From positions 148,846 through 212,845 of the forward strand of contig JAFCDQ010000003.1 in the NCBI GenBank assembly GCA_017609645.1: a DNA stretch of 64,000 bases, read 5' to 3'. Every line of letters begins with the position of its first letter. Positions within the stretch are counted from its first letter, which is position 1. This DNA is from Candidatus Woesearchaeota archaeon. Lineage in GTDB: Archaea; Nanobdellota; Nanobdellia; Woesearchaeales; ARS49. The notes under the pieces were generated by a model, which had not been told where the DNA came from, ran no database searches, and saw only the letters and a program-made list of their open reading frames with translations. This document shows positions 1 to 64,000 of this stretch, in pieces. The position numbers were made by a program, and so were the translations under genes.

Positions 1-975
1 ATAGCCTTTTAGGCTGCTAAATCTATTTTTTAATTGCTCGTGATTATAATCTATTCCTGTATCTATAACTGCTACATTAACTCCCTGTCCTTTTGTTGTT
101 TTTTGAGCATCATATGCTCCGATTTGCATTAAGTTCCTGTATTTTGTGAGAACATCATTTTTTGTTTTGATTTTTGGCAGTTTTATTATTTTTGCTATTG
201 ATGCATCAAACTGTTGTTTGAGTTCTTTTTCTACTTTTTTCTCGTCTTTTTTCGGGCATCTTACATCAATAAATGGTATGTTTTTGTATGAGAAAGCAGG
301 CAGGCTTAATGCTGTTTTGATTGTGTATAATATTTCTGCTGCGTGTGTTTGTCTTGAATTATTTACTAATACTCTACCAAGTTGTTTTTTGTCTTTTTTT
401 GGCTTGTTTCTTTTTCGTAAATTAAAGAAGGTAAACAATTGTTTTGATATAAAGGAGTCAAAATCCAGTTTTGTATAAGTTCTTATTAATTTTTCAGCAT
501 GTTTGTAATCAAAATTTTGCAGATAATCTATTAATACCTCGTGTATTTTGTGTGAAAGTTCTACTCTTGAGCCGCTTGTTCCAAAAAATCCTTTGAAATA
601 GTCAGGTATTTGTTTTAATCTTAAGTCTCTTCCATACAAGACTTTTGTTCCTTTGTCTGTTACAAGGCCTAATTGTGTGTGATCTGTTGCATGTCTTGCT
701 AATAATTCTAATGGATTTTCTGTTTCTGTTATTGAAACTCCGCTGCTGTTGCTTATTCTTAGTCTTCCTTCTGAGTCGCATAAAGTTATTGGTATGTTTT
801 TCTTTAGAACATGATTTTCTAGTTTTGCAAATGTTTTCTTTTTCTTTAATTGTTTTATTTCATCTTTTTCAAGTCTTTCACTTAATCCAAGAGTTCCATG
901 AAAGTCAAATATTGTTTGCTTGTATTCATTTGAACAGATATATAGATCTTTTTTGTTTTGTATGATGTATATCAT
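1..975 (-). CDS. Subtilisin-like (peptidase S8) serine protease, N-terminal 325 codons; the gene continues beyond the window start
   Basis: I checked by hand that the minus-strand frame is open from the ATG at 975-973 down to position 1; an upstream in-frame stop lies at 1035-1033. Residues encoded at 1-120 read GQGVNVAVIDTGIDYNHEQLKNRF, the canonical subtilase Asp-box (DTG). About 300 aa precede the Asp box and there is no obvious signal peptide. The six-frame track misses it because it is truncated. Confidence 0.6.
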   Translation of the reverse strand, partial: MIYIIQNKKDLYICSNEYKQTIFDFHGTLGLSERLEKDEIKQLKKKKTFAKLENHVLKKNIPITLCDSEGRLRISNSSGVSITETENPLELLARHATDHTQLGLVTDKGTKVLYGRDLRLKQIPDYFKGFFGTSGSRVELSHKIHEVLIDYLQNFDYKHAEKLIRTYTKLDFDSFISKQLFTFFNLRKRNKPKKDKKQLGRVLVNNSRQTHAAEILYTIKTALSLPAFSYKNIPFIDVRCPKKDEKKVEKELKQQFDASIAKIIKLPKIKTKNDVLTKYRNLMQIGAYDAQKTTKGQGVNVAVIDTGIDYNHEQLKNRFSSLKGY

Positions 976-1112
976 GTATTTTACATAGATTCTGTCTTTA
1001 AAACAATCTTCGACGAGAAAACAGTAAAATATTCACGTATTTTCTATTTATTTTCAACAATTAGTAAAGATTTTTCAGAATTAATGCTTTTTTCTGAAAA
1101 TTTTCCTAAAAA

Positions 1113-1120
1113 TTTAAATA
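1113..1120 (+). promoter_or_regulatory. Candidate TATA box (TTTAAATA) 22 nt upstream of the ATG at 1143; the transcript is probably leaderless
   Basis: It lies inside AAAAATTTAAATA (1108-1120). The same 8-mer sits at the same spacing upstream of the genes at 36227 and 49035. Confidence 0.3.
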
Positions 1121-1142
1121 TTACTTGCTAATTTTCCTATTT

Positions 1143-1727
1143 ATGACAAAAATTTATCTTATCAGGCATGGCGTAACGCAGGATAACTTAGATAAAAGAC
1201 ATCAAAGTAGTTCTACCCCTTTGAATGAAACAGGTTTAGAACAAGCCAAAAAAGTAGCTGAAAAACTTAAAGATCTAAAAATTTCAACAATTTATTCTAG
1301 TCCTTTTGTTCGTGCAATGCAGACTGCAGAAGTAATTGCATCTCACCATGAATTAGATATTATCAAGGTTGATAATCTGCGTGAAAGATCTTTTGGTGAT
1401 TTTATAGGTCTTACTAGAAAAGAAGTCTTAAAAATTATGCCTGATATTGAAGAACAATTTAAACATCAAGGAATGGATTGGAAAGCTCCTAACGGAGAAA
1501 GTATGAGAGAACTTCAGTCAAGAGTTGTTAAAATCTTTAAAGATTTAGCAAATAAGCATGGTGATGAGAATATAATTATTATAAGTCATGGTGCTACTAT
1601 TATTACTCTTTTAATTCATTGTCTAAAAGTGCCTATTGAAAATGTTTTTGCTATTCGTCCCCTTGGTAATTGTGAAGTTATTGAAGTAGATTGGAACAAA
1701 GGTAAAGCTGAATTAAAGTATGAATAA
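1143..1727 (+). CDS. Histidine phosphatase superfamily protein (phosphoglycerate mutase / GpmB / CobC-like)
   Basis: N-terminal IYLIRHGVTQDN is the RHG catalytic motif; a later ISHG motif is present. The track start at 1125 is a TTG; the ATG at 1143 matches the family N-terminus. Confidence 0.8.
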   Translation: MTKIYLIRHGVTQDNLDKRHQSSSTPLNETGLEQAKKVAEKLKDLKISTIYSSPFVRAMQTAEVIASHHELDIIKVDNLRERSFGDFIGLTRKEVLKIMPDIEEQFKHQGMDWKAPNGESMRELQSRVVKIFKDLANKHGDENIIIISHGATIITLLIHCLKVPIENVFAIRPLGNCEVIEVDWNKGKAELKYE

Positions 1728-1738
1728 TCAGAAAATCA

Positions 1739-2365
1739 TTAATTAGTCGCTATATTCCTAACTAATCTAACCTTTGCTACATTGCTTTTGCTTAAGAACT
1801 CTCCATCTTTTGTGTATATCTCAAAAAATGCTGTGTATTTATCTCTTGGATAATATCCAATGTATTCATCATATTTGTTTGCATACCCAAACACAACATA
1901 TCCTTCTATAAATGCAGTGGTGATTATTTGTTCGCATGTTGGAGGATCGCTTTCATATTGGTTTTGTGCGCACATTTTTATGACGAGATTTTCTACTGGA
2001 TCATATGGATATGGTCCGAATTTCCCTTCATATGTTCTTATGATATCGTCATAAAGTTGTATCTCTCCATACATCGTAGAGGGCGTGAATATTCCTTGTA
2101 CATAAAATTGAATATCATTTGGCATTAATGCTTTTTGTACTTCTGTTTGCATTGGCAGTTCATATACTCCTGGCAAAGTGCCTGCTTGTCCAACTGAGAC
2201 AATTTGTTGTGTGCCAAATAATCCTGGTATTGGCTCCCATGCTTCTATTATTTGCTGTCCTGTTCTTTTGCCTAGAAATGAGTCGCTTGTTGATGCTATA
2301 CCAAGTAAAAGAATTATGACAATTAAAGCTCCGGATGTTACACCAACTTTTTTTACTCTTTGCAT
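1739..2365 (-). CDS. Secreted or membrane-anchored hypothetical protein; last gene of the surface-protein locus
   Basis: 208 aa with an N-terminal hydrophobic segment (GALIVIILLLGIAS). It follows the giant-protein gene on the same strand. Confidence 0.5.
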   Translation of the reverse strand: MQRVKKVGVTSGALIVIILLLGIASTSDSFLGKRTGQQIIEAWEPIPGLFGTQQIVSVGQAGTLPGVYELPMQTEVQKALMPNDIQFYVQGIFTPSTMYGEIQLYDDIIRTYEGKFGPYPYDPVENLVIKMCAQNQYESDPPTCEQIITTAFIEGYVVFGYANKYDEYIGYYPRDKYTAFFEIYTKDGEFLSKSNVAKVRLVRNIATN

Positions 2366-2404
2366 TTTATCCTCCTTAAGGAATGTGTTTTTTTAAAGGT
2401 TTTG

Positions 2405-5400
2405 TTAATAATTGAATATTTCATTTACTCTGTTGTATTTTTCATTTATCATTTCCAGCAGTAATTCTTCTGTGCACACATAATCTTTGTATGCTCTGCA
2501 TTCATCTATTTTTTCTTGGTATTTGTCAAATCTTGTCAAGCCTATATTACTCGCGACTTTAAGGAAGTTTTCTTCTAATGTTAACACTCCCCAAAGATCT
2601 CCATTGTCTGCTAGATAAATCCATAATTTGTATTCTTCTGGCAGAACATTTCTCATCAATGCAAGGTCTGACTCTTCTGTGTATAAAAGATCTTTTTTCA
2701 CTTGCTGTTCTCTTTCAATTATGCTTTTGCTGATTAAATGAGCAGGAATTTTTAGAGTTTCATTTACATATTGTTCCATACGGTATTTGCCAGTTTGTTC
2801 TGGAGTGATGCTATCTAGGGCAGCAATAATATTATTTAATTGTTGTAGTTGATATCCGTGATGAATATCTGATAATTTTGCTTTGTAAGCTTTTATTTTT
2901 CCTTTTAAGTATTGGAGATTATCGGCCATATTTTGTCCTGAAACATAATCTTTTGAATTTTTCAAGATATCCAAAATAAATACTTTTGCATCATCTGCGG
3001 TTTGAGTGTATCTTTTCATCTCAGAGTTTAATGCTTTTGGAGATGGTTTTACAGCAGGTTTTATTTCTCCTTTAAACTCCAATCTTATTAATACTACACT
3101 GGTTTTTAGATTTTCTTTGACTATTATTAGATTATCCAAACAGTTCTGCTGATAATTATTCATGCATTTCCTTAATTCCATGTCAAAGGCATTCATTTGT
3201 TTTTTCCATTCATTATTCAGTTTTAAATCATTTAATGTTTGCGGCAGTTCATAATAATTTTTTTGAAGTTCTCTTAAGAATTTGATTTCTGTTTTTTGAA
3301 TTTGATTTTTTGTTGCCTGTCCTGCATTTCGTTTGATTCTTAGTTCTTTTTCAGCGTCTATATTATTGAATAAGAAATTTAGAGTGTTTTTAAAGTAAGT
3401 TATTTTGCCTACATACAGCATTGCTCTTATTTCTATTTCTGCTATTTCATTTATTGTTTTTTGTATGTTTTGCTTAACACTTTCTTCACTTGATTTCTTC
3501 AATATGTTTTTCTTTAAATCATCTATTATTTGTTTTTTTGTTGCTAAATTTTTCATGAATTTGTTTATCTCTGTTAATTGTGATGTTGTTTTAACTGATT
3601 CCAATAGTTCTGTTATTTGTTTTTCTGCCCTCGCTAATTCTGTAAAATAAGTATTTATGTGGTCTCTTGCAGTATCTGCAGGAGTGTAATATTTTCCAGT
3701 TTGTATTGCAGGCAGGACTTCTTTTAATTGCCCTCTTGCAGACTTGCTTTTTGCAATTATTGTATCAATCGCTATTTCTTTTATTTTTGCTATTGCTTCT
3801 CCTTCGCTTGCTTTTGGAGGCAATGCCACTCCCGTTAATCTCTCTGCTTCTGTGAGGACTTTTTCTTTTTCTTTTTGTGCATCTTCAATTAAATCTATGA
3901 CTCCTTTCAAATAAGCTTTGATGTCAGCATCATTTTTCTTAACTTCATTAAATCTTTGCAGTTTTCTTGTTAATATATCAAGTATTTTTGCTAAATCATC
4001 TGCTTGGAGTTTTTCAGTTTCTTTTGCTAACGCATTATATTTATCTATTAATTCTAAGAGTTTTTCTTCTACTTGTGATTCTAATGGTTCTGCTTCTCTT
4101 TCTATGTAATTTGTTATGTCTACATAGATTTTTGCCATGTCTGTTTTTTGTAAAAATACATTGATATTGTCGCTTATTACTTTTTCATCATTAATATACC
4201 CGTCTAGCGGATCTAATGCTTGTCTTATTTGGAATAATAAGTCATTTGCTGTTGCTTCTTCAATAATTTCTTTTTCAGGAATCTCGCATACAACATAGAA
4301 TTCTTTTTTCATCTCTACTGGAGAGCCTATTACAGGGTCTATGCTTTGCATTGATGTTGGATTGCCGTATTTGTCTGCATCATATGCCTGGAATATGACT
4401 GTAAATCTTTGAGGTTGATATTTTGTTTTTGCATCTGCACAGATATCTCCTGCAATTGTTTGTATTATCTTGAATTCTTTTCTTTTTCCTTTTATCTTGC
4501 CTATTTTGTCTTTTGCAGGAAGGTTTATTACGACTTCTATGTTTTTTGCTTTATCAATAAATACTATTTTTGTTTTATAATCTCCTTTGTCAAGATTTAT
4601 TCTTTCTGTGTATTCAAAACCATATGCACTATTTTTTACTTTGTCTTCTAAATCTTTTGATTCATGAATTCTATAAACAAGTTCTCCGTTTTCTTCATCA
4701 ATTACTAAAAGATATGATATGCTTGCTGCATAAGGTTGTTTTTCTTCTCTAATTATTTTGAATTCTTCAAATAATTGCAGTTCTCCTGGACGAATAAAAC
4801 TCAAGCGAATGTCAGATTGTGATAATGTGTCAGACATTTTTGCTGTTTCTTTGTCTTTGTCCCATTCTAAAATTCTCATGCCGATGGTTTTCTCTCCCAT
4901 CCATTCTTTTGTTACAAATATATTTCCTATTCCCGCATCTAATGTGCTTACTGTATAATCTCCATTAGTGTTTAGTATTGTTTTTCCAGCAAATGTTTCA
5001 CTTGCAGGATCTTTTTGTGTAACTATTCTTCCTTTTGCATCTTTTATCTGCCATGCTAAGAATTTATTGTATACTGGTTTTGGAGGACTTGGATAATCCT
5101 GGCTTATTGCAAGTTCTGCTTCAAACTTATCTTTTATAGTGAATATTGTTATTTCTTTTTTGTTTTGTTTTATTGTATGAGGTGCTTTGATTGTTAAATC
5201 TCTAAACATTACTCCTCCTTCTTGTTCTCCAAATACACATCTAAAGCTCAAGGTAAAGAGGTCAAATGCGCAAAAGTTTGGAGGATGTGTTCCTGTCTGA
5301 CCTATTGAACAAGTTACTGAATCATCTCTGAATTGTCCGTTTGGATCTGTCCAGCTCCAGGATAATTCTGCCGTGTCATATCTAACCATGCTTTGGTCGC

Positions 5401-8400
5401 CTTGTAATGGTATGAATAATTCTTTGTTTAATATATCATATTTGCTTATTGTTCCTGCTATTTCTGGCGGAGTGACTTCTAATTCTTTTTCTCCTTGCCT
5501 GCAGTCGCATTCTCCTTTAAGGAAGCCGTCTGTTTCTTTGCATTTATATCCTTGGCTGCATTTTAATTTTAATCTTAAGTTAAGATCGCTTCCTGGCGCG
5601 ATCATTATTCCAAAATGATAAAGCCATTTTGCTGATCCTTTTACAGGATAACTTGATGGATCATATCCTATGAATCTTCTTGAGCAAGGGAATATTACTG
5701 CTGAGCTGTCTATTGGTACTTCTTCTAATGACATATCAAACAGAACGTCTGGATCTAGGCTCCACGTGCCTGTAAATGCAAATGAGCACATGCTGTGCAC
5801 TAACTTCCTGTCTACAAACATTGCTTTGTATAATCCTGTTCCGCCGTATCTTTCTTCTACATCTCTGCCTACATTACTCGCTGATGTTGTTAATGCTGTT
5901 AATACATTTTCTACGCCTCCTATTTCTACTCTTTTATTTGCTTTTGGCATGCTGTATTTTTCTGAGAAACATTTTACTACATTAAATATTAAATCACACA
6001 CATATGTCTCTAGTACTGCTTGGCATACTCCTTCGCTTCCTTCTCCTGTTGTTCTTACAACATCAAAGCAGTTTTTGGATGCAGTTAGTATGTTTTTCCA
6101 TAATTTCAAATTAGCTACCATGCCTGGCAGGCAGATGCATTGTCCTGAACGCAATAGTCCACTTGATGGTCTGACAATGTATTCTTTGTCTTCTGAACCT
6201 ATTTTTGTGATTATGCTTTCATATAATTCTGTGGCTCTTGCTTTTGTTATGCATGAAGCACCTTTGCCTGCTGCAGTACATAATGCTTTTTGGAATCCTT
6301 CAATATTTTTTATTTTTCCTGTTGCGTAATATTCTTCTATTATTTCTGGTGTGAAGAATGTGTCAGCCTCTGCTGCTTCTAGTTCTATTGCTTCTAGTTT
6401 TGCATTTAAGTAATGTCTTTTTCCTTCTGCAATTATTCCTGATTGCTCGCTTTTTTGGAAGTTAAGAACTTCTACTACATATCCTAGTTTTACTGTGTAA
6501 AGGCTTGTTGATTTTGTTAAGCTCATTAGCACTTTTTGTTCTTCTGTTAATGGTATGACAAACACATAGAGCATTTGTTCTGGGCTGAATTCTGATAATC
6601 CTAATTCTTTTATTTTATCGTCACTAAACTTCACAATCTTGTATGTTTCTGGTGTTGGCCCTCCTTTTGCTTCGCAGAATCCTGCAACAGAGTTCCATAA
6701 TTTGTTGCATTCTACTTTTTCTTTGCCTACTTCAAATTTGTTTTGTCCTACTCTTTCTGAACTTAGGCATGTGCTTTCTTTTATTTCGTCAAATGTGTCT
6801 AAAAATTCTAGTTTACTTAGTCCGCATGCGCTGCCCCAGGTGTCCATGTATTCATATCCACAGCATTCTGCAGTTGCTGGATGAATTCCTGAGCAGCTCA
6901 GTCCTGTTATTTTTTCTTTTTCTCCGTCATCTTGATGTTTTAGATAGTTTCCATATATTTTTTTTACTTCGTCATTGCTAATCATTAATTTTCCTTTTAC
7001 TCCTTTTTTGTTTTGTTTTATCCATGCCGCACAGTCACTGCCTTGGTATATTTTCCCGTCAATGGCGTATTTTGCTGTTTCTGCATTTTTTGGAATATTT
7101 TTTATCTCGCTTATTCTGTTTTGCTGTCTTTTGATGTATGTTTGTAATGTTGGGGCGTCTGGACAAGCTACTCTGTCACATACTTGTTGATAGATTGATT
7201 TTACTTGATTATAAGTTTCTACTGCATCTTGGCAGGATTTACAGTTTGTTTGTGTTTCTCCTGTGTAAATTTCGCACATTCCTGATTTTGCTATGTTTGG
7301 ATTAAATCCTTTTCCTGATAGGAAACTTGCTGCTGCATTTAATTCGCAGTTTAATGTTTTTTGAACTTGAAAGACATACATTAATACATTTCCTGCTAAG
7401 CAGCCTATTGTTGCTACTTTTCCGACTGTTTCTATTGGTTTTAGTATAAAGTCTATTCCTTTTATTATATCTCCAAAACGCCTTGATAAGAATTCTAATG
7501 CTCCTGATGGTATTATGTCAGCAGGGATTAGTTTGTCTATCATCATTTCTTGTTCTATGCATATTTTTTGTACTTTATTCTCGCTTATTTCTTCTTCTAC
7601 ACTTTCTCCTGAGTATGGATCTGTTACCCATCTTTTCTTAACTTCTTGGAATGGAATCTCTAACTCGAGCATAAATCTTCCGCAGCCAAATCCTGGAACA
7701 AGGCAGTTTCCTTCTCTATGATTGCTTAATTCCATTAACCTGTCTGAGGTTAGTGCTTCTGGATCGTCTGAAAGTAAGTCTAGTGGATTAAAATTAAATT
7801 GTATATATCCTTTTACTTTTTCATTTTCATATCCTCGAACAGGTGTTGCTATTGTGTTTATGTTGACCCATCCATTATCATATTGGTTTGCAACTGCTGG
7901 GCTGAGCATCATTGCATTTGCTTTTATTGCGTTTGATCTTAGTCTTATTTTGTTTACGCCTTTGTATTCTAGTTCAAATGCAAGTCCTATTTGCTGCATT
8001 CCTTCAAACATTAATCTTGGAGTTAGTATATCAGGTATTGGTGTTGAGATTCGTGATTCAAACCACGTGCCGTAACCGCATATTGCATATTCTACTATGC
8101 TTTCTGGTGTTTCTGTCATTAATCCTACTGCATCAACAGCCTGTAATTTGATTTTGTTTGCATAACCTCCTCCTGCTTGCAGTGTTGCTCTCATTTCACT
8201 TGAGGTCATGCCTGCTCCTGTTGTTTTTAGAACAATTTGTGCTGCAAATGTTCCATCATTTTCTGTTAGAACTGTTTTTTCTGCTTTGCCGTTCAAGAAT
8301 ACTGTCACGCTTGCTTTTTCATTTAATTTTCCTCTTACTATTACTGCTTTTTTGTATGAAGGGGTTAATTCTTCGAGATTTGTTTCAATGAATTGAGGAG

Positions 8401-9253
8401 GTCCTGAGTCATACATTATTTCTTTCTTTGTGATTGTTCTAAATCCTGCTTCATCTTTTGCAGTTATGATTACTTCATTTTTTCCTTCAAATAAATCTAT
8501 TGGGATTGTAAAGTTTCCTTCAACACTTTTGTTTTTTGTTCGTGATTCATCACTATCTTCTTTATTGATTTGTATTATCAGTGTTACTGGTTCATTCACA
8601 TATCCATTAAGTTCAATTATTTTTTGGGTCGTTACATCTTCTATTTTAATTTCTAATTGAGGAGGTTTTGTGTCAACTTTGACTGTGAATTCTTTTGTTA
8701 GTTCCTGTCCTCCTATATTTATTGCAGTTATTTTCAATTTGTTTGTATCTTTTGTTAATGCTATGTTGGTTATTGTGAATAATTCTTCTTTTGTCAGGAT
8801 GTTTTTCTTTTCTATGCCATTAACAAATACTCTTATTGTTGTCTCAGGAATTGTTTTTCCTTTTATCTCGATGCTTGTGCTTTTTGCTACTTCAGGCACA
8901 TCTAAATCTAGATAGAATTCTTTTACTGTGAATGTTCCTTCTCTCAATGCACAATCAGGGGTAAGCAATTCTGTGCAGCTTAGTATTTTATAGACGTATT
9001 CTCTTTGTTCTGTATTAAATGTAAATTCATGATGTGTTTTCTTGTCTTGGTATGCTTCGCCTAAAATTTCCTTAAAAGAGCCGTATCCATATTCAAATGT
9101 TGCATTTGTTGCGATGTCTGTGTTCCAGGATACTGTTGTTGTGGTTTCTGTGTGTGTGAAAACTACATTTGTGATAAAATCAGGTTGTGCTAATACTGAT
9201 ATTGCTAGTGCTATGATAATGAGGATCATGATGTTTTTTATTTTTATTTTCAT
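2405..9253 (-). CDS. Giant secreted surface protein (2282 aa): signal peptide, FN3-like N-terminal module, Cys-rich central region, about 900-aa K/E-rich coiled-coil C-terminus
   Basis: Single uninterrupted ORF. The N-terminus MKIKIKNIMILIIIALAISVLAQP is a signal peptide, and TVSWNTDIATNATFEYGYG is an FN3-like start. The C-terminal third is heptad-like and Lys/Glu-rich. Its start overlaps the stop of the upstream pilin-like gene by 4 nt. Confidence 0.8.
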   Translation of the reverse strand: MKIKIKNIMILIIIALAISVLAQPDFITNVVFTHTETTTTVSWNTDIATNATFEYGYGSFKEILGEAYQDKKTHHEFTFNTEQREYVYKILSCTELLTPDCALREGTFTVKEFYLDLDVPEVAKSTSIEIKGKTIPETTIRVFVNGIEKKNILTKEELFTITNIALTKDTNKLKITAINIGGQELTKEFTVKVDTKPPQLEIKIEDVTTQKIIELNGYVNEPVTLIIQINKEDSDESRTKNKSVEGNFTIPIDLFEGKNEVIITAKDEAGFRTITKKEIMYDSGPPQFIETNLEELTPSYKKAVIVRGKLNEKASVTVFLNGKAEKTVLTENDGTFAAQIVLKTTGAGMTSSEMRATLQAGGGYANKIKLQAVDAVGLMTETPESIVEYAICGYGTWFESRISTPIPDILTPRLMFEGMQQIGLAFELEYKGVNKIRLRSNAIKANAMMLSPAVANQYDNGWVNINTIATPVRGYENEKVKGYIQFNFNPLDLLSDDPEALTSDRLMELSNHREGNCLVPGFGCGRFMLELEIPFQEVKKRWVTDPYSGESVEEEISENKVQKICIEQEMMIDKLIPADIIPSGALEFLSRRFGDIIKGIDFILKPIETVGKVATIGCLAGNVLMYVFQVQKTLNCELNAAASFLSGKGFNPNIAKSGMCEIYTGETQTNCKSCQDAVETYNQVKSIYQQVCDRVACPDAPTLQTYIKRQQNRISEIKNIPKNAETAKYAIDGKIYQGSDCAAWIKQNKKGVKGKLMISNDEVKKIYGNYLKHQDDGEKEKITGLSCSGIHPATAECCGYEYMDTWGSACGLSKLEFLDTFDEIKESTCLSSERVGQNKFEVGKEKVECNKLWNSVAGFCEAKGGPTPETYKIVKFSDDKIKELGLSEFSPEQMLYVFVIPLTEEQKVLMSLTKSTSLYTVKLGYVVEVLNFQKSEQSGIIAEGKRHYLNAKLEAIELEAAEADTFFTPEIIEEYYATGKIKNIEGFQKALCTAAGKGASCITKARATELYESIITKIGSEDKEYIVRPSSGLLRSGQCICLPGMVANLKLWKNILTASKNCFDVVRTTGEGSEGVCQAVLETYVCDLIFNVVKCFSEKYSMPKANKRVEIGGVENVLTALTTSASNVGRDVEERYGGTGLYKAMFVDRKLVHSMCSFAFTGTWSLDPDVLFDMSLEEVPIDSSAVIFPCSRRFIGYDPSSYPVKGSAKWLYHFGIMIAPGSDLNLRLKLKCSQGYKCKETDGFLKGECDCRQGEKELEVTPPEIAGTISKYDILNKELFIPLQGDQSMVRYDTAELSWSWTDPNGQFRDDSVTCSIGQTGTHPPNFCAFDLFTLSFRCVFGEQEGGVMFRDLTIKAPHTIKQNKKEITIFTIKDKFEAELAISQDYPSPPKPVYNKFLAWQIKDAKGRIVTQKDPASETFAGKTILNTNGDYTVSTLDAGIGNIFVTKEWMGEKTIGMRILEWDKDKETAKMSDTLSQSDIRLSFIRPGELQLFEEFKIIREEKQPYAASISYLLVIDEENGELVYRIHESKDLEDKVKNSAYGFEYTERINLDKGDYKTKIVFIDKAKNIEVVINLPAKDKIGKIKGKRKEFKIIQTIAGDICADAKTKYQPQRFTVIFQAYDADKYGNPTSMQSIDPVIGSPVEMKKEFYVVCEIPEKEIIEEATANDLLFQIRQALDPLDGYINDEKVISDNINVFLQKTDMAKIYVDITNYIEREAEPLESQVEEKLLELIDKYNALAKETEKLQADDLAKILDILTRKLQRFNEVKKNDADIKAYLKGVIDLIEDAQKEKEKVLTEAERLTGVALPPKASEGEAIAKIKEIAIDTIIAKSKSARGQLKEVLPAIQTGKYYTPADTARDHINTYFTELARAEKQITELLESVKTTSQLTEINKFMKNLATKKQIIDDLKKNILKKSSEESVKQNIQKTINEIAEIEIRAMLYVGKITYFKNTLNFLFNNIDAEKELRIKRNAGQATKNQIQKTEIKFLRELQKNYYELPQTLNDLKLNNEWKKQMNAFDMELRKCMNNYQQNCLDNLIIVKENLKTSVVLIRLEFKGEIKPAVKPSPKALNSEMKRYTQTADDAKVFILDILKNSKDYVSGQNMADNLQYLKGKIKAYKAKLSDIHHGYQLQQLNNIIAALDSITPEQTGKYRMEQYVNETLKIPAHLISKSIIEREQQVKKDLLYTEESDLALMRNVLPEEYKLWIYLADNGDLWGVLTLEENFLKVASNIGLTRFDKYQEKIDECRAYKDYVCTEELLLEMINEKYNRVNEIFNY

Positions 9254-11241
9254 TTTATTATTGGCAGCAGTGCTGTTTGGTATTTTGTTGTAGCGTCATA
9301 ATATCCTTTATCTAAAAATGCGAGCAGGTTCTGCAGGTCTTGTTCTCTTGAAGGGTTTGGTCTGTATTCAACCAAATTTAATTGTATTTTATCTTTGCCT
9401 AATAAATCATGATAACTTACTCCATAATTTTCTTTTTGGTATCCTCCTATTATCATGTCTCCTGCTACTAGATACATTTCTAGTTCATATCGCGCATCAT
9501 CTAGTACAAAGTCCAGAGTTTCATCTTCTGGGAAGATTTTATATTGTTCATAATCTGTTCCTTTTAGTTTTAATGACAGCATAATTCTTTCTTTGTCTTT
9601 TAGTTTGAATCGGTTTTGGTCTGTCTGCCATTGTCTCATGTTTGATTGATATGGATGTATCACAAATTCTGGTTTTAATGCCTGTAGTTTTTTCAGGTAT
9701 ATATCCAGTGTGTCTTGTGTAAGCCATTGTGCTGAGTCAAGATATCCTTTTTTTGTTGCAAGTACTCTTGGATTGCCGCAGCCTTGAGGAACATTTGTTC
9801 TTAATTCAATATCCCCGTTGCTTTGTACTTGTGTCTCACCCATTTCGCAGTCTATGCTCATACATTCTAATGTTATGTTTACTTCTTCAAGAGGTATGCC
9901 AACTGGGCTGTATGGTTCAAAGCCTAGTACTTTGATTTTTATTTCTCTTTCCCCTTGTTCTTCACAAAATCCTGAGCCAATATACATTGGTTCAAATTGT
10001 CTCATGCCAAAGTTAACTCTTTCAGGCGCATTGTCACTTATTATTACTGGCGTTCCAAATTGAAATACAAATCCTTGATTGTCAAATGCTTTGTCGTCTT
10101 TTACTATGACTTTTAGAGGATATATTATATCATATGTGAAGTGCCATTGGTTCATGCAGAAAAATGGTATTAAGTTTTTTGATCCTTTTGCCACCTCACT
10201 TTTTAGCCATTTGCCGTCGTGAGGAAGAGCGCTCATTAATAATTGTGAAGGGTCATAAACAAATTTGACTTTCAAGTCTGTGCTTGAAAGTTTTGGATCA
10301 AATGTCATCTTGTTTATTTCATACACATCTGCAGGAATATCTCCTTCAATTTCTACTGAACTTATTTTTCCTTTGATCAAGTCTTCTGTGATGTCTTCTC
10401 CTTTACTTTTTAATTCGTCATATACTCTTTGCGCTGCTAGCGGCGCTGGTTGAGGAGTATTTTTGATTCTTATCATAGGTATTGTGTAGAATAATATTTT
10501 TTTCATTCTTTCTTGCACTGTTTCTAGGTTCCATTTCTTTTGTGTGCATCCTGCTTCCATTCCTCCTAATGGTATTTTGTCGTCTCCACTCATCATGTCT
10601 ATTGTAAGTTTTTCCAGCCATTTTTGTTTGTTTTCTTCTGCCAGGATTTGTACTGCTGTATCATACATTTCTCTGTATCTTGATTCTTGCAATGCAAAGT
10701 ATTCAGAATGCATGACTGTTCTTTGTTGTGTGTTTATGTTTAGCGGCCATTTTATTTCTGCCACTACTTCTTCTTCTGCATATGTCACTAAAACATCTGG
10801 TTCTTCTAATATTTGCACCATTTGGGATGGCGCTAATGCTTGAAAGTTAACACAGGTTTGTATTTCTTGTTTTATGTATCTAGCTAGTTGTGTTTGCATT
10901 AGTCCATAACTAGGTATTCTGTTTTCTGTTTCATAATACCAGAATGGAACTTTCACAACTCCTAATGAATCTGCATTGATGTAAGAATCTGGATTGCTTA
11001 ACACAAATGCAGGGATTTCTATGTATCCTCCTTGCAGTCCTTGTATTATTAGTCCTTGTTTTAGTGCATTTTTTGCACAGTCATTTACCATGTCAAATAC
11101 TGGTCTTACGTCACTGGGAACACTTGGTGCAGTTCTCCAGGGCTTAGCAGCTTCTGTCGTTACAAAGTATAGAACCATTCCTATTGTGATTATTAAGATT
11201 AAACCTAAGATTATGAATATTGTTAGTTGTCCTTTTCTCAT
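9250..11241 (-). CDS. Large (663 aa) protein with a class III (type IV prepilin-like) signal peptide; paralog of the 711-aa protein at 18052..20187
   Basis: N-terminus MRKGQ followed by about 22 hydrophobic residues (LTIFIILGLILIITIGMVLYFV). A Shine-Dalgarno-like AGGGGT lies 3 nt before the ATG. Shared motifs with the 711-aa paralog are QGGYI, PFWYY/PYWWY and CVNFQAL/CVNNFAGL. Confidence 0.7.
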   Translation of the reverse strand: MRKGQLTIFIILGLILIITIGMVLYFVTTEAAKPWRTAPSVPSDVRPVFDMVNDCAKNALKQGLIIQGLQGGYIEIPAFVLSNPDSYINADSLGVVKVPFWYYETENRIPSYGLMQTQLARYIKQEIQTCVNFQALAPSQMVQILEEPDVLVTYAEEEVVAEIKWPLNINTQQRTVMHSEYFALQESRYREMYDTAVQILAEENKQKWLEKLTIDMMSGDDKIPLGGMEAGCTQKKWNLETVQERMKKILFYTIPMIRIKNTPQPAPLAAQRVYDELKSKGEDITEDLIKGKISSVEIEGDIPADVYEINKMTFDPKLSSTDLKVKFVYDPSQLLMSALPHDGKWLKSEVAKGSKNLIPFFCMNQWHFTYDIIYPLKVIVKDDKAFDNQGFVFQFGTPVIISDNAPERVNFGMRQFEPMYIGSGFCEEQGEREIKIKVLGFEPYSPVGIPLEEVNITLECMSIDCEMGETQVQSNGDIELRTNVPQGCGNPRVLATKKGYLDSAQWLTQDTLDIYLKKLQALKPEFVIHPYQSNMRQWQTDQNRFKLKDKERIMLSLKLKGTDYEQYKIFPEDETLDFVLDDARYELEMYLVAGDMIIGGYQKENYGVSYHDLLGKDKIQLNLVEYRPNPSREQDLQNLLAFLDKGYYDATTKYQTALLPIIK

Positions 11242-11297
11242 ATTACCCCTTTTTTTACTTTTGCTGCCTTTTTTGAGCTTACTTTTATAGTCTTGCT

Positions 11298-11392
11298 AAC
11301 CGCGACAGGGGGTTGCCCCCTTCGGGGATGTCGCCACTCAAATAAACTTTGCAGTCAAGCGAATTGGCAGCAAAGTCTACCCCCTTGTTCCC
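11298..11392. other. GC-rich structured intergenic element (candidate small RNA, leader or attenuator) between the 297-aa membrane-protein gene and the 663-aa pilin-like gene
   Basis: The only strongly GC-rich island in the window. Outer stem GCGACA (11302-11307) pairs with TGTCGC (11329-11334) and encloses a GGGGG-UUG-CCCCC hairpin (11308-11320). That hairpin competes with a CCC-UUCG-GGG tetraloop hairpin (11318-11327). A second 7-bp stem ACTTTGC/GCAAAGT (11346-11352 / 11370-11376) has a 17-nt loop. I found no tRNA cloverleaf. Confidence 0.35.
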
Positions 11393-12286
11393 CTAAAGTT
11401 TAAATTTTTCAATAAATGTTTTCAAATAATTTCTCAGCCACACTACAAGAAGCGCTAACAATAATGCTTGTATGTAAAATGTTGTTGTTGGCGTTAAAGT
11501 TAATGATAATAATGAAAGTATTACTGCAATTAAAAAATAAATAAAGATAATGTAGCTTATTGGATTGAGGCATTTTGATATTAATGTCAGACTTTGTATT
11601 CCTTTTGCAAAGCTTTGTTTTATTTTGTTTGTTTTCAGCATATTGTAATGCAAAAATGTTGTCATATATATGTAAAATACAAGGAATATTGTAGGAATTA
11701 GTGATACTGCTATTTGTCCAGCGAAAGCATCTTCTTTCGGTGCAAAAATATAATATAATATTCCCCACATCAGCCACCATAATAAGTTTAATGCAAAAAA
11801 CTTAAGCAATTTTTTCTTGTTGAATTTTTGTTTAAGTAGTTTTAGCCAAACAAAATATTTCAATATTGAGTATATTATTAAAAGCAAAAGCAAAAATACT
11901 GCGAATATTAATATGATGTAAACGATTGTTTGCTGTGCTAATGCTAGATTTTGTTGTATTGCTTCAAATGTTTGTTCTGTCAATTGTGTTGAAGCGATTT
12001 TTTCAGCGACTTTAGAAACTAATTTTAGCGCCCCTTGTAATAAAAAGAAGAATATTACCAAATAGGCTATATCTAAAACAAATATTGTGAAGATTGTTTT
12101 GTTGAATTTAAATGATTTCAGGAATGTTTGGAACTTTTTCTTGTCTGTTTTTGTTGGAATAAGCAGGACTAATCCTGCTAGCGCAAGTATGATAAAAAGA
12201 TTTTGTTTAACAAATATTGTCAATCCTATTCCTGCTAAAATACTTATGATCCCTATTACTTTTTGTGTTATGTTTTTTATTTTCAT
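11393..12286 (-). CDS. Polytopic integral membrane protein, hypothetical (about 8 predicted TM segments)
   Basis: 297 aa, almost entirely hydrophobic helices. It lacks prepilin-peptidase and archaeosortase motifs. Its start overlaps the upstream gene's stop by 4 nt. Confidence 0.6.
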   Translation of the reverse strand: MKIKNITQKVIGIISILAGIGLTIFVKQNLFIILALAGLVLLIPTKTDKKKFQTFLKSFKFNKTIFTIFVLDIAYLVIFFFLLQGALKLVSKVAEKIASTQLTEQTFEAIQQNLALAQQTIVYIILIFAVFLLLLLIIYSILKYFVWLKLLKQKFNKKKLLKFFALNLLWWLMWGILYYIFAPKEDAFAGQIAVSLIPTIFLVFYIYMTTFLHYNMLKTNKIKQSFAKGIQSLTLISKCLNPISYIIFIYFLIAVILSLLSLTLTPTTTFYIQALLLALLVVWLRNYLKTFIEKFKL

Positions 12287-14811
12287 ATTAATGTACCATC
12301 TTCTGCATCTTCTGATTGTAAGTTATTTGCTGCCAGATTTCTTGAATCCATTGTGCTTGCCGGTCCTGCTCCTGCAAATGGCACACAATATTCACTTTTT
12401 GCACCTGGGAAATCTGCATCAGTCCATTGCATAGCTGCTGGAAGAAGTCCTCCTGTAATTGAACCAATTCCACCTAATATTGTTCTTGCCCATAAGTCTT
12501 CATAATCTTGAACAAATTCATCTATTTTTTCTTTAAACACTAAACAAATTTGATTATAATCTGTTGTGCTGTATTTGATAAAGTGTCTTGTTGCGCCTTG
12601 TCCTGGTTTGAGATATTTCCAGTCAGAGAACCATCTTGCTCGTCTTTCAGGGCCTCTGAATTCTACATTCACGTGCAAGTCTCTGTCTAATGGATTATTT
12701 ACTCTCATTTGTGCATTGTAAAGCCACATAGTGATTACTTCCATTTTCTTTATGTCGAGTTTTGGATCTGTGAAATCTACTTTTACACCGTCAATAAATG
12801 TCTGTTCTCCAAATAAATCTACTAATTCTTGTCTTGTTAATCCTTTGAATTCTATTGAGTCTGATCTCTCACCCACAAGTAAGGCAGCTCCCATTGGTGC
12901 TGCAGTGTCAGGCCCTTTTGTTAGCATGTAATTGCTTGGGCTTGAACTGATAAATCCTTCACATATATGTGATGTCCAGCATTCTTTTAATCCACCTATC
13001 ACACAGAATTTATCTTGAATCTCCTGCTTTCTCTTTGCAGCTTCTTGTAAATAATCAGAATCAAATATTAATGCGCTTAAGTATGCAAATCCCTTATATT
13101 GATTGAATGAATGTGTTAATACTCCTAGAAATCTCCACGTTCCCATTGCACTTATCTTTTTGCCTACAGAAACTGGCAAAGTTAAGTATATTGTTATCAT
13201 TTTTTGTTTGGCTTTTTCTAGCATTTTTTTCATTGCTGGAGTTAATCCTTTTTTTGCCAATAATGCATCATAAAGTTCATCAAATGTTAATGCTTTTCCT
13301 GTTGTTTTTGCTTTTGCTAATAAAGCATCTAATTCAGTATTCAATTTTTTTATAGACTCTCGTGATAATCCTTGCTCTTTTGCTGCATCTTCTAAGACTT
13401 TTTTCGCTTCCTCAAAAAGAGCAGTTGCAATTGCTAAATCTTCATCTGCTGTTGCTGAATCAAATCTTGCTATGTCTTCATTTTCCTCTGCTATTTCTAA
13501 CTTTACTTTATCTTGATCAAGCAATTTTTTTGCTTCTTCAATTGTATCAAGAGTTCGTTCTGCATCTGCTTTCATAACTTCTAATTTTGCTTTGTATTCA
13601 TTTTCCTTTGCTTGCTCTAGTTTTGTTTCTGCTTCATAAAAAGCTTGTTTTGCTTTTTGATATTCTTCTCCTGGTTTTGCTGTTGTTGTTGCTTCTTGTG
13701 CTTTGTCAAATTCAGTTAATGCCTTGGTATATGCAGTTACTGCAGTTTCATACGCTTTATCTGCTTCTATGCTTGCTAATGTATTTTGGTACAGTATTTG
13801 TGAATTTTGATATTTTGCTTCTGCATCTCTATATTCTTCTAGTACATAGTTATATACCTGCTCTGCTGATTCACTATATCGTTTTGCTTCATTTAGTTCT
13901 AACAGTTTTTTCCCTCTATCCATCTCTGCATTTTCTTTATCTTGTGTCGTTGCGTCTTCTATCACTTCCCATGCCAAAAGATCGTTGCTAACTTTTAGAT
14001 AGTCTTCGCCGATTTGTTCTACGGCTAAATCTATAAAATTTCCATCGTTATCAAGTGTATAAGACTTAAATGTGTCTTTGTCTTGCATTACATTAAAGAT
14101 TGTGTTCCATTTTCCTGCAATAAACACTTCTTCAGTACTTCCAATTTTGTTGCCTTGATAATATTGGTTTTTTATTTTTCTTTTTAATTGCCCTGTTTTT
14201 TTGTCAATTACTAACTCAACTTTTGAAACTTGATATCCTAAGTTTGCTTTTTTGTCTGCTTCTGATAATTCTTTATGCAGTTTACTTGCCTTGTCTAGAA
14301 CATATTCTTCTACTGTTCTTCTTAATTCACCATTAGCACTTAATTTGTTTTCAGTTCTTATTGTTGTTTTGTATTCTTTTAATCCTCTGCTCCATTCTTG
14401 TGTGCTTTTGCCCCAGTAATTTATGCTTCCATCTGCTTCAACTCTAAAAGAATCTGCTTTTTTGATATCTTCATATATATTTGAAGTTAGATATTTGTTT
14501 TGGACATATCCTTCAGCTTGTAAGTCTTTAGCACTTACAACGACATCTTTGATTTTGAGTTCTCCTTTTATTAAAGGAATAATTCTGTTATTCTTTGAAG
14601 AAACATAGTAGTCTGCACTACCTGGAGTTTGTTTCATTTTATCTGTCACTGTTTCTTTTGCAGGTTTAGGCGTGATTCCTATTTTATTATCTTCAATCAA
14701 CTTATTTACAGCTCCTTTTTCTGGAGCTTTAGTATCTGCTGCATAAGCTATAAAGCTACTTAAGAAAATCATGATTATCATTATTCCTATAAATCTTCTA
14801 GAATGGTTCAT
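12283..14811 (-). CDS. Large secreted protein (about 840 aa) with a central coiled-coil region of about 190 aa
   Basis: The track ORF extends to 14895. The in-frame Met at 14811 gives a signal peptide (MNHSRRFIGIMIIMIFLSSFIAYAA) and cuts the overlap with the upstream gene to 14 nt. The central segment is A/E/K-rich and heptad-like. Confidence 0.65.
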   Translation of the reverse strand: MNHSRRFIGIMIIMIFLSSFIAYAADTKAPEKGAVNKLIEDNKIGITPKPAKETVTDKMKQTPGSADYYVSSKNNRIIPLIKGELKIKDVVVSAKDLQAEGYVQNKYLTSNIYEDIKKADSFRVEADGSINYWGKSTQEWSRGLKEYKTTIRTENKLSANGELRRTVEEYVLDKASKLHKELSEADKKANLGYQVSKVELVIDKKTGQLKRKIKNQYYQGNKIGSTEEVFIAGKWNTIFNVMQDKDTFKSYTLDNDGNFIDLAVEQIGEDYLKVSNDLLAWEVIEDATTQDKENAEMDRGKKLLELNEAKRYSESAEQVYNYVLEEYRDAEAKYQNSQILYQNTLASIEADKAYETAVTAYTKALTEFDKAQEATTTAKPGEEYQKAKQAFYEAETKLEQAKENEYKAKLEVMKADAERTLDTIEEAKKLLDQDKVKLEIAEENEDIARFDSATADEDLAIATALFEEAKKVLEDAAKEQGLSRESIKKLNTELDALLAKAKTTGKALTFDELYDALLAKKGLTPAMKKMLEKAKQKMITIYLTLPVSVGKKISAMGTWRFLGVLTHSFNQYKGFAYLSALIFDSDYLQEAAKRKQEIQDKFCVIGGLKECWTSHICEGFISSSPSNYMLTKGPDTAAPMGAALLVGERSDSIEFKGLTRQELVDLFGEQTFIDGVKVDFTDPKLDIKKMEVITMWLYNAQMRVNNPLDRDLHVNVEFRGPERRARWFSDWKYLKPGQGATRHFIKYSTTDYNQICLVFKEKIDEFVQDYEDLWARTILGGIGSITGGLLPAAMQWTDADFPGAKSEYCVPFAGAGPASTMDSRNLAANNLQSEDAEDGTLI

Positions 14812-17800
14812 ATTCTGGTTCTCCTCCGTTTTCTCCAGACGCTGTTGTTTTATCATATTCTTCTGCCCATTCTTCCATTTCACCGCACCATTCATTTGTT
14901 ACCATTCCCATTTCATTTTGTCTGTTTGTCATTGCAGCAATACTTGCCCATGCTTCTCCTACTTCTGCAGCTACCCTATACAATGAGCATGCTGTATGAA
15001 TTTGTGCTGGTTTTGTTTCACAAGTCAAGTCACACCAGGTTCCAAAGAATGTTGTAACTATTGTCCATGGATTTGCTAGCATCTCACCTAGCATTTGACT
15101 GATTCCTTCAAAGAATTGTGAGAATGGTATTATGTCAAATAAGGGTCCGCCCCATACATATGCGCAGTTCATGTAATGATTTGTATCTTTGCAATAACTT
15201 ATTGGAACTCCTGTTTCTTTCCAGTCTTTTTCTAAGCAGGTTGCATATTTGCATTCTATTTGTGCTATTTTATTGATGTTTCTGATAATTCCTGGCAAAC
15301 AAAGACATGCCGTGCTTAAGTAAATATTATCTTTTATATTTGTATACATTCTCATGTTTCTTTCGCCTTCTCCGAGATTTCGCATGTTTCCTTGCATCAT
15401 TGCCCAGCCTGCTGTTAAGCTGCCACCTTGATCCATTATCCAGTCTTCAAATGCAGTGCACCATGGAGCTCCTCCTCCAACTAGATTTTCAATTCCCCAT
15501 TGGTCTTTTCCTCCGCTTGACTGACAATTTACTACAGCGCAGGCTTTGTCTAAGATTGTGTATAATGGAACTCCTAGTAATTTTTCTTCTTCAGGTATTA
15601 CTATTTTTTTGAATGAGGATTGTTTTCCTCCATATGCTCCGTCTATTTTTTCTTCTATTTCACATATTGGAGCTCTTGTGAGATAGATTGATTGGGATAT
15701 TGCAGGTCCAAAGACAGGAATGGCGCTTGTTGAGTCTTCCACGTTTCCTATTACTGCAACTAGTGCTGCTCCTGTTGATATTATGCTTGTTATGATTCCT
15801 TTCCATTCACATACTTCTTCTGCTATGTTAACTATTTCATTCATTGTTTCTAAAAGATCTGATTTAAGCACTCTTGCAGTATCCACAGCTTCTTTGATTG
15901 TTTTTTCTCTTCGTTCATAAATATCTCCAAGAGGCAAATCATAAAATTCTAAAAGAATGTCTACATCTTCTTCTTGAGGTGTTGTGTATATTGTTTGTTC
16001 TCTTTTTGAGTAGATTGTTAATGGACATGATAAGCTTAAATTATCTAGATAATAATCTCTTGCAGGAAGTTGTATCATAAAGTAGGGATTTGTGCTTCCT
16101 GGTGCTGTGTTTATTGTGCTTATATCGTCAATAAAGTTTGTTGTATTTCCAATACAATCATTTATTGATGTAGGTCCGATGATGCTTACTGTTTCTGCGC
16201 TTGAGCTTGTGCTTAAATCAACTTCACATACTACTCTTTGAGGTAGTTGTGATGTTGTTTTTCTGTCTATTGGCTGCGGCCTGCATGTTACATCACTTGT
16301 CCAGTATTTTCTTGCAGTGTCAACATCAAGTTCATATATTGTCATGTTGTATTCTGTTTCTGTTGTGTCATCAAATATGTCTGTGAATATGAAATTTATT
16401 GTTGCTTCTGCTGGTCCGCTTATGTCAACTACACTTTCAAACAAACATTCATCTAATCCTGTTATGCTGCTTAAGCTGCATTCAACAGCGTCTGAATCAC
16501 TTTCACCGCCTATTGCACTAAAGTCAGCAAAAGCATTTTCAAAGTTTTTGCTTTCTACAACAAATTGGACTGTGTCTCCTCTAACTGCTTCTCCTCCTAC
16601 ACCTTCTGGTCCTGGAATTACTATATAGTCTATTACTTTTGGTTTTAATGGTCCTTCGCTTTGATAAAATATTTCAAATTCTTGTCCAGAGTCTATTTTG
16701 TTTCCTAAATCATCTTGCGTGTCTGAGGATAATTCAAAATCATATATTCCTGAATTTGTTGTTAAGAAATTTGGATGTATGTTCCATTTGCAGTCCCATT
16801 TGTCAGCTGCAGTATTCTCGCACAAATCTGCTTGTAATTTTTTATCTGCAGATCTTCCTGTTAGATCATAAATGTTAAGATATGCTTTTCCTAGGTTCAT
16901 TCCTACTCCTGGATCACCGTCAGTATCTTTTTCTGAGAATATAATTGTGAAATAAGAATTATAAGCTGCTATTGGGTTTCCGTCTCCATCTACTGGCCCT
17001 TTTCCAATCTGAACAACAACAGGTGATTTATCATCTGCTTCTATATCAAAATCAAGTGTTCCTTGGCCTTGATTTCCTATGTTGTCTGTTGCTCTTACAA
17101 GTATTGTTCCAGAACTTTCTTCATCAACTTCCAGACCAGTCCAGTAATAAAAATTAGGAATTTGTTTATTTGAATAAGGAACTAATTGCACATTGTCATT
17201 AAATGGAGTTAGTTTTGCTTTTACTGTTGCATCTTCTATTCCGCTTAAATCAGTGATTTCTGCTCTGACACTTACTTGCTCGCTTCTTCCTGGCAGGACA
17301 TGTGTTATTTGTGCTCCTTCTGCATTTGTTAATGCTACTTCTATTGTTGGAGCTCCTTCATCTATGTAAAAATCATCACAAGCAGTATCTTCTCCGTCTA
17401 AGAAATCTCTAACAGTTGCGCATGCTCTTAGTTCATTTTCATCTCCATCATATATATAATCAAATCCTTCTGTTATTTCGCATTCTCCGGCCTCGCCTGT
17501 TATTGTTCCTACTTCTTCCATGTTAACATAGAATATGATTTCTTTTATTCCTGAGCATTCTGCTGATGCAGTTGTTGTGCCGTAATCTTTTGCCGTTACA
17601 GCAAAATTTACAGGGCCTGTTGTCATTTCTGGTTCTACATTAAAGCTTATTATTTCTGGGTCTGTATCATCTATGATTATTGTTTCTTCTAATGTTTCTC
17701 TTAAGATTGTATCTTGGTCATGAAGTGTTACTTTAAAGTCTATTTTTTCTTGTCCAATAAGATCTAATTCATCAGTATACGTGCAGGTGTAATAATCATC

Positions 17801-18055
17801 TGTTCCTTTTTGGCAAGTATCAAATGGCGCAAACACATTGCCTATCCAGAAGTTGACTCTTGATGGAAGTATGTTTTCATTTAACAGCATTGCTTTTGCT
17901 TTTATTGTCAAGGTATCTTTTGATCTTGCAAAGCCGTTTGCTTCATCTTCTCCGCTGTATCTGACCAGCTGCAAGTCAGATGTTTCTGCAATTGATATTG
18001 GAAGCAGAACTATCAGGATGATCATCATTATTGATATTTGTTTTTTTGAGTTCAT
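14798..18055 (-). CDS. Giant secreted protein (1085 aa) with acidic DxDxDG-like calcium-binding-type motifs and a Cys-rich C-terminal domain
   Basis: Signal peptide MNSKKQISIMMIILIVLLPISIAETS. Motifs DTDGDPGVG, PVDGDGNPI and DDTDPE are present. Its start overlaps the stop of the 711-aa pilin-like gene by 4 nt. Confidence 0.75.
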   Translation of the reverse strand: MNSKKQISIMMIILIVLLPISIAETSDLQLVRYSGEDEANGFARSKDTLTIKAKAMLLNENILPSRVNFWIGNVFAPFDTCQKGTDDYYTCTYTDELDLIGQEKIDFKVTLHDQDTILRETLEETIIIDDTDPEIISFNVEPEMTTGPVNFAVTAKDYGTTTASAECSGIKEIIFYVNMEEVGTITGEAGECEITEGFDYIYDGDENELRACATVRDFLDGEDTACDDFYIDEGAPTIEVALTNAEGAQITHVLPGRSEQVSVRAEITDLSGIEDATVKAKLTPFNDNVQLVPYSNKQIPNFYYWTGLEVDEESSGTILVRATDNIGNQGQGTLDFDIEADDKSPVVVQIGKGPVDGDGNPIAAYNSYFTIIFSEKDTDGDPGVGMNLGKAYLNIYDLTGRSADKKLQADLCENTAADKWDCKWNIHPNFLTTNSGIYDFELSSDTQDDLGNKIDSGQEFEIFYQSEGPLKPKVIDYIVIPGPEGVGGEAVRGDTVQFVVESKNFENAFADFSAIGGESDSDAVECSLSSITGLDECLFESVVDISGPAEATINFIFTDIFDDTTETEYNMTIYELDVDTARKYWTSDVTCRPQPIDRKTTSQLPQRVVCEVDLSTSSSAETVSIIGPTSINDCIGNTTNFIDDISTINTAPGSTNPYFMIQLPARDYYLDNLSLSCPLTIYSKREQTIYTTPQEEDVDILLEFYDLPLGDIYERREKTIKEAVDTARVLKSDLLETMNEIVNIAEEVCEWKGIITSIISTGAALVAVIGNVEDSTSAIPVFGPAISQSIYLTRAPICEIEEKIDGAYGGKQSSFKKIVIPEEEKLLGVPLYTILDKACAVVNCQSSGGKDQWGIENLVGGGAPWCTAFEDWIMDQGGSLTAGWAMMQGNMRNLGEGERNMRMYTNIKDNIYLSTACLCLPGIIRNINKIAQIECKYATCLEKDWKETGVPISYCKDTNHYMNCAYVWGGPLFDIIPFSQFFEGISQMLGEMLANPWTIVTTFFGTWCDLTCETKPAQIHTACSLYRVAAEVGEAWASIAAMTNRQNEMGMVTNEWCGEMEEWAEEYDKTTASGENGGEPEYEPF

Positions 18056-20187
18056 CTTAATACTGGTTTTAATAATGGCGCTTTAGCGATTGATTCATCT
18101 TTTATTTTGGTTATTTGGTCTAAATCTTCTATAAATCTTTGATCTTGAGGTACTTTGTCTATTGCAAGTGAAAAATATGTAAGCAGTAATTCTTCAGAAT
18201 CATATAGTTTATCAGGTGTGACTGTGAAGTCTATCTCCATCATAGTTGTTGGAAATGGATTTTCTGCATTAAATATCATGTCTTCTGGAGGTAGGTCATA
18301 CGATCTTCGTTTAGTTATAGGAATAAGTCCAAATATTTTTTCTGGTTCTATATATCTTGTGTCTTTTGGTATTACTATGTTTTTTGTTAAAAAGCCTGTT
18401 ATGGTGATTTTGTAGTTTCCTGGGATTAATGTTATTGTGTTTTCTTTTCCTCCTGATAAATCTGTTATTGCTGCAAAATCATCTTCAAACTGGCCTGGTT
18501 CTTTTGTAATCATAACCATCAATTCTTCTTCTTTATCTACTGGATGAAACTCGGTTGTATCTAGTTTCCATTTTCTTACTCCTTCTTTTTCATACAAATA
18601 TTTTCTGGCATTTACTTTGAGTTCTTTTTCTGGATACATTGTTATTGCAAGTTTTCCTTCTTTATCTCCTGTTGTTAATGGAGCATATATTGTCATGTAT
18701 CCTTGTCTTTTGATTTCTAATAATCCGTTCAAGCATCTTGGGAATTTAGAATTAAATATTCCTTGTGCTGTTGTTCCTAGCGCACATGCTGTGTCTCCAC
18801 AAGTGTAGATTATTGATGCATCATCTATGAATTCTTTTGTTGCATAATCTTTCAACTCGATATTTATTTCTCCGCTTGTTCTTTGGTTTGCTTTGCAGAA
18901 TAGGTTAGAGTCAAGATTTTTTAATGCTGCTGCCAGTTTTGTGTTTGATGTGAATGGATTATTATTTCTTAGGTTTGCTTCTAAGAAGAATTTAAAGCTG
19001 TATCCTTTGCCGCCTAGTGCATTTGGATTTGTTATCTCAACTAATACAGGTATGCTTATGTCATATGCAAAATTGTATTTTTGTATTCCAAATATGAAGA
19101 AGCTTTCTGATAATAATGAATTGTCAGGCCTGCATAATTCTCCGTCACAGTTTAAGTCTATGTAGGGTTTCCACCAGTCAAGATAATAAAATCTGACTTC
19201 TAAATCAGGATGAGGCGTGTCCATTGGTATTAAGAACTGTCTGTTGTACATTAGTTCATATGCTTCTGCATCTCTCACACCAGGTGGAGAAGGAACATAG
19301 TTGAAGTTTCTTGTTCCGCTTAATTGTAATAATGGAATATAGCTTGTGAGCATTTGAGTGATTTTCTTTTGTACTTTACTTTTTAACCAAAAGGTTTCTT
19401 TGCCTGTTTCAAATGTCATGTCAGATACAGGAGGCAGTGCATTTTTGTCAAGCTCAGAGAATGAATAAACCAGTTCTTTTATTGCATTTTCCAAGAAGGT
19501 GTATTCTATTTCTATGTTTGTTATGTCTGTTGCTAAATCATATATTTCTTTTAGGTTTACATTCACTGTTGCTGCAAAGTTAGCTAAGTCTTGTGTTGTT
19601 TTGTCTTTTGTTGCTTCTAACTCCCAATCTAATGAAATTAGAATGTCATTATCGCGGATGATTAATTCCACGTCAGGTCTTGATTTTTCTTCAACAACAT
19701 AGCCTTGTTCTCTTAATCCTGCAAAATTGTTGACGCATGCTGCAATGTTTTCTTCTACATAATCTGTTAATTGTTCTTCTATGTTTATTTTTCTTCCTGA
19801 GTATAGTTCAGGTCTTTTTGTTTCAAATGCACATTTGTCCTGGCATTTGTTTGGACTTTGCATATACCACCAATATGGTGATACAGGACCTTTCCCTCCT
19901 AATGATACTGCATCTGCTTCTGTTGGCGCATAAGGATTTTGTGCATAGTCAGGCAGGATATATCCTCCTTGCGAGCCTAATAAGTCAAGTCCATCTATTG
20001 TTGTTTTCTTGATGCAGAGCAGCACATAACTTGTTACAGGATCTGCTTCTGCGATTGGCACTACAGGAGTTATTGCTTTTCTTTCTATTGGTTTTTCCGC
20101 AACCTGAACAAAATAGATGACTAAAGCTATTGTGATTAATAGAATTATTCCTATTATAATGAACAATGTTACTTGTCCTTTTCTCAT
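18052..20187 (-). CDS. Large (711 aa) protein with a class III (type IV prepilin-like) signal peptide; paralog of 9250..11241
   Basis: N-terminus MRKGQVTLFIIIGIILLITIALVIYFV. A Shine-Dalgarno-like AGAGGAAAC precedes the ATG. It shares the N-terminal domain with the 663-aa paralog. Confidence 0.7.
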   Translation of the reverse strand: MRKGQVTLFIIIGIILLITIALVIYFVQVAEKPIERKAITPVVPIAEADPVTSYVLLCIKKTTIDGLDLLGSQGGYILPDYAQNPYAPTEADAVSLGGKGPVSPYWWYMQSPNKCQDKCAFETKRPELYSGRKINIEEQLTDYVEENIAACVNNFAGLREQGYVVEEKSRPDVELIIRDNDILISLDWELEATKDKTTQDLANFAATVNVNLKEIYDLATDITNIEIEYTFLENAIKELVYSFSELDKNALPPVSDMTFETGKETFWLKSKVQKKITQMLTSYIPLLQLSGTRNFNYVPSPPGVRDAEAYELMYNRQFLIPMDTPHPDLEVRFYYLDWWKPYIDLNCDGELCRPDNSLLSESFFIFGIQKYNFAYDISIPVLVEITNPNALGGKGYSFKFFLEANLRNNNPFTSNTKLAAALKNLDSNLFCKANQRTSGEINIELKDYATKEFIDDASIIYTCGDTACALGTTAQGIFNSKFPRCLNGLLEIKRQGYMTIYAPLTTGDKEGKLAITMYPEKELKVNARKYLYEKEGVRKWKLDTTEFHPVDKEEELMVMITKEPGQFEDDFAAITDLSGGKENTITLIPGNYKITITGFLTKNIVIPKDTRYIEPEKIFGLIPITKRRSYDLPPEDMIFNAENPFPTTMMEIDFTVTPDKLYDSEELLLTYFSLAIDKVPQDQRFIEDLDQITKIKDESIAKAPLLKPVLR

Positions 20188-20207
20188 ATAGTTTCCTCTT
20201 TTTTTAG

Positions 20208-21122
20208 TCAGCTGACTTTCAACGTTATCGGAATTTTTGTCAGTTTTCCTAAATCAGATGCTATCACAGTTATGATTTTATCTCCTGTGACTCCTGCTTT
20301 TGGTATGATTATCATTTGATTTCTTTCAACTCTTATGTCTATGCCATCCTCTGTGGTGGATAAAAATACTAATTCATCACCTTCTGGATCTTTGAATTGT
20401 TTTGAAAGGTCTATTATTGTTTTTCCTTTAACTGCAAAGTCTTTTGATTCTCCTATCCATTCTGGAGGCTGGTTCTCTGTTCTTTCGATATGGTAAATTA
20501 ATTCATTTACTTCTAGCCTTCCATTTATTACTTCAACAAATAATTTAGCTACAACTCCTTCAAAATCATTTAATGTACAAGTGTCTAAGCATGATTTTGT
20601 GAATTTTCCTTCATCATCTAATGCAACTTGTTCAGTATCAAACACCAAGACTAATTGCTCTTTATGTTCTAAGAATACTTTTGCTGATTCTCCTTCAAAT
20701 TTTCCAGATATAGCAAAGGATAATGGTACTTGTTTCAACATACCTGTTGAGACTGTTGTGTTTTCAAATACTAAAGTTACTGGTTGTGATATTTCATCTT
20801 GAAATGTTGTTAATCCTACAATCCCTGGATTTAATGCAACAATTATGCTAAAGACTATTATCAGCACTCCTGCGACTATGATGTTTAATGGCATTTTGGT
20901 CGTGCCTTTTTGCACTTCTTTTATTCTGTTGAATACTTTTGTTATTTGATCATATGCTAGTTCTCTTTGAAATTCATCCATGTTTGTTTTCATTAATTTA
21001 GAATAAATATCTAGAAGCAGGTAATATTGTTTTCTGGCAGAGTCTACTCTGCTTGCATCCAAGTGTTGCTGGGCTTTATAGTAGCTTTCTACGAAATCTT
21101 TGACTAGTTGACTTTGTTCCAT
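20208..21122 (-). CDS. Single-pass (type II) membrane protein, hypothetical: about 75-aa cytoplasmic N-terminal domain plus an extracellular beta-rich domain
   Basis: 304 aa with one hydrophobic segment (LNIIVAGVLIIVFSIIVAL) after a charged N-terminal region. First gene of the locus on the minus strand. Confidence 0.55.
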   Translation of the reverse strand: MEQSQLVKDFVESYYKAQQHLDASRVDSARKQYYLLLDIYSKLMKTNMDEFQRELAYDQITKVFNRIKEVQKGTTKMPLNIIVAGVLIIVFSIIVALNPGIVGLTTFQDEISQPVTLVFENTTVSTGMLKQVPLSFAISGKFEGESAKVFLEHKEQLVLVFDTEQVALDDEGKFTKSCLDTCTLNDFEGVVAKLFVEVINGRLEVNELIYHIERTENQPPEWIGESKDFAVKGKTIIDLSKQFKDPEGDELVFLSTTEDGIDIRVERNQMIIIPKAGVTGDKIITVIASDLGKLTKIPITLKVS

Positions 21123-21223
21123 ATCACCACCTTTTACTTTTAAATAAGATTACGTTTTACTTTATAAATGTTTCGGATGTTTATCGTCGAAAAAGTGTTT
21201 TTGAGAACAAGTTAAAATTTTAC

Positions 21224-21781
21224 TTATTTTTTAGTTTCTTCAGAAGGTTTTTCTTCTTTTTTTTCAGCTTCTTTAGGTTTTTCTGCAGGTTTCTCTGCTT
21301 TCTTAGGTTCTTCTTTAGGTTTTTCTTCCTTAGGTGCTTCTTTTTTTGGCTCTTCTTTTACTGTTTCTTTAGGTTTTTCTGCTGGTTTCTCTGCTTTCTT
21401 AGGCTCTTCTTTCTTTTCTTCAATCAATTTTTCTTTGCCTTCTTTTAAGATTTTTAAGTTGATTTGAGAAATTTTAGCATGAACTGCGTTTCCACAGACT
21501 GTTTTTCTTACTTTTATTCCTTTTCCTTTCTTTTTCAAGCCTACGCCTTGTACTGCAAATATTCTTTTTCTGATTGGCCCGTCAATATCTTTTCGCATTG
21601 GAAATCCACAGGAATCACTGCCTCCTGTTATTTCAAATTCATACCCTGCAAATCCGATTGTCTCCCCTGCTATCTTTTCACCTATTTTTTTACCTATAAA
21701 GCTTGAGGATTCATCTTCTGATAGTTCTTTTTGCAGGCATTTGCCTTTTTTTGTGCCAATTACGATTTTAAATGCAGTCAT
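21224..21781 (-). CDS. rps6e: 30S ribosomal protein S6e with a 65-aa Lys/Glu/Pro-rich C-terminal repeat tail
   Basis: MTAFKIVIGTKKGKCLQ...ITGGSDSCGFPMRKDIDGP matches the archaeal S6e N-terminus and core. The tail contains EEPKKAEKPAEKPKE twice. Confidence 0.85.
   Translation of the reverse strand: MTAFKIVIGTKKGKCLQKELSEDESSSFIGKKIGEKIAGETIGFAGYEFEITGGSDSCGFPMRKDIDGPIRKRIFAVQGVGLKKKGKGIKVRKTVCGNAVHAKISQINLKILKEGKEKLIEEKKEEPKKAEKPAEKPKETVKEEPKKEAPKEEKPKEEPKKAEKPAEKPKEAEKKEEKPSEETKK
21271..21412 (-). repeat. Direct repeat of 96 nt (two 46-nt copies, 2 mismatches) encoding the duplicated EEPKKAEKPAEKPKE block in the S6e tail
   Basis: CTTTAGGTTTTTCTGC[A/T]GGTTTCTCTGCTTTCTTAGG[T/C]TCTTCTTT occurs at 21271-21316 and 21367-21412. 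Confidence 0.6.
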
Positions 21782-21805
21782 GATTTAAGTTAAAATTAGC
21801 TGTTG

Positions 21806-21824
21806 ATTTAAAAAGGTTTTGGTA
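21806..21824 (-). promoter_or_regulatory. Candidate BRE/TATA promoter of rps6e (leaderless): ATTTAAAAAGGTTTTGGTA, identical to the 19-mer upstream of rpl21e
   Basis: In the minus sense it reads TACCAAAACCTTTTTAAAT, followed by 24 nt and then the ATG. The same 19-mer occurs at 61413-61431, 25 nt upstream of the rpl21e ATG. Confidence 0.4.
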
Positions 21825-21833
21825 ATAGAAGAG

Positions 21834-22178
21834 TTATGATATGAGCTTTAATTTTCCTGTTACTTTGTCTATTTCTTTTTCTTTGTCAGGACCTATTGCT
21901 AAACAAGTTACTGTTCCTGGTTCTAAATGAGTTTTGCCAGCATCGATTATTAATGCTGTTTTTAATTTTAATTGACCTGCTTTTTTCTTGTATTCCATCA
22001 ATTCTGTTTTGTCTTTGACTTTAAGGATTGATTTTTTCATTCCTTCTTTTTGCCAGCTGTCAATTTTTGTTTTAGAACTCTTTAATACAGCATCAACACT
22101 TGCATGGCTGCATTGTGCTGCCATTTTTCCTTTTGACAATTTTAAGTCAGTTCGCACTAGTATTACTTGTTTGTACAT
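21834..22178 (-). CDS. pth2: Peptidyl-tRNA hydrolase, archaeal/eukaryotic PTH2 type
   Basis: VILVRTDLKLSKGKMAAQCSHASV is the PTH2 signature; 114 aa. Confidence 0.85.
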   Translation of the reverse strand: MYKQVILVRTDLKLSKGKMAAQCSHASVDAVLKSSKTKIDSWQKEGMKKSILKVKDKTELMEYKKKAGQLKLKTALIIDAGKTHLEPGTVTCLAIGPDKEKEIDKVTGKLKLIS

Positions 22179-22198
22179 TGTAATATAAAAAAAAGAAA

Positions 22199-22675
22199 TT
22201 AATTAGGGAATATATCCCTATTTCTTGTTGGAATACAGACTCTATCTGCAGAGTCATACCAATCTAAAGTCTGATGCCCAATATCTGCTAGATAACAAAG
22301 CACATCTGAGTTTATTCTTCCTTGATATAATGGAAGATTATATTGTCTTAGCGTTTGTCCTCTTTGTGCTTTATCTTCTACAACATAACATTTTATTTGA
22401 TCTTGCGGAATTATTTGTTTATCAGACCTTCTATTCCCCCATATAGTTCTACATTGAGGAATATGTTCTACTCCGCCTCCTATAATAATGTAATGAGCTT
22501 GATCATATGACATTCCGCCTGTTTCTCCGACATAGGGTTTGTTATATGTCATGCCCGCATACCATGATTCTCCTGTTGTACTTGCTCTTGTAAATAGCAA
22601 GACTAATCCTATAATGGCTATGATTGTTATAACACCTAAAATAACTAATCCTAATCCTACTTGACCTTTTTTCAT
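22199..22675 (-). CDS. Small (158 aa) pilin-like protein with a class III signal peptide
   Basis: MKKGQVGLGLVILGVITIIAIIGLVLLF. A perfect Shine-Dalgarno GGAGGT (22682-22687 on +) lies 6 nt upstream of the ATG. Confidence 0.65.
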   Translation of the reverse strand: MKKGQVGLGLVILGVITIIAIIGLVLLFTRASTTGESWYAGMTYNKPYVGETGGMSYDQAHYIIIGGGVEHIPQCRTIWGNRRSDKQIIPQDQIKCYVVEDKAQRGQTLRQYNLPLYQGRINSDVLCYLADIGHQTLDWYDSADRVCIPTRNRDIFPN

Positions 22676-22745
22676 TTTTGAACCTCCTTTTTGACTATTA
22701 TATACTTTAATTACGTATATTGATATTTAAATGTTTTGTCTTGTT

Positions 22746-24629
22746 TTACTTCTTTAATTCAATCTCCTCTTTCAAATCTTTAACAAACTTGTTCAGATTT
22801 ACATTATTAATTACTTCATTACTTCTTGTTCTAACTGTCAGCTTGCCGCTTTTCTCTTCTTTTTCTCCAAACACCAGCATATAATTTATTTTGTCTACTT
22901 GCGCTTCTCTTACTTTCTTACCTATACTTTCAGATCTGTTATCTGATGTAACTATGAATCCTTCTTGTATTAATTCTTGTTTTAATTTCTCTGCTTTTTT
23001 GACAAATCTGTCAGCTATTGTTAATATCCTTATTTGTTCAGGTGAAATCCATAATGGAAACTTTCCTGCATAATGTTCTATTAATATTCCTAAGAATCTT
23101 TCTATTGATCCGTATATTGTTCTGTGCAGCATAACAGGACGATGCTTTTTGCCGTCTTGTCCTTCATATGTAAGATCAAATTTCTCTGGCATTAAAAAAT
23201 CAAGTTGTATTGTTCCACACTGCCAGGTTCTTCCTATTGCATCTTTGATGTGAAAGTCAATTTTTGGTCCATAAAATGCGCCGTCTCCTGGATTGACTTG
23301 ATATTTCATTTTTTTTGCTTTCATTGCATCTGCTAATGATTTTTCTGCAATTTTCCAGACTTTTGGATCTCCCATGGCTTTTTCAGGCTTAGTTGAAAGT
23401 TCTACATGATAGTCAAAGTCAAATACAGAATATACTCTGTCTACTAGCTCTATTAATTCTATTATTTGTTCTTGCAGTTGCTCTTCTGTGCAAAATATGT
23501 GCGCATCATCTTGTGTGAATGCTCTTACTCTAAACAATCCGCTTAGCACTCCTGAAAGTTCATGTCTGTGCACTAGTCCAAATTCTCCTGCTTTTATCGG
23601 AAGTTCTCTGTAAGAATGTGCTTTTGTCTTATAGATAAGCATGTTTCCAGGACAGTTCATTGGTTTTAATGCATAATCTTGATTATCAATTTTAGTAAAG
23701 TACATATTTTCTTTGTAATGATTCCAATGTCCAGAACGCAGCCATAATTCTTTGTTTAATATGATTGGCGTTTTGTTTATTTCATAATTTAATTTTTTGA
23801 TTTCTTCTGTCATGTACTGAATTAATTTATCAAAAATATATGTTCCTTTATCATGAAAAAATGGCATTCCTGCAGCTTCTTCGTGAAAACTAAACAAGTC
23901 AAGCTGTTTTCCTAGTTTTCTATGATCTCTTTTTTCAGCTTCTTGTAATTTGAATAAATATTGTTTTAGTTCTTTTTGGTCAGGAAAACTTATGCCGTAA
24001 ACTCTTGTTAATTGTTTATTTTCTGCTTTTCCTTTCCAGTATGCTCCTGCTAGTTTCATTAGTTTGAATCCTTGGATGAATCTTGTTGAGGGAATATGCG
24101 GTCCTCTGCATAGATCAATAAAGTCTCCGCATTCGTATGCGGTTAGTTTTTCTCCTTCTTTTTCAAATTCTTTTGCCATCTCTAGTTTATATTCATTTTT
24201 TGGAAAATGTTTTTTCACATCTGCTAATTTCCATGTTGTTTTTTTGAATGGATAATTTTTTGCAACTATTTTTTTCACTTCTGTTTCTATTTCTGGAAAA
24301 TCATCTAGGGTGAGTTCTATATTGTCAAAATCATAATAAAATCCATTTTCAACAGCTGGCCCAATTGTTATTTTTACATCAGGATATAAATTTCTAACAG
24401 CATATGCTAGTACATGTGCAGAACTGTGCCAGAAGATGTCTTGTCCTTCTTTATCTCTAAATGTAATAAATTTCACTTCACAATCTTTGTTAATTTTTGT
24501 AAACAAATCAAGTGGAACATCATCTACTTTAATCGCAAGGACACCTCTTGCCTTCTCTTTTTTAACAACTTCCTCTCCAGTTATCCCCTTTGGATATTCT
24601 TTTTTCTTCCCATTTACAACTAATTTCAC
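22746..24629 (-). CDS. thrS: Threonyl-tRNA synthetase with a bacterial/eukaryotic-type N-terminus (TGS domain plus zinc-containing editing domain)
   Basis: Class II motifs (RHELSGVLSGLFRVRAFTQDDAHIF), the editing-domain HSSAHVLAYAV motif and N-terminal TGS-like MKLVVNGKKKEYPKG; 627 aa. Confidence 0.95.
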   Translation of the reverse strand: MKLVVNGKKKEYPKGITGEEVVKKEKARGVLAIKVDDVPLDLFTKINKDCEVKFITFRDKEGQDIFWHSSAHVLAYAVRNLYPDVKITIGPAVENGFYYDFDNIELTLDDFPEIETEVKKIVAKNYPFKKTTWKLADVKKHFPKNEYKLEMAKEFEKEGEKLTAYECGDFIDLCRGPHIPSTRFIQGFKLMKLAGAYWKGKAENKQLTRVYGISFPDQKELKQYLFKLQEAEKRDHRKLGKQLDLFSFHEEAAGMPFFHDKGTYIFDKLIQYMTEEIKKLNYEINKTPIILNKELWLRSGHWNHYKENMYFTKIDNQDYALKPMNCPGNMLIYKTKAHSYRELPIKAGEFGLVHRHELSGVLSGLFRVRAFTQDDAHIFCTEEQLQEQIIELIELVDRVYSVFDFDYHVELSTKPEKAMGDPKVWKIAEKSLADAMKAKKMKYQVNPGDGAFYGPKIDFHIKDAIGRTWQCGTIQLDFLMPEKFDLTYEGQDGKKHRPVMLHRTIYGSIERFLGILIEHYAGKFPLWISPEQIRILTIADRFVKKAEKLKQELIQEGFIVTSDNRSESIGKKVREAQVDKINYMLVFGEKEEKSGKLTVRTRSNEVINNVNLNKFVKDLKEEIELKK

Positions 24630-24691
24630 TTCTTACACCTTCTTTTGATAAGTTATATCAAGGCATATAAAAACCTTTTCAGAAATAGTTG

Positions 24692-26302
24692 TTAATTTCC
24701 TTTCACTAAATAATTTCCATCTTTGTTTATCACAGTATTTACTGTTTTAATATCAAAAGGATAATATTTTACTATTTTAAGATTCATTTTTGCGGATACT
24801 TTAGTAGCACCGATTGTTGTTCTGCTTCCTGCATATCTTCTGACAAAATTAAAGAAGTTTCCTTGATCTTCTTTTCCTCCTTCAGCTGTGCTGCAAGAGT
24901 CTAAAAAGATAACTGCATCTTTTGCTAACATAGAAAGATATGTGCCAATATCTGTATCAGTTATATCTAATCTTTGATTTTCTTCACGTCCGCCATACAT
25001 TATTCCTTTTTTTGATCCATGTCCTGAAAGAATAAGTAATTTTGTGTCTTTATTTTTCATAGCTTCTATTGTTTCATATACTTGTTTTTCATTTTCTGCG
25101 ATTGCGAGTTTAATATCATAATGTTTCTTTATTGAATTAAAAAATTTAACCATCGTGTTCATTTCAAAAACTTTCATTGAAGAATGTGTTTTTCCTTCAC
25201 TATAAGGCAAGATCCAAACTGCATTTGGTTTTTCTGTATCTTTAAAATTTAATATTTCATCTGTTGTTAATCCAAGTTGTGCAAATCTATAAATTCTCAT
25301 TCCATCATAACCTTTTTTAGCTAATTTTTCTGCATATCCAAACAAATCATAATCTTCTTTTTCTAAAACTTTATCAAAACCATAGAATTTTTCAACTTTT
25401 CTAAATTTGGATATTTGTTCTGAATTTGTAAAAACAGGATTTCCTTTATTGTCTTTAAATTCTAATAATTTCTTTGCAAATTCATAAGTACCTTTTGCTC
25501 TTTTAAATTCGGTTAATTCACTCTCATCAACAAATATTTGTTCTCCTTTTTCATTTTCTAAAGTTAACATTTTTTCTGCATATTCTTTAGTTCCTCCAAC
25601 TGAAAAATAATTTGAAATATAATGATCAAACAAAAGATTTCCTTTTTTTGTTTTTATTTTCATTAATTCAAGAAGTTTTTCATGTGAAATGTTTGCTTTA
25701 TAAAGTTTAATTATGTCTCCAGACAGATCGAGAGAAAACAACTTTGTTCCATCTGATTTTTTTGATTTGGCAAATCGCATTACATAATCTACAGGAACTT
25801 TTGCCTTTGATAATTCGCATATTTCAGAGTTAAAAAATGTAAAATATGAACGATTTCCCTTTTTATCTCTCACTTTTTTAAGTTTAATGGCATAATCAAC
25901 AGGAACTTTAGCTTTATATAAATCATAAATAAAATCTTCAAAAATAAATAATCTATCTTCCTCTTCATCTCTCGCATTTAATAATTTTTTAGCATAAGAA
26001 ACATCCATATCTCCTGGAAATTTGTATCCGTCAATAATTATATCCTTTAATTTTGGTTTTTCCTTTTCTACTTTACCTTCCAATGTCTGCGGTTGACTCT
26101 GTGTTTGAGAAATAGTTTGTATTTGTGGTTTTGTCTGTACTTTCTTTTTTCTTTTTGTTTGCACTTCTTCTTTTGTTTGAGAATGATAAACTGGCTCTAT
26201 AGGGATAATTTCAGTTGTATTACTACAACCTGTCAAAACACTCCAAGCTAATACAGCTGTTGCAAATATTCCACCAACTAATCTTCCTAACTCCATAATC
26301 AC
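24692..26302 (-). CDS. Lipoprotein with six or more internal repeats of about 35 aa and a C-terminal CHAT/caspase-like (clan CD) domain
   Basis: Lipobox LTGC at the end of the signal peptide; repeats of the form LYKAKVPVDYAIKLKKVRDKKGN..F. The C-terminus has KLLILSGHGS...(about 40 aa)...VIFLDSCSTAEGG, the His/Cys dyad spacing typical of CHAT/caspase-fold enzymes. Confidence 0.6.
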   Translation of the reverse strand: MIMELGRLVGGIFATAVLAWSVLTGCSNTTEIIPIEPVYHSQTKEEVQTKRKKKVQTKPQIQTISQTQSQPQTLEGKVEKEKPKLKDIIIDGYKFPGDMDVSYAKKLLNARDEEEDRLFIFEDFIYDLYKAKVPVDYAIKLKKVRDKKGNRSYFTFFNSEICELSKAKVPVDYVMRFAKSKKSDGTKLFSLDLSGDIIKLYKANISHEKLLELMKIKTKKGNLLFDHYISNYFSVGGTKEYAEKMLTLENEKGEQIFVDESELTEFKRAKGTYEFAKKLLEFKDNKGNPVFTNSEQISKFRKVEKFYGFDKVLEKEDYDLFGYAEKLAKKGYDGMRIYRFAQLGLTTDEILNFKDTEKPNAVWILPYSEGKTHSSMKVFEMNTMVKFFNSIKKHYDIKLAIAENEKQVYETIEAMKNKDTKLLILSGHGSKKGIMYGGREENQRLDITDTDIGTYLSMLAKDAVIFLDSCSTAEGGKEDQGNFFNFVRRYAGSRTTIGATKVSAKMNLKIVKYYPFDIKTVNTVINKDGNYLVKGN

Positions 26303-26374
26303 TATAAAGTAGCTATTTTATATATAAATCTTTCTCTCCCAAAGCTTTAAAAAACAATAAAACATCAATAACTC

Positions 26375-26923
26375 ATGCTTCCAAAAATAAAAGAGGACAT
26401 AATCTCAGTATTAAAAAAAGCAATTCCTGCTTTGAAAAAAGAGGATTTTACTGAATTAAGTGATTTAAGTAATAGAACTATTCATGATGCAAGTATTTTT
26501 CAAGATGCTGATTCAATCTCTTGTGCCGTTCTTATGTATTCTTTGTCAAAGTTTTGCCAGCAATGCAAAGAAAAAGATATCTCTCTTCCAAATTTTGCCG
26601 CACAATTAGAAAAAGCTTTAGATCTCTTAAAAAAAGATAATATTAAACTTTACGAAAATAAAATTAAAGAGATTTTCAAAGTTATGAAAAAATATGATGA
26701 AAAAGTTAATATTTATTTTGAAGAAGCAATCAAGCGTGCAAAAATCAAGAAAGCAAGCTGGATGCATGAACACGGCATTAGTATTGCAAGAACAGCTGAA
26801 CTTCTAGGAGTGAGCCAGTGGGATTTAAGAAATTATGTTGGAGTAACTAAAGTTCCTGACAAAAACTTAGGCGGTTTAACAGCAAAAAAGAGATTAGAAG
26901 TAGCGAGGGACTTATTCAAATGA
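26375..26923 (+). CDS. UPF0175 (COG2886)-type antitoxin-like protein with an N-terminal extension of about 110 aa
   Basis: The C-terminal ISIARTAELLGVSQWDLRNYVGVTKVP matches the UPF0175 helix-turn-helix signature. Its stop overlaps the start of the downstream PIN gene (ATGA). Confidence 0.5.
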   Translation: MLPKIKEDIISVLKKAIPALKKEDFTELSDLSNRTIHDASIFQDADSISCAVLMYSLSKFCQQCKEKDISLPNFAAQLEKALDLLKKDNIKLYENKIKEIFKVMKKYDEKVNIYFEEAIKRAKIKKASWMHEHGISIARTAELLGVSQWDLRNYVGVTKVPDKNLGGLTAKKRLEVARDLFK

Positions 26924-27609
26924 AAACTTTAGTTTTTGATACAGGACCAATAATCTCTTTAGCACTAACTAATTTGCTTTGGCTTTTGCCTGAATTAAAG
27001 AAAAAATTCAAAGGAAGATTCTTAATCCCTCTTTCTGTAAAAAAAGAACTTGTTGACAAACCTTTTCACGGGAAAAAATTCAAATTAGAAGCTATTCAAT
27101 TAATGCAGTTGATTGAAAATAAAGTCTTGGAAGTTATTGATGAGGATAAAGTTTCTAAAAGAGCTAAAGAATTAATTGAAGAAGCAAATAAGATTTTCAA
27201 AGGTTTTCATCATAATATTAACATAATTCAAGAAGGGGAGATGGAAGCCGTTGCTATGGCAGAATTATATAATGCAGATGGCATTGTTATTGATGAAAGA
27301 ATTACTAGAACTTTAATTGAACATCCTCCTGGTTTGCAAAAACACATGGAAAGAAAACTGCACACAAGACTTTCTGTAAACAAACAATTATTAGAAAAAC
27401 TCAGTGATCAATTAGATGATGTTTATATCATTAGAAGCACAGAACTTGCTGCAATTGCTTTTGAAAAAGGATTATTAAACAAATATATTATTCCAAGAAA
27501 AGTCACTAAAAGAGATGTGTTAGACGCCACATTATGGGCATTAAAGCTTAATGGCTGTTCTATCAGAAGCGACGAAATAAGAAAAATCAGTCAAGAAGTT
27601 GTTAAATGA
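26920..27609 (+). CDS. PIN-domain protein (COG2405-like putative toxin or nuclease)
   Basis: N-terminal LVFDTGPIISLALTNLLWLL carries the first PIN Asp; acidic residues recur in QEGEMEAVAMAELYNADGIVIDE. 229 aa, translationally coupled to the upstream UPF0175-like gene. Confidence 0.6.
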   Translation: MKTLVFDTGPIISLALTNLLWLLPELKKKFKGRFLIPLSVKKELVDKPFHGKKFKLEAIQLMQLIENKVLEVIDEDKVSKRAKELIEEANKIFKGFHHNINIIQEGEMEAVAMAELYNADGIVIDERITRTLIEHPPGLQKHMERKLHTRLSVNKQLLEKLSDQLDDVYIIRSTELAAIAFEKGLLNKYIIPRKVTKRDVLDATLWALKLNGCSIRSDEIRKISQEVVK

Positions 27610-27643
27610 TTATTTCCAATATTTTTTTATGAAATGAATTGAT

Positions 27644-29950
27644 TTATTTGGAATTAGAATCTTTTTTCTCTATTTTTTTTAAAGTTCTCTCTTTTCCAAG
27701 TTGAGCTAACATATCTTCAGATCCTATTTTTAGAGCTGTTTCATAAGAAGTAAGTGCTTCGTCTAATCTATCTACTCTTTGTAGAACATCTCCTCTAAGA
27801 ATATAAGGCAATGCATCATCAGGATATAACTCTATTGCTCTTTCATAAAACTTAAGTGCTTCTTCCAATTTTCCTGATCTTTCTAAAATACTTCCTTCCT
27901 TACAATAAGGAATTCTTGTTAGAATTTTGGTTTTGTAATCTTCATAATCATCACATTCAGTATTTTCATTTTCTTCTTTTTGTTGTTCTAGTTTTCTTTC
28001 AACTTTTCTTTTAAAAACTTCATAAAATTCTTTTTTCCTTGGCTTTAATTCAATTGCTTTATCATAATATTTATTTGCTTCTTCTAGCTTACCCAATTCT
28101 TCTAACGCCTCTCCTTTACTACAATAATAATGTGCTTTTTCTGGATCTAGGTCTATTGCTAAATCATACTGTTCAATGGCGTCTACTAGTTTACCTAATT
28201 TCCTCAATGCGTCTCCTTTACTACAATAATAATGTGCTTTTTCTGGATCTAGGTCTATTGCTAAATCATACTGTTCAATTGCATCTTTGAATTCTCCTAA
28301 TTCTTCTAAAGCCACTCCTTTTGTAAAATAAAAAAAAGAATCATTTGGTTCAATCTCAATTGCTTTATTATAAAATTCAATTGCTTTTTCAGGATTATCT
28401 TCTTCAATTTCTTGGCCTTTAAGCAAAAAAGAAAAAGCATCTTTTTCTCTCTCAATATTAGAACTTTCACCCCTCTTTTTGAAATCCAAATCTATTACCT
28501 CTTCAGAAACTTTTTGTTCTAATAAAGATGAGTCATCATTTTTTGTTAAAATATCTAAATTAATTAAAGCATCAATAAAATCATCTATCGTTTGATATCT
28601 ATCTTCAGGATAAAATTCTAATCCTTTTTCAATTACTTTTATTATTTTTCCATCAACTTTTGCTTTTTTCAGTGCATTGTAAATTCCCTGAGGACCTGGG
28701 CCTATATTTACTCCTAATGGTTTGCCTGTTAATAACTCATAAAATATTTTGTTTAAAGAAAAGATATCGCTTTTTTCTGTTGGTTTTTTTCCATTTAATT
28801 GTTCAGGAGACATATATAGAAGTGTCCCTTCAAATTCTTTGCTTTGCACAGTCATTATAGACTTTAATGTTTCTGGATTTGACAAAATTTTAGCAAGGCC
28901 AAAATCACAAACCTTAACTTCTAAGTCATCATTTACAAGAATGTTTTCCGGCTTTATATCTGCATGAACAACCCCTTTAGAATGCGCATAAGACAATGCA
29001 TTAGCGACTTGACTTATGATTTTTATTGTTTTTTCTTGGGTAAAATCATTTATCTTTTCTCTTAAATTTGTTGAATTCTCAAAATATTCCATCAATAAGT
29101 ATGGAAATCCCTCTCTTTGAACATGTTCAACAAGAAGTATATTCTCATGCGTTCCTAAACATTTATGCGCCTCAGCTTCTTTAAGAAGTTCGTAACTAGC
29201 ATTAGGTTTTGGGAACTTCATAGTTTTTAAGATATTAGTTTCAGTTTTGACTTTCCAAACAACACCAAAACCCCCTTCACCAATTTTCTCTTCTAAGGTA
29301 TAACCATCAATAATTTGTCCAGAGCTTAAATTTAAAGCTCTTCTTGAGCTTCTTTTAGTTTTAGAAGAAGCAATAAGTTCTATAACATTCAGTTTGCTTT
29401 CTTTTTCAACACTTTCAATATACTTCTTAGCCCAGTTTTCTATTTCTTTAGGAGCTCTCTTAGAGGTTCGTAATTCTGCTTGTAAATTTAATTTAAGTTC
29501 TTCTGTTAATTTATCAAGATTATCAAAAGAATATTTAATCCATCTCTGATTACGCAGATCGGTTGCTTTTTTTAAAGCCTCATCTAAGTCTTGTGAAATA
29601 AACAATATTGGTTTTTTTTGACCAATTAAGAAACCTGTTTCAAGCATCACATTTTCATTTATTTTTTGGCCTTCTTTTTTACTTAAACTCATATCAGAAA
29701 TTCCCATAGTGGCGTACTCTGCAGCAAGTTGGATATCTTCCCAGATAGAACCTTCCCCTAATAAACGCGTAGCACTAAGCACATTTATGCTATATTCCCC
29801 TAAATTTAAACTAGCGTCTTCAATTGCTTTTAGAATTTCTTCAAAATCCTCATTATATTCCTGAGCTACAAATATATAAGGTATTTCTAGCTGAATTTTT
29901 TCTTCTAGTTTAAGTAAATCAAAATACTTCTGTCGAACAACGTTTCCCAT
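27644..29950 (-). CDS. Multidomain signalling protein: N-terminal TIR-like / nucleoside 2-deoxyribosyltransferase-like domain, Hanks-type Ser/Thr protein kinase, C-terminal TPR repeats
   Basis: Kinase motifs GEGGFGVVWKV, HADIKPENILV and DFGLAK. The N-terminus has NENVMLETGFLIGQKKPILFI, which resembles the NDT/COG4271 TIR-like motif. The C-terminus has 34-aa TPR units (AIEQYDLAIDLDPEKAHYYCSKG...). Confidence 0.85.
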   Translation of the reverse strand: MGNVVRQKYFDLLKLEEKIQLEIPYIFVAQEYNEDFEEILKAIEDASLNLGEYSINVLSATRLLGEGSIWEDIQLAAEYATMGISDMSLSKKEGQKINENVMLETGFLIGQKKPILFISQDLDEALKKATDLRNQRWIKYSFDNLDKLTEELKLNLQAELRTSKRAPKEIENWAKKYIESVEKESKLNVIELIASSKTKRSSRRALNLSSGQIIDGYTLEEKIGEGGFGVVWKVKTETNILKTMKFPKPNASYELLKEAEAHKCLGTHENILLVEHVQREGFPYLLMEYFENSTNLREKINDFTQEKTIKIISQVANALSYAHSKGVVHADIKPENILVNDDLEVKVCDFGLAKILSNPETLKSIMTVQSKEFEGTLLYMSPEQLNGKKPTEKSDIFSLNKIFYELLTGKPLGVNIGPGPQGIYNALKKAKVDGKIIKVIEKGLEFYPEDRYQTIDDFIDALINLDILTKNDDSSLLEQKVSEEVIDLDFKKRGESSNIEREKDAFSFLLKGQEIEEDNPEKAIEFYNKAIEIEPNDSFFYFTKGVALEELGEFKDAIEQYDLAIDLDPEKAHYYCSKGDALRKLGKLVDAIEQYDLAIDLDPEKAHYYCSKGEALEELGKLEEANKYYDKAIELKPRKKEFYEVFKRKVERKLEQQKEENENTECDDYEDYKTKILTRIPYCKEGSILERSGKLEEALKFYERAIELYPDDALPYILRGDVLQRVDRLDEALTSYETALKIGSEDMLAQLGKERTLKKIEKKDSNSK
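28101..28269 (-). repeat. Identical 67-nt segment repeated at 102-nt (one TPR unit) spacing inside the kinase gene
   Basis: 28101-28167 equals 28203-28269 exactly; both encode TPR units, which suggests recent unit duplication or gene conversion. Confidence 0.8.
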
Positions 29951-30002
29951 CTTCAGTCCCTACTCTCTAGTAATCATTTAAAAACCTTTCGTCAGAAAAA
30001 GA

Positions 30003-30698
30003 TCATTTTTTCTTATAACCAATACTCTTTACCTTAATCTTCCCAGGAAACCATTTCAATAATAAATCAATATATTCTTCATGAGGTATTGAATTTGCAT
30101 TTGCTGCTTCATTCAAAAAAGATTGTAAATAACTTTGATAAGGTTTTAATAATTTCTCAACATTGTCGTTAGAATAAACTTTTTCTTTAGCAATAACAAT
30201 ACTCCCGTCTGTTGCTATGAACATAATGCCTTCATCTTCAGCCCATTCACAATCTTCTTCAAGTTCTAATGATAATATTCCTTTTTTCTCTATGCGAGGA
30301 TAAGCTGGAAAGAATAGGGGCTCAGCTTTTAATTGTTGAAGTGATAGTATTGTTGTTTCATTGTCAAATAATTGGCTTCCTGAAAATACTTGGTCTATTA
30401 TATTGCTTCCTTTGTCTTCTGACTCTATATCTACAACATCTAATTCTTCAGCATCAAGAACTTCTCTGCAGACTTTTGTATTCTCAAATGCAACCAGGAA
30501 ATTTTGTTCAAAATATTTGTTCAAAAGTATCATTCTTAAGAAGGGCAATACTCTTGCTTCTAAAAGAAACTTCTGAAAACTGTTAAAATTTACAAAAGGA
30601 AATAAATTAATCTCTTTTAATCTATTTAGATTTACTTCATACCCAAAGTTTTTTGACATTAATTGCTTGATTGTTTCCATGATGAAGGTTTTCTGCAC
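30003..30698 (-). CDS. Hypothetical protein (231 aa, acidic)
   Basis: Long ORF with no recognisable motifs; the likely start is the Met at 30680. Confidence 0.45.
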   Translation of the reverse strand: MQKTFIMETIKQLMSKNFGYEVNLNRLKEINLFPFVNFNSFQKFLLEARVLPFLRMILLNKYFEQNFLVAFENTKVCREVLDAEELDVVDIESEDKGSNIIDQVFSGSQLFDNETTILSLQQLKAEPLFFPAYPRIEKKGILSLELEEDCEWAEDEGIMFIATDGSIVIAKEKVYSNDNVEKLLKPYQSYLQSFLNEAANANSIPHEEYIDLLLKWFPGKIKVKSIGYKKK

Positions 30699-30773
30699 TA
30701 TTCATTTATAAGTTTTATGCTGTTTTGTTAACCAAACATTTAAATATGTATTTCTTATATTTTTCTTAAAAAG

Positions 30774-31316
30774 GTGATGCTCATGAAAGATAAAGAATAT
30801 GAATTAGTTCCTGAAGATGAATTAGAAAAGCTTAGAGCAGAAGTCAAGGAACTGAAAGAATTTGAAATTACTCCAACTAAGAAGATGGAGGTTTCTATAT
30901 TAGAATTAAACAGGAAATTAGACAAATTATTAGATGTTTTTGAGAGAGCTTCCAGAGATTTAAGAAAAGAAGAAGGCGGTTTGACCTTCACAGATAAGAT
31001 GAAGCCTATTTCAGAAAAGCTAAATAAAATTTTAGAACAAAATGCTGAATTAGCTTCAGGTATTCTTGCTTTGGCTGATATGATTAAACCAGAAAGAAAA
31101 CTTCCTCAGATGCCAGGTCAATTGCCTAGGCAGCCTCATGCACCCCCTAGAATTCCTCCTCAAGGAAGGATTGAACATAAAGAAGGTTTTCCTCAGCCAC
31201 CTAGTGGTGTTCATATAAGAACTCCTATACCTCCAAGTCAAGGTTTGCCTCAAAAAGCTCCTTTACCTCCTCCTAGCAATTTGCCTCCTCCTAAGAAGAG
31301 GACTTTTGGCTTGTAA
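30774..31316 (+). CDS. Hypothetical protein with an N-terminal coiled coil and a C-terminal proline-rich low-complexity tail
   Basis: LEKLRAEVKELKEF... followed by PQMPGQLPRQPHAPPRIPPQG...PLPPPSNLPPPKK. Confidence 0.5.
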   Translation: MMLMKDKEYELVPEDELEKLRAEVKELKEFEITPTKKMEVSILELNRKLDKLLDVFERASRDLRKEEGGLTFTDKMKPISEKLNKILEQNAELASGILALADMIKPERKLPQMPGQLPRQPHAPPRIPPQGRIEHKEGFPQPPSGVHIRTPIPPSQGLPQKAPLPPPSNLPPPKKRTFGL

Positions 31317-31545
31317 AATGACTTTTGATGTTAGTAAAGCCAGAATTCTGTTAAAATATTTAGCTAGAGCTTATTCTACAACTCCTGATCATAAACAAAG
31401 GAGTGTTAGAAATGATTTAGTTAGAGATTTCTTAAATATTAAGAGATTGTTAACTCAAGCAAGAAGAGAAGGTGTTGAGCCTGATAGAATTCTTCCTTTA
31501 ATTGAACGCGCTGAAAAAATTAAAAAAAAAATAAAAGAATTTTAG
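31306..31545 (+). CDS. Small hypothetical protein (79 aa)
   Basis: ORF translationally coupled to the upstream gene; no known motifs. Confidence 0.4.
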   Translation: MACKMTFDVSKARILLKYLARAYSTTPDHKQRSVRNDLVRDFLNIKRLLTQARREGVEPDRILPLIERAEKIKKKIKEF

Positions 31546-31706
31546 AGGTCTTTTCCCATTACAGTTCTTCTGTTGTTTGCTCCTGCTCTTTCACATGCAG
31601 CTTTAACAAGCTCTTGCACTTTCTTATCTAGTGCTTCTGCAAAGTCTCCTGCAACATTTAAATCCCCAACAGCTTCTTTTATCTTTGCTTTTACTACTAA
31701 AGACAT
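31542..31706 (-). CDS. Small (54 aa) histone-fold-like protein of the DUF1931 type; absent from the ORF track because it is shorter than 60 aa
   Basis: I translated it by hand as MSLVVKAKIKEAVGDLNVAGDFAEALDKKVQELVKAACERAGANNRRTVMGKDL with no internal stops. A perfect Shine-Dalgarno AGGAGGTG (31713-31720 on +) lies 6 nt upstream of the ATG. The protein resembles the DUF1931/histone-fold pattern (ALD..V.EL...A..RA...GRKTV...DL). Confidence 0.55.
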   Translation of the reverse strand: MSLVVKAKIKEAVGDLNVAGDFAEALDKKVQELVKAACERAGANNRRTVMGKDL

Positions 31707-31776
31707 TCTATACACCTCCTTACCTATAACCTCAGCAAAGCTCGTCTAGTATTAAAATCTTTGCTTTTCAACAAGT

Positions 31777-33486
31777 CTAACGATGCGCATACCAGAATTC
31801 ATAAATATTGTTCTTAATACTATTTAACTTACAAAAGCCAAAGCGTTCAAACTGAATGATATCATTAACTTTAAGCGTCTTAACAGATTCTTCTGCAACG
31901 CCTTTCTTCAAAGTACCGTCTGGCATTAAAACTTCTACCTTAACAGTTTTTTCTTTACTTGGCAGCCAGTGTATAATCGCAGAACCATTTTGTTTATACT
32001 TTTCGTACTCTTCAGAATCAAATATATACTTTGTTCCTTTCTTTTTGAAGTTTATACAATCCATCAACCTAACTATATTATTGTTCTGAATATTTTTTTT
32101 GTCTTGTTTTGTAATGTAAATACTGCTATCAAACTTGAATTTTCTTTTTCCTCGTTTAGGATAATCAGGATGAAGCTTAATTTCAACAGCTTTTTTAGGT
32201 GCTTTGTCTATATTTACTTTAACAGGATCCCAGATAAAGAAGTATCTGTTTGCTTTTTTGTCTATTATATCTCTATTATGAGCATTTAACAGCTTAAAGA
32301 ATTCATCTAGTGTTACTGTTTTGTCTGTTAGTGTTAAACCCATATCTATTGCAAATTTGACAAATGCTTTTGGCTGATAACCTCTTTTCTTTAATGCTCT
32401 AATTGTCTGCAGCCTTATATCATCCCATCCAGTAAACTCACCGTATTCTATTCTTTTTTTTGTTTCTGTTGTGCTTAATTTAATTCCTTTGAAATTGATT
32501 CTGCCAAAATAAAGGTCTATTGGTGGTTTCCATTTGAAGAATTCACATACTTGTGCTTGTTTTCTTGCATTATCCATATGATCCTTGCCTCGTATTGCAT
32601 GAGTTACTTTGAGATCATGATCATCACATACAACTGCAAAGTTCATTAATGGCCACATCCTATATTTAGTACCTTGTTTAGGATGTTTTTCTAAATTCAC
32701 TCTAAACGCAGACCAATCTCTTAAAGCAGGATTTTTATGATTAATATCTGTTTTTATTCTTACAACAGCATCTCCTGGCTTGTAATCTAAGAACATTTTG
32801 TCCCATCTTGTGTGTTGTTCCTTGATTGACAGCTTTCTACATGGACATTCTTTCTTTTTTGTGATTAATTCTCTGAATTTGTCAGGATTGCACGTGCAAA
32901 CATATGCTTTGCCTTTCGCAAATAGTTTTTCCCCATAATCATAATAATCTTTTAATCTGTCACTTTGGCAAACAACTTGTGAGACATTTTTTTCTGTCAG
33001 CCATTTTGCATCTTCATCAATCAATTTATAAGATTGTGGATAAATATTTTCAGGATTAGTATCATCTATTCTTAGGATTAGTTTTCCTTTGTATTTTTTT
33101 GCATATTCTGAATTAATAGATAGTACAAATGCATGTCCTATGTGTAATGGTCCTGATGGGCTAGGAGCCATTCTTAACACAACTTTGCCTGGTTTTACAT
33201 CCTTCAACTCTTTTAACTCTTTTTTCTCAACAATTTTCTTTTCTTCTAATAATTCAGGTGCCATGTCTTTTAATCTTTCAAGTTGCTGATTCATTGGCAT
33301 TCCATTTACTTCTGCTATTATTGATTGTATTTTTGGAGAAATAGTTTTGAGTTTTGTCTTGATGTCAGGCATTTCATTCAACAATTTGCCTATTACAGCT
33401 CCTGGATTGGCTTTTCCATCAAATCTGCGAGCATTATCTAAAGCCCATTTCCATATTATCTTGTCAATATCCTCTTTTTTAGCCAT
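31777..33486 (-). CDS. gltX: Glutamyl-tRNA synthetase (archaeal/eukaryotic GlxRS type)
   Basis: Class I HIGH motif (SPSGPLHIGHA) and 569 aa, typical of archaeal GluRS. Confidence 0.9.
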   Translation of the reverse strand: MAKKEDIDKIIWKWALDNARRFDGKANPGAVIGKLLNEMPDIKTKLKTISPKIQSIIAEVNGMPMNQQLERLKDMAPELLEEKKIVEKKELKELKDVKPGKVVLRMAPSPSGPLHIGHAFVLSINSEYAKKYKGKLILRIDDTNPENIYPQSYKLIDEDAKWLTEKNVSQVVCQSDRLKDYYDYGEKLFAKGKAYVCTCNPDKFRELITKKKECPCRKLSIKEQHTRWDKMFLDYKPGDAVVRIKTDINHKNPALRDWSAFRVNLEKHPKQGTKYRMWPLMNFAVVCDDHDLKVTHAIRGKDHMDNARKQAQVCEFFKWKPPIDLYFGRINFKGIKLSTTETKKRIEYGEFTGWDDIRLQTIRALKKRGYQPKAFVKFAIDMGLTLTDKTVTLDEFFKLLNAHNRDIIDKKANRYFFIWDPVKVNIDKAPKKAVEIKLHPDYPKRGKRKFKFDSSIYITKQDKKNIQNNNIVRLMDCINFKKKGTKYIFDSEEYEKYKQNGSAIIHWLPSKEKTVKVEVLMPDGTLKKGVAEESVKTLKVNDIIQFERFGFCKLNSIKNNIYEFWYAHR

Positions 33487-33515
33487 AAAATAAGTATAAA
33501 TAGCAGGGGTTTAAA

Positions 33516-34244
33516 TTATTTTCTTAATCTATGTATCATAAAAAAAGGATTCTTTTCCATTGCTTCTCTAAAAGCAGCATCTACTGGTTGTTGTGCTCCG
33601 CCTCCTGCAACTATTATCGGCACTTCTTCAAATTCAAATCCTGCTTTTCTAAATGCTTCTTCATATGTTTGTTTTTCCCAATAATAACTTGTGAATTCAC
33701 AGAATTTTTTTGTAAAGTCTACACTGCATAATTCTATCGTAACTTTTGCTCCTTCTTCTTCACTTTCAGCAGTTGCTCTTACTCCATATTGTTCATAATT
33801 AGTATTATTACTCATTATGTTCAAATAAATCCCGCCTGGCTTTAACACACTAAAGATATTGTTTAACATTTTGTCAATTTCTTTTTTTGTTTTAGAATAA
33901 TGTAATAACATCATTGCTGTCACCATGTCAAATTCTCCATGGTAAGTTAAATCATCATTTATCACGTCAGCAACAAAATAATCTATTCCTCTTTGTGTTT
34001 CTTTTTCTATTGCCATTTCTATTTGCTCGTCAGAAATATCTACTCCAACAATTCTGTTTGCGCCGTATCGTTTTACTAATCTTGTTGAATAGCCGCTTCC
34101 GCAAGCCACATCAAGAACATCTAATCCTTTTATATCTCCTAATGCACTTACAAAAGAAGGTATTAATACATATTTAGAAGTAGGTCTTTCCTTAGACTCT
34201 TCATAAGCTTGTTTTATTTCGTTGTATTCATCTCTTGTTGTCAT
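33516..34244 (-). CDS. Class I SAM-dependent methyltransferase
   Basis: Motif I VLDVACGSGYST; 242 aa. Confidence 0.8.
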   Translation of the reverse strand: MTTRDEYNEIKQAYEESKERPTSKYVLIPSFVSALGDIKGLDVLDVACGSGYSTRLVKRYGANRIVGVDISDEQIEMAIEKETQRGIDYFVADVINDDLTYHGEFDMVTAMMLLHYSKTKKEIDKMLNNIFSVLKPGGIYLNIMSNNTNYEQYGVRATAESEEEGAKVTIELCSVDFTKKFCEFTSYYWEKQTYEEAFRKAGFEFEEVPIIVAGGGAQQPVDAAFREAMEKNPFFMIHRLRK

Positions 34245-34279
34245 TTTTTTAAGAATCAGGCGCGCATTTATATTATTTT

Positions 34280-34981
34280 CTAATATCGTCCGCCTAGATA
34301 AACATTTTTTATTTTCTTGTGTTTTAGAATTTCTTTTCCGCCTTTTAATGCCACTTTACCGTCTTCTAACAAGTAAGTTTTGTCTGCTATCTCTACTGCT
34401 TTTTTTGCATTCTGTTCTACTATTAATATTGCTAAGCCTTCTTTTCTTAAATTTTTAATCATTTTGAAAACTTCTGTAACTAATTTTGGGCTTAATCCTA
34501 AAGATGGCTCGTCTAATAGCAATAGTTTTGGTTCTTGCATCAGCGCTCTTCCTAATGCTAGCATTTGTTGTTGTCCTCCACTTAAAGAAAAAGCATGTTT
34601 TTTCTGTTTTCTTTTTAATTCTGGAAATTTATCAAAAACTTTTTTCATATTTTCAGATAGTTTGTGATTAGTTAATCTTCCACCTAATTCTAAGTTTTCT
34701 TTTACTGTTAAATTTGAGAAATTGATTTTTCCTTGAGGAACATAGCTTATTCCTTTTTTGATTAATTCATGTGTTGGTAATTTTGTTATTTTTTCCCCTT
34801 CAAAATTTATTTTTCCAGAATAAATATCACATAAGTTAAAGACACTTTTTAATACAGTACTTTTTCCTGCTCCATTAGGCCCTATTAACGCAACTATTTC
34901 TCCTGCTTTGACTTCAATATCTATCCCTTGCAGTACTTTTAATTTCCCATATCCTGAGTCAAGTTTCTCTATCTTTAGCAT
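34280..34981 (-). CDS. livF: Branched-chain amino acid ABC transporter ATP-binding protein (LivF-like)
   Basis: Walker A GPNGAGKST, ABC signature LSGGQQQ and Walker B LLLLDEP. Confidence 0.85.
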   Translation of the reverse strand: MLKIEKLDSGYGKLKVLQGIDIEVKAGEIVALIGPNGAGKSTVLKSVFNLCDIYSGKINFEGEKITKLPTHELIKKGISYVPQGKINFSNLTVKENLELGGRLTNHKLSENMKKVFDKFPELKRKQKKHAFSLSGGQQQMLALGRALMQEPKLLLLDEPSLGLSPKLVTEVFKMIKNLRKEGLAILIVEQNAKKAVEIADKTYLLEDGKVALKGGKEILKHKKIKNVYLGGRY

Positions 34982-35038
34982 TTACTTTAATAGGATTAGA
35001 TTGTTTTTAAAATTTTGCATATCAAAAAAAGAAGAAAT

Positions 35039-36100
35039 TCAAATAACTAAAACTTCTCCTAACTTTCCATCCTGAACCATCAATACCTTCATTGGAAGTT
35101 CTATCTTCTTCTCTTCATCATATTTTACTCCTTTAATTGCTAAATCATGTGAATTGACATAATCAATCAAGTCTAGTATATTTGATTCTGCATTGTTGCA
35201 AAGAACTTCTGCAAACATATAACCATATGCTGAGTAAACATTTGGTTCTTCTGAATATTTTTCTTTAAATCCTGATTGAAATGCAGGATCATATTCAATC
35301 TTTGCTATGCCTGTAAAATACACTCCTTCTAAGATATCTTCAAACTCTTTTACTTGGTCTTCTTCAACATCAGATCCTATTATTATCATGCCTTTATACT
35401 CTCTTTCTTTCAATTCTTTTACGATCTTGAAATTGACTGACGGTTTCATTGTTGAAACAAAGACAAATTCTGGATTTTTCTCAATTATTTTTGTTGTTAT
35501 TGTATAAAATTCACTATCTTTTACATTTATTTTACTTACGTCTAACAGATTAAGATTAAATTCTTCTGAAATCTTTGAAAGAAGTTCATTTATTGATTCT
35601 CCTACCGCATCATTTGCTAAAATAGAGTAAAAACTCTTCTTATTTTGCTTAACAGGAAATTCAAATGATTTCTTTAACTGATAATAAGGGCTTGGATAAT
35701 TACATATCATGTTTTCATATTCTAAGAATGAATCAGAACACATTGACATTGCTATGAAAGTATATCTTTTCTTATCTCCTTGTGCAGAATACAGTGTTTC
35801 TGAAGCCGCAGGTCCAAAAGGTCCATAAAAAGTATTAATTCCATCTACGCTAGACAATTTCTTGAAAGCATTGATTGTCTCTTTTGGCTGTCCTTTGTCA
35901 TCTTCAATAACAAATGCACAATCCTGCTCTGAACTGTAGAGATTAATCCCTTTAACTACATCATTTCCAAAGTTAGCAAAATCTCCGCTTAAAGGCAAGA
36001 TTGCTCCTATTTTTACACCTTGTGAGATAGGTAAAAGTAAAATAACACATAAAATCGCTATGATTAATAAAATTCCAATAATCCAAAGTTTTTTAGCCAT
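35039..36100 (-). CDS. LivK-like periplasmic substrate-binding protein, membrane-anchored
   Basis: N-terminal TM anchor followed by GVKIGAILPLSGDFANFG, typical of type I PBPs of the Liv family. Confidence 0.7.
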   Translation of the reverse strand: MAKKLWIIGILLIIAILCVILLLPISQGVKIGAILPLSGDFANFGNDVVKGINLYSSEQDCAFVIEDDKGQPKETINAFKKLSSVDGINTFYGPFGPAASETLYSAQGDKKRYTFIAMSMCSDSFLEYENMICNYPSPYYQLKKSFEFPVKQNKKSFYSILANDAVGESINELLSKISEEFNLNLLDVSKINVKDSEFYTITTKIIEKNPEFVFVSTMKPSVNFKIVKELKEREYKGMIIIGSDVEEDQVKEFEDILEGVYFTGIAKIEYDPAFQSGFKEKYSEEPNVYSAYGYMFAEVLCNNAESNILDLIDYVNSHDLAIKGVKYDEEKKIELPMKVLMVQDGKLGEVLVI

Positions 36101-36195
36101 GTGTAAAAAAAGTAAATAAAGGTATAAATAAGTATTCGTAAAAATTTACTAAGAAAAGTAGAAAAACGAACAAATCTTTGCTAATTTTAGTAAAA

Positions 36196-36203
36196 TTTAA
36201 ATA
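36196..36203 (+). promoter_or_regulatory. Candidate TATA box (TTTAAATA) 23 nt upstream of the ATG at 36227
   Basis: Same 8-mer and spacing as upstream of the genes at 1143 and 49035. Confidence 0.3.
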
Positions 36204-36226
36204 AGAATTACTTTTCTTAGACTAAT

Positions 36227-37177
36227 ATGAAATTAAAACTAGATAAAATAGATAAGAAGCTGTTGAGTTATTTATTTCATAACTTCAGAAAACCTATAAC
36301 TCAGATTGCTAAGAATTGCAGGATTTCTAGAGAGCAGGCAGAATATAGAATAAAGAAATATGAAAAATCAGGCTTGATTAACAGATATTTAACAGCTTTT
36401 AATTTATACATGTTTGGATACAGAGAACATTATACTTTGAGGTTGAGAGTTAAGAATCCTAAATCAAAAAATTTAGACAAATTATGCAATAAAAATATAT
36501 TAATATTCACCAGACTTCATTCTTTTGGTGAATGGGATTATATTTTGGCAATTTTTGCAAAAAATAAAACAGATTTCCTTAATTTCATTTCAACATTATT
36601 TAATTCATGGAAAGAAGACCTTCTTGACTACAGCATTTTCGAACCAACAGAAGTGCATTTTTATCCTCTAAAGATATTTGGTAAAAGAGAAGACGACAAA
36701 ACTCTGAGTTTTAAAGAAGATAAAGAGATTAAATTTGATGTTTTAGATAAAAAGCTCATGACAATTCTTGCTAAGAATGCTGATATCAAAATTGTTGATT
36801 TGGCAAGAAAACTCAAAGAAAAAGTAAAGACAATTAGTTACAGATTAAAAAGATTAGAGAAAAATATCATCGTAGGATATAGAATTTTCCTGGATTTAAG
36901 CAAAATAGGTTATAACCTAGCACAATTATCAATTAAATTAAATGATTTGTCAGATTCAACAGTAAGACAATTAAGACAATACGCAAAGCAAAGAGAAAGC
37001 GTGCATGCATTTAATTTAGGTATAGGAAAATATAACACAATGTTTCAAATTATTTATCAAAATCCTAAAGAAGTTAATGAAGAGATAAATAAATTAAAAG
37101 AAATATTCAAAGAAAAGATCATAGAATTTGATGTGACTTTTATTGATAAAGAATTAAGTCCCACATTATATCCTTAA
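36227..37177 (+). CDS. Tandem-duplicated Lrp/AsnC-family transcriptional regulator (two complete HTH plus RAM modules in one 316-aa chain)
   Basis: Both halves carry the AsnC-type HTH pattern (KIDKKLLSYL...IAKNCRISREQAEYRIKKYEKSGLI and VLDKKLMTILAKNADIKIVDLARKLKEKVKTISYRLKRLEKNIIVGY). Confidence 0.8.
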   Translation: MKLKLDKIDKKLLSYLFHNFRKPITQIAKNCRISREQAEYRIKKYEKSGLINRYLTAFNLYMFGYREHYTLRLRVKNPKSKNLDKLCNKNILIFTRLHSFGEWDYILAIFAKNKTDFLNFISTLFNSWKEDLLDYSIFEPTEVHFYPLKIFGKREDDKTLSFKEDKEIKFDVLDKKLMTILAKNADIKIVDLARKLKEKVKTISYRLKRLEKNIIVGYRIFLDLSKIGYNLAQLSIKLNDLSDSTVRQLRQYAKQRESVHAFNLGIGKYNTMFQIIYQNPKEVNEEINKLKEIFKEKIIEFDVTFIDKELSPTLYP

Positions 37178-38251
37178 CGGAACAATCTCTCCATCCTTTA
37201 TCTGCCACCACATGAACTTTCTTATCCCATCTCCTTTCTCGTCAATACTAAATATTCCACTCACACCTTCTCTATTCTCAATGTCATAAAGATATTCTTT
37301 CAAACAATTTGAATCTTCACACTTCTTTAAAGCATCATATAAAACCATGTAAGTATCATATCCTAAAGCTCCATACATCTCTTCTGGAATCTTTTCTCCG
37401 TATACTGCTTCATAATCAGCTAAGAATGTCTGCATTTTAGAAGAATCTAAATCATACTCATAAGTTATCACAATTAATCCTTCAGCAGTATCTCCCATTA
37501 AATTTTTGAGAACTTGTCTAGAAAAGAATGCTTCATTTCCTATTAATTGAGTTTCAATTCCTAACTCCTTTGCTTGTTTTACCAATAAAGTTGCTGAGAT
37601 GGGAGATTGTACTAAGAATAAAATAGCATCGGGATTTGTATTTTCTATTTTTGAAAGTTGGAGTTTAACATCTTTATCTCCTGAATCAAAATATTCAATC
37701 CCTGTAACCTCCTCTTCATAAACTTTTACAAAAGAATCTTTCCATCCGACAGCATAATCTGTATTTTCTACAATTATTCCTATCTTGCTATTTTTTTTAA
37801 TCATATTTGCTGTTTTCTCTGCAAATAAATCTGCTGAAGAAGATATTCTAAAAACATGATCTCCTGCGTCTGATATAGCAGGAGCACTTGCTACAGAAGA
37901 TATCAAGATTTTTTCTTCAGTTAATGGTGCAATAGCTAATGTTGATCCTCCGCAGATTGCTGAAACAATAATATCTACATTATTAACATCTAATAATTTC
38001 TTAGCAGCTGTAACTCCTTCTTTCGGTATGCATTTGCCGTCTTCAAATATAACTTCAATTTCTTTGCCATCTATTGAATGAAACTGTTTATTAGCAAGTT
38101 CAAATGAATTTTTAATATAAACTCCTGGATTTGCTACAGGACCGGTTAAAGGCCCAATAAAACCTATTTTGATTGTTTTCTCTTCAGGAACACAACTGAT
38201 TAAAAACAATGTTAAGATCATTAAACATAATATTTTCTTCATTTTAACCAC
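37166..38251 (-). CDS. LivK-like substrate-binding lipoprotein
   Basis: Lipobox LISC followed by KIGFIGPLTGPVANPG; 361 aa. Confidence 0.75.
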   Translation of the reverse strand: MVKMKKILCLMILTLFLISCVPEEKTIKIGFIGPLTGPVANPGVYIKNSFELANKQFHSIDGKEIEVIFEDGKCIPKEGVTAAKKLLDVNNVDIIVSAICGGSTLAIAPLTEEKILISSVASAPAISDAGDHVFRISSSADLFAEKTANMIKKNSKIGIIVENTDYAVGWKDSFVKVYEEEVTGIEYFDSGDKDVKLQLSKIENTNPDAILFLVQSPISATLLVKQAKELGIETQLIGNEAFFSRQVLKNLMGDTAEGLIVITYEYDLDSSKMQTFLADYEAVYGEKIPEEMYGALGYDTYMVLYDALKKCEDSNCLKEYLYDIENREGVSGIFSIDEKGDGIRKFMWWQIKDGEIVPLRI

Positions 38252-38349
38252 CTAGAAATAGTGTTATCGACGAGATATTTAAGTTTATGTTGTAGAAAAT
38301 CTACTACAATAAAGAAAGATTTATATATCTACTCCTCATATTATCTAGT

Positions 38350-39081
38350 ATGGTAACAAAAGAAGAAGCATTAAAAGAACTGAATTTAAGCGATAAAGAG
38401 GTAAAAGTATATCTATCATTATTAATGCTGGGCCAATCTACTGCTAACTCTATAGCAAAAAAAGCCAGATTAAACAGAGTCACAACTTATGATATTCTTA
38501 AAGCTCTGCTAGAAAGAGGTTTTGTTTCTTATGTTATCAAATCAGGCGTTAAACATTTTGAAGCAGTTGACCCTTCTAAATTTTCAGACACATTAAAAGA
38601 AAAACAAGAAAAAATCAAGGCAATTATGCCAGAATTAAAAGCAATAAAAGCGTCTTTGACAAAAAAACCTCAAGTAGAGATGTTTGAAGAGATCAAAGGT
38701 TTGAAATCAATCTTTAATGATATTCTTAAAGAAAATAAAGAGACTTTGTTTATAGGGGATCCTAAGATGTTAGATAAACTTCAATTTTATTTCCCTCATT
38801 TTATCAAACAAAAGAGAAAACAAGGCATATTCTCTAAAGTAATCACTTTTGACTGTCCTTCTATGAGAAAATACAAGAAACAATCCCCTAAAAAATACCT
38901 TAATATGAAATTCATAAAACAAGAAATAGAAATGACTAAAGTGATTTATGGCAATAAAGTTTCTTTCTTAACCTTTAAGGAAAAGAATTCTATTGGAATA
39001 TTGATTAATAATAAAGATATAGCTGATACTGAAAGAAAATTATTTGATATGTTGTGGAAACAAGCTCATTCTCCTAAATAA
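38350..39081 (+). CDS. TrmB-family transcriptional regulator
   Basis: N-terminal HTH LSDKEVKVYLSLLMLGQSTANSIAKKARLNRVTTYDILKALLERGFV matches HTH_TrmB; 243 aa. Confidence 0.7.
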   Translation: MVTKEEALKELNLSDKEVKVYLSLLMLGQSTANSIAKKARLNRVTTYDILKALLERGFVSYVIKSGVKHFEAVDPSKFSDTLKEKQEKIKAIMPELKAIKASLTKKPQVEMFEEIKGLKSIFNDILKENKETLFIGDPKMLDKLQFYFPHFIKQKRKQGIFSKVITFDCPSMRKYKKQSPKKYLNMKFIKQEIEMTKVIYGNKVSFLTFKEKNSIGILINNKDIADTERKLFDMLWKQAHSPK

Positions 39082-39785
39082 GCATCCAGCACTTTCTTAT
39101 TATTTTGTATTTGTTTAGGTTTGCCCGACGCTATAACTTCTCCTGCATCTAAGACAAATATATGATCTACTAAATCCATAACGAAGTTCATGTCATGTTC
39201 AATCAAAAACACTGTTTCTCCTTTTTTGTTTAAATTTTGAATTATTTTTTTTATTTGTTTCCTTAACTTTGGATTAACTCCAGCTACTGGCTCATCCAGC
39301 ATCAATAAATCATGTGGTTTGGCTAAAGCAACGCCTAAATCTAATAACTTCCTTTGTCCATATGATAAATCACTTCCTAAAGTATGTAATGGCTTAGTCA
39401 ATCCTATCAAATTCATTATTTCTTTTATTTTCCATTCAACATCTTTTTCTTTTGCAAACATTGATTCATCATTTGTTGACAAAGCCATCATGAAATGATC
39501 TTTTATTGTTAAATTCTTGAATAATCGAGGATCTTGAAATGTTCGAGAAATTCCCATTTTAGCGACTTTATTAGGTCTAAATTTATCAATTCGTTCTTGT
39601 TTAAATTTTATAAATCCTGAATTTGGTTTTATCAATCTTGAAATAACATCAAATAATGTTGTTTTTCCAGATCCATTTGGACCTATGAGCGCTGTAATTT
39701 TATTTTTCTTAATTCCTAAACTACATTTATTTAATGCTCTTACTCCTCCAAAGTTTTTAGTTATTTCATGCGCTTCCAATATCAT
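39066..39785 (-). CDS. livG: Branched-chain amino acid ABC transporter ATP-binding protein (LivG-like)
   Basis: Walker A GPNGSGKTT, signature LSYGQRK and Walker B LLMLDEP. Confidence 0.85.
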   Translation of the reverse strand: MILEAHEITKNFGGVRALNKCSLGIKKNKITALIGPNGSGKTTLFDVISRLIKPNSGFIKFKQERIDKFRPNKVAKMGISRTFQDPRLFKNLTIKDHFMMALSTNDESMFAKEKDVEWKIKEIMNLIGLTKPLHTLGSDLSYGQRKLLDLGVALAKPHDLLMLDEPVAGVNPKLRKQIKKIIQNLNKKGETVFLIEHDMNFVMDLVDHIFVLDAGEVIASGKPKQIQNNKKVLDAYLGE

Positions 39786-40654
39786 TCGAGATCAATCCTC
39801 CCAAATAATCCTTTTGGTCTATACAATAATATTCCTAATAATATCAATGCATAGAATATTTGTCTTAATGGTCCTAGTACTGTGCTTGGCAAATACAAAA
39901 ACCTCAATGCTTCTGGGATTAATATAATAATAAAAGTAGCTACTATTGTGCCTTTGATTGACGCTATTCCTCCAACTATTACTATTGTAAATATTAAGAT
40001 TATTTCAGCTAATGAAAAACTGCTTGGATCAATATAAGTTATGTAAGATGCAAATAAGCTTCCTGCTATTCCTGCAAAGAATGCGCTCAGCATCATTGAT
40101 TTTGCTTTTAATTTGAATGTATCTTTTCCTAAAACTTTTAAGCCTATTTCATCATCTCTCACGCCTTGTAACAATCTTCCAAATGGGCTTTTGACTATTT
40201 TATATATTAAAAACACTGTTATAACAGCTAATATTGTTACAAAGATGAAATAAGGCAGTAAGCCGCTGATTTTAAATCCAAATATTACTGGTTTTGGAAT
40301 TCCTGGTATTCCTAATGGTCCTCGAGTTAATTCTGTCAAGTTCAACATTAATGAATAGATTACAAAACTAAATCCTAATGTTGCTAATGCTAAATAATCT
40401 CCTTTTAATTTCCTTGTTGCCAGAACTAGTAAAAATCCAAATATAGCCGCTATTAAGCCTGATATAAAAAAAGCCATAATAAATGAAACTCCTGCTTTTA
40501 ATAATAAGGCAGACGTATAAGCGCCTATTCCAAAGAATGCTACATGTCCTAAATTTAATAATCCTGTAAAACCTAATGCTAAATTCAAACTCACTCCCAG
40601 AATTATGTAAATCGCAATCAAAATCCCAATATGCAGCAAATAAGATTCTATCAT
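39782..40654 (-). CDS. livM: Branched-chain amino acid ABC transporter permease (LivM-like)
   Basis: Polytopic membrane protein; operon position between livH and livG with 4-nt overlaps. Confidence 0.8.
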   Translation of the reverse strand: MIESYLLHIGILIAIYIILGVSLNLALGFTGLLNLGHVAFFGIGAYTSALLLKAGVSFIMAFFISGLIAAIFGFLLVLATRKLKGDYLALATLGFSFVIYSLMLNLTELTRGPLGIPGIPKPVIFGFKISGLLPYFIFVTILAVITVFLIYKIVKSPFGRLLQGVRDDEIGLKVLGKDTFKLKAKSMMLSAFFAGIAGSLFASYITYIDPSSFSLAEIILIFTIVIVGGIASIKGTIVATFIIILIPEALRFLYLPSTVLGPLRQIFYALILLGILLYRPKGLFGRIDLE

Positions 40655-41538
40655 TTCTTCACTCCTTTATTTAATCCAAACAAGCCTGTCGGTTTGAATA
40701 ATAAAAACAAGAATAACAGTAAGAATGTTATTGCATTTTTATATCCTGACGGCAAGAACCATACTCCAAAATTTTCTGCGCCTCCAATAATATAGCTTCC
40801 TAATACTGCAGCAGGCACTGATGTTATTCCTCCTATTACTGCTCCTGTGAAGCCTTTTATCATCAGGCCCATTCCCATTGTTGGTTCTAGGTTTTGTTCC
40901 ATTCCTATTAGTATTCCAGCAAATCCTGCCATTACTGTTCCTAAAATAAATGCTAATGCCATGATTTTTTTAGAGTTTAATCCCATGATTTCTGATAATT
41001 CTGGATTGTCTGCTACTGCTCTCATATCTCTTCCTATTCTTATTTTATGCATGAATAACCATAATAAAACTAATAATAACACTGACGCAATTATTATTAC
41101 TAATTGCAATGGTGTTATGACCGCTCCTAAGAATTTGATTACATGAACTCCTTTGATATAACCTATTGTTTTTACATCTGCTCCATAAGCCATCAAAATT
41201 AGATTTTCAAATAATATCAGCAATCCTACACTTGCTATCAATAAAACTATGCTTGATGATTTTCTTTTCATTAAGGGGCTGTATATTCCTTTATACATCA
41301 AGTAGCCAAATAATCCTGTTATGATTAAAACTAAAATACAGCTGATTAAGAAAGGTATATGTAATAATGAGTACATCTGGAAGAGCATATATGCTCCTAT
41401 TACGACACTCACTCCGTGTGCAAAATGCATAAATCTGCTTGTTGAATATATTAAACTAAATCCAGAAGCCACTAATGCGTATATGCTTCCTGCTATTAAT
41501 GAGTTAACCAGCAACTGAACAAATATATTAAATGCCAT
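40651..41538 (-). CDS. livH: Branched-chain amino acid ABC transporter permease (LivH-like)
   Basis: Polytopic membrane protein; first gene of the livHMG block. Confidence 0.8.
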   Translation of the reverse strand: MAFNIFVQLLVNSLIAGSIYALVASGFSLIYSTSRFMHFAHGVSVVIGAYMLFQMYSLLHIPFLISCILVLIITGLFGYLMYKGIYSPLMKRKSSSIVLLIASVGLLILFENLILMAYGADVKTIGYIKGVHVIKFLGAVITPLQLVIIIASVLLLVLLWLFMHKIRIGRDMRAVADNPELSEIMGLNSKKIMALAFILGTVMAGFAGILIGMEQNLEPTMGMGLMIKGFTGAVIGGITSVPAAVLGSYIIGGAENFGVWFLPSGYKNAITFLLLFLFLLFKPTGLFGLNKGVKK

Positions 41539-41687
41539 TATTTCCTTTTTCTTTTAAATTCAGGCATATTTGTTTTTAAAATTTTGCATATCAGAAGAAG
41601 GGAAAAATAAAATTTAATGCACTAAACGTATTTAAATTTTTAATTGAGCCAATCTCTTCGCATTTTTAATAAAAACTTTTTTAAATG

Positions 41688-41701
41688 CCGAATATATACG
41701 G
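41688..41701 (+). promoter_or_regulatory. Candidate operator CCGAATATATACGG between the TATA-like TTTTTTAAAT and the probable start codon of the HTH_10 regulator
   Basis: Imperfect palindrome. A related copy, CCGAATATGTTCGG, lies at 42380-42393 upstream of the adjacent LivK-like gene. Confidence 0.4.
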
Positions 41702-41708
41702 TTATTGT

Positions 41709-42368
41709 ATGTGGTATATAAAATTCAAAATAAAACATAGTGATTGTGTTTATGCGCCAGAATTAGAAAAGTTAAAGCTTTCAGTATTTTTCTATCCATT
41801 AGGAAATTATAAAAAAAAGGGCTTTATTTTTACTTCGGCTCTTCAAAAAATTTCTGGAAAAGCAAATTCCATTAAAAAATATTTTACTTATCTAAAAAAG
41901 CATAAGAATACTCTAAGAATAGAACAATATGAGAATACTATTTTTACATTAGTTAAACATAAAAAAGTGAAAACAACTTATGAAACAATGTATAATCCTG
42001 CTTTAATATATCCTGCTCCTGCTTTTTTAGACAAAAAAGGATTTGAAATTTGGGAAATTGCTTGCTGGGACAGGAAACCATTAGAAACTTTAATCAGTGC
42101 AATGTCAAAAAGTAAGACAACAATCAGTTTTGAACTTCTTTCTTTTGTAAAAAGAACCCTGCATGAGGTATATATCCTTAATTTGCTTCCAAAATTAAGT
42201 CCAAAACAAAGAGAGGCGATTGAATTAGCTTACAAAGAAGGATATTATGAATATCCCAAAAAAACAGATCTTAATAAGCTTGCAAAAATGATGAAGGTTG
42301 GAAAGTCAACATTTCAAGAGCATCTAAAAAAAGCTGAAAAAAAGATTATTCCCAGATTAATTGAATAA
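41709..42368 (+). CDS. Transcriptional regulator with a C-terminal HTH_10 (bacterio-opsin-activator-type) domain
   Basis: C-terminus LSPKQREAIELAYKEGYYEYPKKTDLNKLAKMMKVGKSTFQEHLKKAEKKII. I chose the Met at 41709 (MWYIKFKIKH) as the start because it aligns with the paralog N-terminus MWIAKFKFKH; the track begins at the ATG at 41685. Confidence 0.7.
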   Translation: MWYIKFKIKHSDCVYAPELEKLKLSVFFYPLGNYKKKGFIFTSALQKISGKANSIKKYFTYLKKHKNTLRIEQYENTIFTLVKHKKVKTTYETMYNPALIYPAPAFLDKKGFEIWEIACWDRKPLETLISAMSKSKTTISFELLSFVKRTLHEVYILNLLPKLSPKQREAIELAYKEGYYEYPKKTDLNKLAKMMKVGKSTFQEHLKKAEKKIIPRLIE

Positions 42369-42379
42369 ATTTTAGAATA

Positions 42380-42393
42380 CCGAATATGTTCGG
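42380..42393 (+). promoter_or_regulatory. Second copy of the CCGAATAT-N-T-CGG motif (CCGAATATGTTCGG), about 85 nt upstream of the LivK-like gene at 42479
   Basis: Inverted-repeat arms CCGAA/TTCGG, preceded by the TATA-like TTTTAGAATA. Confidence 0.4.
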
Positions 42394-42478
42394 ATAAAAT
42401 GTTTTCTACTGCAAACTATCTTCTAAATAACAAAATGAATTGTTACGGGAAAATTTGATGGAAATATAAGGTAAAAAA

Positions 42479-43600
42479 ATGATGAAAAAAATTTTTGCAA
42501 TCATTCTAACATTCCTATTAACCTTAACATTTCTAGCAGGATGTTCACCAGTTAATCAAGAAGAGACTATTAAAGTTGGATTTGTATCTACTCTTTCAGG
42601 TGAAGCAGGTTCTTGGGGTCAACAAGTAAAAAAAGGTTTTGAATTTGCTCTGGAAGAGATTAATACTAACAAGCTTTTAGGAGACAAAAAACTTGAAATT
42701 TTCTATGAAGATGATTTTTGTGATGCGACAAACGGATTAACAGCATTTAATAAATTAATAGATGTTAATGATGTTCAGATAATTGTTGGAACTGTTTGCT
42801 CTTCTGTTGCAATGGCAGTATCAGAGAAGACTCAAAGTAATCATATATTATATCTAGCTTCTGCAGCTACAAATCCTGAAGTAACAGAACAAGGAGATTT
42901 TATATTTAGATTATGGGCTTCAGATGACTATGATGCAAAAGCTATCGCTCAATTTGCTGTTAATGAATTAAGATTAGAAACATTTGCAGTTACTTATGTT
43001 AATGATAATCCTGCAGGCCCCATATTAAAAGATGCTTTTAAAGAAACAATTCTAAAAAAAGGAAAAAAGATTTTGGCAGAAGAATCCTATTCTTCAAAAG
43101 AGACTGATTTTAAAACACATTTAATTAAGATTTTACAAAAAAATCCTGAAGCAGTTTATTTAATGACTAATCCAGAAAGGACTGATTTAATCATAAATCA
43201 AATAAGACAACTAGGTTTTGAGGGCATAATATTTGCTTACGGACCTTCGATCACTTCTGAAGGCGTGGTTGAAAAGATTAAAGATAAAAAAGATATATAT
43301 TATGCTTTGCCGGTTTCAAAACAGGAGACACTATTTTGGAATAAATATAAAGAGAAAAAAGGCGAAGATGCAGATTCTCTCGTGGCTTTAGGTTATGACA
43401 GTATGAAAATTCTTGTTGATGGAATTAAAAAATGTGATGTTGATACTGGGTGTTTAAGAGAATATCTGCTAAAGCTAAAAGATTATGAATCTGCAAGAGG
43501 TAAATTAAACTTTGACTCTGAAGGAGCTTTGACTAATATTGAATTTGAAGTGAAAAAAATAAAATTTAAACCTTACCCAATTCTCCATTCACAACTTTGA
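42479..43600 (+). CDS. LivK-like substrate-binding lipoprotein
   Basis: Lipobox LAGC followed by IKVGFVSTLSGEAGSWG; 373 aa. Confidence 0.8.
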   Translation: MMKKIFAIILTFLLTLTFLAGCSPVNQEETIKVGFVSTLSGEAGSWGQQVKKGFEFALEEINTNKLLGDKKLEIFYEDDFCDATNGLTAFNKLIDVNDVQIIVGTVCSSVAMAVSEKTQSNHILYLASAATNPEVTEQGDFIFRLWASDDYDAKAIAQFAVNELRLETFAVTYVNDNPAGPILKDAFKETILKKGKKILAEESYSSKETDFKTHLIKILQKNPEAVYLMTNPERTDLIINQIRQLGFEGIIFAYGPSITSEGVVEKIKDKKDIYYALPVSKQETLFWNKYKEKKGEDADSLVALGYDSMKILVDGIKKCDVDTGCLREYLLKLKDYESARGKLNFDSEGALTNIEFEVKKIKFKPYPILHSQL

Positions 43601-44681
43601 ATGAATCAAAATCTACCAAGATATCTCCGTTCTCATCAAATGTTATCTCTTGCATTAATCCTTTCCATCCTTTTGTGTTATATAATTCTTTTTTGATGCA
43701 ATCAGTATCTTCTCCGCATTTTTCCATTTTTTCTGCTAATAGAAATAATCCGTCATATAATGTTGCACAAAACACTCCTACATCACATCCAATTGTTTCT
43801 TGTAAATATTTGAAACCTTCTGTTGTTTCATCAAAATGCTGTTTTTGTATAATCATTCCTTCCATATAATCTTTTCCCTCATTTAAAGTATCTCCTAAAC
43901 TAAACATTTCAGCTCCGTAAAGTTTTGCTGAAATATCTTGTTCTTTAACTTGTTTTGCAAAAAGAATTGCTACTGGAATTGTTTGCGGAACTAAATATAT
44001 TGCATCAGGTTCTGATTGTTTTATCTTTAACAATTGCACTCTGAATTCTTTTTCATCAGAATTTACTAGCTCATCTGCAACTATTGTTCCGCCGAATTTA
44101 ACAATTTCTTCTTTGAATTTTTCTCTTAATGCTTGGGCATAGTCAGTATTTTCAGAAAGTACCGCTATTTTTTTGTTTTCTTGTTCAATAACTTTTTGTG
44201 CAGCTACTATTGCTTGATGAACATCTGAACCAACATTTCTAAATATATATTCTCCTGCAGTTGTGATTTCAGGGCTTGTTGATGCTGGCGATAAGAATAT
44301 TATTTTTTTTTCTTCAACAAAAGGCGCAGCTCCTAATGTTTCGCCTGAACAAATTCCTCCAAAAATAGTTTTCACGCCTTTTAAATTAACTAATGTTTGT
44401 GCTGCTGTTAACCCATCTTTTGGATTGCATTTGCCATCTTCAAAAAGCAGATTGAATCTGATATTTTTTTTCTCTTTCTTCAATTTTTCATTTAAGTCTT
44501 CTAATGCTTTCTGTGCTATTTTTTGCCCAATCAAACCATGAAAAGCACCATCTCCTGTTAATGGAAATATTGCGCCTATCTTATAGACTTTAACTTTTTC
44601 TTTTATTGGTTGAGCAATTTGTGTTGTAGTACAAGCTGCCAAGAACAATAAAATCATTATGATTGTGATTATTTTTTTCAT
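43566..44681 (-). CDS. LivK-like substrate-binding lipoprotein (close paralog of 45771..46901)
   Basis: Lipobox LAAC followed by a TTTQ linker and YKIGAIFPLTGDGAFHG. Its C-terminal 50 aa are nearly identical to the paralog. Confidence 0.8.
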   Translation of the reverse strand: MKKIITIIMILLFLAACTTTQIAQPIKEKVKVYKIGAIFPLTGDGAFHGLIGQKIAQKALEDLNEKLKKEKKNIRFNLLFEDGKCNPKDGLTAAQTLVNLKGVKTIFGGICSGETLGAAPFVEEKKIIFLSPASTSPEITTAGEYIFRNVGSDVHQAIVAAQKVIEQENKKIAVLSENTDYAQALREKFKEEIVKFGGTIVADELVNSDEKEFRVQLLKIKQSEPDAIYLVPQTIPVAILFAKQVKEQDISAKLYGAEMFSLGDTLNEGKDYMEGMIIQKQHFDETTEGFKYLQETIGCDVGVFCATLYDGLFLLAEKMEKCGEDTDCIKKELYNTKGWKGLMQEITFDENGDILVDFDSFKVVNGELGKV

Positions 44682-44787
44682 TTTTACCTTCCCTTAAGTT
44701 ATAAAAATTAATAGTATCTACTTGTTAATTAAATATTTTATTGATTTTTTTAACAAAATGGAAATATTTATAAAGAATTAATACTTT

Positions 44788-45762
44788 TTGTTAAGTAATA
44801 TGCATAAAATAGATTTAAAAGATAAAAAAATACTTTATCAATTAGATCTTAATTGCAGGCAGTCTTTTCAAAAAATTGGCAAAAAAGTCAGGTTAAGTAA
44901 AGAATCAGTTTTTTATAGAATAAAAAAACTTGAAGAACAAGGAATTATTGAAAGTTATTCTACATTGCTTGATATTGGAAAGCTAGGTTATACAAGCTTT
45001 AGAATTTTTCTAAAATTTCAAAACACTACTTCTTCAAAAGAAGAAGAAATAATTAATTATCTTAAAAAAGAAAAAATAGTTGGCTGGTTTGTAACAATTG
45101 AAGGTAATTGGAATGTGAATCTTTGGTTAATGTCTAAAAATGTTGAAGACTTTGATTCTTTCTGGATAAAATTCAAGGAAAAATACATTAATTATATTGC
45201 TAAACAGAAGCTTGCTGTGTTTACTAACATCACATATTTTTCTAAATCATATCTAATAAATAAATTCAATAAAGACAAATGCAGGTTTGTATCTCCACCA
45301 AAACAAGGAAAAATTGATAAAATTAATTTAGAAATTTTAAAACTCTTAGCATCAAATGCTAGACTCCCTACAGTAGATATTGCTCAAAAACTTAAAATTT
45401 CAGCCAAAACTGTTGCTCATAGAATTAAAGATTTAGAAAAAAAGAAAATAATTGTCGGTTTTAAACCATTACTTAATCTTAATAAATTAGGATATTCTTA
45501 TTATAAAGCGCATTTTAAACTGCATAATTTAACTAAAGAAAAAGAAAAAGAAGTAAGGTATTTTATTTTTCAACAGCCCAATATTGTTTATGATAATATA
45601 GCTATTGGGGGCTCTGATCTAGAAATTGATATTCAAATAGAAAATAAAGAAAAACTTCGTGAATTAATCAAAGAAATAAAAGACAAATTCTCTTTAATTA
45701 TCCAGGATTCTGAAATACTGCATTATTTGAAAGAGTATAAGTATGTTACTTTTCCTGTTTAA
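44788..45762 (+). CDS. Tandem-duplicated Lrp/AsnC-family transcriptional regulator (324 aa)
   Basis: Two AsnC-type HTH modules (KILYQLDLNCRQSFQKIGKKVRLSKESVFYRIKKLEEQGII and LEILKLLASNARLPTVDIAQKLKISAKTVAHRIKDLEKKKIIVGF). Confidence 0.8.
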   Translation: MLSNMHKIDLKDKKILYQLDLNCRQSFQKIGKKVRLSKESVFYRIKKLEEQGIIESYSTLLDIGKLGYTSFRIFLKFQNTTSSKEEEIINYLKKEKIVGWFVTIEGNWNVNLWLMSKNVEDFDSFWIKFKEKYINYIAKQKLAVFTNITYFSKSYLINKFNKDKCRFVSPPKQGKIDKINLEILKLLASNARLPTVDIAQKLKISAKTVAHRIKDLEKKKIIVGFKPLLNLNKLGYSYYKAHFKLHNLTKEKEKEVRYFIFQQPNIVYDNIAIGGSDLEIDIQIENKEKLRELIKEIKDKFSLIIQDSEILHYLKEYKYVTFPV

Positions 45763-45770
45763 TGCAAAAA

Positions 45771-46901
45771 TTAAATCTTTACCAATTCTCCATCCACAAC
45801 TCTGAATGAATCATATTGAACTAAGATATCTCCATTGTCATCAAAAGTTATCTCTTGCATTAATCCTTTCCATCCTTTTGTATTGTACAATTCTTTCTTG
45901 ATGCAATCTGTATCTTCTCCGCATTTTTCCATTTTTTCTGCCAAAAGAAAAACTCCATCATAAATTGAAGCACAATATATCCCTAATTCGCATCCTGTCT
46001 CTTCTTGGACATACTTGAATTCTTCAGTAGTCTCATCAAAATGAGCTTTTTGAGTTATCATTCCTTCTAAATAATTCTTCCCCTTTTTCAAGGTGTCGCC
46101 AAAAGTAAAAGCTTCATTTCCGAAAAGTTGTGCTGATATTGTTTGTTCAGTTATTTGCTTAGCAAACATTATAGCTACACGAATATTCTGCGCATTTAAG
46201 TACAATGCATCAGGATTGGCTGTTTTTATTTTTATTAATTGAATTCTTATGTCTCTTTCATTAGAATTAACGACTTCATCAGCGACTATCTCTCCTCCTA
46301 GTTTTTTGATTTCTTCTTTAAATTTTTCTCTTAATGCTTGTGCATAATCAGTATTTTCTGAGAGTACTGCTATTTTTTTATTGCCCTCTCCTAAAATTTT
46401 CTTCGCAGCAACAACAGCTTGATATTCATCAGAACCAATATTTCTAAATATATAATCTCCTGCATTAGTAATCTCAGGGCTTGTTGACCCAGGGGATAAC
46501 ATTATTATTTTATTTTCTTCTGCAAATGGCGCAGCTCCTAATGTTTCGCCTGAACAAAATCCTCCAAAAATTACTTTTATATCTTTTAAATTAATTAGTG
46601 TTTGCGCTGCAGTTAATGCATCTTTTGGATTGCACCTACCATCTTCAAAAACTAGCTCAAATTTTATATTTTTATTTTCTACTTTTAATTTTTTATTTAA
46701 ATCTTCTAATGATTTTTGTATTACTTTTTGTGCAGGCATTCCATAAATAGAAGCATCACCTGTTAAAGGCAATATTAAACCTATTTTATATACTTTTGTA
46801 CCAGTTACTATAATTTCTTTTGATTTTGTTGCAACTTGAGTTGTAGTGCAAGCTGTAACTAAGAACAACATGATTAAAATTGTAAATAGGTTTTTTTTCA
46901 T
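45771..46901 (-). CDS. LivK-like substrate-binding lipoprotein (close paralog of 43566..44681)
   Basis: Lipobox VTAC followed by a TTTQ linker; the 3'-end nucleotide sequence is about 85-90% identical to 43566-43760. Confidence 0.8.
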   Translation of the reverse strand: MKKNLFTILIMLFLVTACTTTQVATKSKEIIVTGTKVYKIGLILPLTGDASIYGMPAQKVIQKSLEDLNKKLKVENKNIKFELVFEDGRCNPKDALTAAQTLINLKDIKVIFGGFCSGETLGAAPFAEENKIIMLSPGSTSPEITNAGDYIFRNIGSDEYQAVVAAKKILGEGNKKIAVLSENTDYAQALREKFKEEIKKLGGEIVADEVVNSNERDIRIQLIKIKTANPDALYLNAQNIRVAIMFAKQITEQTISAQLFGNEAFTFGDTLKKGKNYLEGMITQKAHFDETTEEFKYVQEETGCELGIYCASIYDGVFLLAEKMEKCGEDTDCIKKELYNTKGWKGLMQEITFDDNGDILVQYDSFRVVDGELVKI

Positions 46902-46980
46902 TTTTTGCCTACCTCAAGTTCTAATTTTTTATCTACCTTAAATTATTATTAATAAGTCAAAACTAAATATTTAATCTTTT

Positions 46981-46998
46981 TACCAAACATGTTTGGTA
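46981..46998. promoter_or_regulatory. Perfect 18-bp palindrome TACCAAACATGTTTGGTA between the HTH_10 regulator gene and the LivK-like gene at 45771..46901
   Basis: It is self-complementary over all 18 nt. A degenerate copy overlaps the regulator's own start codon at 47653-47669. Confidence 0.45.
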
Positions 46999-47002
46999 TT
47001 TT

Positions 47003-47653
47003 TTATTTAGAATAAGATAATAAGTTTGGAATAAGTTTCTCTTCAGCTACTCTTATATGCTGTTGATAAGTCGCTAAAGAAACTCCTGTAAGCTTAGCTA
47101 GTTTTCTTAAATCTGTTTTTTTAGGAGTTTTATAATATCCTTCTTTTATTGCCAGTTCTATTGCTCTTTTTTGTTTTGCAGTTAAATCCGGCATTAGTTT
47201 TGGAAAAAACACATTGTCAATGTTTATTTTATTAAATTTTAATAATTCAAAATTTTTTATTCTTTTTTTGACTTTGTTAACAAATTTAGAAACTTCTTCT
47301 TTTTCCCAAGAAGCTATTTCCCACGTTTCATAGCCTTTATCATCGATTAATACTGGCTTGACAAAGATTATTTTTGGCGTATAAAACTCAACTGCTTTGA
47401 TTTGAGCTTTTTCTAAAAGGAAAAACATATCTCCTTTTTGTTCTAGTTTTATTACGTTTTTGTCTTTTTTTAAGTCTAAAACAAAATCAGTCATATTTGA
47501 AGGTCTGCCTGCCATATACTGCAAAGAAGATGTAACAGCTCTTCCTTTATCTTTAAAAACAGAAAAAACAACTCCTTGTATGGTTATCTTAAACTTTTCA
47601 CATCTATTCCCTATTATACAATCATGTTTAAACTTAAACTTTGCTATCCACAT
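47003..47653 (-). CDS. Transcriptional regulator with a C-terminal HTH_10 (bacterio-opsin-activator-type) domain; paralog of 41709..42368
   Basis: C-terminus LTAKQKRAIELAIKEGYYKTPKKTDLRKLAKLTGVSLATYQQHIRVAEEKLIP. Confidence 0.7.
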   Translation of the reverse strand: MWIAKFKFKHDCIIGNRCEKFKITIQGVVFSVFKDKGRAVTSSLQYMAGRPSNMTDFVLDLKKDKNVIKLEQKGDMFFLLEKAQIKAVEFYTPKIIFVKPVLIDDKGYETWEIASWEKEEVSKFVNKVKKRIKNFELLKFNKINIDNVFFPKLMPDLTAKQKRAIELAIKEGYYKTPKKTDLRKLAKLTGVSLATYQQHIRVAEEKLIPNLLSYSK

Positions 47654-47669
47654 ACAAACATGTATGGTA
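47653..47669. promoter_or_regulatory. Degenerate copy (TACAAACATGTATGGTA) of the 18-bp palindrome, placed between a TATA-like TTTATAAAA and the regulator's ATG
   Basis: Matches TACCAAACATGTTTGGTA at 15 of 18 positions and overlaps the start codon at 47653. Confidence 0.35.
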
Positions 47670-47757
47670 TTAGGTTTTATAAAAGTTTTGAAAAATTAGA
47701 AGGCCAATAAATTTTCTCTCATTTTACTAATAATTGTTCAAAGTTCCTGTTAAATGT

Positions 47758-48930
47758 TTAATTAAACTCAACTATTTCTCCTTTTTCTGCATCAATTATT
47801 TGTTTCATTGCAAAGTTTATTCCTTCTAGATCTCCGTTTTTATCAAACTCGTATTTTCCTATTACGCCATCATATTCTGGCATAGCATACAAATAATCTC
47901 TGATGCATTCTGTGTCAATTTTTCCGCAGGATTCTATTGCATTCTTGATTATGTAAACAGTGTCATATCTTGCTCCAATTTGATAATCGCTTGGGGGCTT
48001 AGAGTACTTGCTCAAGTATTTGTTCAAGAAACTGGTGGCTTTTGAATTGTTTTTGCTTAGTCCAGGCGTATCTACAAATTTAAAGCCATTTAATGCATTC
48101 CCTGCATTTGTTAATGCATCTCCGCTGCTAAAAGCAAAATTGCCGTAATATGGAATATTTATGAGAAGTTCTTTTGCCTGCTTGACTGCTAAACCTCCTG
48201 AAAGTCCTGTTTGCGGGTTAAAGAAAATAGCTTCTGGCTTTGATGCTTTTATTTTTGTTAATTGAATTCTATAATCTTTTGATTCCATCTCAAATATTTC
48301 ATCTGCTATTATTTCTCCACCTAGTTTTTTAAATCGTTGCAAAAATACTTTTCTTACGCCTTGTGAATAATCTTTATTTTCTGTTAAAACTGCAACTTTT
48401 TTATAGCCGTCATTAAAAATCATTTCAGCGATTGCTTCGCCCCCTTCAACATCTGAAGGTGAATTTCTGAAAATAAAATCTCCTGCATTTGTTATATCTG
48501 AGCTTGAAGAAAATGCTGATAATACAATAACTTTGTTTTGTTCAGCTATTGGTGCTATTGCTAATGTTTCTCCGCTGCATGCACCTCCTAGAATAATCTT
48601 GACATTATCAACATTGATTAACTTATTTGCCGCTGTTGTAGCATCTTTTCCACTGCATTTTCCATCTTCATAGATAACTTCAACTTTCATGCCATTGATT
48701 CCTCCTTTAGAATTGATTTCTTCTAAAGCCAGTTCAATAGCATTTTTCTCTCCTTGGCCATAAGATGCTCCGTCACCTGTAAGAGGAATTATAGCGCCTA
48801 TTTTATATATTTTAATCCCTGTAACAATCACTTCCTTTGCTGGCTGTGCAACTTGAGTTGTCGTGCACGCTGTCAAAAATAATATAAGAAATATTATTAC
48901 ATTTATTTTGTTTATTTTTTTCAGGTTCAT
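47758..48930 (-). CDS. LivK-like substrate-binding lipoprotein
   Basis: The track ORF begins at a TTG at 49002. The ATG at 48930 gives MNLKKINKINVIIFLILFLTAC with lipobox LTAC followed by a TTTQ linker. Confidence 0.8.
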   Translation of the reverse strand: MNLKKINKINVIIFLILFLTACTTTQVAQPAKEVIVTGIKIYKIGAIIPLTGDGASYGQGEKNAIELALEEINSKGGINGMKVEVIYEDGKCSGKDATTAANKLINVDNVKIILGGACSGETLAIAPIAEQNKVIVLSAFSSSSDITNAGDFIFRNSPSDVEGGEAIAEMIFNDGYKKVAVLTENKDYSQGVRKVFLQRFKKLGGEIIADEIFEMESKDYRIQLTKIKASKPEAIFFNPQTGLSGGLAVKQAKELLINIPYYGNFAFSSGDALTNAGNALNGFKFVDTPGLSKNNSKATSFLNKYLSKYSKPPSDYQIGARYDTVYIIKNAIESCGKIDTECIRDYLYAMPEYDGVIGKYEFDKNGDLEGINFAMKQIIDAEKGEIVEFN

Positions 48931-48970
48931 TTTTTTCACCTTTAAAATTAAATTTTTTTCATAATTAAAG

Positions 48971-48988
48971 AATTTTCTATAGAAAATT
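48971..48988. promoter_or_regulatory. Perfect 18-bp AT-rich palindrome AATTTTCTATAGAAAATT in the divergent promoter region between the LivK-like gene and the tandem Lrp gene; overlapped by a second inverted repeat AAATTTTGC-N6-GCAAAATTT (48984-49007)
   Basis: Both are self-complementary. A TATA-like TTTAAATA at 49005-49012 lies 22 nt before the Lrp ATG. Confidence 0.35.
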
Positions 48989-49034
48989 TTGCATAACCGC
49001 AAAATTTAAATATTATTATGTAGTTTCTGCATAT

Positions 49035-50009
49035 ATGAAGCTTGATTTGATTGATAGAAAGATTTTATATGAACTGGATTTTAATGCAAGAATGCCTTTG
49101 ACTAAATTAGCTAAAAAGCTTAGGATTTCAAGGCAGGTTGCTGATTATAGGATTAAGAATTTAGAAAAAAAAGGCATAATAGAAGAATATTTTGTCATTG
49201 TTGATAATGCAAAACTTGGATTAAATTATTTTAGGTTAGTCATCCAAATGACAGATTTTCCAAAAATTAATGAAATTCTTGAATTTGGTAAACAAAATCC
49301 TAATTTGGCTTTTTTAGGCCTTCTTGATGGAATGTGGAATTTATGTATAGGAATTTGGGTCAAGGATATTTCAGAATTTGAAGACTTTTTACGATATGTT
49401 CTTTATAAATACGGAAATTATATTTCAGATAAAGAAGTTTCAATCGGTTTTCAAATCAGACATTTTCAGTCAGGTTTTTTATTAGACAAAAAAGATAATA
49501 AGGAATTCTTAACTGGTGGAAAATTATTTAAAATTAAGCTTGATGATATTGATAAGAAATTACTTATATTATTAAGTAAAAATGCCAGGGAATCAATTTG
49601 TAGTTTAAGCAAAAAGCTTAATATCAGTGAAAGAAGTGCAGCATATAGGATTAGACAATTAAAAAAGAGAAAAGTTATTCTTGGTTATAAAACAAAAATT
49701 GATTATAAAAAACTAGGTTTTTTTAATTATAAAGTTTTTTTTAATTTTAAAAAATTAGAAAAAAAAGATGAAACCGCTTTAATTTTTTATCTCAAACAAC
49801 TGCCAAATTGTATTTATGTGACAAAACCAATAGGAATGGCAGATTTAGAATGTGAACTTCTGATTAGAACAAGAGAAGACTTTTTTAATATAATGCAGGA
49901 AATCATGGAAAAATTTGGATATATCATTAAAAAATACGAACACTTAGTTATTTACAAAGAGCTAATATTAAGATATATTCCTGTAAATTATGACTCTAAT
50001 AAAAAGTAA
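49035..50009 (+). CDS. Tandem-duplicated Lrp/AsnC-family transcriptional regulator (324 aa)
   Basis: Two AsnC-type HTH modules (KILYELDFNARMPLTKLAKKLRISRQVADYRIKNLEKKGII and LLILLSKNARESICSLSKKLNISERSAAYRIRQLKKRKVILGY). Confidence 0.8.
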   Translation: MKLDLIDRKILYELDFNARMPLTKLAKKLRISRQVADYRIKNLEKKGIIEEYFVIVDNAKLGLNYFRLVIQMTDFPKINEILEFGKQNPNLAFLGLLDGMWNLCIGIWVKDISEFEDFLRYVLYKYGNYISDKEVSIGFQIRHFQSGFLLDKKDNKEFLTGGKLFKIKLDDIDKKLLILLSKNARESICSLSKKLNISERSAAYRIRQLKKRKVILGYKTKIDYKKLGFFNYKVFFNFKKLEKKDETALIFYLKQLPNCIYVTKPIGMADLECELLIRTREDFFNIMQEIMEKFGYIIKKYEHLVIYKELILRYIPVNYDSNKK

Positions 50010-50023
50010 AGAAAAAATAAAAG

Positions 50024-51226
50024 TTATCTATGCAAAAAGCACCTTTCATGTGTGTCGAACAACACTAATCCCATCTCATCTGCCATGAATATCACATCAG
50101 TATCTGCAGTTGAGCCTCTGGGAAAGATTATTCCTTTGATGCCATATTGTGCAGCTAACTTAACAACATCAGTCGCAGGCATAAAAGCATCTGAAGCCAT
50201 GAATGTTCCTTTTGATTGATATCCTCGTTCAGATAATCGAATAGCATCCATTGCAGCATCTATTCTGCTTCTTTGCCCAGAACCAATGCCATGTGCTTTA
50301 TTTTCTGTTGCAATAACAATTGCATTTGATCTTGTGTGTGCTGCCACATGCCATGCAAACAGCGCTGTGTATATATCATCCTCTGTTGGTTTTTTCTTTG
50401 AAATACACTCAAGATCTTCAGGTTTCCAAATGTTAGTTTGATATCTGTTCTCAACCAACAAACCACCTGCAGTTCGTTTATAGTCTATTCCACTATCTTT
50501 TACTGGCTCTGAAATATCTGGCATCTGCAAAACTCTTAGTGGTTTTCTTTTCTTTAGTGCTTCTAATGCTTCGTCAGTATAGGATGGTGCTATCAACACT
50601 TCTGAATTTTTCTTAGGTTTTGCAATCTGCTCTGCAACTTCTTCAGTTACTTCATAAGATAAAGCAATAACTCCTCCAAAAGAAGATAATTCGTCTGCAA
50701 ACCATGCTCGTAAATAAGTTTGTAATGGGTCTGTTCCTCTTGCAACGCCGCTTGGCATTTCATGTTTTACTATTGTTGCAACTAAAGTATCTACACTCTC
50801 GTTCTCAAATAATTCTTTGTCATTTTGTTTGTTTGAAAGTTCATGAAGTGATTTTGTCAATCTTAAAGCCAAATCAACATCTCCTATGTTGATATAACCT
50901 AAACCTTTTGTTCCTTCTTGCAATACTTCAAATGTTGCTGTGCATGGTCCTGAAGCTCCGTCTTCTCCATAAAATGCAGCAGATCCTCCTGGATTCTGAC
51001 CATATCTAAGAGAGAGTTTTTTACTAAACGTTGTTGAAGATTCCCGAATAAGTTGCATCAATTCACGGTCTTGATCAATGTCTAATCCTTGGTCATTTTC
51101 CAATCCCAATCTTTCTAATTTTAGTTTAATAAATTTATCCATATCTATAATTGCACATTGTTCTGGAAAAGATTCGTCTACTTTTTTCACATATTTTTCT
51201 TTACTTGATTCCTCTACCATTCTCAT
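50024..51226 (-). CDS. purH: AICAR transformylase, domain-only PurH (lacks the N-terminal MGS-like IMP cyclohydrolase domain)
   Basis: LRYGQNPGG (PurH LRYGENPHQ motif) and the C-terminal ...GIKGIIFPRGSTADTDVIFMADEMGLVLFDTHERCFLHR match the AICARFT domain; 400 aa. Confidence 0.8.
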   Translation of the reverse strand: MRMVEESSKEKYVKKVDESFPEQCAIIDMDKFIKLKLERLGLENDQGLDIDQDRELMQLIRESSTTFSKKLSLRYGQNPGGSAAFYGEDGASGPCTATFEVLQEGTKGLGYINIGDVDLALRLTKSLHELSNKQNDKELFENESVDTLVATIVKHEMPSGVARGTDPLQTYLRAWFADELSSFGGVIALSYEVTEEVAEQIAKPKKNSEVLIAPSYTDEALEALKKRKPLRVLQMPDISEPVKDSGIDYKRTAGGLLVENRYQTNIWKPEDLECISKKKPTEDDIYTALFAWHVAAHTRSNAIVIATENKAHGIGSGQRSRIDAAMDAIRLSERGYQSKGTFMASDAFMPATDVVKLAAQYGIKGIIFPRGSTADTDVIFMADEMGLVLFDTHERCFLHR

Positions 51227-51984
51227 TCACCTCTCTCACTTCTATTTATTCTAAAAAATTTGTTATTAATATTATTAATATCTCTTTCTTGGAAAGCAAC
51301 TGCAACACTTACTCTAAAATCATCTTTGCCTTGTTCTGGTTTTAATGCTTCATAAACAGCTTCTGCTATTTCTTCAGGAGTTTTTCCTTTTAATTCAACA
51401 TCGAATGGTTCTCCTGTAAAAGAAGGAACTGGTTCTACATTCGGTCCTGCATATGTTGTGATTGATTTTCCTTTTCCTGAAATTAATGGAAACTCAAAAT
51501 GATATCTTAATGTTTCATCATTTTCTGCTTTTTTCAATATGCCTAACACAGCCACATTATCTTCTCTCATAACTATGCCACCAATTCTTGGCGTGCAGTA
51601 TTTATCATCTTCATATGACCATTTGTCAGAATGATTTTTTGAAAACGCAGAAGTCATAACTTTCATTGGAGAAGTACCATTTATAAAATAAGAATGATCA
51701 ATTGCTGACATATGGTCTCCATTAGCGATCAGTAAAGCTCTGTCAGCCATTATTGCATTATCATAAAGAAGCAAATCAACTTTTCCTTGTTTAACTGTGT
51801 CTTCATCAATAGCCTCGATTTTGACATTATTTCCAACTACTTCCAATTTCCTTGCCCTGCTTGGCGGACTTCTTCCTGTCAATGCATAAACAACAACATT
51901 ATTATCATCTATCTGTCCAATTATTATAACTCGTCCAAGATATTCCCATTTTGCTAAATTTTCCAATCCTTCTCCTTTTGTCAT
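51223..51984 (-). CDS. purO: Archaeal IMP cyclohydrolase PurO
   Basis: YLGRVIIIGQ...YALTGRSPPSR...TPRIGGIV parallels M. jannaschii PurO (YLGRILAVG...YRVSSRSFPNR...TPRIAAAI). Overlaps purH by 4 nt. Confidence 0.75.
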   Translation of the reverse strand: MTKGEGLENLAKWEYLGRVIIIGQIDDNNVVVYALTGRSPPSRARKLEVVGNNVKIEAIDEDTVKQGKVDLLLYDNAIMADRALLIANGDHMSAIDHSYFINGTSPMKVMTSAFSKNHSDKWSYEDDKYCTPRIGGIVMREDNVAVLGILKKAENDETLRYHFEFPLISGKGKSITTYAGPNVEPVPSFTGEPFDVELKGKTPEEIAEAVYEALKPEQGKDDFRVSVAVAFQERDINNINNKFFRINRSERGE

Positions 51985-51986
51985 TT

Positions 51987-53633
51987 TTATTCCTCCTTTC
52001 TAAAAGATAATTTTAATTCTTTAAGACGAGCTTTTGCATATGTAACAGGAATTGCTGTTAGTCTGCCTGCATCGCCAATATTATTTTCAGGTTTAATTAT
52101 TCCTAGAATTTCATCTCTCACATCAAAGGTTATTTTATTGTCTGCTAAAAGTTTGCTTGTCAAATAAACATAATCACTTTCTTGTACTTTTCTTCCCATT
52201 GTTTTTTCTTTCAAAGTATCATATGCATCTGATATTCCTTCTCTTTTAAGTATTGTCTGCACAGCCGCTGCTGACATTTCTGGATGTTCATCTACTTCTT
52301 TTTGAATATTGTCATAATTTGGTTCATATTTATTTATCTCTTGAATTAATCTTTTTATTCCAATTATTGTTTTTGCAAAAGGTTCTCCTATGCCTCTTCT
52401 TTGTATTGATCTTCTTAAATCTCCCTGCATCTTATATTTAATCTGTCTTTCAAATCCTTGAAATTCTGCATTTGCTTCTGTCAAATATTCTTCTGCTCCT
52501 TCTGACAGCCAAGGATTTGTTTTCTGCGCCATTACAGAAGATCCTGATTCTCCTTTTGTTGTCTTTTTCTGAAATAATCCTCGACTGCAATAATCCCAAA
52601 AGTCAGCGCAAACTTTTATCAAAACATTATTTGTGTTTACAACATCATCATAGAATTTCTGATGCTGCACTCCAAAAACAGGCTGGTCTGCCATTAACTC
52701 AAGTTTTAATTTTAAAATACCTTCAACAAAATATCTGCCAAACTCATCCCAGTCAGCATAATCAGGATATGCTGCAATTAAGTCATTATTATTTCCAATT
52801 GCTCCTCCTAATTTTCCCGGCATTAATAAATATTTATTTGCAAAATTATCTAGTTCAATACCTAAAATAGAAATAAAATTAGCAAATACTTTATGCAAGG
52901 TTGTATATTCTGCATATTGGCCGTGTGTTTGTCCTGCAAATACAGCAGGATCCCAAGTCTCAACTTTTTTAATTAAAGTTTCTTGCAGTTTTAACAATGC
53001 AGGCATATAATGTTCTTTAAACAGTTCTTTTACTGTTAAACTATAAACATTTCCATCAATATCGTCTGATGTTAATGCAAAATGTATGGCTGATTCAACT
53101 TCATTTCTTATGTCTTTTTCCAAAGAATCTCCTAGTTCATATACCATCCATGTTGTCATCGCAACTACATCATGATTTATTTCTCTGTCAAGCAGTTGTA
53201 TTTTTCTAAAATCATTTTCATCAAAATTCTTATACAAGCTTCTTAACTTTTCTTTTTCTTTGTCAGTAAATTCTCTACTTAAAAGATGTTTTTTCTCACC
53301 TTCATATTCATTACAAATAACATCAGTTAATGCAATCAAATATTCTACTTCAACATATACTCTTTTTCTTGTCCATTCATATTGTGATGTAACAGAATGC
53401 AATTCATCAACATATCTATCATATCTTCCTTCTATTGGAGATATCGCATGCATTCTTTTCTTTAGTTTTTCATTTGTTTCAATAGTGTTAAGTAAATAAG
53501 TAATAACTGATTCATCAACCTCTTCAGAAAGTTCGCGCATCAATAATTGTTTTGTATCTAATATAATATTGTCAAACTCAGAAATAAGATGTTCTAATCC
53601 TTTTCTTTTAAGTATTTCTGTATTTTTTACCAT
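51987..53633 (-). CDS. purB: Adenylosuccinate lyase with an N-terminal extension of about 60 aa
   Basis: ISPIEGRY (PurB SPxDGRY motif) and the fumarate-lyase signature GSSVMAQKTNP. The real start may be the internal Met at 53453. Confidence 0.8.
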   Translation of the reverse strand: MVKNTEILKRKGLEHLISEFDNIILDTKQLLMRELSEEVDESVITYLLNTIETNEKLKKRMHAISPIEGRYDRYVDELHSVTSQYEWTRKRVYVEVEYLIALTDVICNEYEGEKKHLLSREFTDKEKEKLRSLYKNFDENDFRKIQLLDREINHDVVAMTTWMVYELGDSLEKDIRNEVESAIHFALTSDDIDGNVYSLTVKELFKEHYMPALLKLQETLIKKVETWDPAVFAGQTHGQYAEYTTLHKVFANFISILGIELDNFANKYLLMPGKLGGAIGNNNDLIAAYPDYADWDEFGRYFVEGILKLKLELMADQPVFGVQHQKFYDDVVNTNNVLIKVCADFWDYCSRGLFQKKTTKGESGSSVMAQKTNPWLSEGAEEYLTEANAEFQGFERQIKYKMQGDLRRSIQRRGIGEPFAKTIIGIKRLIQEINKYEPNYDNIQKEVDEHPEMSAAAVQTILKREGISDAYDTLKEKTMGRKVQESDYVYLTSKLLADNKITFDVRDEILGIIKPENNIGDAGRLTAIPVTYAKARLKELKLSFRKEE

Positions 53634-53671
53634 GCTTTCTCTCTATAAAATTTAAAATAAAAAAATAAAAT

Positions 53672-54988
53672 TTATCTATTAATTGCTTTAGCTGCAATAT
53701 CTGTTCTAAAATACTGTGATTTTTTCCCTGTTTCTTTGTCAACAAATTTGATTTTCTCTACAGCATCATATGCTCCTTTCTGCGCTTCAGCAATATCTTT
53801 TCCATAATGTGTCACTCCTAATACTCTTCCTCCGCTTGTTACTAAATTTCCAGCTTCATCTAATTTTGTTCCTGCATGAAACACAAAAGTATTTGGATCT
53901 GTTACACTTTCTAAGCCAGTAATCAATTTTCCTCTGTCATACTCGTTTGGATATCCTTCTGATGCCATTACTACACAGCATGCAGCTCCGTCTTTATGTT
54001 TAATCTCTACTTCATCTAATTTTCCTGTTGCACATGCCATGCATGCTTCATACCAGTCAAAGTCAGTTAACATTGTTATTGGTGGCATTTCAGGGTCTCC
54101 TCCTCTGACATTAAATTCTAATACTTTTATTCCATCTGCAGTTTTTATTAATCCTGCATAGATTATTCCTTTGTAGGTTATTCCAATACTGTTTAACCCC
54201 TCAACTAATGGAGCTAAGATTGTTTTATAGATCTGCTCTTCCATTCCAAGAATCACTGGCGCTGGTCCATATGCACCCATTCCTCCTGTATTTGGTCCTT
54301 TGTCGCCATCAAATGCTGGCTTGTGATCTTGTGTTGAAACAAGCTGCTTGATTGTTTTGCCGTCACATAATGCTATTACAGATGCTTCTTCTCCTATTAA
54401 TTTTTCTTCTACTACAATCAAATCACCTGCACTTCCAAATTTCTTGTTTACCATGATTAAATCAATTGTTTGGTATCCATGTTCTAAATTGTTTAAAACT
54501 ATTACTCCTTTTCCTGCTGCTAAGCCGTCAGCTTTCACAACTGCTTCTAATCCACTGTCATAAAGATCTTTTAGATAATCTTTTGCTTCTTCTGGATTAT
54601 CAAATGATTCATAAGCTGCTGTAGGTATTCCAAATTCTGTCATTGTTTCTTTAGCAAACTTTTTGCTGCCTTCAAGCAAAGCAGCACTTTTATTTGGTCC
54701 AAAGATATGTTTCATACTTGCGCCCATCTCATAAGTATCTGCAATTCCATCTACTAATGGCTGTTCAGGTCCAACAACTGTTAAAGTAATATTTTTATCA
54801 TGAACAAACTTAATGATCTGTCCAAATTGATCAAGATCTAATTTTACATTTTCTCCTTTTTCCAGTTGCGCAGTTCCAGCATTTCCTGGTCCGCACCAGA
54901 CTTTGTCAACATTAGGGCTTTTATTCATTTCTCGTGCAAAAGAATGTTCTCTAGATCCACTGCCTAAAATTAATACTTTTTCTCCCAT
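53672..54988 (-). CDS. purD: Phosphoribosylamine--glycine ligase
   Basis: N-terminal KVLILGSGSREHSFA, an ATP-grasp core and 438 aa. Confidence 0.95.
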   Translation of the reverse strand: MGEKVLILGSGSREHSFAREMNKSPNVDKVWCGPGNAGTAQLEKGENVKLDLDQFGQIIKFVHDKNITLTVVGPEQPLVDGIADTYEMGASMKHIFGPNKSAALLEGSKKFAKETMTEFGIPTAAYESFDNPEEAKDYLKDLYDSGLEAVVKADGLAAGKGVIVLNNLEHGYQTIDLIMVNKKFGSAGDLIVVEEKLIGEEASVIALCDGKTIKQLVSTQDHKPAFDGDKGPNTGGMGAYGPAPVILGMEEQIYKTILAPLVEGLNSIGITYKGIIYAGLIKTADGIKVLEFNVRGGDPEMPPITMLTDFDWYEACMACATGKLDEVEIKHKDGAACCVVMASEGYPNEYDRGKLITGLESVTDPNTFVFHAGTKLDEAGNLVTSGGRVLGVTHYGKDIAEAQKGAYDAVEKIKFVDKETGKKSQYFRTDIAAKAINR

Positions 54989-55004
54989 TTTTCCACCTCA
55001 AAAC

Positions 55005-56708
55005 TTATTTTGGTCTGTAAACTGTTGCATGTTTTGCATTGTCTTCTGCAACTTTTGCTTTCTTGCCTTGCATATATTTCTCTACACCCTCTTTAACTTC
55101 GTCGTGTTTTAATCCAAGTATTTTTGCTGCAGCTAAAGCAGAATTAGTTCCGCCATATGCAACTGTTGGAGCAACTCCGCTTGGTGTTTGTAAAGAACTC
55201 CAAACTTCATTTGAATCTTTGTCAGATTTATTTTCATAATTAATTATCACTGGATTTAATGTCCTTGCTGCAATAGAAGGTCCTTTTCCATTTGACATTC
55301 CTGTTACATCAATGTAAATAATATCTCCTGAATAAGAATCAAACCAGTCTACTAATTCAAATAAACTTTCAGGATCTCTATGTGCTGATGCAACATTTAT
55401 TCCATGAGGTATATTTAATGCTTTTAATGTTTTTGAAATGTTTTTCACAGGAGACTTTTCCTTCTCAATATCACTTCCAGATCCTGCAATTATTGAAACA
55501 AAATATCCTTTTATTAATTTGTCATTTTGGCTATATGTACAATTTAGATTATGGCAGACTATATGTGACTGATCAAAGTAAGAATCTCCAACTTTTAATC
55601 CTTCTACAACATCGTCTAAATCAGCACCTGTCAAAAATTCATGTGCTTGGCAAATTATTTTTGCTGCTTCTAAACGAACAGAGTCAGGCAATACAACTCC
55701 TTTCTTTTTCCATAAACCTGCCTCTTGCAGATATTTTCTAACATATTCTTTGTCAAAAGCTTGAGGCTCTTCTTCTGCTTCAAATCTTTCTTGATAAGTT
55801 TCTAATTCCCAAAATCTTGAAGAATCTGTTGTAAACCATTCATCAGCTAAAACTACACAATCAGCAGGCTCAGTATAATTTATTTTTTGCTCTTTTGTGT
55901 ATTTTCTGACTCCCCATTCAAACTTTGTGTCAACAAATATTTTGCCTTTTTTCGCTAATTCTTCTGCTCCTAATTTATATAATTTTTTTGAACAATCAAT
56001 CACATAATCAAGAACATTTCTATCACTAATTGAAGCACTCAATAGCAAAGATCTCTCTTCTTCACCCTCGACTATAGGCAGAGGTAAAACAATCTTATTA
56101 AATCTCTTTTGCAAAAATTCATATGCCTCTTCAACAGTTATGCCAGGATCTCCGTCTGCTTTTGTTGTTATTGTAACAATTGGCTTAACAAACTTTGCAT
56201 TTTTCTTTATCTCGCCACCTTCAAACATGTCTGGCGTTAGTTCAATACCATATTGTTCATAGAATTTATTGTTTGTTGAAGAATGCCTCTTTCCATAATC
56301 TATAATTTGATTAAAATCTCGCCAAGCAGATCCTGTTATAAATCCCCTAACTATTACTTCTAATCCTAAAGTATGTAATTGCTCAATAAGCATTGAATTT
56401 GTAGTTAATCTTTTTTTTAGATGATGCTGACAAATCTGCTCTTCTTCAATCTTTTTTGCCCAATATTCCTGAACTTCAACAAATAAAGCTCCTTTAAGCG
56501 GAATAGCACCAGTAAGTTCTACATCTCCTGCAGAAATCCTGTCTGTTGTGAATTGTATTCCTTCTATATCATTTATCTCATAATTATCTCTTACTTTGCC
56601 TTTATGAAAGCCTCCCTCAGGCACTCCTAACTCTGGAAAGCATGTTGTTTCAAGAACTCTATTTTCTTCAATCATAATTTTTAATGTTTCATCTACAGAC
56701 ATTTGCAC
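55005..56708 (-). CDS. purCE: Bifunctional SAICAR synthetase (eukaryotic Ade1-like PurC) fused to AIR carboxylase (PurE); PAICS-like domain order
   Basis: N-terminal GKVRDNYEI...TTDRISAGDV matches the SAICAR synthetase fold. The C-terminal IAGSGSD...SAHRDPE...AYGGTNSALAAAKILG matches PurE. Confidence 0.8.
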   Translation of the reverse strand: MQMSVDETLKIMIEENRVLETTCFPELGVPEGGFHKGKVRDNYEINDIEGIQFTTDRISAGDVELTGAIPLKGALFVEVQEYWAKKIEEEQICQHHLKKRLTTNSMLIEQLHTLGLEVIVRGFITGSAWRDFNQIIDYGKRHSSTNNKFYEQYGIELTPDMFEGGEIKKNAKFVKPIVTITTKADGDPGITVEEAYEFLQKRFNKIVLPLPIVEGEEERSLLLSASISDRNVLDYVIDCSKKLYKLGAEELAKKGKIFVDTKFEWGVRKYTKEQKINYTEPADCVVLADEWFTTDSSRFWELETYQERFEAEEEPQAFDKEYVRKYLQEAGLWKKKGVVLPDSVRLEAAKIICQAHEFLTGADLDDVVEGLKVGDSYFDQSHIVCHNLNCTYSQNDKLIKGYFVSIIAGSGSDIEKEKSPVKNISKTLKALNIPHGINVASAHRDPESLFELVDWFDSYSGDIIYIDVTGMSNGKGPSIAARTLNPVIINYENKSDKDSNEVWSSLQTPSGVAPTVAYGGTNSALAAAKILGLKHDEVKEGVEKYMQGKKAKVAEDNAKHATVYRPK

Positions 56709-56788
56709 TCACCTCATATCGTTATAAAAACACTATAACCCTTTTTTATATACCTTTTTCGCCACAACAAAATATACTTTCTAGGCTC

Positions 56789-56828
56789 TAAAGCGTCATA
56801 AAGCTTCGTAAAGCTATCTAAAGCTTTG
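56789..56828. repeat. Four tandem 10-bp units TAAAGC-N4 (TAAAGCGTCA TAAAGCTTCG TAAAGCTATC TAAAGCTTTG), with further degenerate TAAAG copies out to 56860
   Basis: TAAAG recurs at 56789, 56799, 56809 and 56819 (exactly 10-nt phasing), then at 56833, about 56844 and 56856. The repeats lie in the 275-nt divergent intergenic region upstream of the GHKL ATPase genes. Confidence 0.5.
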
Positions 56829-56910
56829 TTTCTAAAGTTTCTAAAAGTTTGTTTATAAAGTAAAAAATCTATGTATATTACAGCACCCAAGCTGAAATCC
56901 CTTCCCCACC

Positions 56911-56936
56911 CACTCTTGCGTTATTACGCAAGAGTG
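56911..56936. promoter_or_regulatory. GC-rich perfect 11-bp inverted repeat CACTCTTGCGT-TATT-ACGCAAGAGTG, 48 nt upstream of the ATG at 56984
   Basis: The arms are exact reverse complements. The local sequence is GC-rich against an AT-rich background. Confidence 0.5.
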
Positions 56937-56983
56937 ATGAAAACACCGAAAGATTTAAATATGAGTGAGACTGAACTAACACT

Positions 56984-57862
56984 ATGATGCACAAAAGATT
57001 AGAGGAGTTAGCAATAGATACAATCAGCGGTATTAATTATCGAGATAGATCTCACATTAAAGGTATTTTAGATAAATCTTATAAAGTAAATTCTAACAGT
57101 CCTTGTGTTAGCATACAAGAAAATATTTACGGACCTGATTCTAGATTTATTCTTTATCTTGATGCAAAAGACAGAATTTCATATGAAGGTGCTGTTACAA
57201 AAGCTATTTTGATTCCTATTATGCATGAATTATCTCATAATATTCAAAAACAATACCAAAAAATGCAAAAAGAACAGCAATTATCCCTATTTCTTCCTTT
57301 TATTTCTTTCATAGGCTTGAGAAAAAGCAGAGAAAAATATGAAGAACATGGTGTCAAAAAAGAAAATGAATTTTATATTTTTGATTTTGCAGATACCGGA
57401 TTGGGTATTCCAAATACTAAAATAGCTGCTTTACAAGGAAAAGCATTGCTTGCTGATACACAACTAAGCAATAAACTTCCTGAAGAAATACAAAAAGAAC
57501 TAATTAGAATGACTGTTGAAAGTGACGTTACAGAAGAAACAGGCGGAATGGGATTAACCATGGCTTATAGAACTTGTAAAACATCAAAAGGAATTTTTTA
57601 TATTGCTTATGATTTCAGAGAAAATGGTAATGGAAGAAATTGTGCTTTATTCACATCTCTCAATCCAACACATATTAGAAAAACAAATAGAAAACCTATT
57701 AAAAAAATTGATAATTTTTTAGAAAATAGAACTAAAACACATGTAAGAGTTTTTATTCCTACTGATTATGTGTTAACTATTGAAAAGTATTTGATTGAAA
57801 ATTCTGAAACTTTTCAAATACTAGACTCAAAACAAAAATTAGAATTTTTAAAAGATCAATAA
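56984..57862 (+). CDS. Divergent GHKL / histidine-kinase-like ATPase (HATPase_c-like) protein, soluble, with a possible H-box
   Basis: G1-like FDFADTGLGIP and G2-like GGMGLTMAY. The upstream IPIMHELSHNIQ resembles a HisKA H-box. No TM segment or sensor domain is recognisable. Confidence 0.55.
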   Translation: MMHKRLEELAIDTISGINYRDRSHIKGILDKSYKVNSNSPCVSIQENIYGPDSRFILYLDAKDRISYEGAVTKAILIPIMHELSHNIQKQYQKMQKEQQLSLFLPFISFIGLRKSREKYEEHGVKKENEFYIFDFADTGLGIPNTKIAALQGKALLADTQLSNKLPEEIQKELIRMTVESDVTEETGGMGLTMAYRTCKTSKGIFYIAYDFRENGNGRNCALFTSLNPTHIRKTNRKPIKKIDNFLENRTKTHVRVFIPTDYVLTIEKYLIENSETFQILDSKQKLEFLKDQ

Positions 57863-57872
57863 AGAGAAGACC

Positions 57873-59375
57873 ATGGTAGATTATATCGAATACGATGCAA
57901 ACGCTGCAAGAGAATTTATTGCATTAATTAAAAAAAGAATTGATAGGTTAACCCCTGCTAAAACTAAAGAATTCTTAAAAGAACTAAATGAAATTGATGA
58001 GATTCATATAAAAGAAGCTGCTAAAGATATTCTTTTCTTTTCAAAACTAGAACGTATTGATCCAGCAGTCTCATTTATTATTGAACAAAAATATCTTTTA
58101 AATGATAAAACATTAAGACCTACATCAGAAGATATTCAAACAGAATATAATACTAACCTTGATGATGAAGCTTCTGCTCTAAACTTTGAAGATATTCCTG
58201 CATTAGAAAGAGCAGGTTTAGAACAAATTGTTGATCCTTTAAAAAATAAAAAAGGTTTAGGTCACATAAGTTATGTTTTTGATAATCTGCGCGAATTAAC
58301 TCCTAAAAGTGTTGCTAATTTTATTATTGAACAAACAATTGCAAGAATAGTTAGAAAACCAAATCGTAAACTTAAAATAGTTGAGAAACACCCAGTTGGT
58401 CTGCCTAAGAAATACAAAGAAGCATGTAAAAAGTTGAGCGGTCAATCAGGCCAAAAAATTACAAAAAATATCACCATCAATATTGGAAAAGAAAAAAATC
58501 AACTCAAACCAACAGACGAAGCAAAGTTGATTTACAGTCTTAATGCTAATGATAAATTCCATAGTATCTACTTGCCTTTTTTCTTTGGAATGTATGGTGT
58601 TAAAGAAATTACTGAAAACTCAGTCAAACAATATGATAAACTAAAAAAGAAAGGCGAGTGTTCAAAAGATAATCCTTTCTTGATGTTGGTTGGCGCAAAG
58701 AAGATATCTGATCAAAGATACAGTACTAGTCAGCGTTTAAAAGCTATTAGATTAGAAGCTTTGACTGATAAAGTTCAAACAGAGGATACAAAAAAAGAAT
58801 CAGCTACTGAAAAAAAAGAAAAAGCAAGTGTTTTCTTGTTTGAATTTGCAGATACTGGAGAAGGGTTTACCAGAGATCAATTACAGAATTTATATAATAG
58901 AATTTATCAAGCAATGATTGTAGATGCAACTGACGAAACAAAATCATTCAAAAAAACTTTAACAAAAGGGAGTGCTAAAGAGAAACACGGAGAAATAGGA
59001 CTTGCTGGTTCTGCTAAAATCTTTGCACAGACTTTCGGAGGAACTTTTGAAATAAATTCTAATTATCACTCTATTGACGGAGTATTATACAAAGATTCAA
59101 TTATTTGTAATAGTGACAAATATGAATTTAAACCACATCAAAAAGCAGTTCAAAGAGATTATGATATTCAGAATGTAATGCAAAAAAGAGCTAAAACTTA
59201 CATTAATATTCAATTAACAGAACATAGTCTGCGTGATCTTGATAAAATAATTCTCGAAAAGCAAAAATATGCTGCTGCAGAAAGACCTCTTGTTTATGAT
59301 GAAAACGATATGACTGAAACATCTGTACTGGAAACTGTTGATTTTGATGAATTTGTATTTCCAGAAGAAATGTAA
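57873..59375 (+). CDS. Second divergent GHKL / HATPase_c-like ATPase protein (500 aa)
   Basis: FEFADTGEGFTRDQL (G1-like) and GEIGLAGSAKIF...GGTFEI (G2/G3-like). It lies 10 nt downstream of the previous gene, with a long N-terminal region of unknown function. Confidence 0.5.
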   Translation: MVDYIEYDANAAREFIALIKKRIDRLTPAKTKEFLKELNEIDEIHIKEAAKDILFFSKLERIDPAVSFIIEQKYLLNDKTLRPTSEDIQTEYNTNLDDEASALNFEDIPALERAGLEQIVDPLKNKKGLGHISYVFDNLRELTPKSVANFIIEQTIARIVRKPNRKLKIVEKHPVGLPKKYKEACKKLSGQSGQKITKNITINIGKEKNQLKPTDEAKLIYSLNANDKFHSIYLPFFFGMYGVKEITENSVKQYDKLKKKGECSKDNPFLMLVGAKKISDQRYSTSQRLKAIRLEALTDKVQTEDTKKESATEKKEKASVFLFEFADTGEGFTRDQLQNLYNRIYQAMIVDATDETKSFKKTLTKGSAKEKHGEIGLAGSAKIFAQTFGGTFEINSNYHSIDGVLYKDSIICNSDKYEFKPHQKAVQRDYDIQNVMQKRAKTYINIQLTEHSLRDLDKIILEKQKYAAAERPLVYDENDMTETSVLETVDFDEFVFPEEM

Positions 59376-59377
59376 AA

Positions 59378-60712
59378 TTATTTTCTAAAAACCAAACCCT
59401 TTATCGCAGTCACTGCATCATTTATTTGTTCATAACAAGGAATTCCTTTCTCTTTTAGCTTTTTAGAAATCTTGTCAGCAAGTCCTGTTCCTGTCACAAC
59501 AGCAATTAATGGCTTTTTCTTAGCATCAGCACAGATTTTATTTGCTAATCTTTCATTAATTAAAGGAACTTGTGTTAATATTAAAACTAATATCAAATCA
59601 TTATTCTTGTCTTTTGCACAGGCTTTAATCGCTAAGTCATATCTTTCATTTGTTGAATCTCCTAGTAAATCCATAGGGTTATTTACAGAAACTATTGCTG
59701 GAAATTTCTTATTCAACTGTTTAACACATCTTTTGCTTGGCTGCACTAGCCGAAGTCCTGCTTTCTCTAACAAATCAGCTGCATTGATTCCATACCCTCC
59801 TCCATTGGTAATCACTTGGATTTTATTTCCTTTTGGCAGATTCTTAATTTTTTCAAAAGCTTCTGCCATGATAAACATTTCTTCAATACTTTTAACCTGA
59901 ATACAGCCAGCCTGACGCAAAGCACCTAAATAAATCTCTCCACTGCCTGCTAAACTGCCTGTATGACTCTTTGCCGCAGCTCTTCCTGCAGAAGTCATTC
60001 CTCCTTTCAAAACAATTATAGGTTTTTTTATCTTCTTAGCAACACGAACAAACCTTTGTCCGTCTTTAATTTGTTCTATATACATGCAGATTACTTTTGT
60101 CTTCTTATCTTTGCCTAAATATTCTAAAATATCTGTTTCATTCACATCTATCGCATTTCCATAACTGACAAATTTTGAAAATCCCAAATGTTTTTTAGAA
60201 GCTAAATCAAGTATCATCGCTCCAAGTGCTCCGCTCTGTGAAACAAGAGAAATATCTCCTTTTTTTGGTCTGTGCAGTCTTTGCTTGAGCATGAACATAG
60301 TGTCAACATCAGAATAAGAATCAAATACACCTAAACAATTTGGTCCTATTACTCTTAATTTATATTTATCAATAACTTTCTCTAATTCTCTCATTAATTT
60401 CAAATTACCAACTTCTTTAAAACCAGCACTAATAATAACAACATTCTTAATTCCCTTCTGACCACATTCATCTAAAATTCCAGGAACTGTCTTTGCAGGT
60501 GTTGCTATGACCGCTAAATCTATTTTTCCTTTAACTTGTAAAACATTTGAATAACATTTCTTGCCATAGATAGATTTAGCTTTTGGATTGACACAAAACT
60601 CTGAAAATTTCTTATCAAGCAAATTCCTAAAGATAACATTACCTATCTTTCCAGGGAATCTAGAAGCTCCTACCACCACCACTTTTTTTGGATTGAAAAA
60701 CTTATCAAGCAT
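59378..60712 (-). CDS. acdA: Acetyl-CoA synthetase (ADP-forming) alpha subunit / CoA-binding NDP-forming acyl-CoA synthetase
   Basis: N-terminal FNPKKVVVVGASRFPGKIGNVIF...LAVIATPAKTVPGILDECGQKGIKNVVIISAGF matches ACD alpha subunits; 444 aa. Confidence 0.85.
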   Translation of the reverse strand: MLDKFFNPKKVVVVGASRFPGKIGNVIFRNLLDKKFSEFCVNPKAKSIYGKKCYSNVLQVKGKIDLAVIATPAKTVPGILDECGQKGIKNVVIISAGFKEVGNLKLMRELEKVIDKYKLRVIGPNCLGVFDSYSDVDTMFMLKQRLHRPKKGDISLVSQSGALGAMILDLASKKHLGFSKFVSYGNAIDVNETDILEYLGKDKKTKVICMYIEQIKDGQRFVRVAKKIKKPIIVLKGGMTSAGRAAAKSHTGSLAGSGEIYLGALRQAGCIQVKSIEEMFIMAEAFEKIKNLPKGNKIQVITNGGGYGINAADLLEKAGLRLVQPSKRCVKQLNKKFPAIVSVNNPMDLLGDSTNERYDLAIKACAKDKNNDLILVLILTQVPLINERLANKICADAKKKPLIAVVTGTGLADKISKKLKEKGIPCYEQINDAVTAIKGLVFRK

Positions 60713-60758
60713 ATGACGATAAAAGCATTATTTATTTTTAAATGTATTGTAAAAAGAA

Positions 60759-61100
60759 TCAAACAAACCCTTTGACAATATCCCCTATCTTCTTGCAGTT
60801 TTCTTTTGTAATTGTTACATTAAATCCCTGCAGAACAACTTTTACTTCTTCTTCCGTGTTAGGTAGTATGTCAATTATTTTTTGAATTTGAGGTTCTCTC
60901 AATCTAGGAATTTTTAATCCTTCGATTTTTTTGTTAAGCTCGTCTGCTTTCTCTTTTCCTAGTTTTGCTACTTGATTTACATATTCTAATGCTTTTTGAG
61001 CTCTGAAATTCAGTTCTTTGTCTCTTTTCTTTATTTTTTCAAGTTCTTCCTTTACCTCGTAGAGGTTTACAGGAGTTGATTCTAAGACTTCGTGTTTCAT
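60759..61100 (-). CDS. rpoF: Probable DNA-directed RNA polymerase subunit F (Rpo4/Rpb4-like)
   Basis: 113-aa helical acidic/basic protein immediately downstream of rpl21e with a 4-nt overlap, the conserved archaeal L21e-RpoF arrangement. The similarity is pattern-level only. Confidence 0.5.
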   Translation of the reverse strand: MKHEVLESTPVNLYEVKEELEKIKKRDKELNFRAQKALEYVNQVAKLGKEKADELNKKIEGLKIPRLREPQIQKIIDILPNTEEEVKVVLQGFNVTITKENCKKIGDIVKGFV

Positions 61101-61387
61101 AGTTTTTTCAGGTGCACTGGATGCACAATTATTTTTTTGATTTTGTTTCCATCTTTTATATTGACTTCATAACAAGCGCCTCTTTTGGCCTGCACTATTC
61201 CCTTCTTGCCGTGAAATCTTCTGTGATAAAGTGATTTTTGTACTGCGGATTCTGCTAAAAGAATCACTTTTTCTCCTGCTGTTAGCGTAGCCAAGTATCT
61301 TGTAATGCTAATTTTACCTTTCTCCCTTTTATTCTTCTGGAAGATGTGTCTGCTCTTTCTTCTTGGTCCGCCTTGTCTCGTCACCAT
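61097..61387 (-). CDS. rpl21e: 50S ribosomal protein L21e
   Basis: MVTRQGGPRRKSRHIFQKNKREKGKISITRYL... matches the L21e N-terminus and length (96 aa). Confidence 0.9.
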   Translation of the reverse strand: MVTRQGGPRRKSRHIFQKNKREKGKISITRYLATLTAGEKVILLAESAVQKSLYHRRFHGKKGIVQAKRGACYEVNIKDGNKIKKIIVHPVHLKKL

Positions 61388-61412
61388 ATTGTTAACAAAA
61401 AGTTCGTATTTT

Positions 61413-61431
61413 ATTTAAAAAGGTTTTGGTA
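61413..61431 (-). promoter_or_regulatory. Candidate BRE/TATA promoter of rpl21e (leaderless): the same 19-mer ATTTAAAAAGGTTTTGGTA as upstream of rps6e
   Basis: The minus sense reads ATACCAAAACCTTTTTTAAAT, followed by 25 nt and then the ATG at 61387. Confidence 0.4.
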
Positions 61432-61503
61432 TGCTCACCCAAACATTTATATAATAACTAGGCAATCCCATTTTCAAGTAACAAAGAAAGGAGAGGTAAT
61501 AGA

Positions 61504-61896
61504 ATGGCATTTTTTTCAAAAATTAAAGAAAAACTAAGTGGAACAAATTCTAAATTCGACGAGCTCGAGAGTGAAGAAGGTTACGTTGAGCTTGACACTG
61601 ATTCTGAACTTAAACAGAGTAAAGTTCTTGTTAGACCTTTCCTTTTGAAAGACTTTGATGATGTGAAGCAGATTCTTGATGCTTTAAGAGAAGGCAGGAC
61701 TATTGCTTTAATTAACATAAAACCTCTAAAAGAAAGAGATCTTATTGAATTAAAGAGAGCTATAAGCAAGATGAAAAAGACTGCTGATGCTATTGACGGC
61801 GAGATTGCTGGTTTTGGTGATGATTATCTTGTTGTGACTCCAAGTTTTGCTGCTATTTATAGAAGCAAACAGATTAAAGAAGTTAGAGAAGATTAA
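61504..61896 (+). CDS. sepF: Cell division protein SepF (FtsZ-interacting, DUF552)
   Basis: VLVRPFLLKDFDDVKQILDALREGRTIALINIKPLKERDLIELKRAISKMKKTADAIDGEIAGFGDDYLVVTP matches the SepF core. A Shine-Dalgarno AAAGGAGAGGT is 7 nt upstream, and a TATA-like TTTATATA (61446-61453) lies about 50 nt upstream. Confidence 0.85.
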   Translation: MAFFSKIKEKLSGTNSKFDELESEEGYVELDTDSELKQSKVLVRPFLLKDFDDVKQILDALREGRTIALINIKPLKERDLIELKRAISKMKKTADAIDGEIAGFGDDYLVVTPSFAAIYRSKQIKEVRED

Positions 61897-62541
61897 TTAT
61901 TTCTTTTTATTTCTTAATTCTTTCAAAACTTTATTTGCAATCTTATGTGCAATATGCAAAGGTTCCGGTAATTTATGAGGAGGAATTATTGTTTTCTTAA
62001 CAAGTTCTGCTGCAAAATCAACTGTAACTAGATTTCCTGGGCTTACAATAACTGGCCTGGCATGTTTTCTTGTGCTTACTTTTTGCGCTACAATTTGTCC
62101 ATCTATCACAATATTATCACCTTGTTCTTCTCCGTCTAGCAAATCTTTAGCAACTCCTATTGTAGGCTTGACTAACTCCACTCCAATATATGCTGCTAGT
62201 CCGCATTTTCTTGGATGTGCTATGCCGTGCCCGTCTATCATTATGACATCTGGCTCATTTTCAAAGTCATAATATACTTGCAGTATTGGAGGTCCTTCTC
62301 TAAATGCTAAAAAGCCAGGCACATAATTCATTGGCGCTTTTGTCACAATATGTTTTACTTCTAGAACTTTCATTGTTTTTGCATCCAGAACTACACCTGC
62401 GCAGACTGCTTGGTCTCCGTCATAGGTCACATCAAATCCTGCGATTTTCTTGACATCAGAAATTTTGAGAGTTTCATCTACTTTGAATTGTTTTGCTGTT
62501 TCTTGCTGCATGCTTTTAAGCTTATCAAAACCGAATTTCAT
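61897..62541 (-). CDS. nfi: Endonuclease V
   Basis: GFDVTY...VPGFLAFREGPP...IMIDGHGIAHPRKCGLAAYIGVELVKPTIGVAK is the EndoV signature. The track ORF extends to 62607; the Met at 62541 gives the typical length of about 214 aa. Confidence 0.8.
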   Translation of the reverse strand: MKFGFDKLKSMQQETAKQFKVDETLKISDVKKIAGFDVTYDGDQAVCAGVVLDAKTMKVLEVKHIVTKAPMNYVPGFLAFREGPPILQVYYDFENEPDVIMIDGHGIAHPRKCGLAAYIGVELVKPTIGVAKDLLDGEEQGDNIVIDGQIVAQKVSTRKHARPVIVSPGNLVTVDFAAELVKKTIIPPHKLPEPLHIAHKIANKVLKELRNKKK

Positions 62542-62701
62542 TTTTTTTATCTCGATTGAGGTTTTGATGCTCGAAATTCCAAAGGAATTTTGTTGTATCA
62601 AATCCAAATTTCATAGTAAAAACCCCTCTTTAATTACTTAATTAGAATTAAATCAGCTATATTTAAATCTTTCGGTTTGTAACCACTAAAGAATAAGTAA
62701 A

Positions 62702-62965
62702 TTATTTCTTTTCTGAATATATCAAACTTACACCAGCATAAAGTATACATGCCCAAGGACTTGCATAAACAGCATACTCTGTGGCAGTTTCTAATGAAGA
62801 ATAATCAGCTCCCGTAGTTACCAAACCCAGAACAAAGCCTACTGCTAAAGCACCTTTTCCTGTACCTCGGGCTATTTTCTTCAATAAACCTTCTTGTTCA
62901 GGCATTTGATTACTAAATTCAGTTTCAACTAAACTTTGTTCTATTTCACTTAGTTCTTCACTCAT
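62702..62965 (-). CDS. Small hypothetical membrane protein (87 aa)
   Basis: Acidic N-terminus plus two hydrophobic segments; no homolog recognised. Confidence 0.35.
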   Translation of the reverse strand: MSEELSEIEQSLVETEFSNQMPEQEGLLKKIARGTGKGALAVGFVLGLVTTGADYSSLETATEYAVYASPWACILYAGVSLIYSEKK

Positions 62966-62998
62966 TCTCAGTCAAAATCAAGAATTCTTATTTAAAAC

Positions 62999-63526
62999 TT
63001 ACTTCTTTAATTTAGATTTTACTGCTTTTTCAGAAATTATTGCTGAATTTCCTGTAGGATCTTCAAGAATTATCTTCACTTTCTCACTGCCCCATAAAAC
63101 TTTCTGCAGTTTCTTCAGTAACCTTTTAGCTTTTTTCTTGTCATCATCATCTTCTGCAGTTTCTTTGACATTTTCTATCTGCACTTTAAACTTATTCAAT
63201 AAACCCTCTACATTAGTCACATAGCCGTTGCTTGCAGGTCCTGGCGTTATTTCGCCGACATGAGGTATCTTTACCGTTGCCTCAGCGCTTTTCACAACCC
63301 TAACATTCAAATCTTCTTTAGAACTAACTTCAAAAGTATATTTAGCAGGCTCATGCACTTTATCTGCTTCAATATCTGATTTATGATATTTGCACTTAGA
63401 ACAATCCATGGAAAACACATGCACTTTGCCGAAAAAAGGTATTTCTTGCTCTGACTCTGACAAAGTCAGGTTCTTTGTATTACAAAATGGACAAGGCTGC
63501 CCTTTTAACTGATTTACTTTAGCCAT
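62999..63526 (-). CDS. ZPR1-type zinc-finger domain protein (COG1779-like)
   Basis: CPFC-(N22)-IPFFGKV-(N6)-CSKCKY matches the ZPR1 C4 finger; 175 aa. Confidence 0.65.
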   Translation of the reverse strand: MAKVNQLKGQPCPFCNTKNLTLSESEQEIPFFGKVHVFSMDCSKCKYHKSDIEADKVHEPAKYTFEVSSKEDLNVRVVKSAEATVKIPHVGEITPGPASNGYVTNVEGLLNKFKVQIENVKETAEDDDDKKKAKRLLKKLQKVLWGSEKVKIILEDPTGNSAIISEKAVKSKLKK

Positions 63527-63582
63527 AATTATATACTCAAAACCGAGAATACTTAAAAAGTTTTCTCAACAAGCAAATTAAC

Positions 63583-64000
63583 ATGATTTTAAAAAGAGTG
63601 ATCCTTAATAATATTAGATCTTATAAAAATCAAGAGATTAAATTTCCTGACTCTAAAACACTATTAGCTGGCGATATTGGTTCAGGTAAATCTACCATTC
63701 TATTAGCAATCGAGTTTGCTTTGTTTGGTACGTTAAGAGCTGAACTTTCAGGAAATGCTTTGTTAAGAAACGGCTCGGATTCAGGAACTGTTGACCTTGA
63801 GTTTGAAATTGAAAATAAAACTTATCTCATACACAGAGGATTAAAACGCACTAAAAAATCTGTTGAACAAGAAGCAGGCTATATTGTTTTTGATAATAAT
63901 AGACAAGACCTGACTCCTATTGAATTAAAAGCTTTCATCCTTAATCTTTTAGAATATCCTAAAGAATACATAACTAAAAGTAAAAATTTAATTTACCGTT
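63583..64000 (+). CDS. Rad50/SbcC/SMC-family ATPase, N-terminal fragment; the gene continues past the window end
   Basis: I translated it by hand from the ATG at 63583: MILKRVILNNIRSYKNQEIKFPDSKTLLAGDIGSGKSTILLAIEFALFG. It has the Walker A motif and the Rad50-like N-terminus NFRSY...F...G. The frame is open to the window edge. Confidence 0.55.
   Translation, partial: MILKRVILNNIRSYKNQEIKFPDSKTLLAGDIGSGKSTILLAIEFALFGTLRAELSGNALLRNGSDSGTVDLEFEIENKTYLIHRGLKRTKKSVEQEAGYIVFDNNRQDLTPIELKAFILNLLEYPKEYITKSKNLIYR

Follow-up and report, generated by a model that had tools for sequence, protein, structure and literature searches.

Six binding-protein genes, each beside a regulator gene, around one LivHMGF-type importer in a Candidatus Woesearchaeota archaeon

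Background

Why should a single importer be surrounded by six genes for binding proteins, each next to a regulator gene? Most biosynthetic pathways are generally missing in DPANN archaea and CPR bacteria, and their building blocks must be imported. To our knowledge, little is understood of how this import is achieved with so few transporter genes. In Escherichia coli, the LivJ/LivK-LivHMGF (HAAT) and HisJ/LAO-HisQMP systems each serve one ABC translocator with two binding proteins that differ in specificity. If many binding proteins, each under its own control, did feed a single translocator, this would be an economical answer to the import problem.

The locus studied here lies in a 64-kb stretch of DNA (the window) from a Candidatus Woesearchaeota archaeon, a tiny symbiotic archaeon of the DPANN group. 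A preliminary description had read it as one LivFGHM set with six LivK-like binding proteins, each beside its own transcription factor.

Results and discussion

Transporter core

Positions 34280-50009 hold one livH/M/G group, a detached livF, six Peripla_BP_6 binding-protein genes (S1-S6) and six regulator genes (R1-R6). All 16 genes of the preliminary description were found where it had placed them, with the Pfam domains of the families that it had named. The core genes are as follows.

34280-34981, minus strand: livF, second importer ATPase, detached from livHMG (Pfam ABC_tran 118 bits; sole LivF-like gene in the window)
39066-39785, minus strand: livG, ATPase (ABC_tran and BCA_ABC_TP_C, the LivG-type C-terminal motif)
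39782-40654, minus strand: livM, permease (BPD_transp_2 160 bits)
40651-41538, minus strand: livH, permease (BPD_transp_2 130 bits; NCBIfam LivH 139 bits, under the curated cut-off)

When the cluster proteins were used as phmmer queries, no further copies were found within the 64-kb window, and the claim of a single LivFGHM set holds there. The rest of the genome beyond the window could hold another translocator, which complicates our main reading. Two BPD_transp_2 permeases (130 and 160 bits), two ABC_tran proteins, BCA_ABC_TP_C in 39066-39785 and six proteins that all exceed the Pfam Peripla_BP_6 cut-off place the system in the HAAT family (LivHMGF type, TC 3.A.1.4).

As in E. coli LivJ/LivK-LivHMGF, BPD_transp_2 permeases are combined with LivG and LivF ATPases and with Peripla_BP_6 proteins that have the C53-C78 cysteine pair. 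As with LivJ/LivK and HisJ/LAO, several binding proteins would share one membrane complex. Unlike in the E. coli systems, there are six binding proteins rather than two, they are lipid- or membrane-anchored and the host is an archaeon. The detached livF also differs from E. coli Liv, as does a neighbouring regulator for each binding-protein gene in place of global Lrp control.

Binding proteins

The six binding-protein genes are listed below; a lipobox was scored as [LVI][ASTVI][GAS]C after an N-terminal hydrophobic segment.

35039-36100, minus strand: S1, divergent binding protein, membrane anchor but no lipobox (Peripla_BP_6 86 bits)
37166-38251, minus strand: S2, lipoprotein, lipobox LISC (Peripla_BP_6 150 bits)
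42479-43600, plus strand: S3, lipoprotein, lipobox LAGC (Peripla_BP_6)
43566-44681, minus strand: S4, lipoprotein, lipobox LAAC (Peripla_BP_6)
45771-46901, minus strand: S5, lipoprotein, lipobox VTAC, paralog of S4 with 70% identity (Peripla_BP_6)
47758-48930, minus strand: S6, lipoprotein, lipobox LTAC (Peripla_BP_6 201 bits; the open frame extends to 49002)

Lipidation, which had been proposed for all six, is predicted for S2-S6 (Peripla_BP_6 135-201 bits); S1 has a hydrophobic N-terminal anchor without a lipobox. Judging from the lipobox position, S6 most likely starts at ATG 48930 rather than at TTG 49002.

The closest solved structures are branched-chain amino-acid binding proteins. However, no NCBIfam score comes near the cut-offs for LivJ/K/H (for LivJ/LivK, PRK15404 with a cut-off of 477 bits, S2-S6 reach 95-142 bits and S1 has no match), and the proteins are thus family members, not orthologs. 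S1 has full-length homologues elsewhere (33-56% identity), so it was not considered a pseudogene or decayed copy.

The preliminary description would have been refuted by near-identical, redundant copies with the same pocket; this is not what was found. Protein identity among S1-S6 is 21-43%, except for S4/S5 (70%). When pocket residues were read off a sequence alignment to LivJ (21-38% identity; LivJ sequence verified against PDB 1z15), positions 18/79/100-102/150/202/226/276 gave six distinct predicted residue sets, with S4 and S5 also differing from each other. By this alignment, of Y18, S79, A100-T102, Y150, Y202 and E226, S2, S4 and S5 keep E226 and Y150. In S3 and S6 another residue takes the place of acidic E226, and S1 has lost almost all of the pocket residues. 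The LivJ C53-C78 cysteine pair is kept in S2-S6 and absent from S1. The S4/S5 pair had been called a very recent duplication, which overstates the case: identity is 70% for protein and 77% for DNA, the flanks are unrelated and only the last ~170 nt are at 89-94%.

Regulators

Three regulators are tandem Lrp proteins (R1, R4 and R6), one is TrmB-like (R2) and two belong to HTH_10 (R3 and R5).

36227-37177, plus strand: R1, tandem Lrp/AsnC, divergent from S1 (two HTH_AsnC; NCBIfam AsnC over residues 166-293)
38350-39081, plus strand: R2, TrmB-like, TrmBL2-like build, divergent from S2 (Pfam TrmB)
41709-42368, plus strand: R3, HTH_10, divergent from livH and upstream of S3 (Pfam HTH_10 69 bits; 39% identical to R5); start at 41709, longer frame from 41685
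44788-45762, plus strand: R4, tandem Lrp, divergent from S4 (two HTH_AsnC; alternative ATG 44800)
47003-47653, minus strand: R5, HTH_10 with two ferredoxin-like (ACT-like) N-terminal domains (Pfam HTH_10)
49035-50009, plus strand: R6, tandem Lrp, divergent from S6 (two HTH_AsnC; halves 32% identical)

The pairs S1/R1, S2/R2, S4/R4 and S6/R6 are divergent, four of six as first described, and R3>S3 and R5>S5 are co-directional.

Each tandem Lrp protein has two HTH_AsnC matches, in the Lrp/AsnC (FFRP) arrangement of N-terminal HTH_AsnC and C-terminal RAM. The R6-family profile aligns twice to full-length Lrp structures, which shows two full HTH+RAM modules per chain; HTH+RAM is the amino-acid-responsive Lrp/FFRP build. 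The archaeal 'feast/famine' regulators LrpA, FL11/PH1519, LysM and Sa-Lrp have the same HTH_AsnC and RAM module, but here two complete modules are fused in a chain of ~320 aa. Archaeal Lrp/AsnC regulators are typically autoregulated, linked to genes of amino-acid transport or metabolism and responsive to amino acids. The tandem build is common in DPANN (164 matches). Siroheme decarboxylases of the NirDL/AhbA type were also considered for the tandem Lrp proteins and rejected, as the Pfam/NCBIfam matches were weak and far below those to Lrp regulators.

R2 (243 aa) resembles TrmB in its N-terminal winged helix (PF01978), coiled-coil dimerisation helix and first (PLD-like) effector subdomain. The C-terminal sugar-binding subdomain is absent, as in TrmBL2, and R2 is in this respect unlike TrmB and TrmBL1, which have the complete two-subdomain sugar-binding effector domain (PMC4158304). 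By its domain content, R2 may therefore sense no ligand.

In R3 and R5 the HTH_10 domain is C-terminal (69 and 58 bits in Pfam). GAF/PAS sensor domains as in Bat were not found in these two proteins, and the N-terminal part was modelled as two ferredoxin-like (ACT-like) domains.

Putative operators and promoter elements

Several repeated or palindromic elements were observed in the intergenic regions (palindromes are listed without strand).

35001-35024, minus strand: TTGTTTTTAAAATTTTGCATATCA, promoter element of 24 nt that precedes livF; the copy before livH is identical
41570-41593, minus strand: second, exact copy of the 24-nt element, 5' of livH
38290-38309: palindrome TTGTAGAAAATCTACTACAA, candidate R2 operator, flanked by the TATA-like boxes of the divergent S2 and R2
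41688-41701: HTH_10 palindrome CCGAATATATACGG, immediately before the start codon of R3 (motif scan)
42380-42393: HTH_10 palindrome CCGAATATGTTCGG, between R3 and S3 (motif scan)
46983-46996: HTH_10 palindrome CCAAACATGTTTGG, past the stop codon of R5 and before the S5 promoter (motif scan; kept in loci L085, L086 and L088)
47654-47667: HTH_10 palindrome between the R5 TATA-like box and the R5 start codon (motif scan and conservation)
48983-49004: palindrome AAAATTTTGCATAACCGCAAAA, ahead of the TATA-like box of R6; the left half of the palindrome is part of the livF/livH element

The preliminary description had pointed to intergenic palindromes, and such sites proved over-represented and conserved in other genomes. 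The HTH_10 palindrome gave 11 strand matches against 1.83 expected, and none of 100 shuffles gave as many; four of the sites flank exactly the R3 and R5 genes, and both positions around R5 are conserved in L085, L086 and L088. A further HTH_10-like site (56221-56234) lies inside the purC-purE gene and was taken as chance.

TTGTAGAAAATCTACTACAA is likely the R2 operator: a near-identical sequence precedes the R2 orthologs in L090 and L091, and TGT..ACA palindromes occur in 15 of 40 intergenic regions between divergent TrmB and binding-protein genes (2.7±1.5 expected). The candidate, TTGTAG-N8-CTACAA, differs from TACT-N3-AGTA of TrmB.

AAAATTTTGCATAACCGCAAAA is conserved before the 65% R6 ortholog in L001, and an ortholog footprint for R4 is a weaker case. 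The 24-nt element occurs in two exact copies in the window (0 expected), with similarity reaching 44 nt at 84%. The sequence AAAATTTTGCATA occurs in three exact copies against 0.11 expected; the link that it suggests between the R6 and livF/livH promoters is post hoc, and with one mismatch allowed the count (5 found and 1.68 expected, with 5 or more in 4 of 100 shuffles) is not significant. When 13 regions between divergent Lrp and binding-protein genes were compared for a shared tandem-Lrp operator, only AT-rich promoter-like similarity was observed, inseparable from the Lrp promoters themselves.

Recurrence in other genomes

The comparison covered 80 related loci; the multi-binding-protein arrays seen in DPANN archaea and CPR/Patescibacteria are L005-L084 and L097. 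No locus of the 80 has more than one LivH or LivM gene, and one to 12 binding proteins were detected per locus with a single LivHMGF. As in the window, several binding-protein genes are interspersed with the one LivHMGF set, divergent regulator and binding-protein cassettes occur, and the binding proteins are of the same subfamily (up to 50-54% identity). Direct flanking of a binding-protein gene was observed for 42 of 48 TrmB-like and 10 of 15 tandem-Lrp genes (51 divergent). For most of the tandem Lrp genes that are linked to binding-protein genes in other DPANN loci, the best match within the window is R4.

The pairing of a regulator with a binding protein recurs at the family level. Binding proteins without a paired regulator make up 142 of 195, many arrays have no regulators (e.g. 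L078, L097 and L074), and no fixed tie between binding-protein subfamily and regulator family was observed. Among the loci examined, only the window pairs all six binding proteins and mixes three regulator families. The closest available orthologs (R6 65%, R5 63-73%, R2 77-83%) and an R4-like protein (46%) are all beside unrelated genes, so the one-to-one pairs are not co-inherited units. R2, R5, R6 and the nearest available R4 relative belong to conserved regulator groups, whose closest members (46-85% identical) do not adjoin binding-protein genes. A metagenome scan with S5 gave just two distant loci, and limited full-text searches of the literature found nothing on CPR/DPANN binding-protein arrays with TrmB or Lrp.

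Proposed mechanism

We consider it probable, by a modest degree, that the locus encodes one HAAT importer with interchangeable binding proteins of differing pockets, and that the genes of these proteins are connected to different regulators. What the analysis shows directly is the gene content, the divergence of the predicted pockets, the conservation of the palindromes and the recurrence of the layout. Six alternative surface-anchored binding proteins would serve the single LivHMGF-type importer, and we infer that all six can dock onto LivHM, each with its own putative ligand. Every binding-protein gene appears to be its own transcription unit, as read from TATA-like boxes and oligo-T runs, and has a short control region in common with a different regulator gene.

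The regulators, with putative effectors of their own, would bind the predicted palindromic operators, which travel with the regulator genes and would bring about autoregulation. Since the control region is common to both genes (about 85-125 nt), the regulator would also control the neighbouring binding-protein gene. R2 would act from the palindrome between two divergent TATA-like boxes. R3 and R5 would each use two palindromes, one that separates the regulator's TATA-like box from its start codon, where a bound protein typically represses, and one ahead of the promoter of S3 or S5. R6 would act from a palindrome whose half-site recurs in the identical livF and livHMG promoter element, and this half-site would place S6 in the same regulon as the two parts of the transporter core. 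As a result, differentially expressed binding proteins would feed one translocator, and a wider range of amino acids or related metabolites would be scavenged by the auxotrophic cell.

A similar arrangement is known for TrmB, which is encoded in an ABC-transporter cluster and represses it via a palindrome at the binding-protein promoter; the site position relative to BRE/TATA sets activation or repression (PMC4158304). As in the trehalose/maltose cluster of Thermococcus litoralis and Pyrococcus furiosus, the regulator gene here lies inside the transporter cluster, with a candidate palindrome at the binding-protein promoter. Unlike in that cluster, the transporter is of the HAAT and not the sugar CUT1 type, and R2 orthologs elsewhere have other neighbours. 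The six binding proteins and several defined operators are offered as targets for further work, and the operators concern regulators of three types on which little work exists, namely the fused double Lrp, the short TrmB-like and the ACT-like HTH_10 type.

Alternative explanations

The adjacency could be incidental: conserved, autoregulated regulators with their own regulons, next to which binding-protein genes ended up in a small rearranging genome, with palindromes that are only autoregulatory. The orthologs of R2, R5 and R6 and the R4-like protein are not beside binding-protein genes, and R2 is built like TrmBL2, a global chromatin-type regulator; R2, R4-like, R5 and R6 may be broad regulators with other targets. 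The operators, too, travel with the regulator gene and not with the binding-protein gene, as the palindromes are kept beside orthologous regulator genes elsewhere although those adjoin no binding-protein gene. However, each of the six binding-protein genes adjoins a regulator gene in the window, and family-level pairing across the 80 loci is strongly enriched and orientation-specific. In L051, from a distant lineage, the same rule was observed as in the window (HTH_10 co-directional, tandem Lrp divergent). Within control regions of ~100 nt, the binding-protein gene would hardly escape the influence of an operator that lies between two divergent TATA-like boxes (R2) or immediately precedes the promoter (S3 and S5). 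We therefore regard incidental adjacency as unlikely, though the strongest of the alternatives.

It is less probable still, about half as much in our judgement, that some binding proteins serve another translocator elsewhere or act as cell-surface ligand buffers or scavengers. The lack of an acidic E226 equivalent in S1, S3 and S6, the loss of nearly all pocket and cysteine residues in S1 and a view limited to 64 kb of the genome would fit this. Against it, arrays in all related loci are interleaved with exactly one LivHMGF set, and S1 lies directly between livF and the remaining cluster.

That the array consists of variable surface lipoproteins kept for other reasons, e.g. to attach to a host or to escape viruses for which they are receptors, was judged improbable to a higher degree. 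The proteins are surface-exposed and highly diverged, their number varies from one to 12 detected per locus and homologues are common to DPANN and CPR episymbionts. But S2, S4 and S5 keep the Peripla_BP_6 fold, the LivJ cysteine pair and much of the alpha-amino-acid binding framework; linkage to LivHMGF is tight, and no sign of cassette switching or hypervariable tracts was found. Extracellular sensing with signalling to the adjacent regulators, an alternative raised in the preliminary description, is very improbable: the fold is common to receptor ligand-binding domains (ANF_receptor and GABA-B receptor matches), but the LivHMGF core is complete, no gene for a transducer (be it a histidine kinase, a chemoreceptor or a membrane-bound regulator) is present in or beside the cluster and Pfam shows only DNA-binding domains in the regulators.

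Distribution among ultra-small symbionts

Beyond the single importer with separately controlled binding proteins, we tentatively suggest a broader picture for DPANN and CPR, which is the less likely of the two. Ultra-small symbionts may combine one HAAT translocator with expandable binding-protein arrays (up to 12 detected per locus) and so scavenge amino acids and related metabolites broadly. A regulator with its flanking operators may be a portable 'expression socket' where inserted binding-protein genes gain control. Binding-protein and transporter genes may have been exchanged across the archaea-bacteria boundary, with regulators swapped for lineage-appropriate ones. That archaea and bacteria have the layout in common is relevant to gene exchange among ultra-small symbionts that occur together. 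Bacterial loci have TrmB-like regulators only, or none, and archaeal loci mostly have one tandem Lrp ahead of the operon; compact operons in which an Lrp gene is divergent from SBP-livHMGF were observed in DPANN (e.g. L036 and L041).

Organization of the gene cluster

The cluster consists of 16 genes (34280-50009) in a window with a G+C content of ~30 %, and it is bordered by a GluRS/methyltransferase pair on one side and a purine-biosynthesis cluster on the other. Judged by the Woesearchaeota, Pacearchaeota and "Nanoarchaeota" names of the closest homologues of the window's proteins, the host is a DPANN archaeon. S1-S6 denote the substrate-binding proteins and R1-R6 the regulators beside them.

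Genes of the cluster (coordinates, strand, product)
34280-34981, -, livF (ATPase)
35039-36100, -, S1
36227-37177, +, R1, tandem Lrp
37166-38251, -, S2
38350-39081, +, R2, TrmB-like
39066-41538, -, livG, livM and livH (ATPase and two permeases)
41709-42368, +, R3, HTH_10
42479-43600, +, S3
43566-44681, -, S4
44788-45762, +, R4, tandem Lrp
45771-46901, -, S5
47003-47653, -, R5, HTH_10
47758-48930, -, S6
49035-50009, +, R6, tandem Lrp

Pfam Peripla_BP_6 matches above threshold were obtained for all six S proteins, the permeases and ATPases belong to the Liv type, and no extra copies of the cluster genes were found within the 64-kb window. S1/R1, S2/R2, S4/R4 and S6/R6 are divergent while R3>S3 and R5>S5 are co-directional. 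Thus, the 16 genes, the domains, the single Liv set in the window and the pair orientations agree with the preliminary description. A TATA-like box and an oligo-T run were read directly from the sequence for each S-gene unit, and each binding-protein gene appears to form a separate transcription unit. The convergent pairs overlap at their 3' ends by 35 nt (S3/S4, 43566-43600), 12 nt (R1/S2, 37166-37177) and 16 nt (R2/livG, 39066-39081).

The adjoining purine cluster (50024-56708) encodes a PurH-like AICARFT, an archaeal PurO-type IMP cyclohydrolase, adenylosuccinate lyase, PurD and a fused PurC-PurE, and is notable because nucleotide synthesis is often absent from DPANN genomes. Elsewhere in the window, a 768-aa protein (27644-29950) has many TPR repeats in addition to a Ser/Thr protein kinase domain of eukaryote type. 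At 2405-9253 lies a very long open reading frame (2282 aa), and several other large genes follow at 9250-20187.

Binding proteins

Pairwise identity among S1-S6 is 21-43 %, S4/S5 excepted. The binding proteins are therefore not redundant, as their predicted pockets also differ. A lipobox had been attributed to all six but was found only in S2-S6; S1 has a hydrophobic anchor that looks uncleaved. S4 and S5 had been regarded as a very recent duplicate pair. However, they share 70 % protein and 77 % DNA identity with unrelated flanks, and identity reaches 89-94 % in the last ~170 nt only, a similarity that possibly reflects gene conversion. The duplication is not a very recent event.

The E. coli LivJ sequence, verified against PDB 1z15, was aligned with S1-S6 and 179 relatives, and the pocket positions were compared.

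Predicted pocket residues from the low-identity sequence alignment (LivJ positions 18/79/100-102/150/202/226/276)
LivJ: Y/S/AAT/Y/Y/E/F
S1: F/P/SMC/V/M/S/Y
S2: P/G/VAS/Y/Q/E/Y
S3: W/S/AAT/A/N/G/L
S4: H/S/AST/Y/Q/E/F
S5: Y/S/GST/Y/Q/E/Y
S6: Y/S/FSS/Y/Q/F/Q

In this alignment S4 and S5 are unlike at three pocket positions. The acidic residue of the LivJ pocket, which in LivJ binds the alpha-ammonium group, is present in S2, S4 and S5; lacking it, S1, S3 and S6 may bind ligands other than alpha-amino acids. S2-S6 retain the C53-C78 cysteine pair of LivJ. They also have in common a cysteine pair near the C-terminus (KC-x5-6-C, e.g. EKCGEDTDC; alignment columns ~350-357), missing from S1, which may form a second disulfide. 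When NCBIfam models were applied, all scores were far under the LivJ/K cut-off, and S1-S6 are accordingly family members rather than LivJ/K orthologs. We also considered S1 as a decaying copy and rejected it. Full-length homologues share 33-56 % identity with S1 (28 cluster representatives, E-value ≤ 1e-30), which belongs to a conserved, though highly diverged, subfamily.

Regulators

In each tandem Lrp protein, a single chain carries two complete HTH+RAM modules, with halves 32 % identical, and the family profile aligns twice to the full-length structures of LrpA, FL11, AsnC and Lrp. Since Lrp proteins are the classic regulators that respond to amino acids, ligand control is plausible for these proteins, as it is for the HTH_10 proteins. 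It is doubtful for R2, because the predicted structure (pLDDT 90.5) contains a winged helix, a coiled coil and the first TrmB effector subdomain only, a build that R2 would share with TrmBL2. Among the TrmB paralogs, TrmBL2 shows the highest conservation and does not bind sugar (PMC4158304); R2 resembles it in being highly conserved (up to 85 % identity).

Candidate control elements in the window

The HTH_10 palindrome is 14 nt long (CCRAAYATGTTYGG). With up to two mismatches it gave 11 strand matches in the window versus 1.83 expected, a number reached in 0 of 100 shuffles. Eight of the 11 represent four sites, which flank exactly the two HTH_10 genes.

Palindromic sites
41688-41701 and 47654-47667: HTH_10 palindrome between the TATA-like box and start codon of R3 and R5, respectively
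42380-42393 and 46983-46996: HTH_10 palindrome just past the R3 and R5 stop codons, upstream of the S3 and S5 promoters
38290-38309: R2 palindrome (TTGTAGAAAATCTACTACAA) between the TATA-like boxes of the divergent S2 and R2 genes
48987-49004: R6 palindrome (TTTTGCATAACCGCAAAA) just upstream of the R6 TATA-like box

Identical copies of a 24-nt element (TTGTTTTTAAAATTTTGCATATCA; 0 expected) lie 5' of livF and of livH, with similarity over 44 nt at 84 %, and the split transporter core therefore has one promoter type. The left half-site of the R6 palindrome (AAAATTTTGCATA) also occurs within this element, giving three exact copies in the window versus 0.11 expected, for a motif that was defined post hoc and is not significant when one mismatch is allowed. 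The common half-site suggests that R6 may control S6, livHMG and livF jointly. Such a link fits a frequent DPANN layout, in which a tandem Lrp gene is divergent from a binding protein-livHMGF operon (L036, L041, L023 and L029).

Related arrays in other genomes

A genome scan with the S6/S5/S4/S2 alignment yielded 80 loci (up to 54 % identity) from DPANN archaea and, more often, CPR/Patescibacteria. These contain 1-12 detected binding-protein genes interleaved with exactly one LivH/M/G/F set (e.g. L078, L049, L074 and L097). Across the 80 loci, 42 of 48 TrmB-like and 10 of 15 tandem-Lrp genes are direct neighbours of a binding-protein gene, 51 of them divergent. Six TrmB<>binding-protein cassettes are chained between livH and livM in L032, with similar chains in L009 and L033, and an Iainarchaeon locus (L051) follows the same orientation rules as the window. 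By record title, bacterial loci have TrmB-like partners only (36 of 145 binding proteins), and of 50 archaeal binding proteins 10 have a tandem Lrp, 6 a TrmB-like and 1 an HTH_10 partner. Regulator-free arrays with single LivH, LivM, LivG and LivF genes were also seen, with ~12-15 binding-protein ORFs in the whole L078 locus and nine in L097 (2719-15548).

Binding proteins of double or triple length (704-1072 aa) are encoded in several DPANN loci and appear to be single-chain fusions of two or three Peripla_BP_6 units. Of the seven genes, five are directly divergent from a tandem Lrp gene.

Long binding proteins
L006: 7816-9966
L007: 7761-9872 and 9917-12139
L015: 4195-7410
L029: 8813-11029
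L064: 6513-8678
L014: 15686-17872

The nearest S6 relatives (49-54 % identity) and LivH/LivM relatives (L005-L084) were found in both DPANN and CPR/Patescibacteria, although record titles are possibly unreliable for some metagenome bins. This distribution suggests transfer of transporter genes between these ultra-small symbionts.

It is textbook knowledge that one ABC translocator can have several binding proteins and that a regulator can be encoded next to its transporter. What is new is the density (six binding proteins with six regulators of three families), the membership in a recurrent array architecture common to DPANN and CPR, and the evidence for conserved regulator-plus-operator units with an exchanged neighbour. 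No description of such arrays was found in limited full-text searches of the literature.

Conserved candidate operators and exchanged neighbours

Conservation of the pairing depends on evolutionary distance, being present at the family level and absent among close orthologs. The neighbours of the closest orthologs of R6 (65 %), R5 (63-73 %) and R2 (77-83 %), and those of an R4-like protein (46 %), are unrelated genes, including ones for a polyprenyl synthase, a 266-aa unknown protein, a methyltransferase, an unknown protein with an IS element, a giant peptidase C1 protein and a class-I aminoacyl-tRNA synthetase. There is likewise no coupling between the subfamily of a binding protein and the family of its regulator: S6-like proteins have TrmB partners in CPR and Lrp partners in DPANN, and the best relative of S3 has a TrmB partner.

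The candidate operators, by contrast, are conserved beside orthologous regulator genes. The HTH_10 palindrome is found at both positions around R5 orthologs (L085, L086 and L088), the R2 palindrome is near-unchanged in L090 and L091, where both flanking TATA-like boxes are also present, and the R6 palindrome and TATA-like box are present in L001. Of 40 TrmB<>binding-protein intergenic regions of other genomes, 15 contain TGT..N..ACA palindromes (typically TGTTGTC-N8-GACAACA) versus 2.7±1.5 in shuffles (maximum 7 over 500 shuffles). On these comparisons, regulator and candidate operator form a conserved unit whose adjoining "cargo" gene is exchanged.

In L091 (6036-11139), a tandem Lrp gene, the R2-orthologous gene and a gene for a 1136-aa peptidase C1 protein are arranged head-to-tail, with an R2-type palindrome upstream of the Lrp gene. 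In other Woesearchaeota, the conserved R5-type gene and its two palindromes are followed by genes for a 266-269-aa protein (L086 6713-7522; L088 6710-7510) and a ~101-aa protein, neither with a Pfam match, which may be ancestral targets of this regulator. In L051 (6500-7143), an HTH_10 gene is separated from its binding-protein gene by ~600 nt of extra DNA, an apparent insertion with a copy of TCAAATACCTTTAACTTCAGCCG on either side; CCNNN-N4-NNNGG-type palindromes (CCGGTAATCACCGG and CCGCTGGACAGCGG) precede both binding-protein genes.

Proposed mechanism and alternatives

We propose that six anchored binding proteins with unlike predicted pockets deliver their substrates to a single HAAT translocator. 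Each binding-protein gene has ~100 nt of control DNA in common with a different regulator. Gene content, pocket divergence and operator conservation were observed in the comparisons above; docking, ligands, DNA binding and effectors are putative. With a palindrome between TATA-like box and start codon, R3 and R5 would act as repressors of their own genes, and the palindrome upstream of the S3 and S5 promoters would allow them to control these genes as well. Position-dependent logic of this kind is described for archaeal TrmB-family regulators (PMC4158304). R2 would act on the bidirectional S2/R2 promoter, and R6 may link S6 with the transporter core.

The main alternative is that autoregulated global regulators are adjacent only incidentally, a reading supported by the lack of ortholog-level synteny of the pairs. 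We consider this unlikely, though it keeps an appreciable chance, since the cargo is a binding protein in 6 of 6 cases in the cluster, pairing is enriched at the family level and the shared promoters are very short. It is improbable that some of the binding proteins work with a different translocator or as scavengers at the cell surface, and there is still less reason to expect that the array represents variable surface proteins retained for other purposes. Extracellular sensing by the binding proteins is very improbable, as no transducer gene lies in or beside the cluster.

Follow-up and report, generated by a model that had tools for sequence, protein, structure and literature searches.

The question raised by this locus is whether two palindromic sites that bracket the gene for an HTH_10 regulator are read by the protein encoded between them and, if so, what the bound protein would do to its own gene and to the gene beside it. 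Both sites lie in the window, by which we mean the whole 64 kb stretch of DNA analyzed here (~30% G+C), and fall within the Liv-type ABC transporter locus that occupies its 34-50 kb portion. The regulators of this locus are three double Lrp/AsnC proteins, one TrmB protein, and two HTH_10 proteins. Between 34280 and 50009, seven Peripla_BP_6 (LivK-like) paralogs surround a single livFGMH set, each gene paired with its own regulator, and the array gives the impression of a set of substrate receptors, each with a switch of its own, that all serve one permease. The transporter genes, the regulators of the Lrp/AsnC and TrmB types, and the binding-protein gene next to the second palindrome are placed as follows:

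34280-34981: livF, a Liv-type ABC transporter gene
36227-37177, 44788-45762, and 49035-50009: three "double" Lrp/AsnC regulators, with two HTH_AsnC domains each
38350-39081: TrmB regulator
39066-41538, minus strand: livG, livM, and livH, Liv-type ABC transporter genes
42479-43600, plus strand: Peripla_BP_6 (LivK-like) substrate-binding lipoprotein (Pfam E 8.6e-46), presumed target of regulator 1

The last of these genes runs toward another binding-protein gene on the minus strand (43566-44681), and the 3' ends of the two overlap by 35 bp (43566-43600). Elsewhere in the window, the minus strand carries a very large ORF at 2405-9253 (2282 aa), followed on the same strand by ORFs of 663, 870, 1085, and 711 aa.

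The two palindromes and the elements around regulator 1 are these:

41671-41686, plus strand: BRE-like AAAAAC and TATA-like TTTTTTAAAT (41677-41686), the promoter of regulator 1 as read from the sequence
41688-41701, no strand assigned: O1, CCGAATATATACGG, putative operator (putative autorepression site) between the TATA box and the ATG at 41709
41709-42368, plus strand: HTH_10 regulator 1 (Pfam PF04967), 219 aa, with a beta-rich N-terminal domain (residues 1-150) and a C-terminal HTH (165-218)
42380-42393, no strand assigned: O2, CCGAATATGTTCGG, putative operator 11 nt past the stop codon of regulator 1 and directly 5' of a BRE/TATA-like stretch of the next gene
42394-42408, plus strand: BRE-like ATAAAA and weak TATA-like TGTTTTCTA, 3' of O2, aligning with the family pattern GTAAAA-TTTTATATA and with the weak ATAAAACATTATCT of locus L001, an ortholog
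42421-42431, plus strand: alternative TATA candidate TTCTAAATAAC, 3' of O2, as read from the sequence

When the window was searched for CCGAATATRTWCGG with at most two mismatches, O1 and O2 were the sole matches, each on both strands, against an expectation of 0.29; four matches were reached in none of 100 shuffles. They are also the sole occurrences of CCG-N8-CGG in the 64 kb (expected 0.15). Further copies that might be the sign of a regulon were absent from the window within two mismatches, and the looser CC-N10-GG matches found elsewhere in it, which by their coordinates apparently lie inside listed ORFs, lack the arms of O1 and O2. An earlier sequence-only reading had placed the two 14-mers at these coordinates, on either side of an HTH_10 regulator gene and ahead of a LivK-like gene; the 14-mers are indeed found there and are unique in the window, and Pfam bears out the identity of the gene between them (PF04967, 68.6 bits vs a cut-off of 23.1) and that of the gene adjoining the second site (Peripla_BP_6). 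Control of the divergent livHMG genes from O1 was also considered and rejected for want of positional support, because the distance from O1 is ~150 nt to the start of livH and ~110 nt to the probable TATA box of that gene, as judged by eye.

The match of regulator 1 to HTH_10 (E 4e-19) spans residues 171-222 of a 227-aa ORF whose mechanical start is at 41685, and the ATG at this position belongs to an unconserved upstream extension. The ATG at 41709 is taken as the real start because the alignment with the paralog in the window begins at Met-9 of the 227-aa ORF, which is the methionine of ATG 41709; because most database homologs are ~219 aa long and align from that same methionine; and because 79 of 80 related loci have an ATGTGG start. 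The homologs come from MAGs of Woesearchaeota, Pacearchaeota, Nanoarchaeota, Aenigmatarchaeota, and Micrarchaeota, which assigns the window to a DPANN archaeon. An AlphaFold model of the regulator is confident (mean pLDDT 90.7); the C-terminus has a helical helix-turn-helix fold of the sigma-70 region 4/LuxR type, and the N-terminal domain has a beta-rich fold that is closest to Ta1207, with weaker matches to ACT/ferredoxin-like regulatory domains (NikR C-terminal domain, 6.3; prephenate dehydratase ACT domain, 5.8). At E 0.01 or better, Pfam returned only HTH families for regulator 1 and no family for the N-terminal domain. Sequence profile search found no relative of this HTH_10 subfamily in the PDB, and NCBIfam gave no family for the regulator, only sub-threshold sigma-70-like matches. 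On the modeled fold, a role of the N-terminal domain as a small-molecule sensor is plausible. Neither the subfamily nor its sites were found described in a limited library of literature on HTH_10, DPANN regulators, and Ta1207, which is weak evidence of novelty.

The center of the TATA box of regulator 1 lies ~26 nt 5' of ATG 41709, a distance to be expected if the mRNA is leaderless, as in archaea, and the family consensus has AAAA..TTTAAATA at the same relative place. With the transcription start placed by this spacing and by the leaderless pattern, O1 occupies the TATA-to-start position in which, according to one report, archaeal repressors block recruitment of RNA polymerase, while activators bind just 5' of the BRE (PMC5937170). 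The arrangement is repeated at the second HTH_10 gene of the locus:

45771-46901, minus strand: Peripla_BP_6 binding protein, presumed target of regulator 2, with its ATG 82 nt past O2'
46967-46982, minus strand: TAAAAAG-ATTAAATAT, a BRE/TATA directly 3' of O2' that fits the family consensus
46983-46996, minus strand: O2', CCAAACATGTTTGG, putative operator, a perfect palindrome after the stop codon that extends to 18 bp (TACC..GGTA)
47003-47653, minus strand: HTH_10 regulator 2, 216 aa, 39% identical to regulator 1 (HTH_10, 58.3 bits)
47654-47667, minus strand: O1', CCATACATGTTTGT, putative operator that abuts the ATG at 47653 and has 12 of 14 positions in common with O2'
47675-47684, minus strand: TATA box TTTTATAAAA of regulator 2, as read from the sequence

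Thus regulator 2 is flanked, like regulator 1, by TATA-palindrome-ATG on one side and stop-palindrome-BRE/TATA on the other. From regulator 1 to regulator 2 the half-sites differ by a symmetric change, from CCGAA/TTCGG to CCAAA/TTTGG, and O1' departs from the pattern in ending with GT, not GG. The minus strand at 47651-47666 also holds an alternative inverted repeat, CATACA-TGTT-TGTATG, which is shifted by ~1.5 nt, includes the ATG at 47653, and is the one chosen by RNAfold.

A survey of the family covered 82 loci, made up of 80 homolog loci (from one-genome-per-species contigs; ~340 genome hits) and the two genes of the window. Sites were defined as CC-N10-GG palindromes with at least five of seven complementary pairs, sought in the 75 nt 5' of the start and in the 90 nt around the stop. 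A palindrome was present within 75 nt 5' of the start in 51 of the 82 loci and within 90 nt of the stop in at least 44, the latter search range being too narrow to catch several further sites, which extend across the stop codon or are located at a greater distance; 31 loci had a palindrome in both regions. The remaining ~466 kb contained 96 matches, which puts the enrichment at starts and stops at ~30-50 fold. Under this strict pattern, a recognizable site is absent from about one-third of the loci.

The sites before the start conform to a single layout in 42 of the 82 loci, in which a BRE/TATA is followed by the palindrome and then by a leaderless ATGTGG start (consensus: AAAA..TTTAAATA, ~5 nt, CCnnnATATnnnGG, T, ATGTGG). 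In 18 loci the end of the palindrome is 1 nt from the ATG; for most of the others the figure is 2-9 nt. The architecture of TATA, operator, and ATG that the earlier reading had described for site 1, with a start at 41709, is therefore confirmed and recurs in the paralog of the window and in these 42 loci; the same comparison strongly supports its suggestion of autoregulation, and from its place in the sequence site 1 is very probably an autorepression operator. A minority of loci (L032, L022, L025, and L065, together with the CCTGCATATGCAGG group) have the palindrome 5' of their own BRE/TATA, not 3' of it, and this suggests that the autoregulatory mode has flipped in the course of evolution. 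In L027, L032, L034, and L076 (positions 3009-3022), a CC-N10-GG palindrome arises inside the gene, 8 nt from its beginning, out of the conserved N-terminal coding sequence ATGTGG-nnC-CTGAAATTTAAGG (MW.LKFK). The codons for Lys-Phe-Lys may simply happen to produce it, or it may be an additional, partly concealed site.

The sites around the stop share a second layout (44 loci), consisting of AAAA, the palindrome CCnnn..nnnGG, GTAAAA at +1 (A 95-97%), and TTTTATATA at +7; by its sequence, GTAAAA-TTTTATATA is a predicted BRE and TATA box. Counted from the palindrome, the first ATG that opens a long ORF is at +37 or +38 in eight loci, and in 17 of 39 it falls between +33 and +48. Such distances are to be expected of leaderless genes driven by the TTTTATATA TATA. 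In the window the distances are +86, for the LivK-like gene, and +82, which implies 5' leaders of ~45-50 nt ending in AAGGT or GAGGT; the AAGGT of the LivK-like gene is 7 nt 5' of its ATG. In five loci of the CCTGAATATTCAGG class, the second site is found 660-2180 nt past the stop codon of the regulator, 5' of GTAAAAATTATTTAT of a convergent neighboring gene whose ATG follows at +38 to +77. Because in this class the site stays at the BRE/TATA of the convergent gene, the second site belongs to the target promoter and not to the 3' end of the regulator gene.

For the second site of the window, one part of the earlier reading stands and another does not. O2 had been described as sitting behind a TATA-like element, but the A/T-rich stretch 5' of it is the stop-codon region of regulator 1 and is unconserved in orthologs with 68-80% identity. 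Control of the adjoining gene from site 2 is, as a general idea, supported. The conserved element is the BRE/TATA directly 3' of the palindrome. Site 2 thus lies 5' of the target promoter, since GTAAAA-TTTTATATA follows the palindrome and the ATG of the next gene is often 37-38 nt from the palindrome, and in the predicted promoter its position is that of activators or of BRE occlusion, not that of a PIC block between TATA and start. The TATA after O2 is weak in the window (ATAAAATGTTTTCT) and in L001 (ATAAAACATTATCT), which fits dependence on an activator. A better TATA-like element, TTCTAAATAAC, occurs 27 nt farther on, and the spacing from O2 to the promoter in the window locus is therefore uncertain.

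The palindromes are not one fixed sequence, and their variation bears on which protein reads them. Their arms differ among loci (CCTTC, CCTGA, CCTGC, CCTCA, CCGCA, CCGTA, CCGAA, CCGAT), and the two sites of a locus resemble each other: over the inner 10 nt they agree at 7.9 positions, compared with 5.8 ± 0.26 for shuffled pairings (none of 10,000 shuffles gave as much agreement as observed), and the 3-nt arm core is identical in 25 of 31 loci (expected 10.7). The recognition helix has the motif T-F-[QR]-E-[HN]-L. Residue 203 of this helix (Q/R) is coupled only to half-site position 4 (0.59 bit vs at most 0.06 bit elsewhere; none of 300 permutations as high), Arg-203 going with a pyrimidine (T/C) there in 28 of 28 loci and C never occurring with Gln, while position 3 is T in 21 of 21 loci with Asn-205, although phylogeny inflates these figures and they are partly confounded by it. 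When the regulators are grouped into clusters at 55% identity, a pyrimidine is found at position 4 in seven of seven Arg clusters, and the largest cluster by itself contains the switch as well. Such covariation is supportive rather than decisive in tying the palindromes to the HTH_10 protein.

With three double Lrp regulators and one TrmB regulator in the same locus, it is conceivable that a different factor, such as one of these, binds the sites, or that O1 and O2 are a chance pair. However, the palindromes accompany HTH_10 genes in 80 unrelated contexts in which Lrp and TrmB proteins are not conserved neighbors, and they covary with the HTH_10 helix; chance is excluded by the uniqueness of the pair in the window, by the enrichment at starts and stops, and by the matching of arms within loci. 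We consider both ideas extremely improbable.

Nor do the data favor a role in RNA. Both sites are inverted repeats, and a symmetric G-to-A/C-to-T change between paralogs, as seen here, would keep a stem intact, so that the palindromes could in principle be RNA hairpins (a 5' structure ahead of the regulator gene and, behind that gene, a terminator or processing signal) and not protein-binding DNA. O2' does fold better than shuffled sequence (z -2.5), but the stems measure just 5-7 bp and have low stability (-4.6 to -5.5 kcal/mol), z is not significant in three of the four cases (-0.07 to -0.44), and no T-run directly follows the stems, whereas an intrinsic terminator would have a stable G+C-rich stem with a T-run after it. 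Further, O1 would not be transcribed, because it lies between the TATA box and a leaderless start; in five loci the second site is remote from the 3' end of the regulator gene and belongs to the promoter region of a convergent gene; and the coupling to a residue of the recognition helix would be left unexplained. Hairpins are thus a highly improbable account of these sites.

Conservation of the sites extends to orthologs whose surroundings differ. Five orthologs with 68-80% identity (L001, L081, L083, L084, and L085) have CCGAACATATACGG at the position of O1 before the start and CCGTATATGTTCGG, CCGAACATATTCGG, or CCGTACATGTTCGG after the stop; the genes downstream from them encode a polyprenyl synthase or small hypothetical proteins, and none encodes a binding protein. 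The expectation that the downstream gene is always a binding protein is accordingly rejected, this pairing being seen, among the surveyed loci, only in the window. In the 37 loci aligned, the genes behind the operator-BRE/TATA module include those for polyprenyl synthases (four), Orn/Arg decarboxylases (three), and HisG (two), and in one locus the gene for a TATA-binding protein. L081 holds two paralogous HTH_10 cassettes close together (1304-1954 and 3172-3831), the first of which has CCGACAATTGTCGG and TAAAAACTTAATATATA past its stop codon and no obvious CC..GG before its start.

The palindromes could also be imagined as boundaries of a mobile gene cassette, that is, as recombination or target-duplication sites, and this would explain the unrelated neighbors. 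The downstream genes do differ among orthologs that are 77-80% identical (binding protein, polyprenyl synthase, small hypothetical proteins), and an IS1595-family transposase gene (L085, 3714-4475) lies two genes downstream from an orthologous regulator cassette. This transposase may bear on how cassettes come to lie beside unrelated genes. As an explanation of the palindromes themselves, however, cassette boundaries are very unlikely: throughout the family the sites keep exact distances to TATA, ATG, and BRE; the arms change together with the HTH from one locus to the next, a pattern not to be expected of a common recombinase; no recombinase is linked to the loci; and the second site is sometimes located beyond a convergent gene. 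From the locus-specific arms, the covariation, the conservation in orthologs, and the second site at the target promoter, we infer that the palindromes belong to the adjoining HTH_10 protein.

We consider it likely that a dimer of the intervening HTH_10 protein reads both palindromes, acting at O1 in autorepression and at O2 most likely in activation; binding, the stoichiometry of the dimer, the sign of regulation at each site, and the ligand are all inferred. The dimer would bind a palindrome of 14-18 bp whose half-sites are about one helical turn apart. Protein bound at O1, between the TATA box and the leaderless start, would block recruitment of RNA polymerase and so bring about negative autoregulation. 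A small molecule, perhaps an amino acid, is the probable ligand of the beta-rich N-terminal domain and would switch DNA binding. At O2, the regulator most likely activates the LivK-like gene by stabilizing TFB/TBP on a weak promoter, or, less probably, acts by BRE occlusion. Activation of the binding-protein gene is favored because the arrangement at O2 is that documented for TFB-RF1 (PF1088) of Pyrococcus furiosus, whose palindrome lies a fixed short distance directly 5' of a weak BRE/TATA of the target, to which TFB is recruited (PMC5937170).

The reverse outcome at O2 deserves to be weighed against this. A bound dimer that overlaps the BRE might stop TFB from binding, and a ligand would then derepress both the regulator and the binding-protein gene. 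The end of the palindrome is only 0-1 nt from GTAAAA or ATAAAA, and a footprint a few base pairs wider would cover the BRE; the BRE consensus looks strong and not activator-dependent; and repression is the commoner mode among described archaeal regulators, as the introduction of the same report has it (PMC5937170). On the other side, promoters that depend on an activator are expected to have a poor TATA, and the one after O2 is poor both at the regulator 1 locus of the window and in L001; the conserved placement of the site immediately 5' of the BRE is documented for an activator, TFB-RF1 (PMC5937170); and the site 5' of their own BRE/TATA in L032, L022, L025, and L065 suggests that the two positions differ in outcome. 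We regard repression from O2 as the less likely outcome, although a serious alternative. The family consensus GTAAAA, which looks normal and not weak, does argue against a strict need for an activator of the TFB-RF1 type, and leaves room for repression by BRE occlusion.

The comparison with TFB-RF1 concerns the position of the site. Both regulators are encoded beside a target, and the targets of TFB-RF1 include an ABC transporter; its motif, TCTGAA-N-TTCAGA, is unlike the present sites, however, the BREs of its promoters are demonstrably weak, and neither autoregulation nor a site between TATA and start is mentioned in the text searched (PMC5937170). Here, a second copy of the site is found in that position, at the promoter of the regulator itself.

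Position-dependent control from a single motif has a precedent. The glycolytic motif of TrmB/TrmBL1 in Thermococcales is one palindrome that represses when 3' of the TATA box and activates when 5' of the BRE/TATA, which is the same logic as that proposed for the HTH_10 regulator. However, TrmB proteins are another family, of which regulator 1 has no Pfam match, and TrmBL1 is a global regulator with many sites, whereas the present regulators have about two sites each, flanking their own gene. Bacterial LysR-type regulators are local one-component proteins that repress their own promoter and activate an adjoining gene from related palindromes, again resembling the autorepression and neighbor activation proposed here; they differ in acting at sigma-70 promoters and usually in divergent pairs that share one intergenic region, whereas most of the present genes are arranged in tandem, with a separate copy of the site at each promoter and in an archaeal BRE/TATA context. 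A C-terminal HTH_10 (PF04967) is shared with Bat (bacterio-opsin activator) and other haloarchaeal HTH_10 proteins, but the N-terminal GAF/PAS and BAT domains of Bat-type activators were not found in regulator 1 (Pfam, E 0.01). Resemblance of the motif to NarL/GerE-type HTH domains is a lead, although regulator 1 differs from the response regulators of that type in having no GerE Pfam match at E 0.01 and no receiver domain. By its sequence features, this uncharacterized subfamily falls into an ordinary class of systems, in which a one-component regulator acts locally through palindromic operators, here putative ones.

HTH_10 is a large archaeal regulator family; we know of no defined recognition code for it, and to our knowledge transcription control in DPANN archaea is essentially unstudied. 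The analysis yields ~60 predicted regulator-operator pairs; a promoter consensus for uncultured organisms, with a BRE of GTAAAA, a TATA box of TTTATATA, and leaderless starts; and a specific, testable residue-base hypothesis. The locus at which a TATA-binding protein gene would be under such a regulator is worth a look. For the transporter locus, the findings suggest that, among the seven LivK-like paralogs in the window, two are each switched by a sensor of their own. Regulators that are nearly the same, and whose operators are identical, are followed in different genomes by genes for a polyprenyl synthase, a binding protein, or small uncharacterized proteins, and for this reason we put forward, tentatively and with more doubt than confidence, a wider reading in which the HTH_10 subfamily would be a portable, self-contained module of DPANN archaea: a 5' autorepression operator and a 3' outward-facing operator with BRE/TATA would bring any adjoining gene under ligand-dependent control, and a simple specificity code, made up of the operator arms and one or two residues of the recognition helix (203 R/Q with base 4; 205 N/H with base 3), would keep paralogs in the same genome orthogonal. 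What the survey adds is a family-wide promoter and operator architecture in DPANN archaea that is unusually clean.

Follow-up and report, generated by a model that had tools for sequence, protein, structure and literature searches.

Two dyad-symmetric elements that flank the gene of an HTH_10-type transcription factor (regulator 2) in a 64,000-nucleotide stretch of Candidatus Woesearchaeota archaeon DNA (the window) are, with high probability, the sites to which this regulator binds. We consider it likely that they serve as operators through which regulator 2 would repress its own gene from the upstream site and activate the adjacent gene, encoding a LivK-like substrate-binding protein, from the downstream site. 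A dimer of the regulator would read a CC-N10-GG dyad, the inner bases of each half-site being set by the recognition helix (A, S or P at helix residue 3 specifying A, G or T at base 3, and Q at residue 7 specifying C at base 6). The features concerned are, in window coordinates:

45771-46901, minus strand: gene of the LivK-like substrate-binding protein (376 aa; Peripla_BP_6, 1.4e-43), the presumed target
46915-46908, minus strand: Shine-Dalgarno-like GAGGTAGG of the LivK-like gene
46965-46982, minus strand: BRE-like TAAAAAG (46982-46976) and TATA-like ATTAAATATTT (46975-46965), proposed as the promoter at which the LivK-like gene is regulated
46981-46998: predicted downstream operator TACCAAACATGTTTGGTA, a perfect 18-bp palindrome with the 14-bp core CCAAACATGTTTGG at 46983-46996
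47003-47653, minus strand: regulator 2 gene (216 aa, MWIAKFKFKHDC..., HTH_10)
47653-47669, minus strand: predicted upstream (auto-regulatory) operator TACCATACATGTTTGTA, with the left half-site intact and the right half-site degenerate
47675-47684, minus strand: putative TATA box TTTTATAAAA of the regulator 2 promoter, in archaeal promoter geometry

The plus strand at 46981-46998 reads as an 18-bp palindrome without mismatch, located, as a first-pass annotation of the window had reported, between the regulator gene and the LivK-like gene; it begins 4 bp past the regulator 2 stop codon (47005-47003, minus strand) and lies 80-81 nt from the LivK-like ATG (46901). The second element is 17 nt long, reads TACAAACATGTATGGTA as given and TACCATACATGTTTGTA on the coding (minus) strand, and ends on the A of the regulator 2 ATG (47653-47651). 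Its position between TTTTATAAAA and the ATG had been described correctly, but the resemblance to the palindrome, put at 15/18, is in fact 16/18 with one gap and 14/18 ungapped, and an ungapped scan of the window for a second copy at up to three mismatches gave no match because a gap or four mismatches are needed. Common to both elements is the 15-mer TACCAWACATGTTTG, found three times in the window against 0.02 expected, a pattern chosen post hoc in that it was derived from the same sites that it counts. The window has a G+C content of ~31%. Markov simulations predicted 0.7 perfect 18-bp palindromes per window, and 20% of them held one with at least three G/C pairs per half. A lone perfect palindrome of this length is compatible with chance; the pairing of the elements, their placement and their conservation in relatives exceed it. 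The only other perfect 18-bp palindrome of the window, AATTTTCTATAGAAAATT (48971-48988), is unrelated in sequence and lies in the divergent intergenic region between a LivK-like gene (47758-~48930, minus strand; the called TTG start at 49002 is probably too far upstream) and a tandem AsnC-type regulator gene (49035-50009, plus strand), of which it is a candidate operator.

Regulator 2 is a member of a large uncharacterised family of ~216-aa one-component regulators from DPANN archaea (Woesearchaeota/Pacearchaeota-type). Its N-terminal part is a double ferredoxin-like domain and its C-terminal part an HTH_10 domain (PF04967; residues 157-208, 58.3 bits against a cutoff of 23.1, E = 6.8e-16), the helix-turn-helix of the family being sigma-region-4-like (sigma-4/LuxR type), with S192-L-A-T-Y-Q-Q-H199 as the recognition helix. 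Residues 1-150 had no Pfam match even at E ≤ 10, and neither NCBIfam profiles nor a PDB sequence search named a family for the N-terminal ~150 residues. Pfam also detected no PAS/GAF or BAT domains ahead of HTH_10 in regulator 2 (E ≤ 10) and neither an N-terminal winged HTH nor a C-terminal AsnC_trans_reg (RAM) domain, and its TrmB profile matched neither regulator 2 nor the paralogue described below, regulator 1. An MmeI_C match of P0096 was rejected, being under its cutoff and overlapping the HTH. The N-terminal domain is probably ligand-sensing. Six of its residues (H10, C12, E109, W111, E112 and W116, in regulator 2 numbering) are invariant in the family alignment and could form a ligand or metal site.

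Relatives of regulator 2 with 56-75% identity are numerous and all stem from DPANN archaea (Woesearchaeota, Pacearchaeota and Nanoarchaeota MAGs). From 125 fetched loci we retained 91 distinct full-length regulators, all of which begin MW. Several of the MAGs are labelled "uncultured Methanosarcinales archaeon" and one "Chloroflexota bacterium" (L011, L020, L025, L026, L030, L032, L037, L039 and L041), which are probably binning or labelling errors and not the true hosts. Nearly all regulator 2-like genes have ACCATACATGTTCGT immediately before the ATG, with a TTTATATA-type box ahead of it, and those with a co-directional next gene have CCATACATGTTTGGTAAAA shortly past the stop codon; other clades display the same layout with other dyads, CCTCATATTTGAGG and CCGAATATTTCGG. 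When a strict filter was applied (CC-N10-GG, at least 3/4 outer bases and 4-5 of 7 pairs), a dyad was present no more than 34 nt before the ATG in 55/91 relatives and no more than 100 nt past the stop in 60/91, where the background rate of these loci predicts 5.8 and 4.8, respectively, and both sites were present in 41/91. All three counts are minimum values, since looser variants such as ACATACATGTTCGC are missed by this filter, under which about one third of the relatives are without one of the two sites. A dyad operator in the regulator's own promoter, repeated at the neighbouring promoter and kept in relatives, is what characterizes an auto-regulated local factor.

The two sites of one locus also resemble each other. 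When the 22 nt before the ATG were compared with the region past the stop codon of the same gene, upstream and downstream sites matched at 11/12 positions or better in 27% of the first 44 loci; the corresponding values were 2% among distantly related pairs and 0.7% among shuffles. An unanchored search for the best 14-mer shared between the flanks was swamped by A/T-rich promoter-like matches and was replaced by position-anchored and dyad-based scans. The downstream dyad is present at 53/71 loci with a co-directional next gene and at 1/9 with a convergent one (Fisher p = 4e-4), which ties it to the promoter of the next gene and not to the 3' end of the regulator gene. Its distance from the stop codon is variable (0-43 nt) and that to a BRE-like element fixed. 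In one subclade (L034, L037, L038 and L044) two dyads follow within the first 60 nt past the stop codon: one that overlaps or abuts this codon, succeeded by CTTTTTC (a T-run, possibly a terminator), and a second 30-40 nt further on, succeeded by GGGTAAAA and a TATA-like box. The regulators of this subclade are without an upstream dyad and directly behind a co-directional ORF, and for these reasons are probably operonic.

A second member of the family, regulator 1, is encoded in the window and shares 39% identity with regulator 2; tblastn detected no third member in the window. Its features are:

41709-42368, plus strand: regulator 1 gene (219 aa; HTH_10, 68.6 bits; recognition helix G-K-S-T-F-Q-E-H)
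41688-41701, plus strand: predicted upstream operator of regulator 1, CCGAATATATACGG, 7 nt before the ATG at 41709
42380-42393, plus strand: predicted downstream operator of regulator 1, CCGAATATGTTCGG, 11 nt past the stop and 85 nt before the LivK-like gene at 42479-43600

The automatic ORF call begins at 41685, and the start was taken as 41709 because all relatives begin MW. The first-pass annotation had proposed that the paralogous regulators share the placement of their sites and differ in half-site sequence (CCAAACAT versus CCGAATAT), and on both points we concur: sites were found in the expected positions around regulator 1, in a layout that is also family-wide, and the half-sites (CCAAACA for regulator 2, helix SLATYQQH; CCGAATA for regulator 1, helix GKSTFQEH) differ at exactly bases 3 and 6, the positions that covary with helix residues 3 and 7. 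At these residues the recognition helices of the paralogues likewise differ (A versus S at residue 3, Q versus E at residue 7). Among the relatives, A at residue 3 goes with A at base 3 in 24/30 cases, S with G in 42/53, P with T in 27/28 and Q with T in 3/4, and base 6 is C in 39/40 sites where residue 7 is Q and mixed where it is E, counts that are inflated by shared ancestry, the independent changes being few (roughly five or six clades). The pairing of S with G is seen in three separate clades.

Half-site weight matrices built without the window's sites (class I, regulator 2 type; class II, regulator 1 type) assigned all four sites of the window to the class of their own regulator. The regulator 2 sites scored 24.3 (downstream) and 17.6 bits with class I and 13.7 and 1.2 bits with class II; the regulator 1 sites scored 23.1 bits with class II versus 18.9 with class I (downstream) and 17.8 versus 10.2 (upstream). 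The predicted operator specificities of the two paralogues have diverged, with overlapping classes and partial insulation. Given this overlap (18.9 bits for the regulator 1 downstream site under class I), the paralogues may cross-bind, regulator 2 in particular on the regulator 1 downstream site.

The centre of TTTTATAAAA is 26.5 nt from the regulator 2 ATG, which is not preceded by a Shine-Dalgarno sequence, and in relatives, TTTATATA-like boxes are found at this distance as well. The TATA distance and the missing Shine-Dalgarno sequence fit a leaderless regulator 2 mRNA. The predicted upstream operator spans about -17 to -1, between TTTTATAAAA and the ATG, and at such a position, behind the TATA box and ahead of a leaderless start, its occupation would block recruitment of RNA polymerase and result in negative auto-regulation, as described for archaeal sites located between TATA and start (PMC5512572). 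It is probably the weaker site, since its right half-site is degenerate and partly over the start codon.

The predicted downstream operator is directly abutted, with no spacer, by the BRE-like TAAAAAG, and would thereby adjoin an A-rich BRE and a weak TATA box facing the next gene. In 28 aligned downstream dyads from all clades, the sequence that comes next is (G/T)(A/T)AAAA, N3-4 and (T/G)ATAT. Regulator 2 bound at this site would most likely activate the LivK-like gene, because archaeal activators recruit TFB/TBP from such positions just upstream of the BRE (PMC5512572), with EarA, whose sites lie just upstream of a weak A-rich BRE, and TFB-RF1 as activators that have sites at this position (PMC5512572, PMC10665913). 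The sign that we assign to each site, at both promoters, is deduced from the position of the site. One motif, placed downstream of the TATA box at the regulator promoter and upstream of the BRE at the next, is the arrangement of a position-dependent dual regulator, the promoter elements having been identified by sequence only. In relatives, the next ORF often begins 36-41 nt past the downstream dyad, a leaderless spacing. The window differs in that 80-81 nt, not ~38 nt, separate the downstream operator from the LivK-like ATG, and a second A/T-rich TATA candidate (~46940-46955) lies nearer the LivK-like gene, so that the true promoter could be more remote from the operator than we suppose. The LivK-like protein has a lipoprotein-like signal peptide (N-terminus MKKNLFTILIMLFLVTAC), in keeping with a LivK-type protein, and the ligand of regulator 2 might, judging from this target, perhaps be an amino acid.

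The main rival explanation keeps the same operators and makes regulator 2 a plain repressor at both promoters, released by a ligand on its N-terminal domain so that both genes are induced, which we judge rather unlikely. Release of a repressor by its ligand is common among archaeal regulators of transporter genes (TrmB at the TM operon is one example); the upstream site is placed as for a classical repressor, and a dimer bound at a dyad that abuts TAAAAAG could occlude TFB. However, the dyad lies wholly upstream of the BRE and not over BRE or TATA, and compared with the TTTATATA-type boxes that the regulators have in their own promoters, the TATA-like boxes past the downstream dyads ((T/G)ATAT, ATTAAATAT) deviate more from the canonical form, as one would expect if these promoters depend on an activator. 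The precedents at this position, EarA and TFB-RF1, also argue against it, both being activators (PMC5512572, PMC10665913).

It is very improbable that both sites auto-regulate the regulator gene only, for example by DNA looping between dimers ~670 bp apart, with the next gene not a target. Such an arrangement would account for the bracketing of the regulator gene by two sites in relatives and for following genes that are unrelated among themselves, but not for a downstream dyad that comes with a conserved BRE/TATA-like element, spaced from the next ORF as for a leaderless transcript, is nearly missing when the next gene is convergent, and holds a fixed distance to the BRE-like element while its distance from the stop codon varies. 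Even less credible are RNA hairpins (a terminator or mRNA-stability element) or chance palindromes in A/T-rich DNA, despite the 0.7 palindromes expected per window and a location just past a stop codon, where terminators occur, given that the hairpin is weak (-5.5 kcal/mol, z = -1.6 by RNA folding), A's and not U's come after the stem on the regulator's strand, a terminator scan found no terminator-like site and Rfam no match, the upstream copy precedes a leaderless start and would hence not be transcribed, relatives keep the sequence, including a non-pairing position (CCATACA/TGTTTGG), and not the pairing, and site sequence covaries with protein residues.

Auto-repression from the upstream site with activation of the LivK-like gene from the downstream one is the reading that we retain. 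The first-pass annotation had in addition attributed the two regulators and their neighbours to duplication of a sensor-regulator cassette, which our data do not support: the regulators are only distantly related, the kinship of the binding proteins is discordant with theirs, and relatives precede unrelated genes. The split between the regulators is old, since they share 39% identity while relatives of regulator 2 at 60-75% occur in many other DPANN genomes. The LivK-like protein encoded at 45771-46901 is 70% identical to its closest paralogue (43566-44681), encoded beside an AsnC-type regulator gene, and ~30% identical to the one after regulator 1 (42479-43600). BLAST of the window's binding proteins against the relatives' loci revealed that the gene after the regulator is almost never that of a binding protein; the genes after relatives of both regulators encode Methyltransf_33 with radical SAM, Orn/DAP (PLP) decarboxylase, flavin reductase, other methyltransferases and many unknowns. 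In one other genome, too, a single contig encodes two paralogues whose operators belong to different classes (L015, L035).

The binding proteins 43566-44681 and 45771-46901 derive from a recent duplication and are associated with regulators of different families (AsnC-type and HTH_10, respectively). Alignment of their upstream regions is confined to the vicinity of the Shine-Dalgarno/ATG and of a AAATATTTA box, and this limited alignment, together with the different regulator families, suggests that promoter and regulator were replaced after the duplication. At another locus (L045:1174-6783), a regulator 73% identical to regulator 2 and with the same two predicted operators is found right after serine recombinase (Resolvase) and NikA-like genes and ahead of Methyltransf_33 and radical-SAM genes, a context which hints that regulator and target can lie on a mobile element.

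A broader reading, which we put forward as tentative and on balance doubtful, would join a readable family code (residue 3 A/S/P with base 3 A/G/T, residue 7 Q with base 6 C) to a portable module, composed of an auto-repressed regulator and a 3' operator-BRE-TATA "promoter-out", that was repeatedly placed before unrelated cargo, sometimes beside recombinase genes, with paralogues of the same genome kept apart by operator divergence. The cargo would be the LivK-like gene here and methyltransferase/radical-SAM, decarboxylase and flavin reductase genes elsewhere.

To our knowledge, gene regulation is almost unexplored in DPANN archaea, which do not grow by themselves in culture. Our literature searches retrieved no operators for this regulator family or for DPANN regulators, none for HTH_10 proteins outside haloarchaea, and nothing relevant on Ta1207. 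The haloarchaeal bacterio-opsin activator Bat, of the HTH_10 family, has the same C-terminal DNA-binding domain as regulator 2, both being archaeal one-component regulators, and acts via a site that precedes the TATA box in the promoters it controls. In contrast to Bat, regulator 2 is without PAS/GAF/BAT domains, has a double ferredoxin-like N-terminus and comes from DPANN archaea, not Halobacteria, and its CC-N10-GG operator and two-site placement are in silico predictions only. The position logic proposed here is like that of TrmBL1/Tgr of Thermococcales, where one motif mediates repression from downstream of the TATA box and activation from upstream of the BRE; those proteins, however, have an unrelated TrmB fold with a sugar-binding domain and control a global sugar regulon, whereas regulator 2 has two local sites with presumed signs of regulation. 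Archaeal Lrp/AsnC regulators (Ptr2, LrpA) are small and local, have a ferredoxin-like ligand domain, repress their own genes, activate a neighbour from a site upstream of its promoter and often control amino-acid transport; three AsnC-type regulators lie beside other LivK-like genes in the window. Regulator 2 departs from them in its reversed order, with the sensor N-terminal and the HTH C-terminal, and in a sigma-4/LuxR-type HTH in place of a winged helix.

EarA, the euryarchaeal archaellum regulator, was compared by its published description. Its sites, TACATA in Methanococcus and A(C/G)(C/G)TACA(T/C) in Thermococcales, lie directly upstream of a weak A-rich BRE, and the protein is proposed to recruit TFB (PMC5512572, PMC10665913). 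EarA is described as a winged-helix protein whose gene always adjoins one for a methyltransferase (PMC10117864). Two of the regulator 2 relatives similarly precede a Methyltransf_33 gene. The EarA sites are short direct repeats with the archaellum operon as target, whereas that of regulator 2 is a dyad, and EarA is a functional analogue only, by site position and a TACAT-like core.

Conceptually, the proposed system is an auto-regulated local transcription factor of standard type that works through dyad operators, an ordinary kind of switch, and its value therefore resides in detail and tractability and not in a new principle. The comparison of relatives provides a concrete, testable regulator-operator pair and a candidate two-residue specificity switch (A194S, Q198E) separating two paralogues in one cell, and the promoter layout predicts opposite effects at the two promoters.

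The neighbourhood at 35-50 kb contains six LivK-like binding-protein genes (35039, 37166, 42479, 43566, 45771 and 47758), each adjoining a regulator gene: two HTH_10, three tandem AsnC-type (~320 aa) and one TrmB. Amid them are:

38350-39081: TrmB gene
39066-41538: LivH/LivM permease and ATPase genes, a single set

Further ABC-like ORFs at 33516-34981 lie outside the profile scan behind the single-set count. The locus has the appearance of a single transporter served by many binding proteins under separate regulation, which suggests control of a Liv-type ABC transporter with six alternative binding proteins through a dedicated regulator for each binding-protein gene.

DPANN archaea are usually described as being without nucleotide biosynthesis, which makes notable a purine-biosynthesis run at 50024-56708 of the window, comprising AICARFT/IMPCHase-like, archaeal IMP cyclohydrolase, adenylosuccinate lyase and GAR synthetase genes as well as a gene for SAICAR synthetase fused to AIR carboxylase.

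Follow-up and report, generated by a model that had tools for sequence, protein, structure and literature searches.

A long-form PurC joined to a class II-type PurE in an archaeal purine operon, a fusion apparently convergent with animal PAICS

We have analyzed a purine synthesis locus contained in 64 kb of archaeal DNA (the window, meaning here the whole stretch at its full length). One of its genes, purCE, codes for a single polypeptide that is probably a bifunctional purine enzyme, made of a long-form PurC (SAICAR synthetase) followed by a class II-type PurE, in a fusion convergent with animal PAICS.

The purCE gene and its operon

In the list of open reading frames of the window, 55005..56708 is covered by a single ORF, which lies on the minus strand, starts with a GTG, ends with the stop at 55005-55007 and codes for 567 aa. 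The computed chance of a 567-codon open frame at the composition of this DNA is about 3e-17. An ATG at 56702, two codons 3' of the GTG, would give a product of 565 aa, and a database protein identical to the fusion (P0001) is also 565 aa long. The ATG is the probable start, since a Shine-Dalgarno-like GAGGTGA (56709..56715, minus strand), read directly from the sequence, is located 6 nt upstream of it. The BRE/TATA-like cgaaaaaggTATATAAAAAA (56742..56762, minus strand), at about 40-60 nt upstream of the same ATG, is a candidate archaeal promoter of the pur operon. The upstream motif GCTTTAGA was rejected as a window-wide regulon signal, its 8 matches not being significantly more than the 4.1 expected; its only notable feature was a local array with a 10-bp periodicity.

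The first-pass annotation described one 567-aa protein with PurC and PurE, and indeed the same frame carries both Pfam domains. The peptides quoted there are found at aa 37-41 (GKVRD), 55-62 (TDRISAGD) and 441-444 (SAHR). Uninterrupted orthologues with the same architecture were found at 72%, 37% and 36% identity over at least 13 independent contigs. Specifically, P0002 (72%) also has purB and purO downstream, P0003 appears in 3 contigs from 3 samples and P0004 in 8 contigs. These three intact proteins on independent contigs rule out a frameshift or stop separating the halves, and also an artefact of the assembly.

The purCE gene heads a tight operon, purCE-purD-purB-purO-purH1, on the minus strand. 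Located 16 nt downstream of purCE, and preceded by its own GAGGTG, is purD (GAR synthetase, 53672..54988). After it come purB (adenylosuccinate lyase, 51987..53633, 548 aa with an N-terminal extension), purO (archaeal-type IMP cyclohydrolase, PF07826, 51223..51984) and purH1 (stand-alone AICAR formyltransferase, 50024..51226), the last two overlapping by 4 nt. The operon contains no second purE or purC. It had been remarked before that no purK was visible in the window, and this was confirmed by a Pfam scan of the ORFs of 150 aa or more (46 out of 47, the one omitted being a shadow ORF inside a larger gene) and of several smaller ones, in which no PurK-like protein appeared in the 64 kb and the sole ATP-grasp match was PurD. 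In the same way, purK was found neither in four related loci (L081, L084, L085 and L086) nor, for the pur-rich loci of P0003 and P0004, in the 10 kb flanking each side. Little can be concluded about the whole genome from its absence in 64 kb.

The window contains the archaeal markers S6e, L21e, Rpo4 and PurO. The named relatives of its ThrRS, at only 60-64% identity, are DPANN (Woesearchaeota, Nanobdellota), which makes the phylum tentative. The DNA is of low GC and also encodes a kinase-TPR protein; these two features initially pointed to an Asgard origin, but no support was found for it. Rfam and tRNA scans detected no marker RNAs in the window.

The PurC half

The long-form PurC domain extends over aa 7-373 (55590..56690, minus strand). 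The Pfam model SAICAR_synt (PF01259) matched aa 34-329 with an E value of 2.2e-41 and 142.6 bits (cut-off 20). The best NCBIfam models were NF009251 and NF010568, which are prokaryote-annotation models, and the score remained below the equivalog cut-off (164 vs. 371 bits). All the nucleotide- and CAIR-binding motifs (GKVRD, TDRISAxD, E-x-IVRG, DTKFE-G and DE-x-T-x-DSSRFW) are present and correspond to invariant columns in an alignment of 22 sequences, with DTKFEWG at aa 260-266 and TTDSSRFW at aa 293-300. The single motif change is a Phe replaced by Gly in TDRISA-G-D. Actually, the 30 PurC columns that show no variation among 22 fusion proteins are all kept here. Besides, there are three lineage-specific insertions (aa 134-150, 204-232 and 268-286). 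In the AlphaFold model this half superposes on yeast Ade1 with a TM of 0.83 and an rmsd of 3.1 A. From sequence and model, the PurC half appears functional.

This half had been called eukaryote-type in the first-pass annotation. Its best solved match is certainly yeast Ade1, with mycobacterial PurC next. The identities were about 40% with unfused metagenome and MAG PurCs, 36% with M. abscessus PurC, 35% with Ade1 and 20-24% with the short PurC halves of PAICS-type fusions, and in the tree the half nests in the long-form clade. Yeast Ade1 and the mycobacterial enzymes are of the long form, as are those of many bacteria and archaea, and this form is thus found in all three domains. Because of this distribution the PurC half is not specifically eukaryotic, and the label is not supported, all the more as prokaryotic NCBIfam models fit best and unfused PurCs are closer than Ade1.

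The PurE half and its class

An interdomain linker of lower model confidence (aa 374-397; 55518..55589, minus strand), with pLDDT under 50 at aa 374-379 and then a predicted helix, connects to the class II-like PurE domain (aa 398-562; 55023..55517, minus strand). The AlphaFold monomer model was confident for both domains (mean pLDDT 86.4, pTM 0.85). Pfam AIRC/PurE (PF00731) matched aa 404-550 with an E value of 2e-23 and 83 bits (cut-off 30), and the NCBIfam purE equivalog cut-off was not reached (93 vs. 149.6 bits). In the model the domain has a long C-terminal helix (aa 536-560); the C-terminal helix of PurE is used for oligomerisation. The universal PurE residues are kept. They are G409, S410 and D413 in the phosphate/ribose-binding loop AGSGSD (aa 408-413; 55470..55487, minus strand; MGSTSD 272-277 in human PAICS, residue list of PMC9376930), S441, A442 and the universal catalytic His443, followed by Arg444, in the 40s-loop SAHR (55377..55388, minus strand), and G470 in the 70s-loop VTGMSNGKGP (aa 468-477; 55278..55307, minus strand). 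At three positions the protein departs from residues with 94-100% conservation in each of the classes: Lys475 is found in place of a Leu invariant in both, Tyr in place of Pro491 and Thr in place of Ala469. Besides, Met471 occupies the place of the phosphate-contacting R331 of human PAICS.

Several comparisons were made to class I and class II enzymes. Class-specific HMMs, made with 98 domains of class II and 38 of class I but none of the window clade, gave 143.9 bits for class II and 106.8 for class I, and six out of six clade members favoured class II, by 24-37 bits. The family profile scored 162-217 bits on class II and at most 108 bits on class I. Among solved structures the best matches were silkworm PAICS (E 1.5e-15) and the class II PurE of Treponema denticola (3.5e-15), class I enzymes coming at 6e-12 or weaker. 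The predicted domain superposes on T. denticola PurE with a TM of 0.87-0.90 and on class I PurEs with 0.77-0.79. The 70s loop, T-G-M-S-N-G-K-G-P, has the S-N-G of the class II pattern, G-R/M/K-S-N-G/A-L, and the class I signature A-A-H-L (G-G-A-A-H-L-P-G) is absent; specifically, Asn473 matches class II (79%) and not the Ala of class I (97%). Such diagnostic positions were derived empirically, and because two loops had also served to assign the class labels, there is circularity in two of the seven discriminating columns. Finally, in a neighbour-joining tree (the method used for all the trees) the window clade grouped with class II, apart from the class I core, in 50 of 50 bootstraps. Our analysis indicates that the PurE half sides with class II, the CO2-using AIR carboxylases of EC 4.1.1.21, as far as sequence and predicted fold can tell. 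The class II assignment contemplated in the first-pass annotation is therefore favoured by HMMs, tree, structural matches and the S-N-G loop, but the very peptide quoted for PurE, SAHRDPE, bears a class I-type Arg.

At the position of Arg444, class II has Lys (K304 in human PAICS) and class I has Arg, and this is the sole active-site position singled out as a class difference in PMC10484210. The Arg suggests a different reading, in which the PurE half would be a class I-type N5-CAIR mutase, or an enzyme of intermediate or dual specificity, with PurK encoded elsewhere or N5-CAIR formed non-enzymatically at high CO2/bicarbonate. The fusion would then couple a mutase, and not a carboxylase, to PurC. 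The near-equal mean identities to class I (30.2%) and class II (30.9%) and the 20 of 50 bootstraps that put the clade outside the class II core point in the same direction. Still, we consider it unlikely. The catalytic His acts as the general base, and AIR is bound through its phosphate at the Lys/Arg position (PMC9376930), so that replacing Lys by Arg is a conservative change. Lys is present here in three of the six clade members, as SAHK or SGHK (P0003, P0004 and P0242), the Arg being found in the window protein, P0002 and P0243. Besides, the combination of Arg and class II-type loop appears in 8 sequences among the window protein and its best 150 PurE matches; 3 of them belong to the window clade, and in the tree other sequences with SAHR and such a loop fall within class II. 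The replacement of A-A-H-L by S-N-G, the 37-bit lead of the class II HMM, the family profile, the structural superposition and the lack of purK near the pur genes of three related loci also argue against a mutase.

The window clade is on a long branch, basal to class II in 20 bootstraps and nested in it in 30 of the 50, so it could have diverged before the class II chemistry was fixed. The clade might even be a third deep PurE lineage between classes I and II, with all its known members fused to PurC and with a variable Lys/Arg position, although we find this quite doubtful. The 70s-loop positive charge would have been relocated in such a lineage, as the sequence has Met for Arg331 and Lys for the otherwise invariant Leu. 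Were the lineage to branch at the base of class II, one could learn from its enzymology how direct AIR carboxylation came out of N5-CAIR mutase activity, or the reverse, and if the third-lineage interpretation were true, the covalent coupling to PurC would have accompanied the carboxylase/mutase switch.

Proposed function

Taking the fusion as a class II-type PurE with a long-form PurC, the PurE half is predicted to add CO2 directly to AIR, giving CAIR without ATP and without PurK, and the PurC half to carry out the ATP-driven ligation of aspartate to CAIR that gives SAICAR. Having these two consecutive steps in one chain would fix their stoichiometry. By analogy with the octameric PAICS, the protein may also assemble as an octamer, and the labile CAIR would probably be passed from site to site. 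The operon led by purCE would supply five further steps of purine synthesis.

Origin and distribution of the fusion

The domain order is that of animal PAICS, PurC and then PurE in one chain, as had been pointed out before. The kinship with PAICS that this seemed to imply did not survive the comparison. The PurC halves are only 20-24% identical, human and silkworm PAICS aligned over the PurE half only in a single-sequence phmmer search, and in the neighbour-joining PurE tree the window clade branched apart from the cluster of Bombyx mori PAICS; there was no grouping with PAICS in either of the two trees. Since the PurC belongs to another subfamily and the PurE is not specifically related to that of PAICS, the fusion appears, by sequence, convergent with the animal enzyme. 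A specific common origin with eukaryotic enzymes, by an ancestor or by horizontal transfer of PAICS and/or Ade1, is very unlikely and can be taken as largely refuted already. It would explain the shared domain order, PAICS as the top full-length Foldseek match and Ade1 as the best solved match of the PurC half, and a eukaryote-to-archaeon transfer has been proposed for the class II purE of Archaeoglobus (Brown et al., PMC3261824). However, besides the search and tree results given above, unfused long PurCs are much closer (about 40%) than the short PAICS type, Ade1 is unfused and its identity (35%) does not exceed that of M. abscessus PurC (36%), and the full-length superposition of the predicted model on PAICS gave an rmsd of 23 A, indicating that the predicted domain arrangement differs. 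Hardly credible is an artefact (missed stop, frameshift or chimeric assembly) or a degenerate, non-catalytic PurE scaffold, as the scores far under both equivalog cut-offs, the unusual substitutions and the three insertions might suggest, given the continuous ORF in orthologues on at least 13 independent contigs, the conserved catalytic His, Ser, Asp and loop glycines, the confident model of both domains and the lack of another purE or purC in the operon.

Of the 150 nearest representatives of PurE clusters (the best 150), 26 were PurC-PurE fusions. Among the matches listed, single-ORF fusions belonged to MAGs labelled Bipolaricaulota, Opitutales, Hymenobacter, Enterobacterales, Calditrichota and Ignavibacteria. 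Several apparent fusions detected by tblastn were discarded, being separate adjacent purC and purE genes or gapped matches. The rarity in prokaryotes that had been assumed was thus overstated, as the fusions are scattered over many bacterial phyla. The window clade itself is rare and deep-branching, with about five clusters (relatives P0002, P0003, P0004, P0242 and P0243), all of them fusions, and branches apart from the main bacterial fusion group in both neighbour-joining trees. The window fusion is one of several independent prokaryotic joinings of purC with a class II-type purE.

As the joining was independent and fusions are scattered across many microbes, this one is a modest curiosity with no link to eukaryotes, and it has no bearing on eukaryote origins. 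What it does illustrate is that the PAICS-like solution arose repeatedly, with different PurC subfamilies and also in the reverse order, in bacteria and archaea. This repeated joining argues for a general selective advantage in handling labile CAIR and not for an animal peculiarity. The archaeal clade, being rare and divergent at the active-site positions that separate the classes, is a reasonable target for studying the determinants of PurE class. There is also a reason for caution in annotation, as the fusion falls under the NCBIfam equivalog cut-offs and its relatives bear names like "hypothetical protein" or "fusion protein PurCD".

Comparison with known systems

In Archaea, Archaeoglobus has a stand-alone PurE of class II-like kind and lacks purK (Brown et al. 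2011, PMC3261824). This sets a precedent for a class II-type PurE without purK in an archaeon, the Archaeoglobus PurE being stand-alone and that of the window protein fused. The same survey (PMC3261824) reported no archaeal PurCE fusion, and it was the only literature found with "purCE" as a whole word. The other prokaryotic PurC-PurE(II) fusions, e.g., MBM4167124.1 (Ignavibacteria) and MHB2149338.1 (Calditrichota), also have a long-form PurC and then a class II-type PurE in one polypeptide, but they are shorter (about 440-505 aa), only 28-33% identical, and have the consensus SAHK / AGRSNGLGG / VIACPP.

The best stand-alone match of the PurE half was T. denticola PurE (PDB 3rg8 and 3rgg; E 3.5e-15, rmsd 2.0-2.7 A, 27-28% identity). 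It is a class II AIR carboxylase from a prokaryote, yet unfused, and its SAHK and GRSNAL correspond to SAHR and GMSNGK in the window protein. In a related Treponemataceae MAG (locus L045) the purC ORF stops before the stretch that matches PurE, so the genes are adjacent and unfused. For the PurC half, yeast Ade1 (1a48, 2cnq) and M. abscessus PurC (3r9r, 6yvq) matched with E values of 1e-23 and 5e-15. Both share all the nucleotide- and CAIR-binding motifs, but they are monofunctional, lack the three insertions and are only 35-36% identical.

Of the solved structures, only animal PAICS (PDB 2h31, 6yb8, 4ja0) could be aligned with the window protein over its full length. It has PurC and PurE in the same order, for the same two consecutive reactions, and its PurE is also class II-type, with S-N-G in the 70s loop and with the catalytic Ser-Ala-His. 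The differences are in the PurC, short in PAICS (about 250 aa) and long with three extra insertions in the window protein, which is about 140 aa longer overall, and in the PurE active site, where Arg444, Met and Lys are found in place of Lys304, Arg331 and Leu335 of PAICS.

Integrity of the fusion gene and its operon

The gene purCE (55005..56708, minus strand) is a single ORF that encodes 567 aa from a GTG start. Both domains share one frame, SAICAR_synt at aa 34-329 (Pfam, E 2.2e-41) and AIRC/PurE at aa 404-550 (E 2e-23), and at the base composition of the window a stop-free run of 567 codons would arise by chance with a probability of about 3e-17. The single protein with the domain order of PAICS described in the first-pass annotation is therefore real, including the peptides quoted there. 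An ATG at 56702, two codons 3' of the GTG, has GAGGTGA 6 nt upstream and a BRE/TATA-like element, cgaaaaaggTATATAAAAAA, about 40-60 nt upstream, and the identical protein in the database (P0001) has a length of 565 aa. Judging from these sequence signals, the ATG is more likely to be the true start than the GTG. An assembly artefact, or a frameshift or stop hidden between the halves, could be rejected. The closest relative (P0002, 72% identity) has the same uninterrupted architecture on an independent contig, where purB and purO follow as well, and two more distant ones were found on three contigs from three samples (P0003, 37% identity) and on eight contigs (P0004, 36% identity).

The fusion is the first gene of a tight minus-strand operon, purCE-purD-purB-purO-purH1. 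After a 16-nt gap containing GAGGTG comes purD (53672-54988), and 38 nt further purB (51987-53633). The archaeal IMP cyclohydrolase gene purO (PF07826, 51223-51984) follows after 2 nt and is overlapped by 4 nt by purH1 (50024-51226), a stand-alone AICAR formyltransferase. In the PurB of the window (548 aa), some 60 extra N-terminal aa precede the Lyase_1 domain; the one adjoining the 72%-identical orthologue has 491 aa. At three loci with P0003 or P0004 (L081, L084 and L085), a conserved gene of 279-288 aa without Pfam match is located between purD and purCE, in surroundings otherwise rich in pur genes (purQ, a purS-purL fusion, purM). It may be an unrecognised component of the purine pathway.

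The lack of purK in the window, pointed out before, was corroborated by Pfam scans of 46 of the 47 ORFs with 150 aa or more (the one skipped is a shadow ORF inside a larger gene) and of several smaller ones, among which PurD was the only ATP-grasp protein. The host is an archaeon, as indicated by the presence in the window of S6e, L21e, Rpo4/F, ZPR1, SepF, PurO, HTH_10 and TrmB regulators and an ADP-forming acyl-CoA synthetase. The GC content is about 31%. The nearest named relatives of its ThrRS belong to Woesearchaeota, Nanobdellota and Nanoarchaeota at 60-64% identity, so that a DPANN-related affiliation is possible. Rfam and tRNA scans of the window gave no marker RNAs.

Other features of the window

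TRF (period 10 and 23) picked up some seven copies of the 10-bp periodic motif (A/G)CTTTAGA(A/T) at 56787-56862, between the divergent genes and immediately upstream of the putative purCE promoter. Such an array may serve to bind a regulator or to bend DNA; over the whole window, the 8-mer showed no enrichment. Divergent from the pur operon are two adjacent plus-strand genes (56984-57862 and 57873-59375) of 292 and 500 aa that look like a paralogous pair. Both carry F(D/E)FADTG(L/E)G, reminiscent of the G1 box of GHKL ATPases, and a weak, sub-threshold Pfam match to HATPase_c was found in the 500-aa gene only. Five very large ORFs (2282, 663, 870, 1085 and 711 aa) follow one another at 2405-20187 (minus strand). 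Pfam recognised essentially nothing in them except a borderline Ig-like Big_13/Glucodextran_B stretch in the 2282-aa one, and they may code for a surface or cell-contact apparatus. LivJ-type solute-binding proteins are expanded at 35039-49002, where a single LivFGHM transporter is surrounded by seven Peripla_BP_6 paralogues. Genes for three double AsnC-type HTH proteins (AhbA/B-like, 316-324 aa) and for two HTH_10 regulators lie in between. Finally, a 768-aa protein (27644-29950, minus strand) combines a eukaryote-like Ser/Thr protein kinase domain with a long TPR array.

The PurC half

The PurC half had been considered eukaryote-type. Its best solved match is yeast Ade1 (E 1.2e-23), followed by the Mycobacterium abscessus PurC (5e-15), and the predicted domain superposes on Ade1 with a TM of 0.83. 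However, in an alignment of 150 sequences the identity was 35% to Ade1, 36% to the mycobacterial PurC and about 40% to unfused long PurCs of metagenomes and MAGs, falling to just 20-24% with the short PurCs found in PAICS-type fusions (P0283, P0303, P0315 and P0323). The top NCBIfam models (NF009251 and NF010568) are long-PurC models, and with the single-sequence query the alignments to human and silkworm PAICS were limited to the PurE half. Hence, eukaryote-type is a misnomer and, by its sequence, this half is a long-form PurC, which occurs in each of the three domains of life. The family motifs GKVRD, TDRISAGD, DTKFEWG and TTDSSRFW are all kept, and insertions at aa 134-150, 204-232 and 268-286 are confined to the window protein and P0002.

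The PurE half is class II-like

The best solved matches of the PurE half were silkworm PAICS (E 1.5e-15) and the unfused Treponema denticola class II PurE (3.5e-15), with class I enzymes starting at 6e-12 and human PAICS at 4e-11. A profile built on 22 prokaryotic PurC-PurE fusions separated sharply class II (162-217 bits) from class I (up to 108 bits). HMMs trained on 98 class II and 38 class I domains, leaving out the window clade (the window protein with P0002, P0003, P0004, P0242 and P0243), scored 143.9 and 106.8 bits respectively on the window domain, and class II was favoured by 24-37 bits in all six clade members. The AlphaFold model, which is confident (mean pLDDT 86.4, pTM 0.85), places the PurE domain closer to T. 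denticola PurE (TM 0.87-0.90, rmsd 2.0-2.7 Å) than to class I PurEs (TM 0.77-0.79).

An exhaustive phmmer search with the PurE half against 1.84 billion cluster representatives gave 508 matches at E <= 1e-3 and just three under 1e-30; therefore, the immediate family is very small. When 167 PurE domains were placed in a neighbour-joining (NJ) tree, the window protein clustered with the other five clade members, all of them PurC fusions, and this clade was monophyletic in 45 of 50 bootstraps. The split joining it to class II and apart from the class I core appeared in all 50, with the clade basal to class II in 20 and nested inside it in 30.

The diagnostic residues agree only in part. The window PurE reads AGSGSD / SAHR / VTGMSNGKGP where human PAICS has MGSTSD / SAHK / VAGRSNGL (PMC9376930). 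Twelve of the 18 listed active-site residues are identical, and both proteins keep the His that is the universal general base as well as the class II Ser-Asn-Gly of the 70s loop (Ala-Ala-His in class I). However, the one distinct active-site difference between the classes is an Arg in class I versus Lys304 in human class II (PMC10484210), and here the window protein has the class I-type residue, Arg444. Since Lys304 binds the AIR phosphate (PMC9376930), the replacement is conservative. Among the window protein and its 150 best PurE matches, 72 sequences combine SAHK with a class II-type loop, 46 have SAHR without it (nearly all with A-A-H-L of class I type or a close variant) and eight have SAHR together with the class II-type loop. 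The clade also deviates where both classes are nearly invariant (Leu475 to Lys, with Leu in 100% elsewhere, Pro491 to Tyr and Ala469 to Thr), and carries Met or Leu in place of the phosphate-contacting Arg331 of human PAICS. The new Lys, four residues beyond, may replace the lost charge. All in all, we consider this PurE class II-like, but as a member of a divergent sub-lineage.

A probable two-step enzyme

The window protein is most likely a PAICS-like two-step enzyme. Of the two candidate PurE substrates, AIR + CO2 and N5-CAIR, the former is the more likely, and the PurE domain would convert AIR and CO2 to CAIR independently of PurK. His443 would serve as the general base, phosphate and ribose would be held by Arg444 together with the AGSGSD loop, and the S-N-G loop would make up the carboxylate/CO2 pocket. 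The PurC domain would then produce SAICAR from CAIR, ATP and Asp. A single chain guarantees 1:1 expression of both activities and, by analogy with the PAICS octamer (PMC9376930), CAIR might be handed over between sites. The C-terminal helix that PurE uses for oligomerisation is present in the model (aa 536-560), and the protein may form an oligomer. The full-length superposition on PAICS gave an rmsd of 23 Å, so the predicted domain arrangement differs.

PurC-PurE fusions in prokaryotes and their relationship to PAICS

Such a fusion had been thought unusual for prokaryotes. The first homologue search already retrieved some 30 fused proteins of 440-505 aa (28-33% identity), for example from Ignavibacteria and Calditrichota. 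A fusion in one ORF was confirmed for MAGs labelled Bipolaricaulota, Hymenobacter, Opitutales and 'Enterobacterales'. The 150 nearest PurE representatives include 26 PurC-PurE fusions, another three in reverse order (PurE-PurC) and 11 PurE-PurE proteins. The architecture is not rare among prokaryotes. MAGs labelled Anaerolineae, Peregrinibacteria and Treponemataceae have a purC ORF that stops short of the stretch matching PurE, and thus both genes are adjacent but separate, a plausible precursor state. Further independent routes to joining purine steps are represented by P0273, P0321, P0361 and P0007, which comprise reverse-order fusions of 439-525 aa and one 745-aa PurC-PurE with extra glutamine-amidotransferase (PurQ-like) domains. 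We found no description of prokaryotic PurCE fusions in the searchable literature. Brown et al. (2011; PMC3261824) refer to fused PurCE solely as 'common in eukaryotes', and describe class II-like PurE without PurK in Archaeoglobi.

Separate NJ phylogenies of the two halves speak against the kinship with PAICS suggested by the first-pass annotation. Both trees keep the window clade apart from the PAICS group and also from the main group of bacterial fusions, suggesting, at the level of NJ support, several independent fusion events. What makes this clade of some interest is that it is a rare, deep-branching archaeal set of PurEs, all of them fused, with an Arg/Lys polymorphism and unusual active-site substitutions. 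The bacterial fusions have a canonical class II consensus (SAHK, AGRSNGLGG, VIACPP), whereas the window protein has SAHR and TGMSNGKGP, and we regard its clade as a further case in which the PAICS architecture arose independently.
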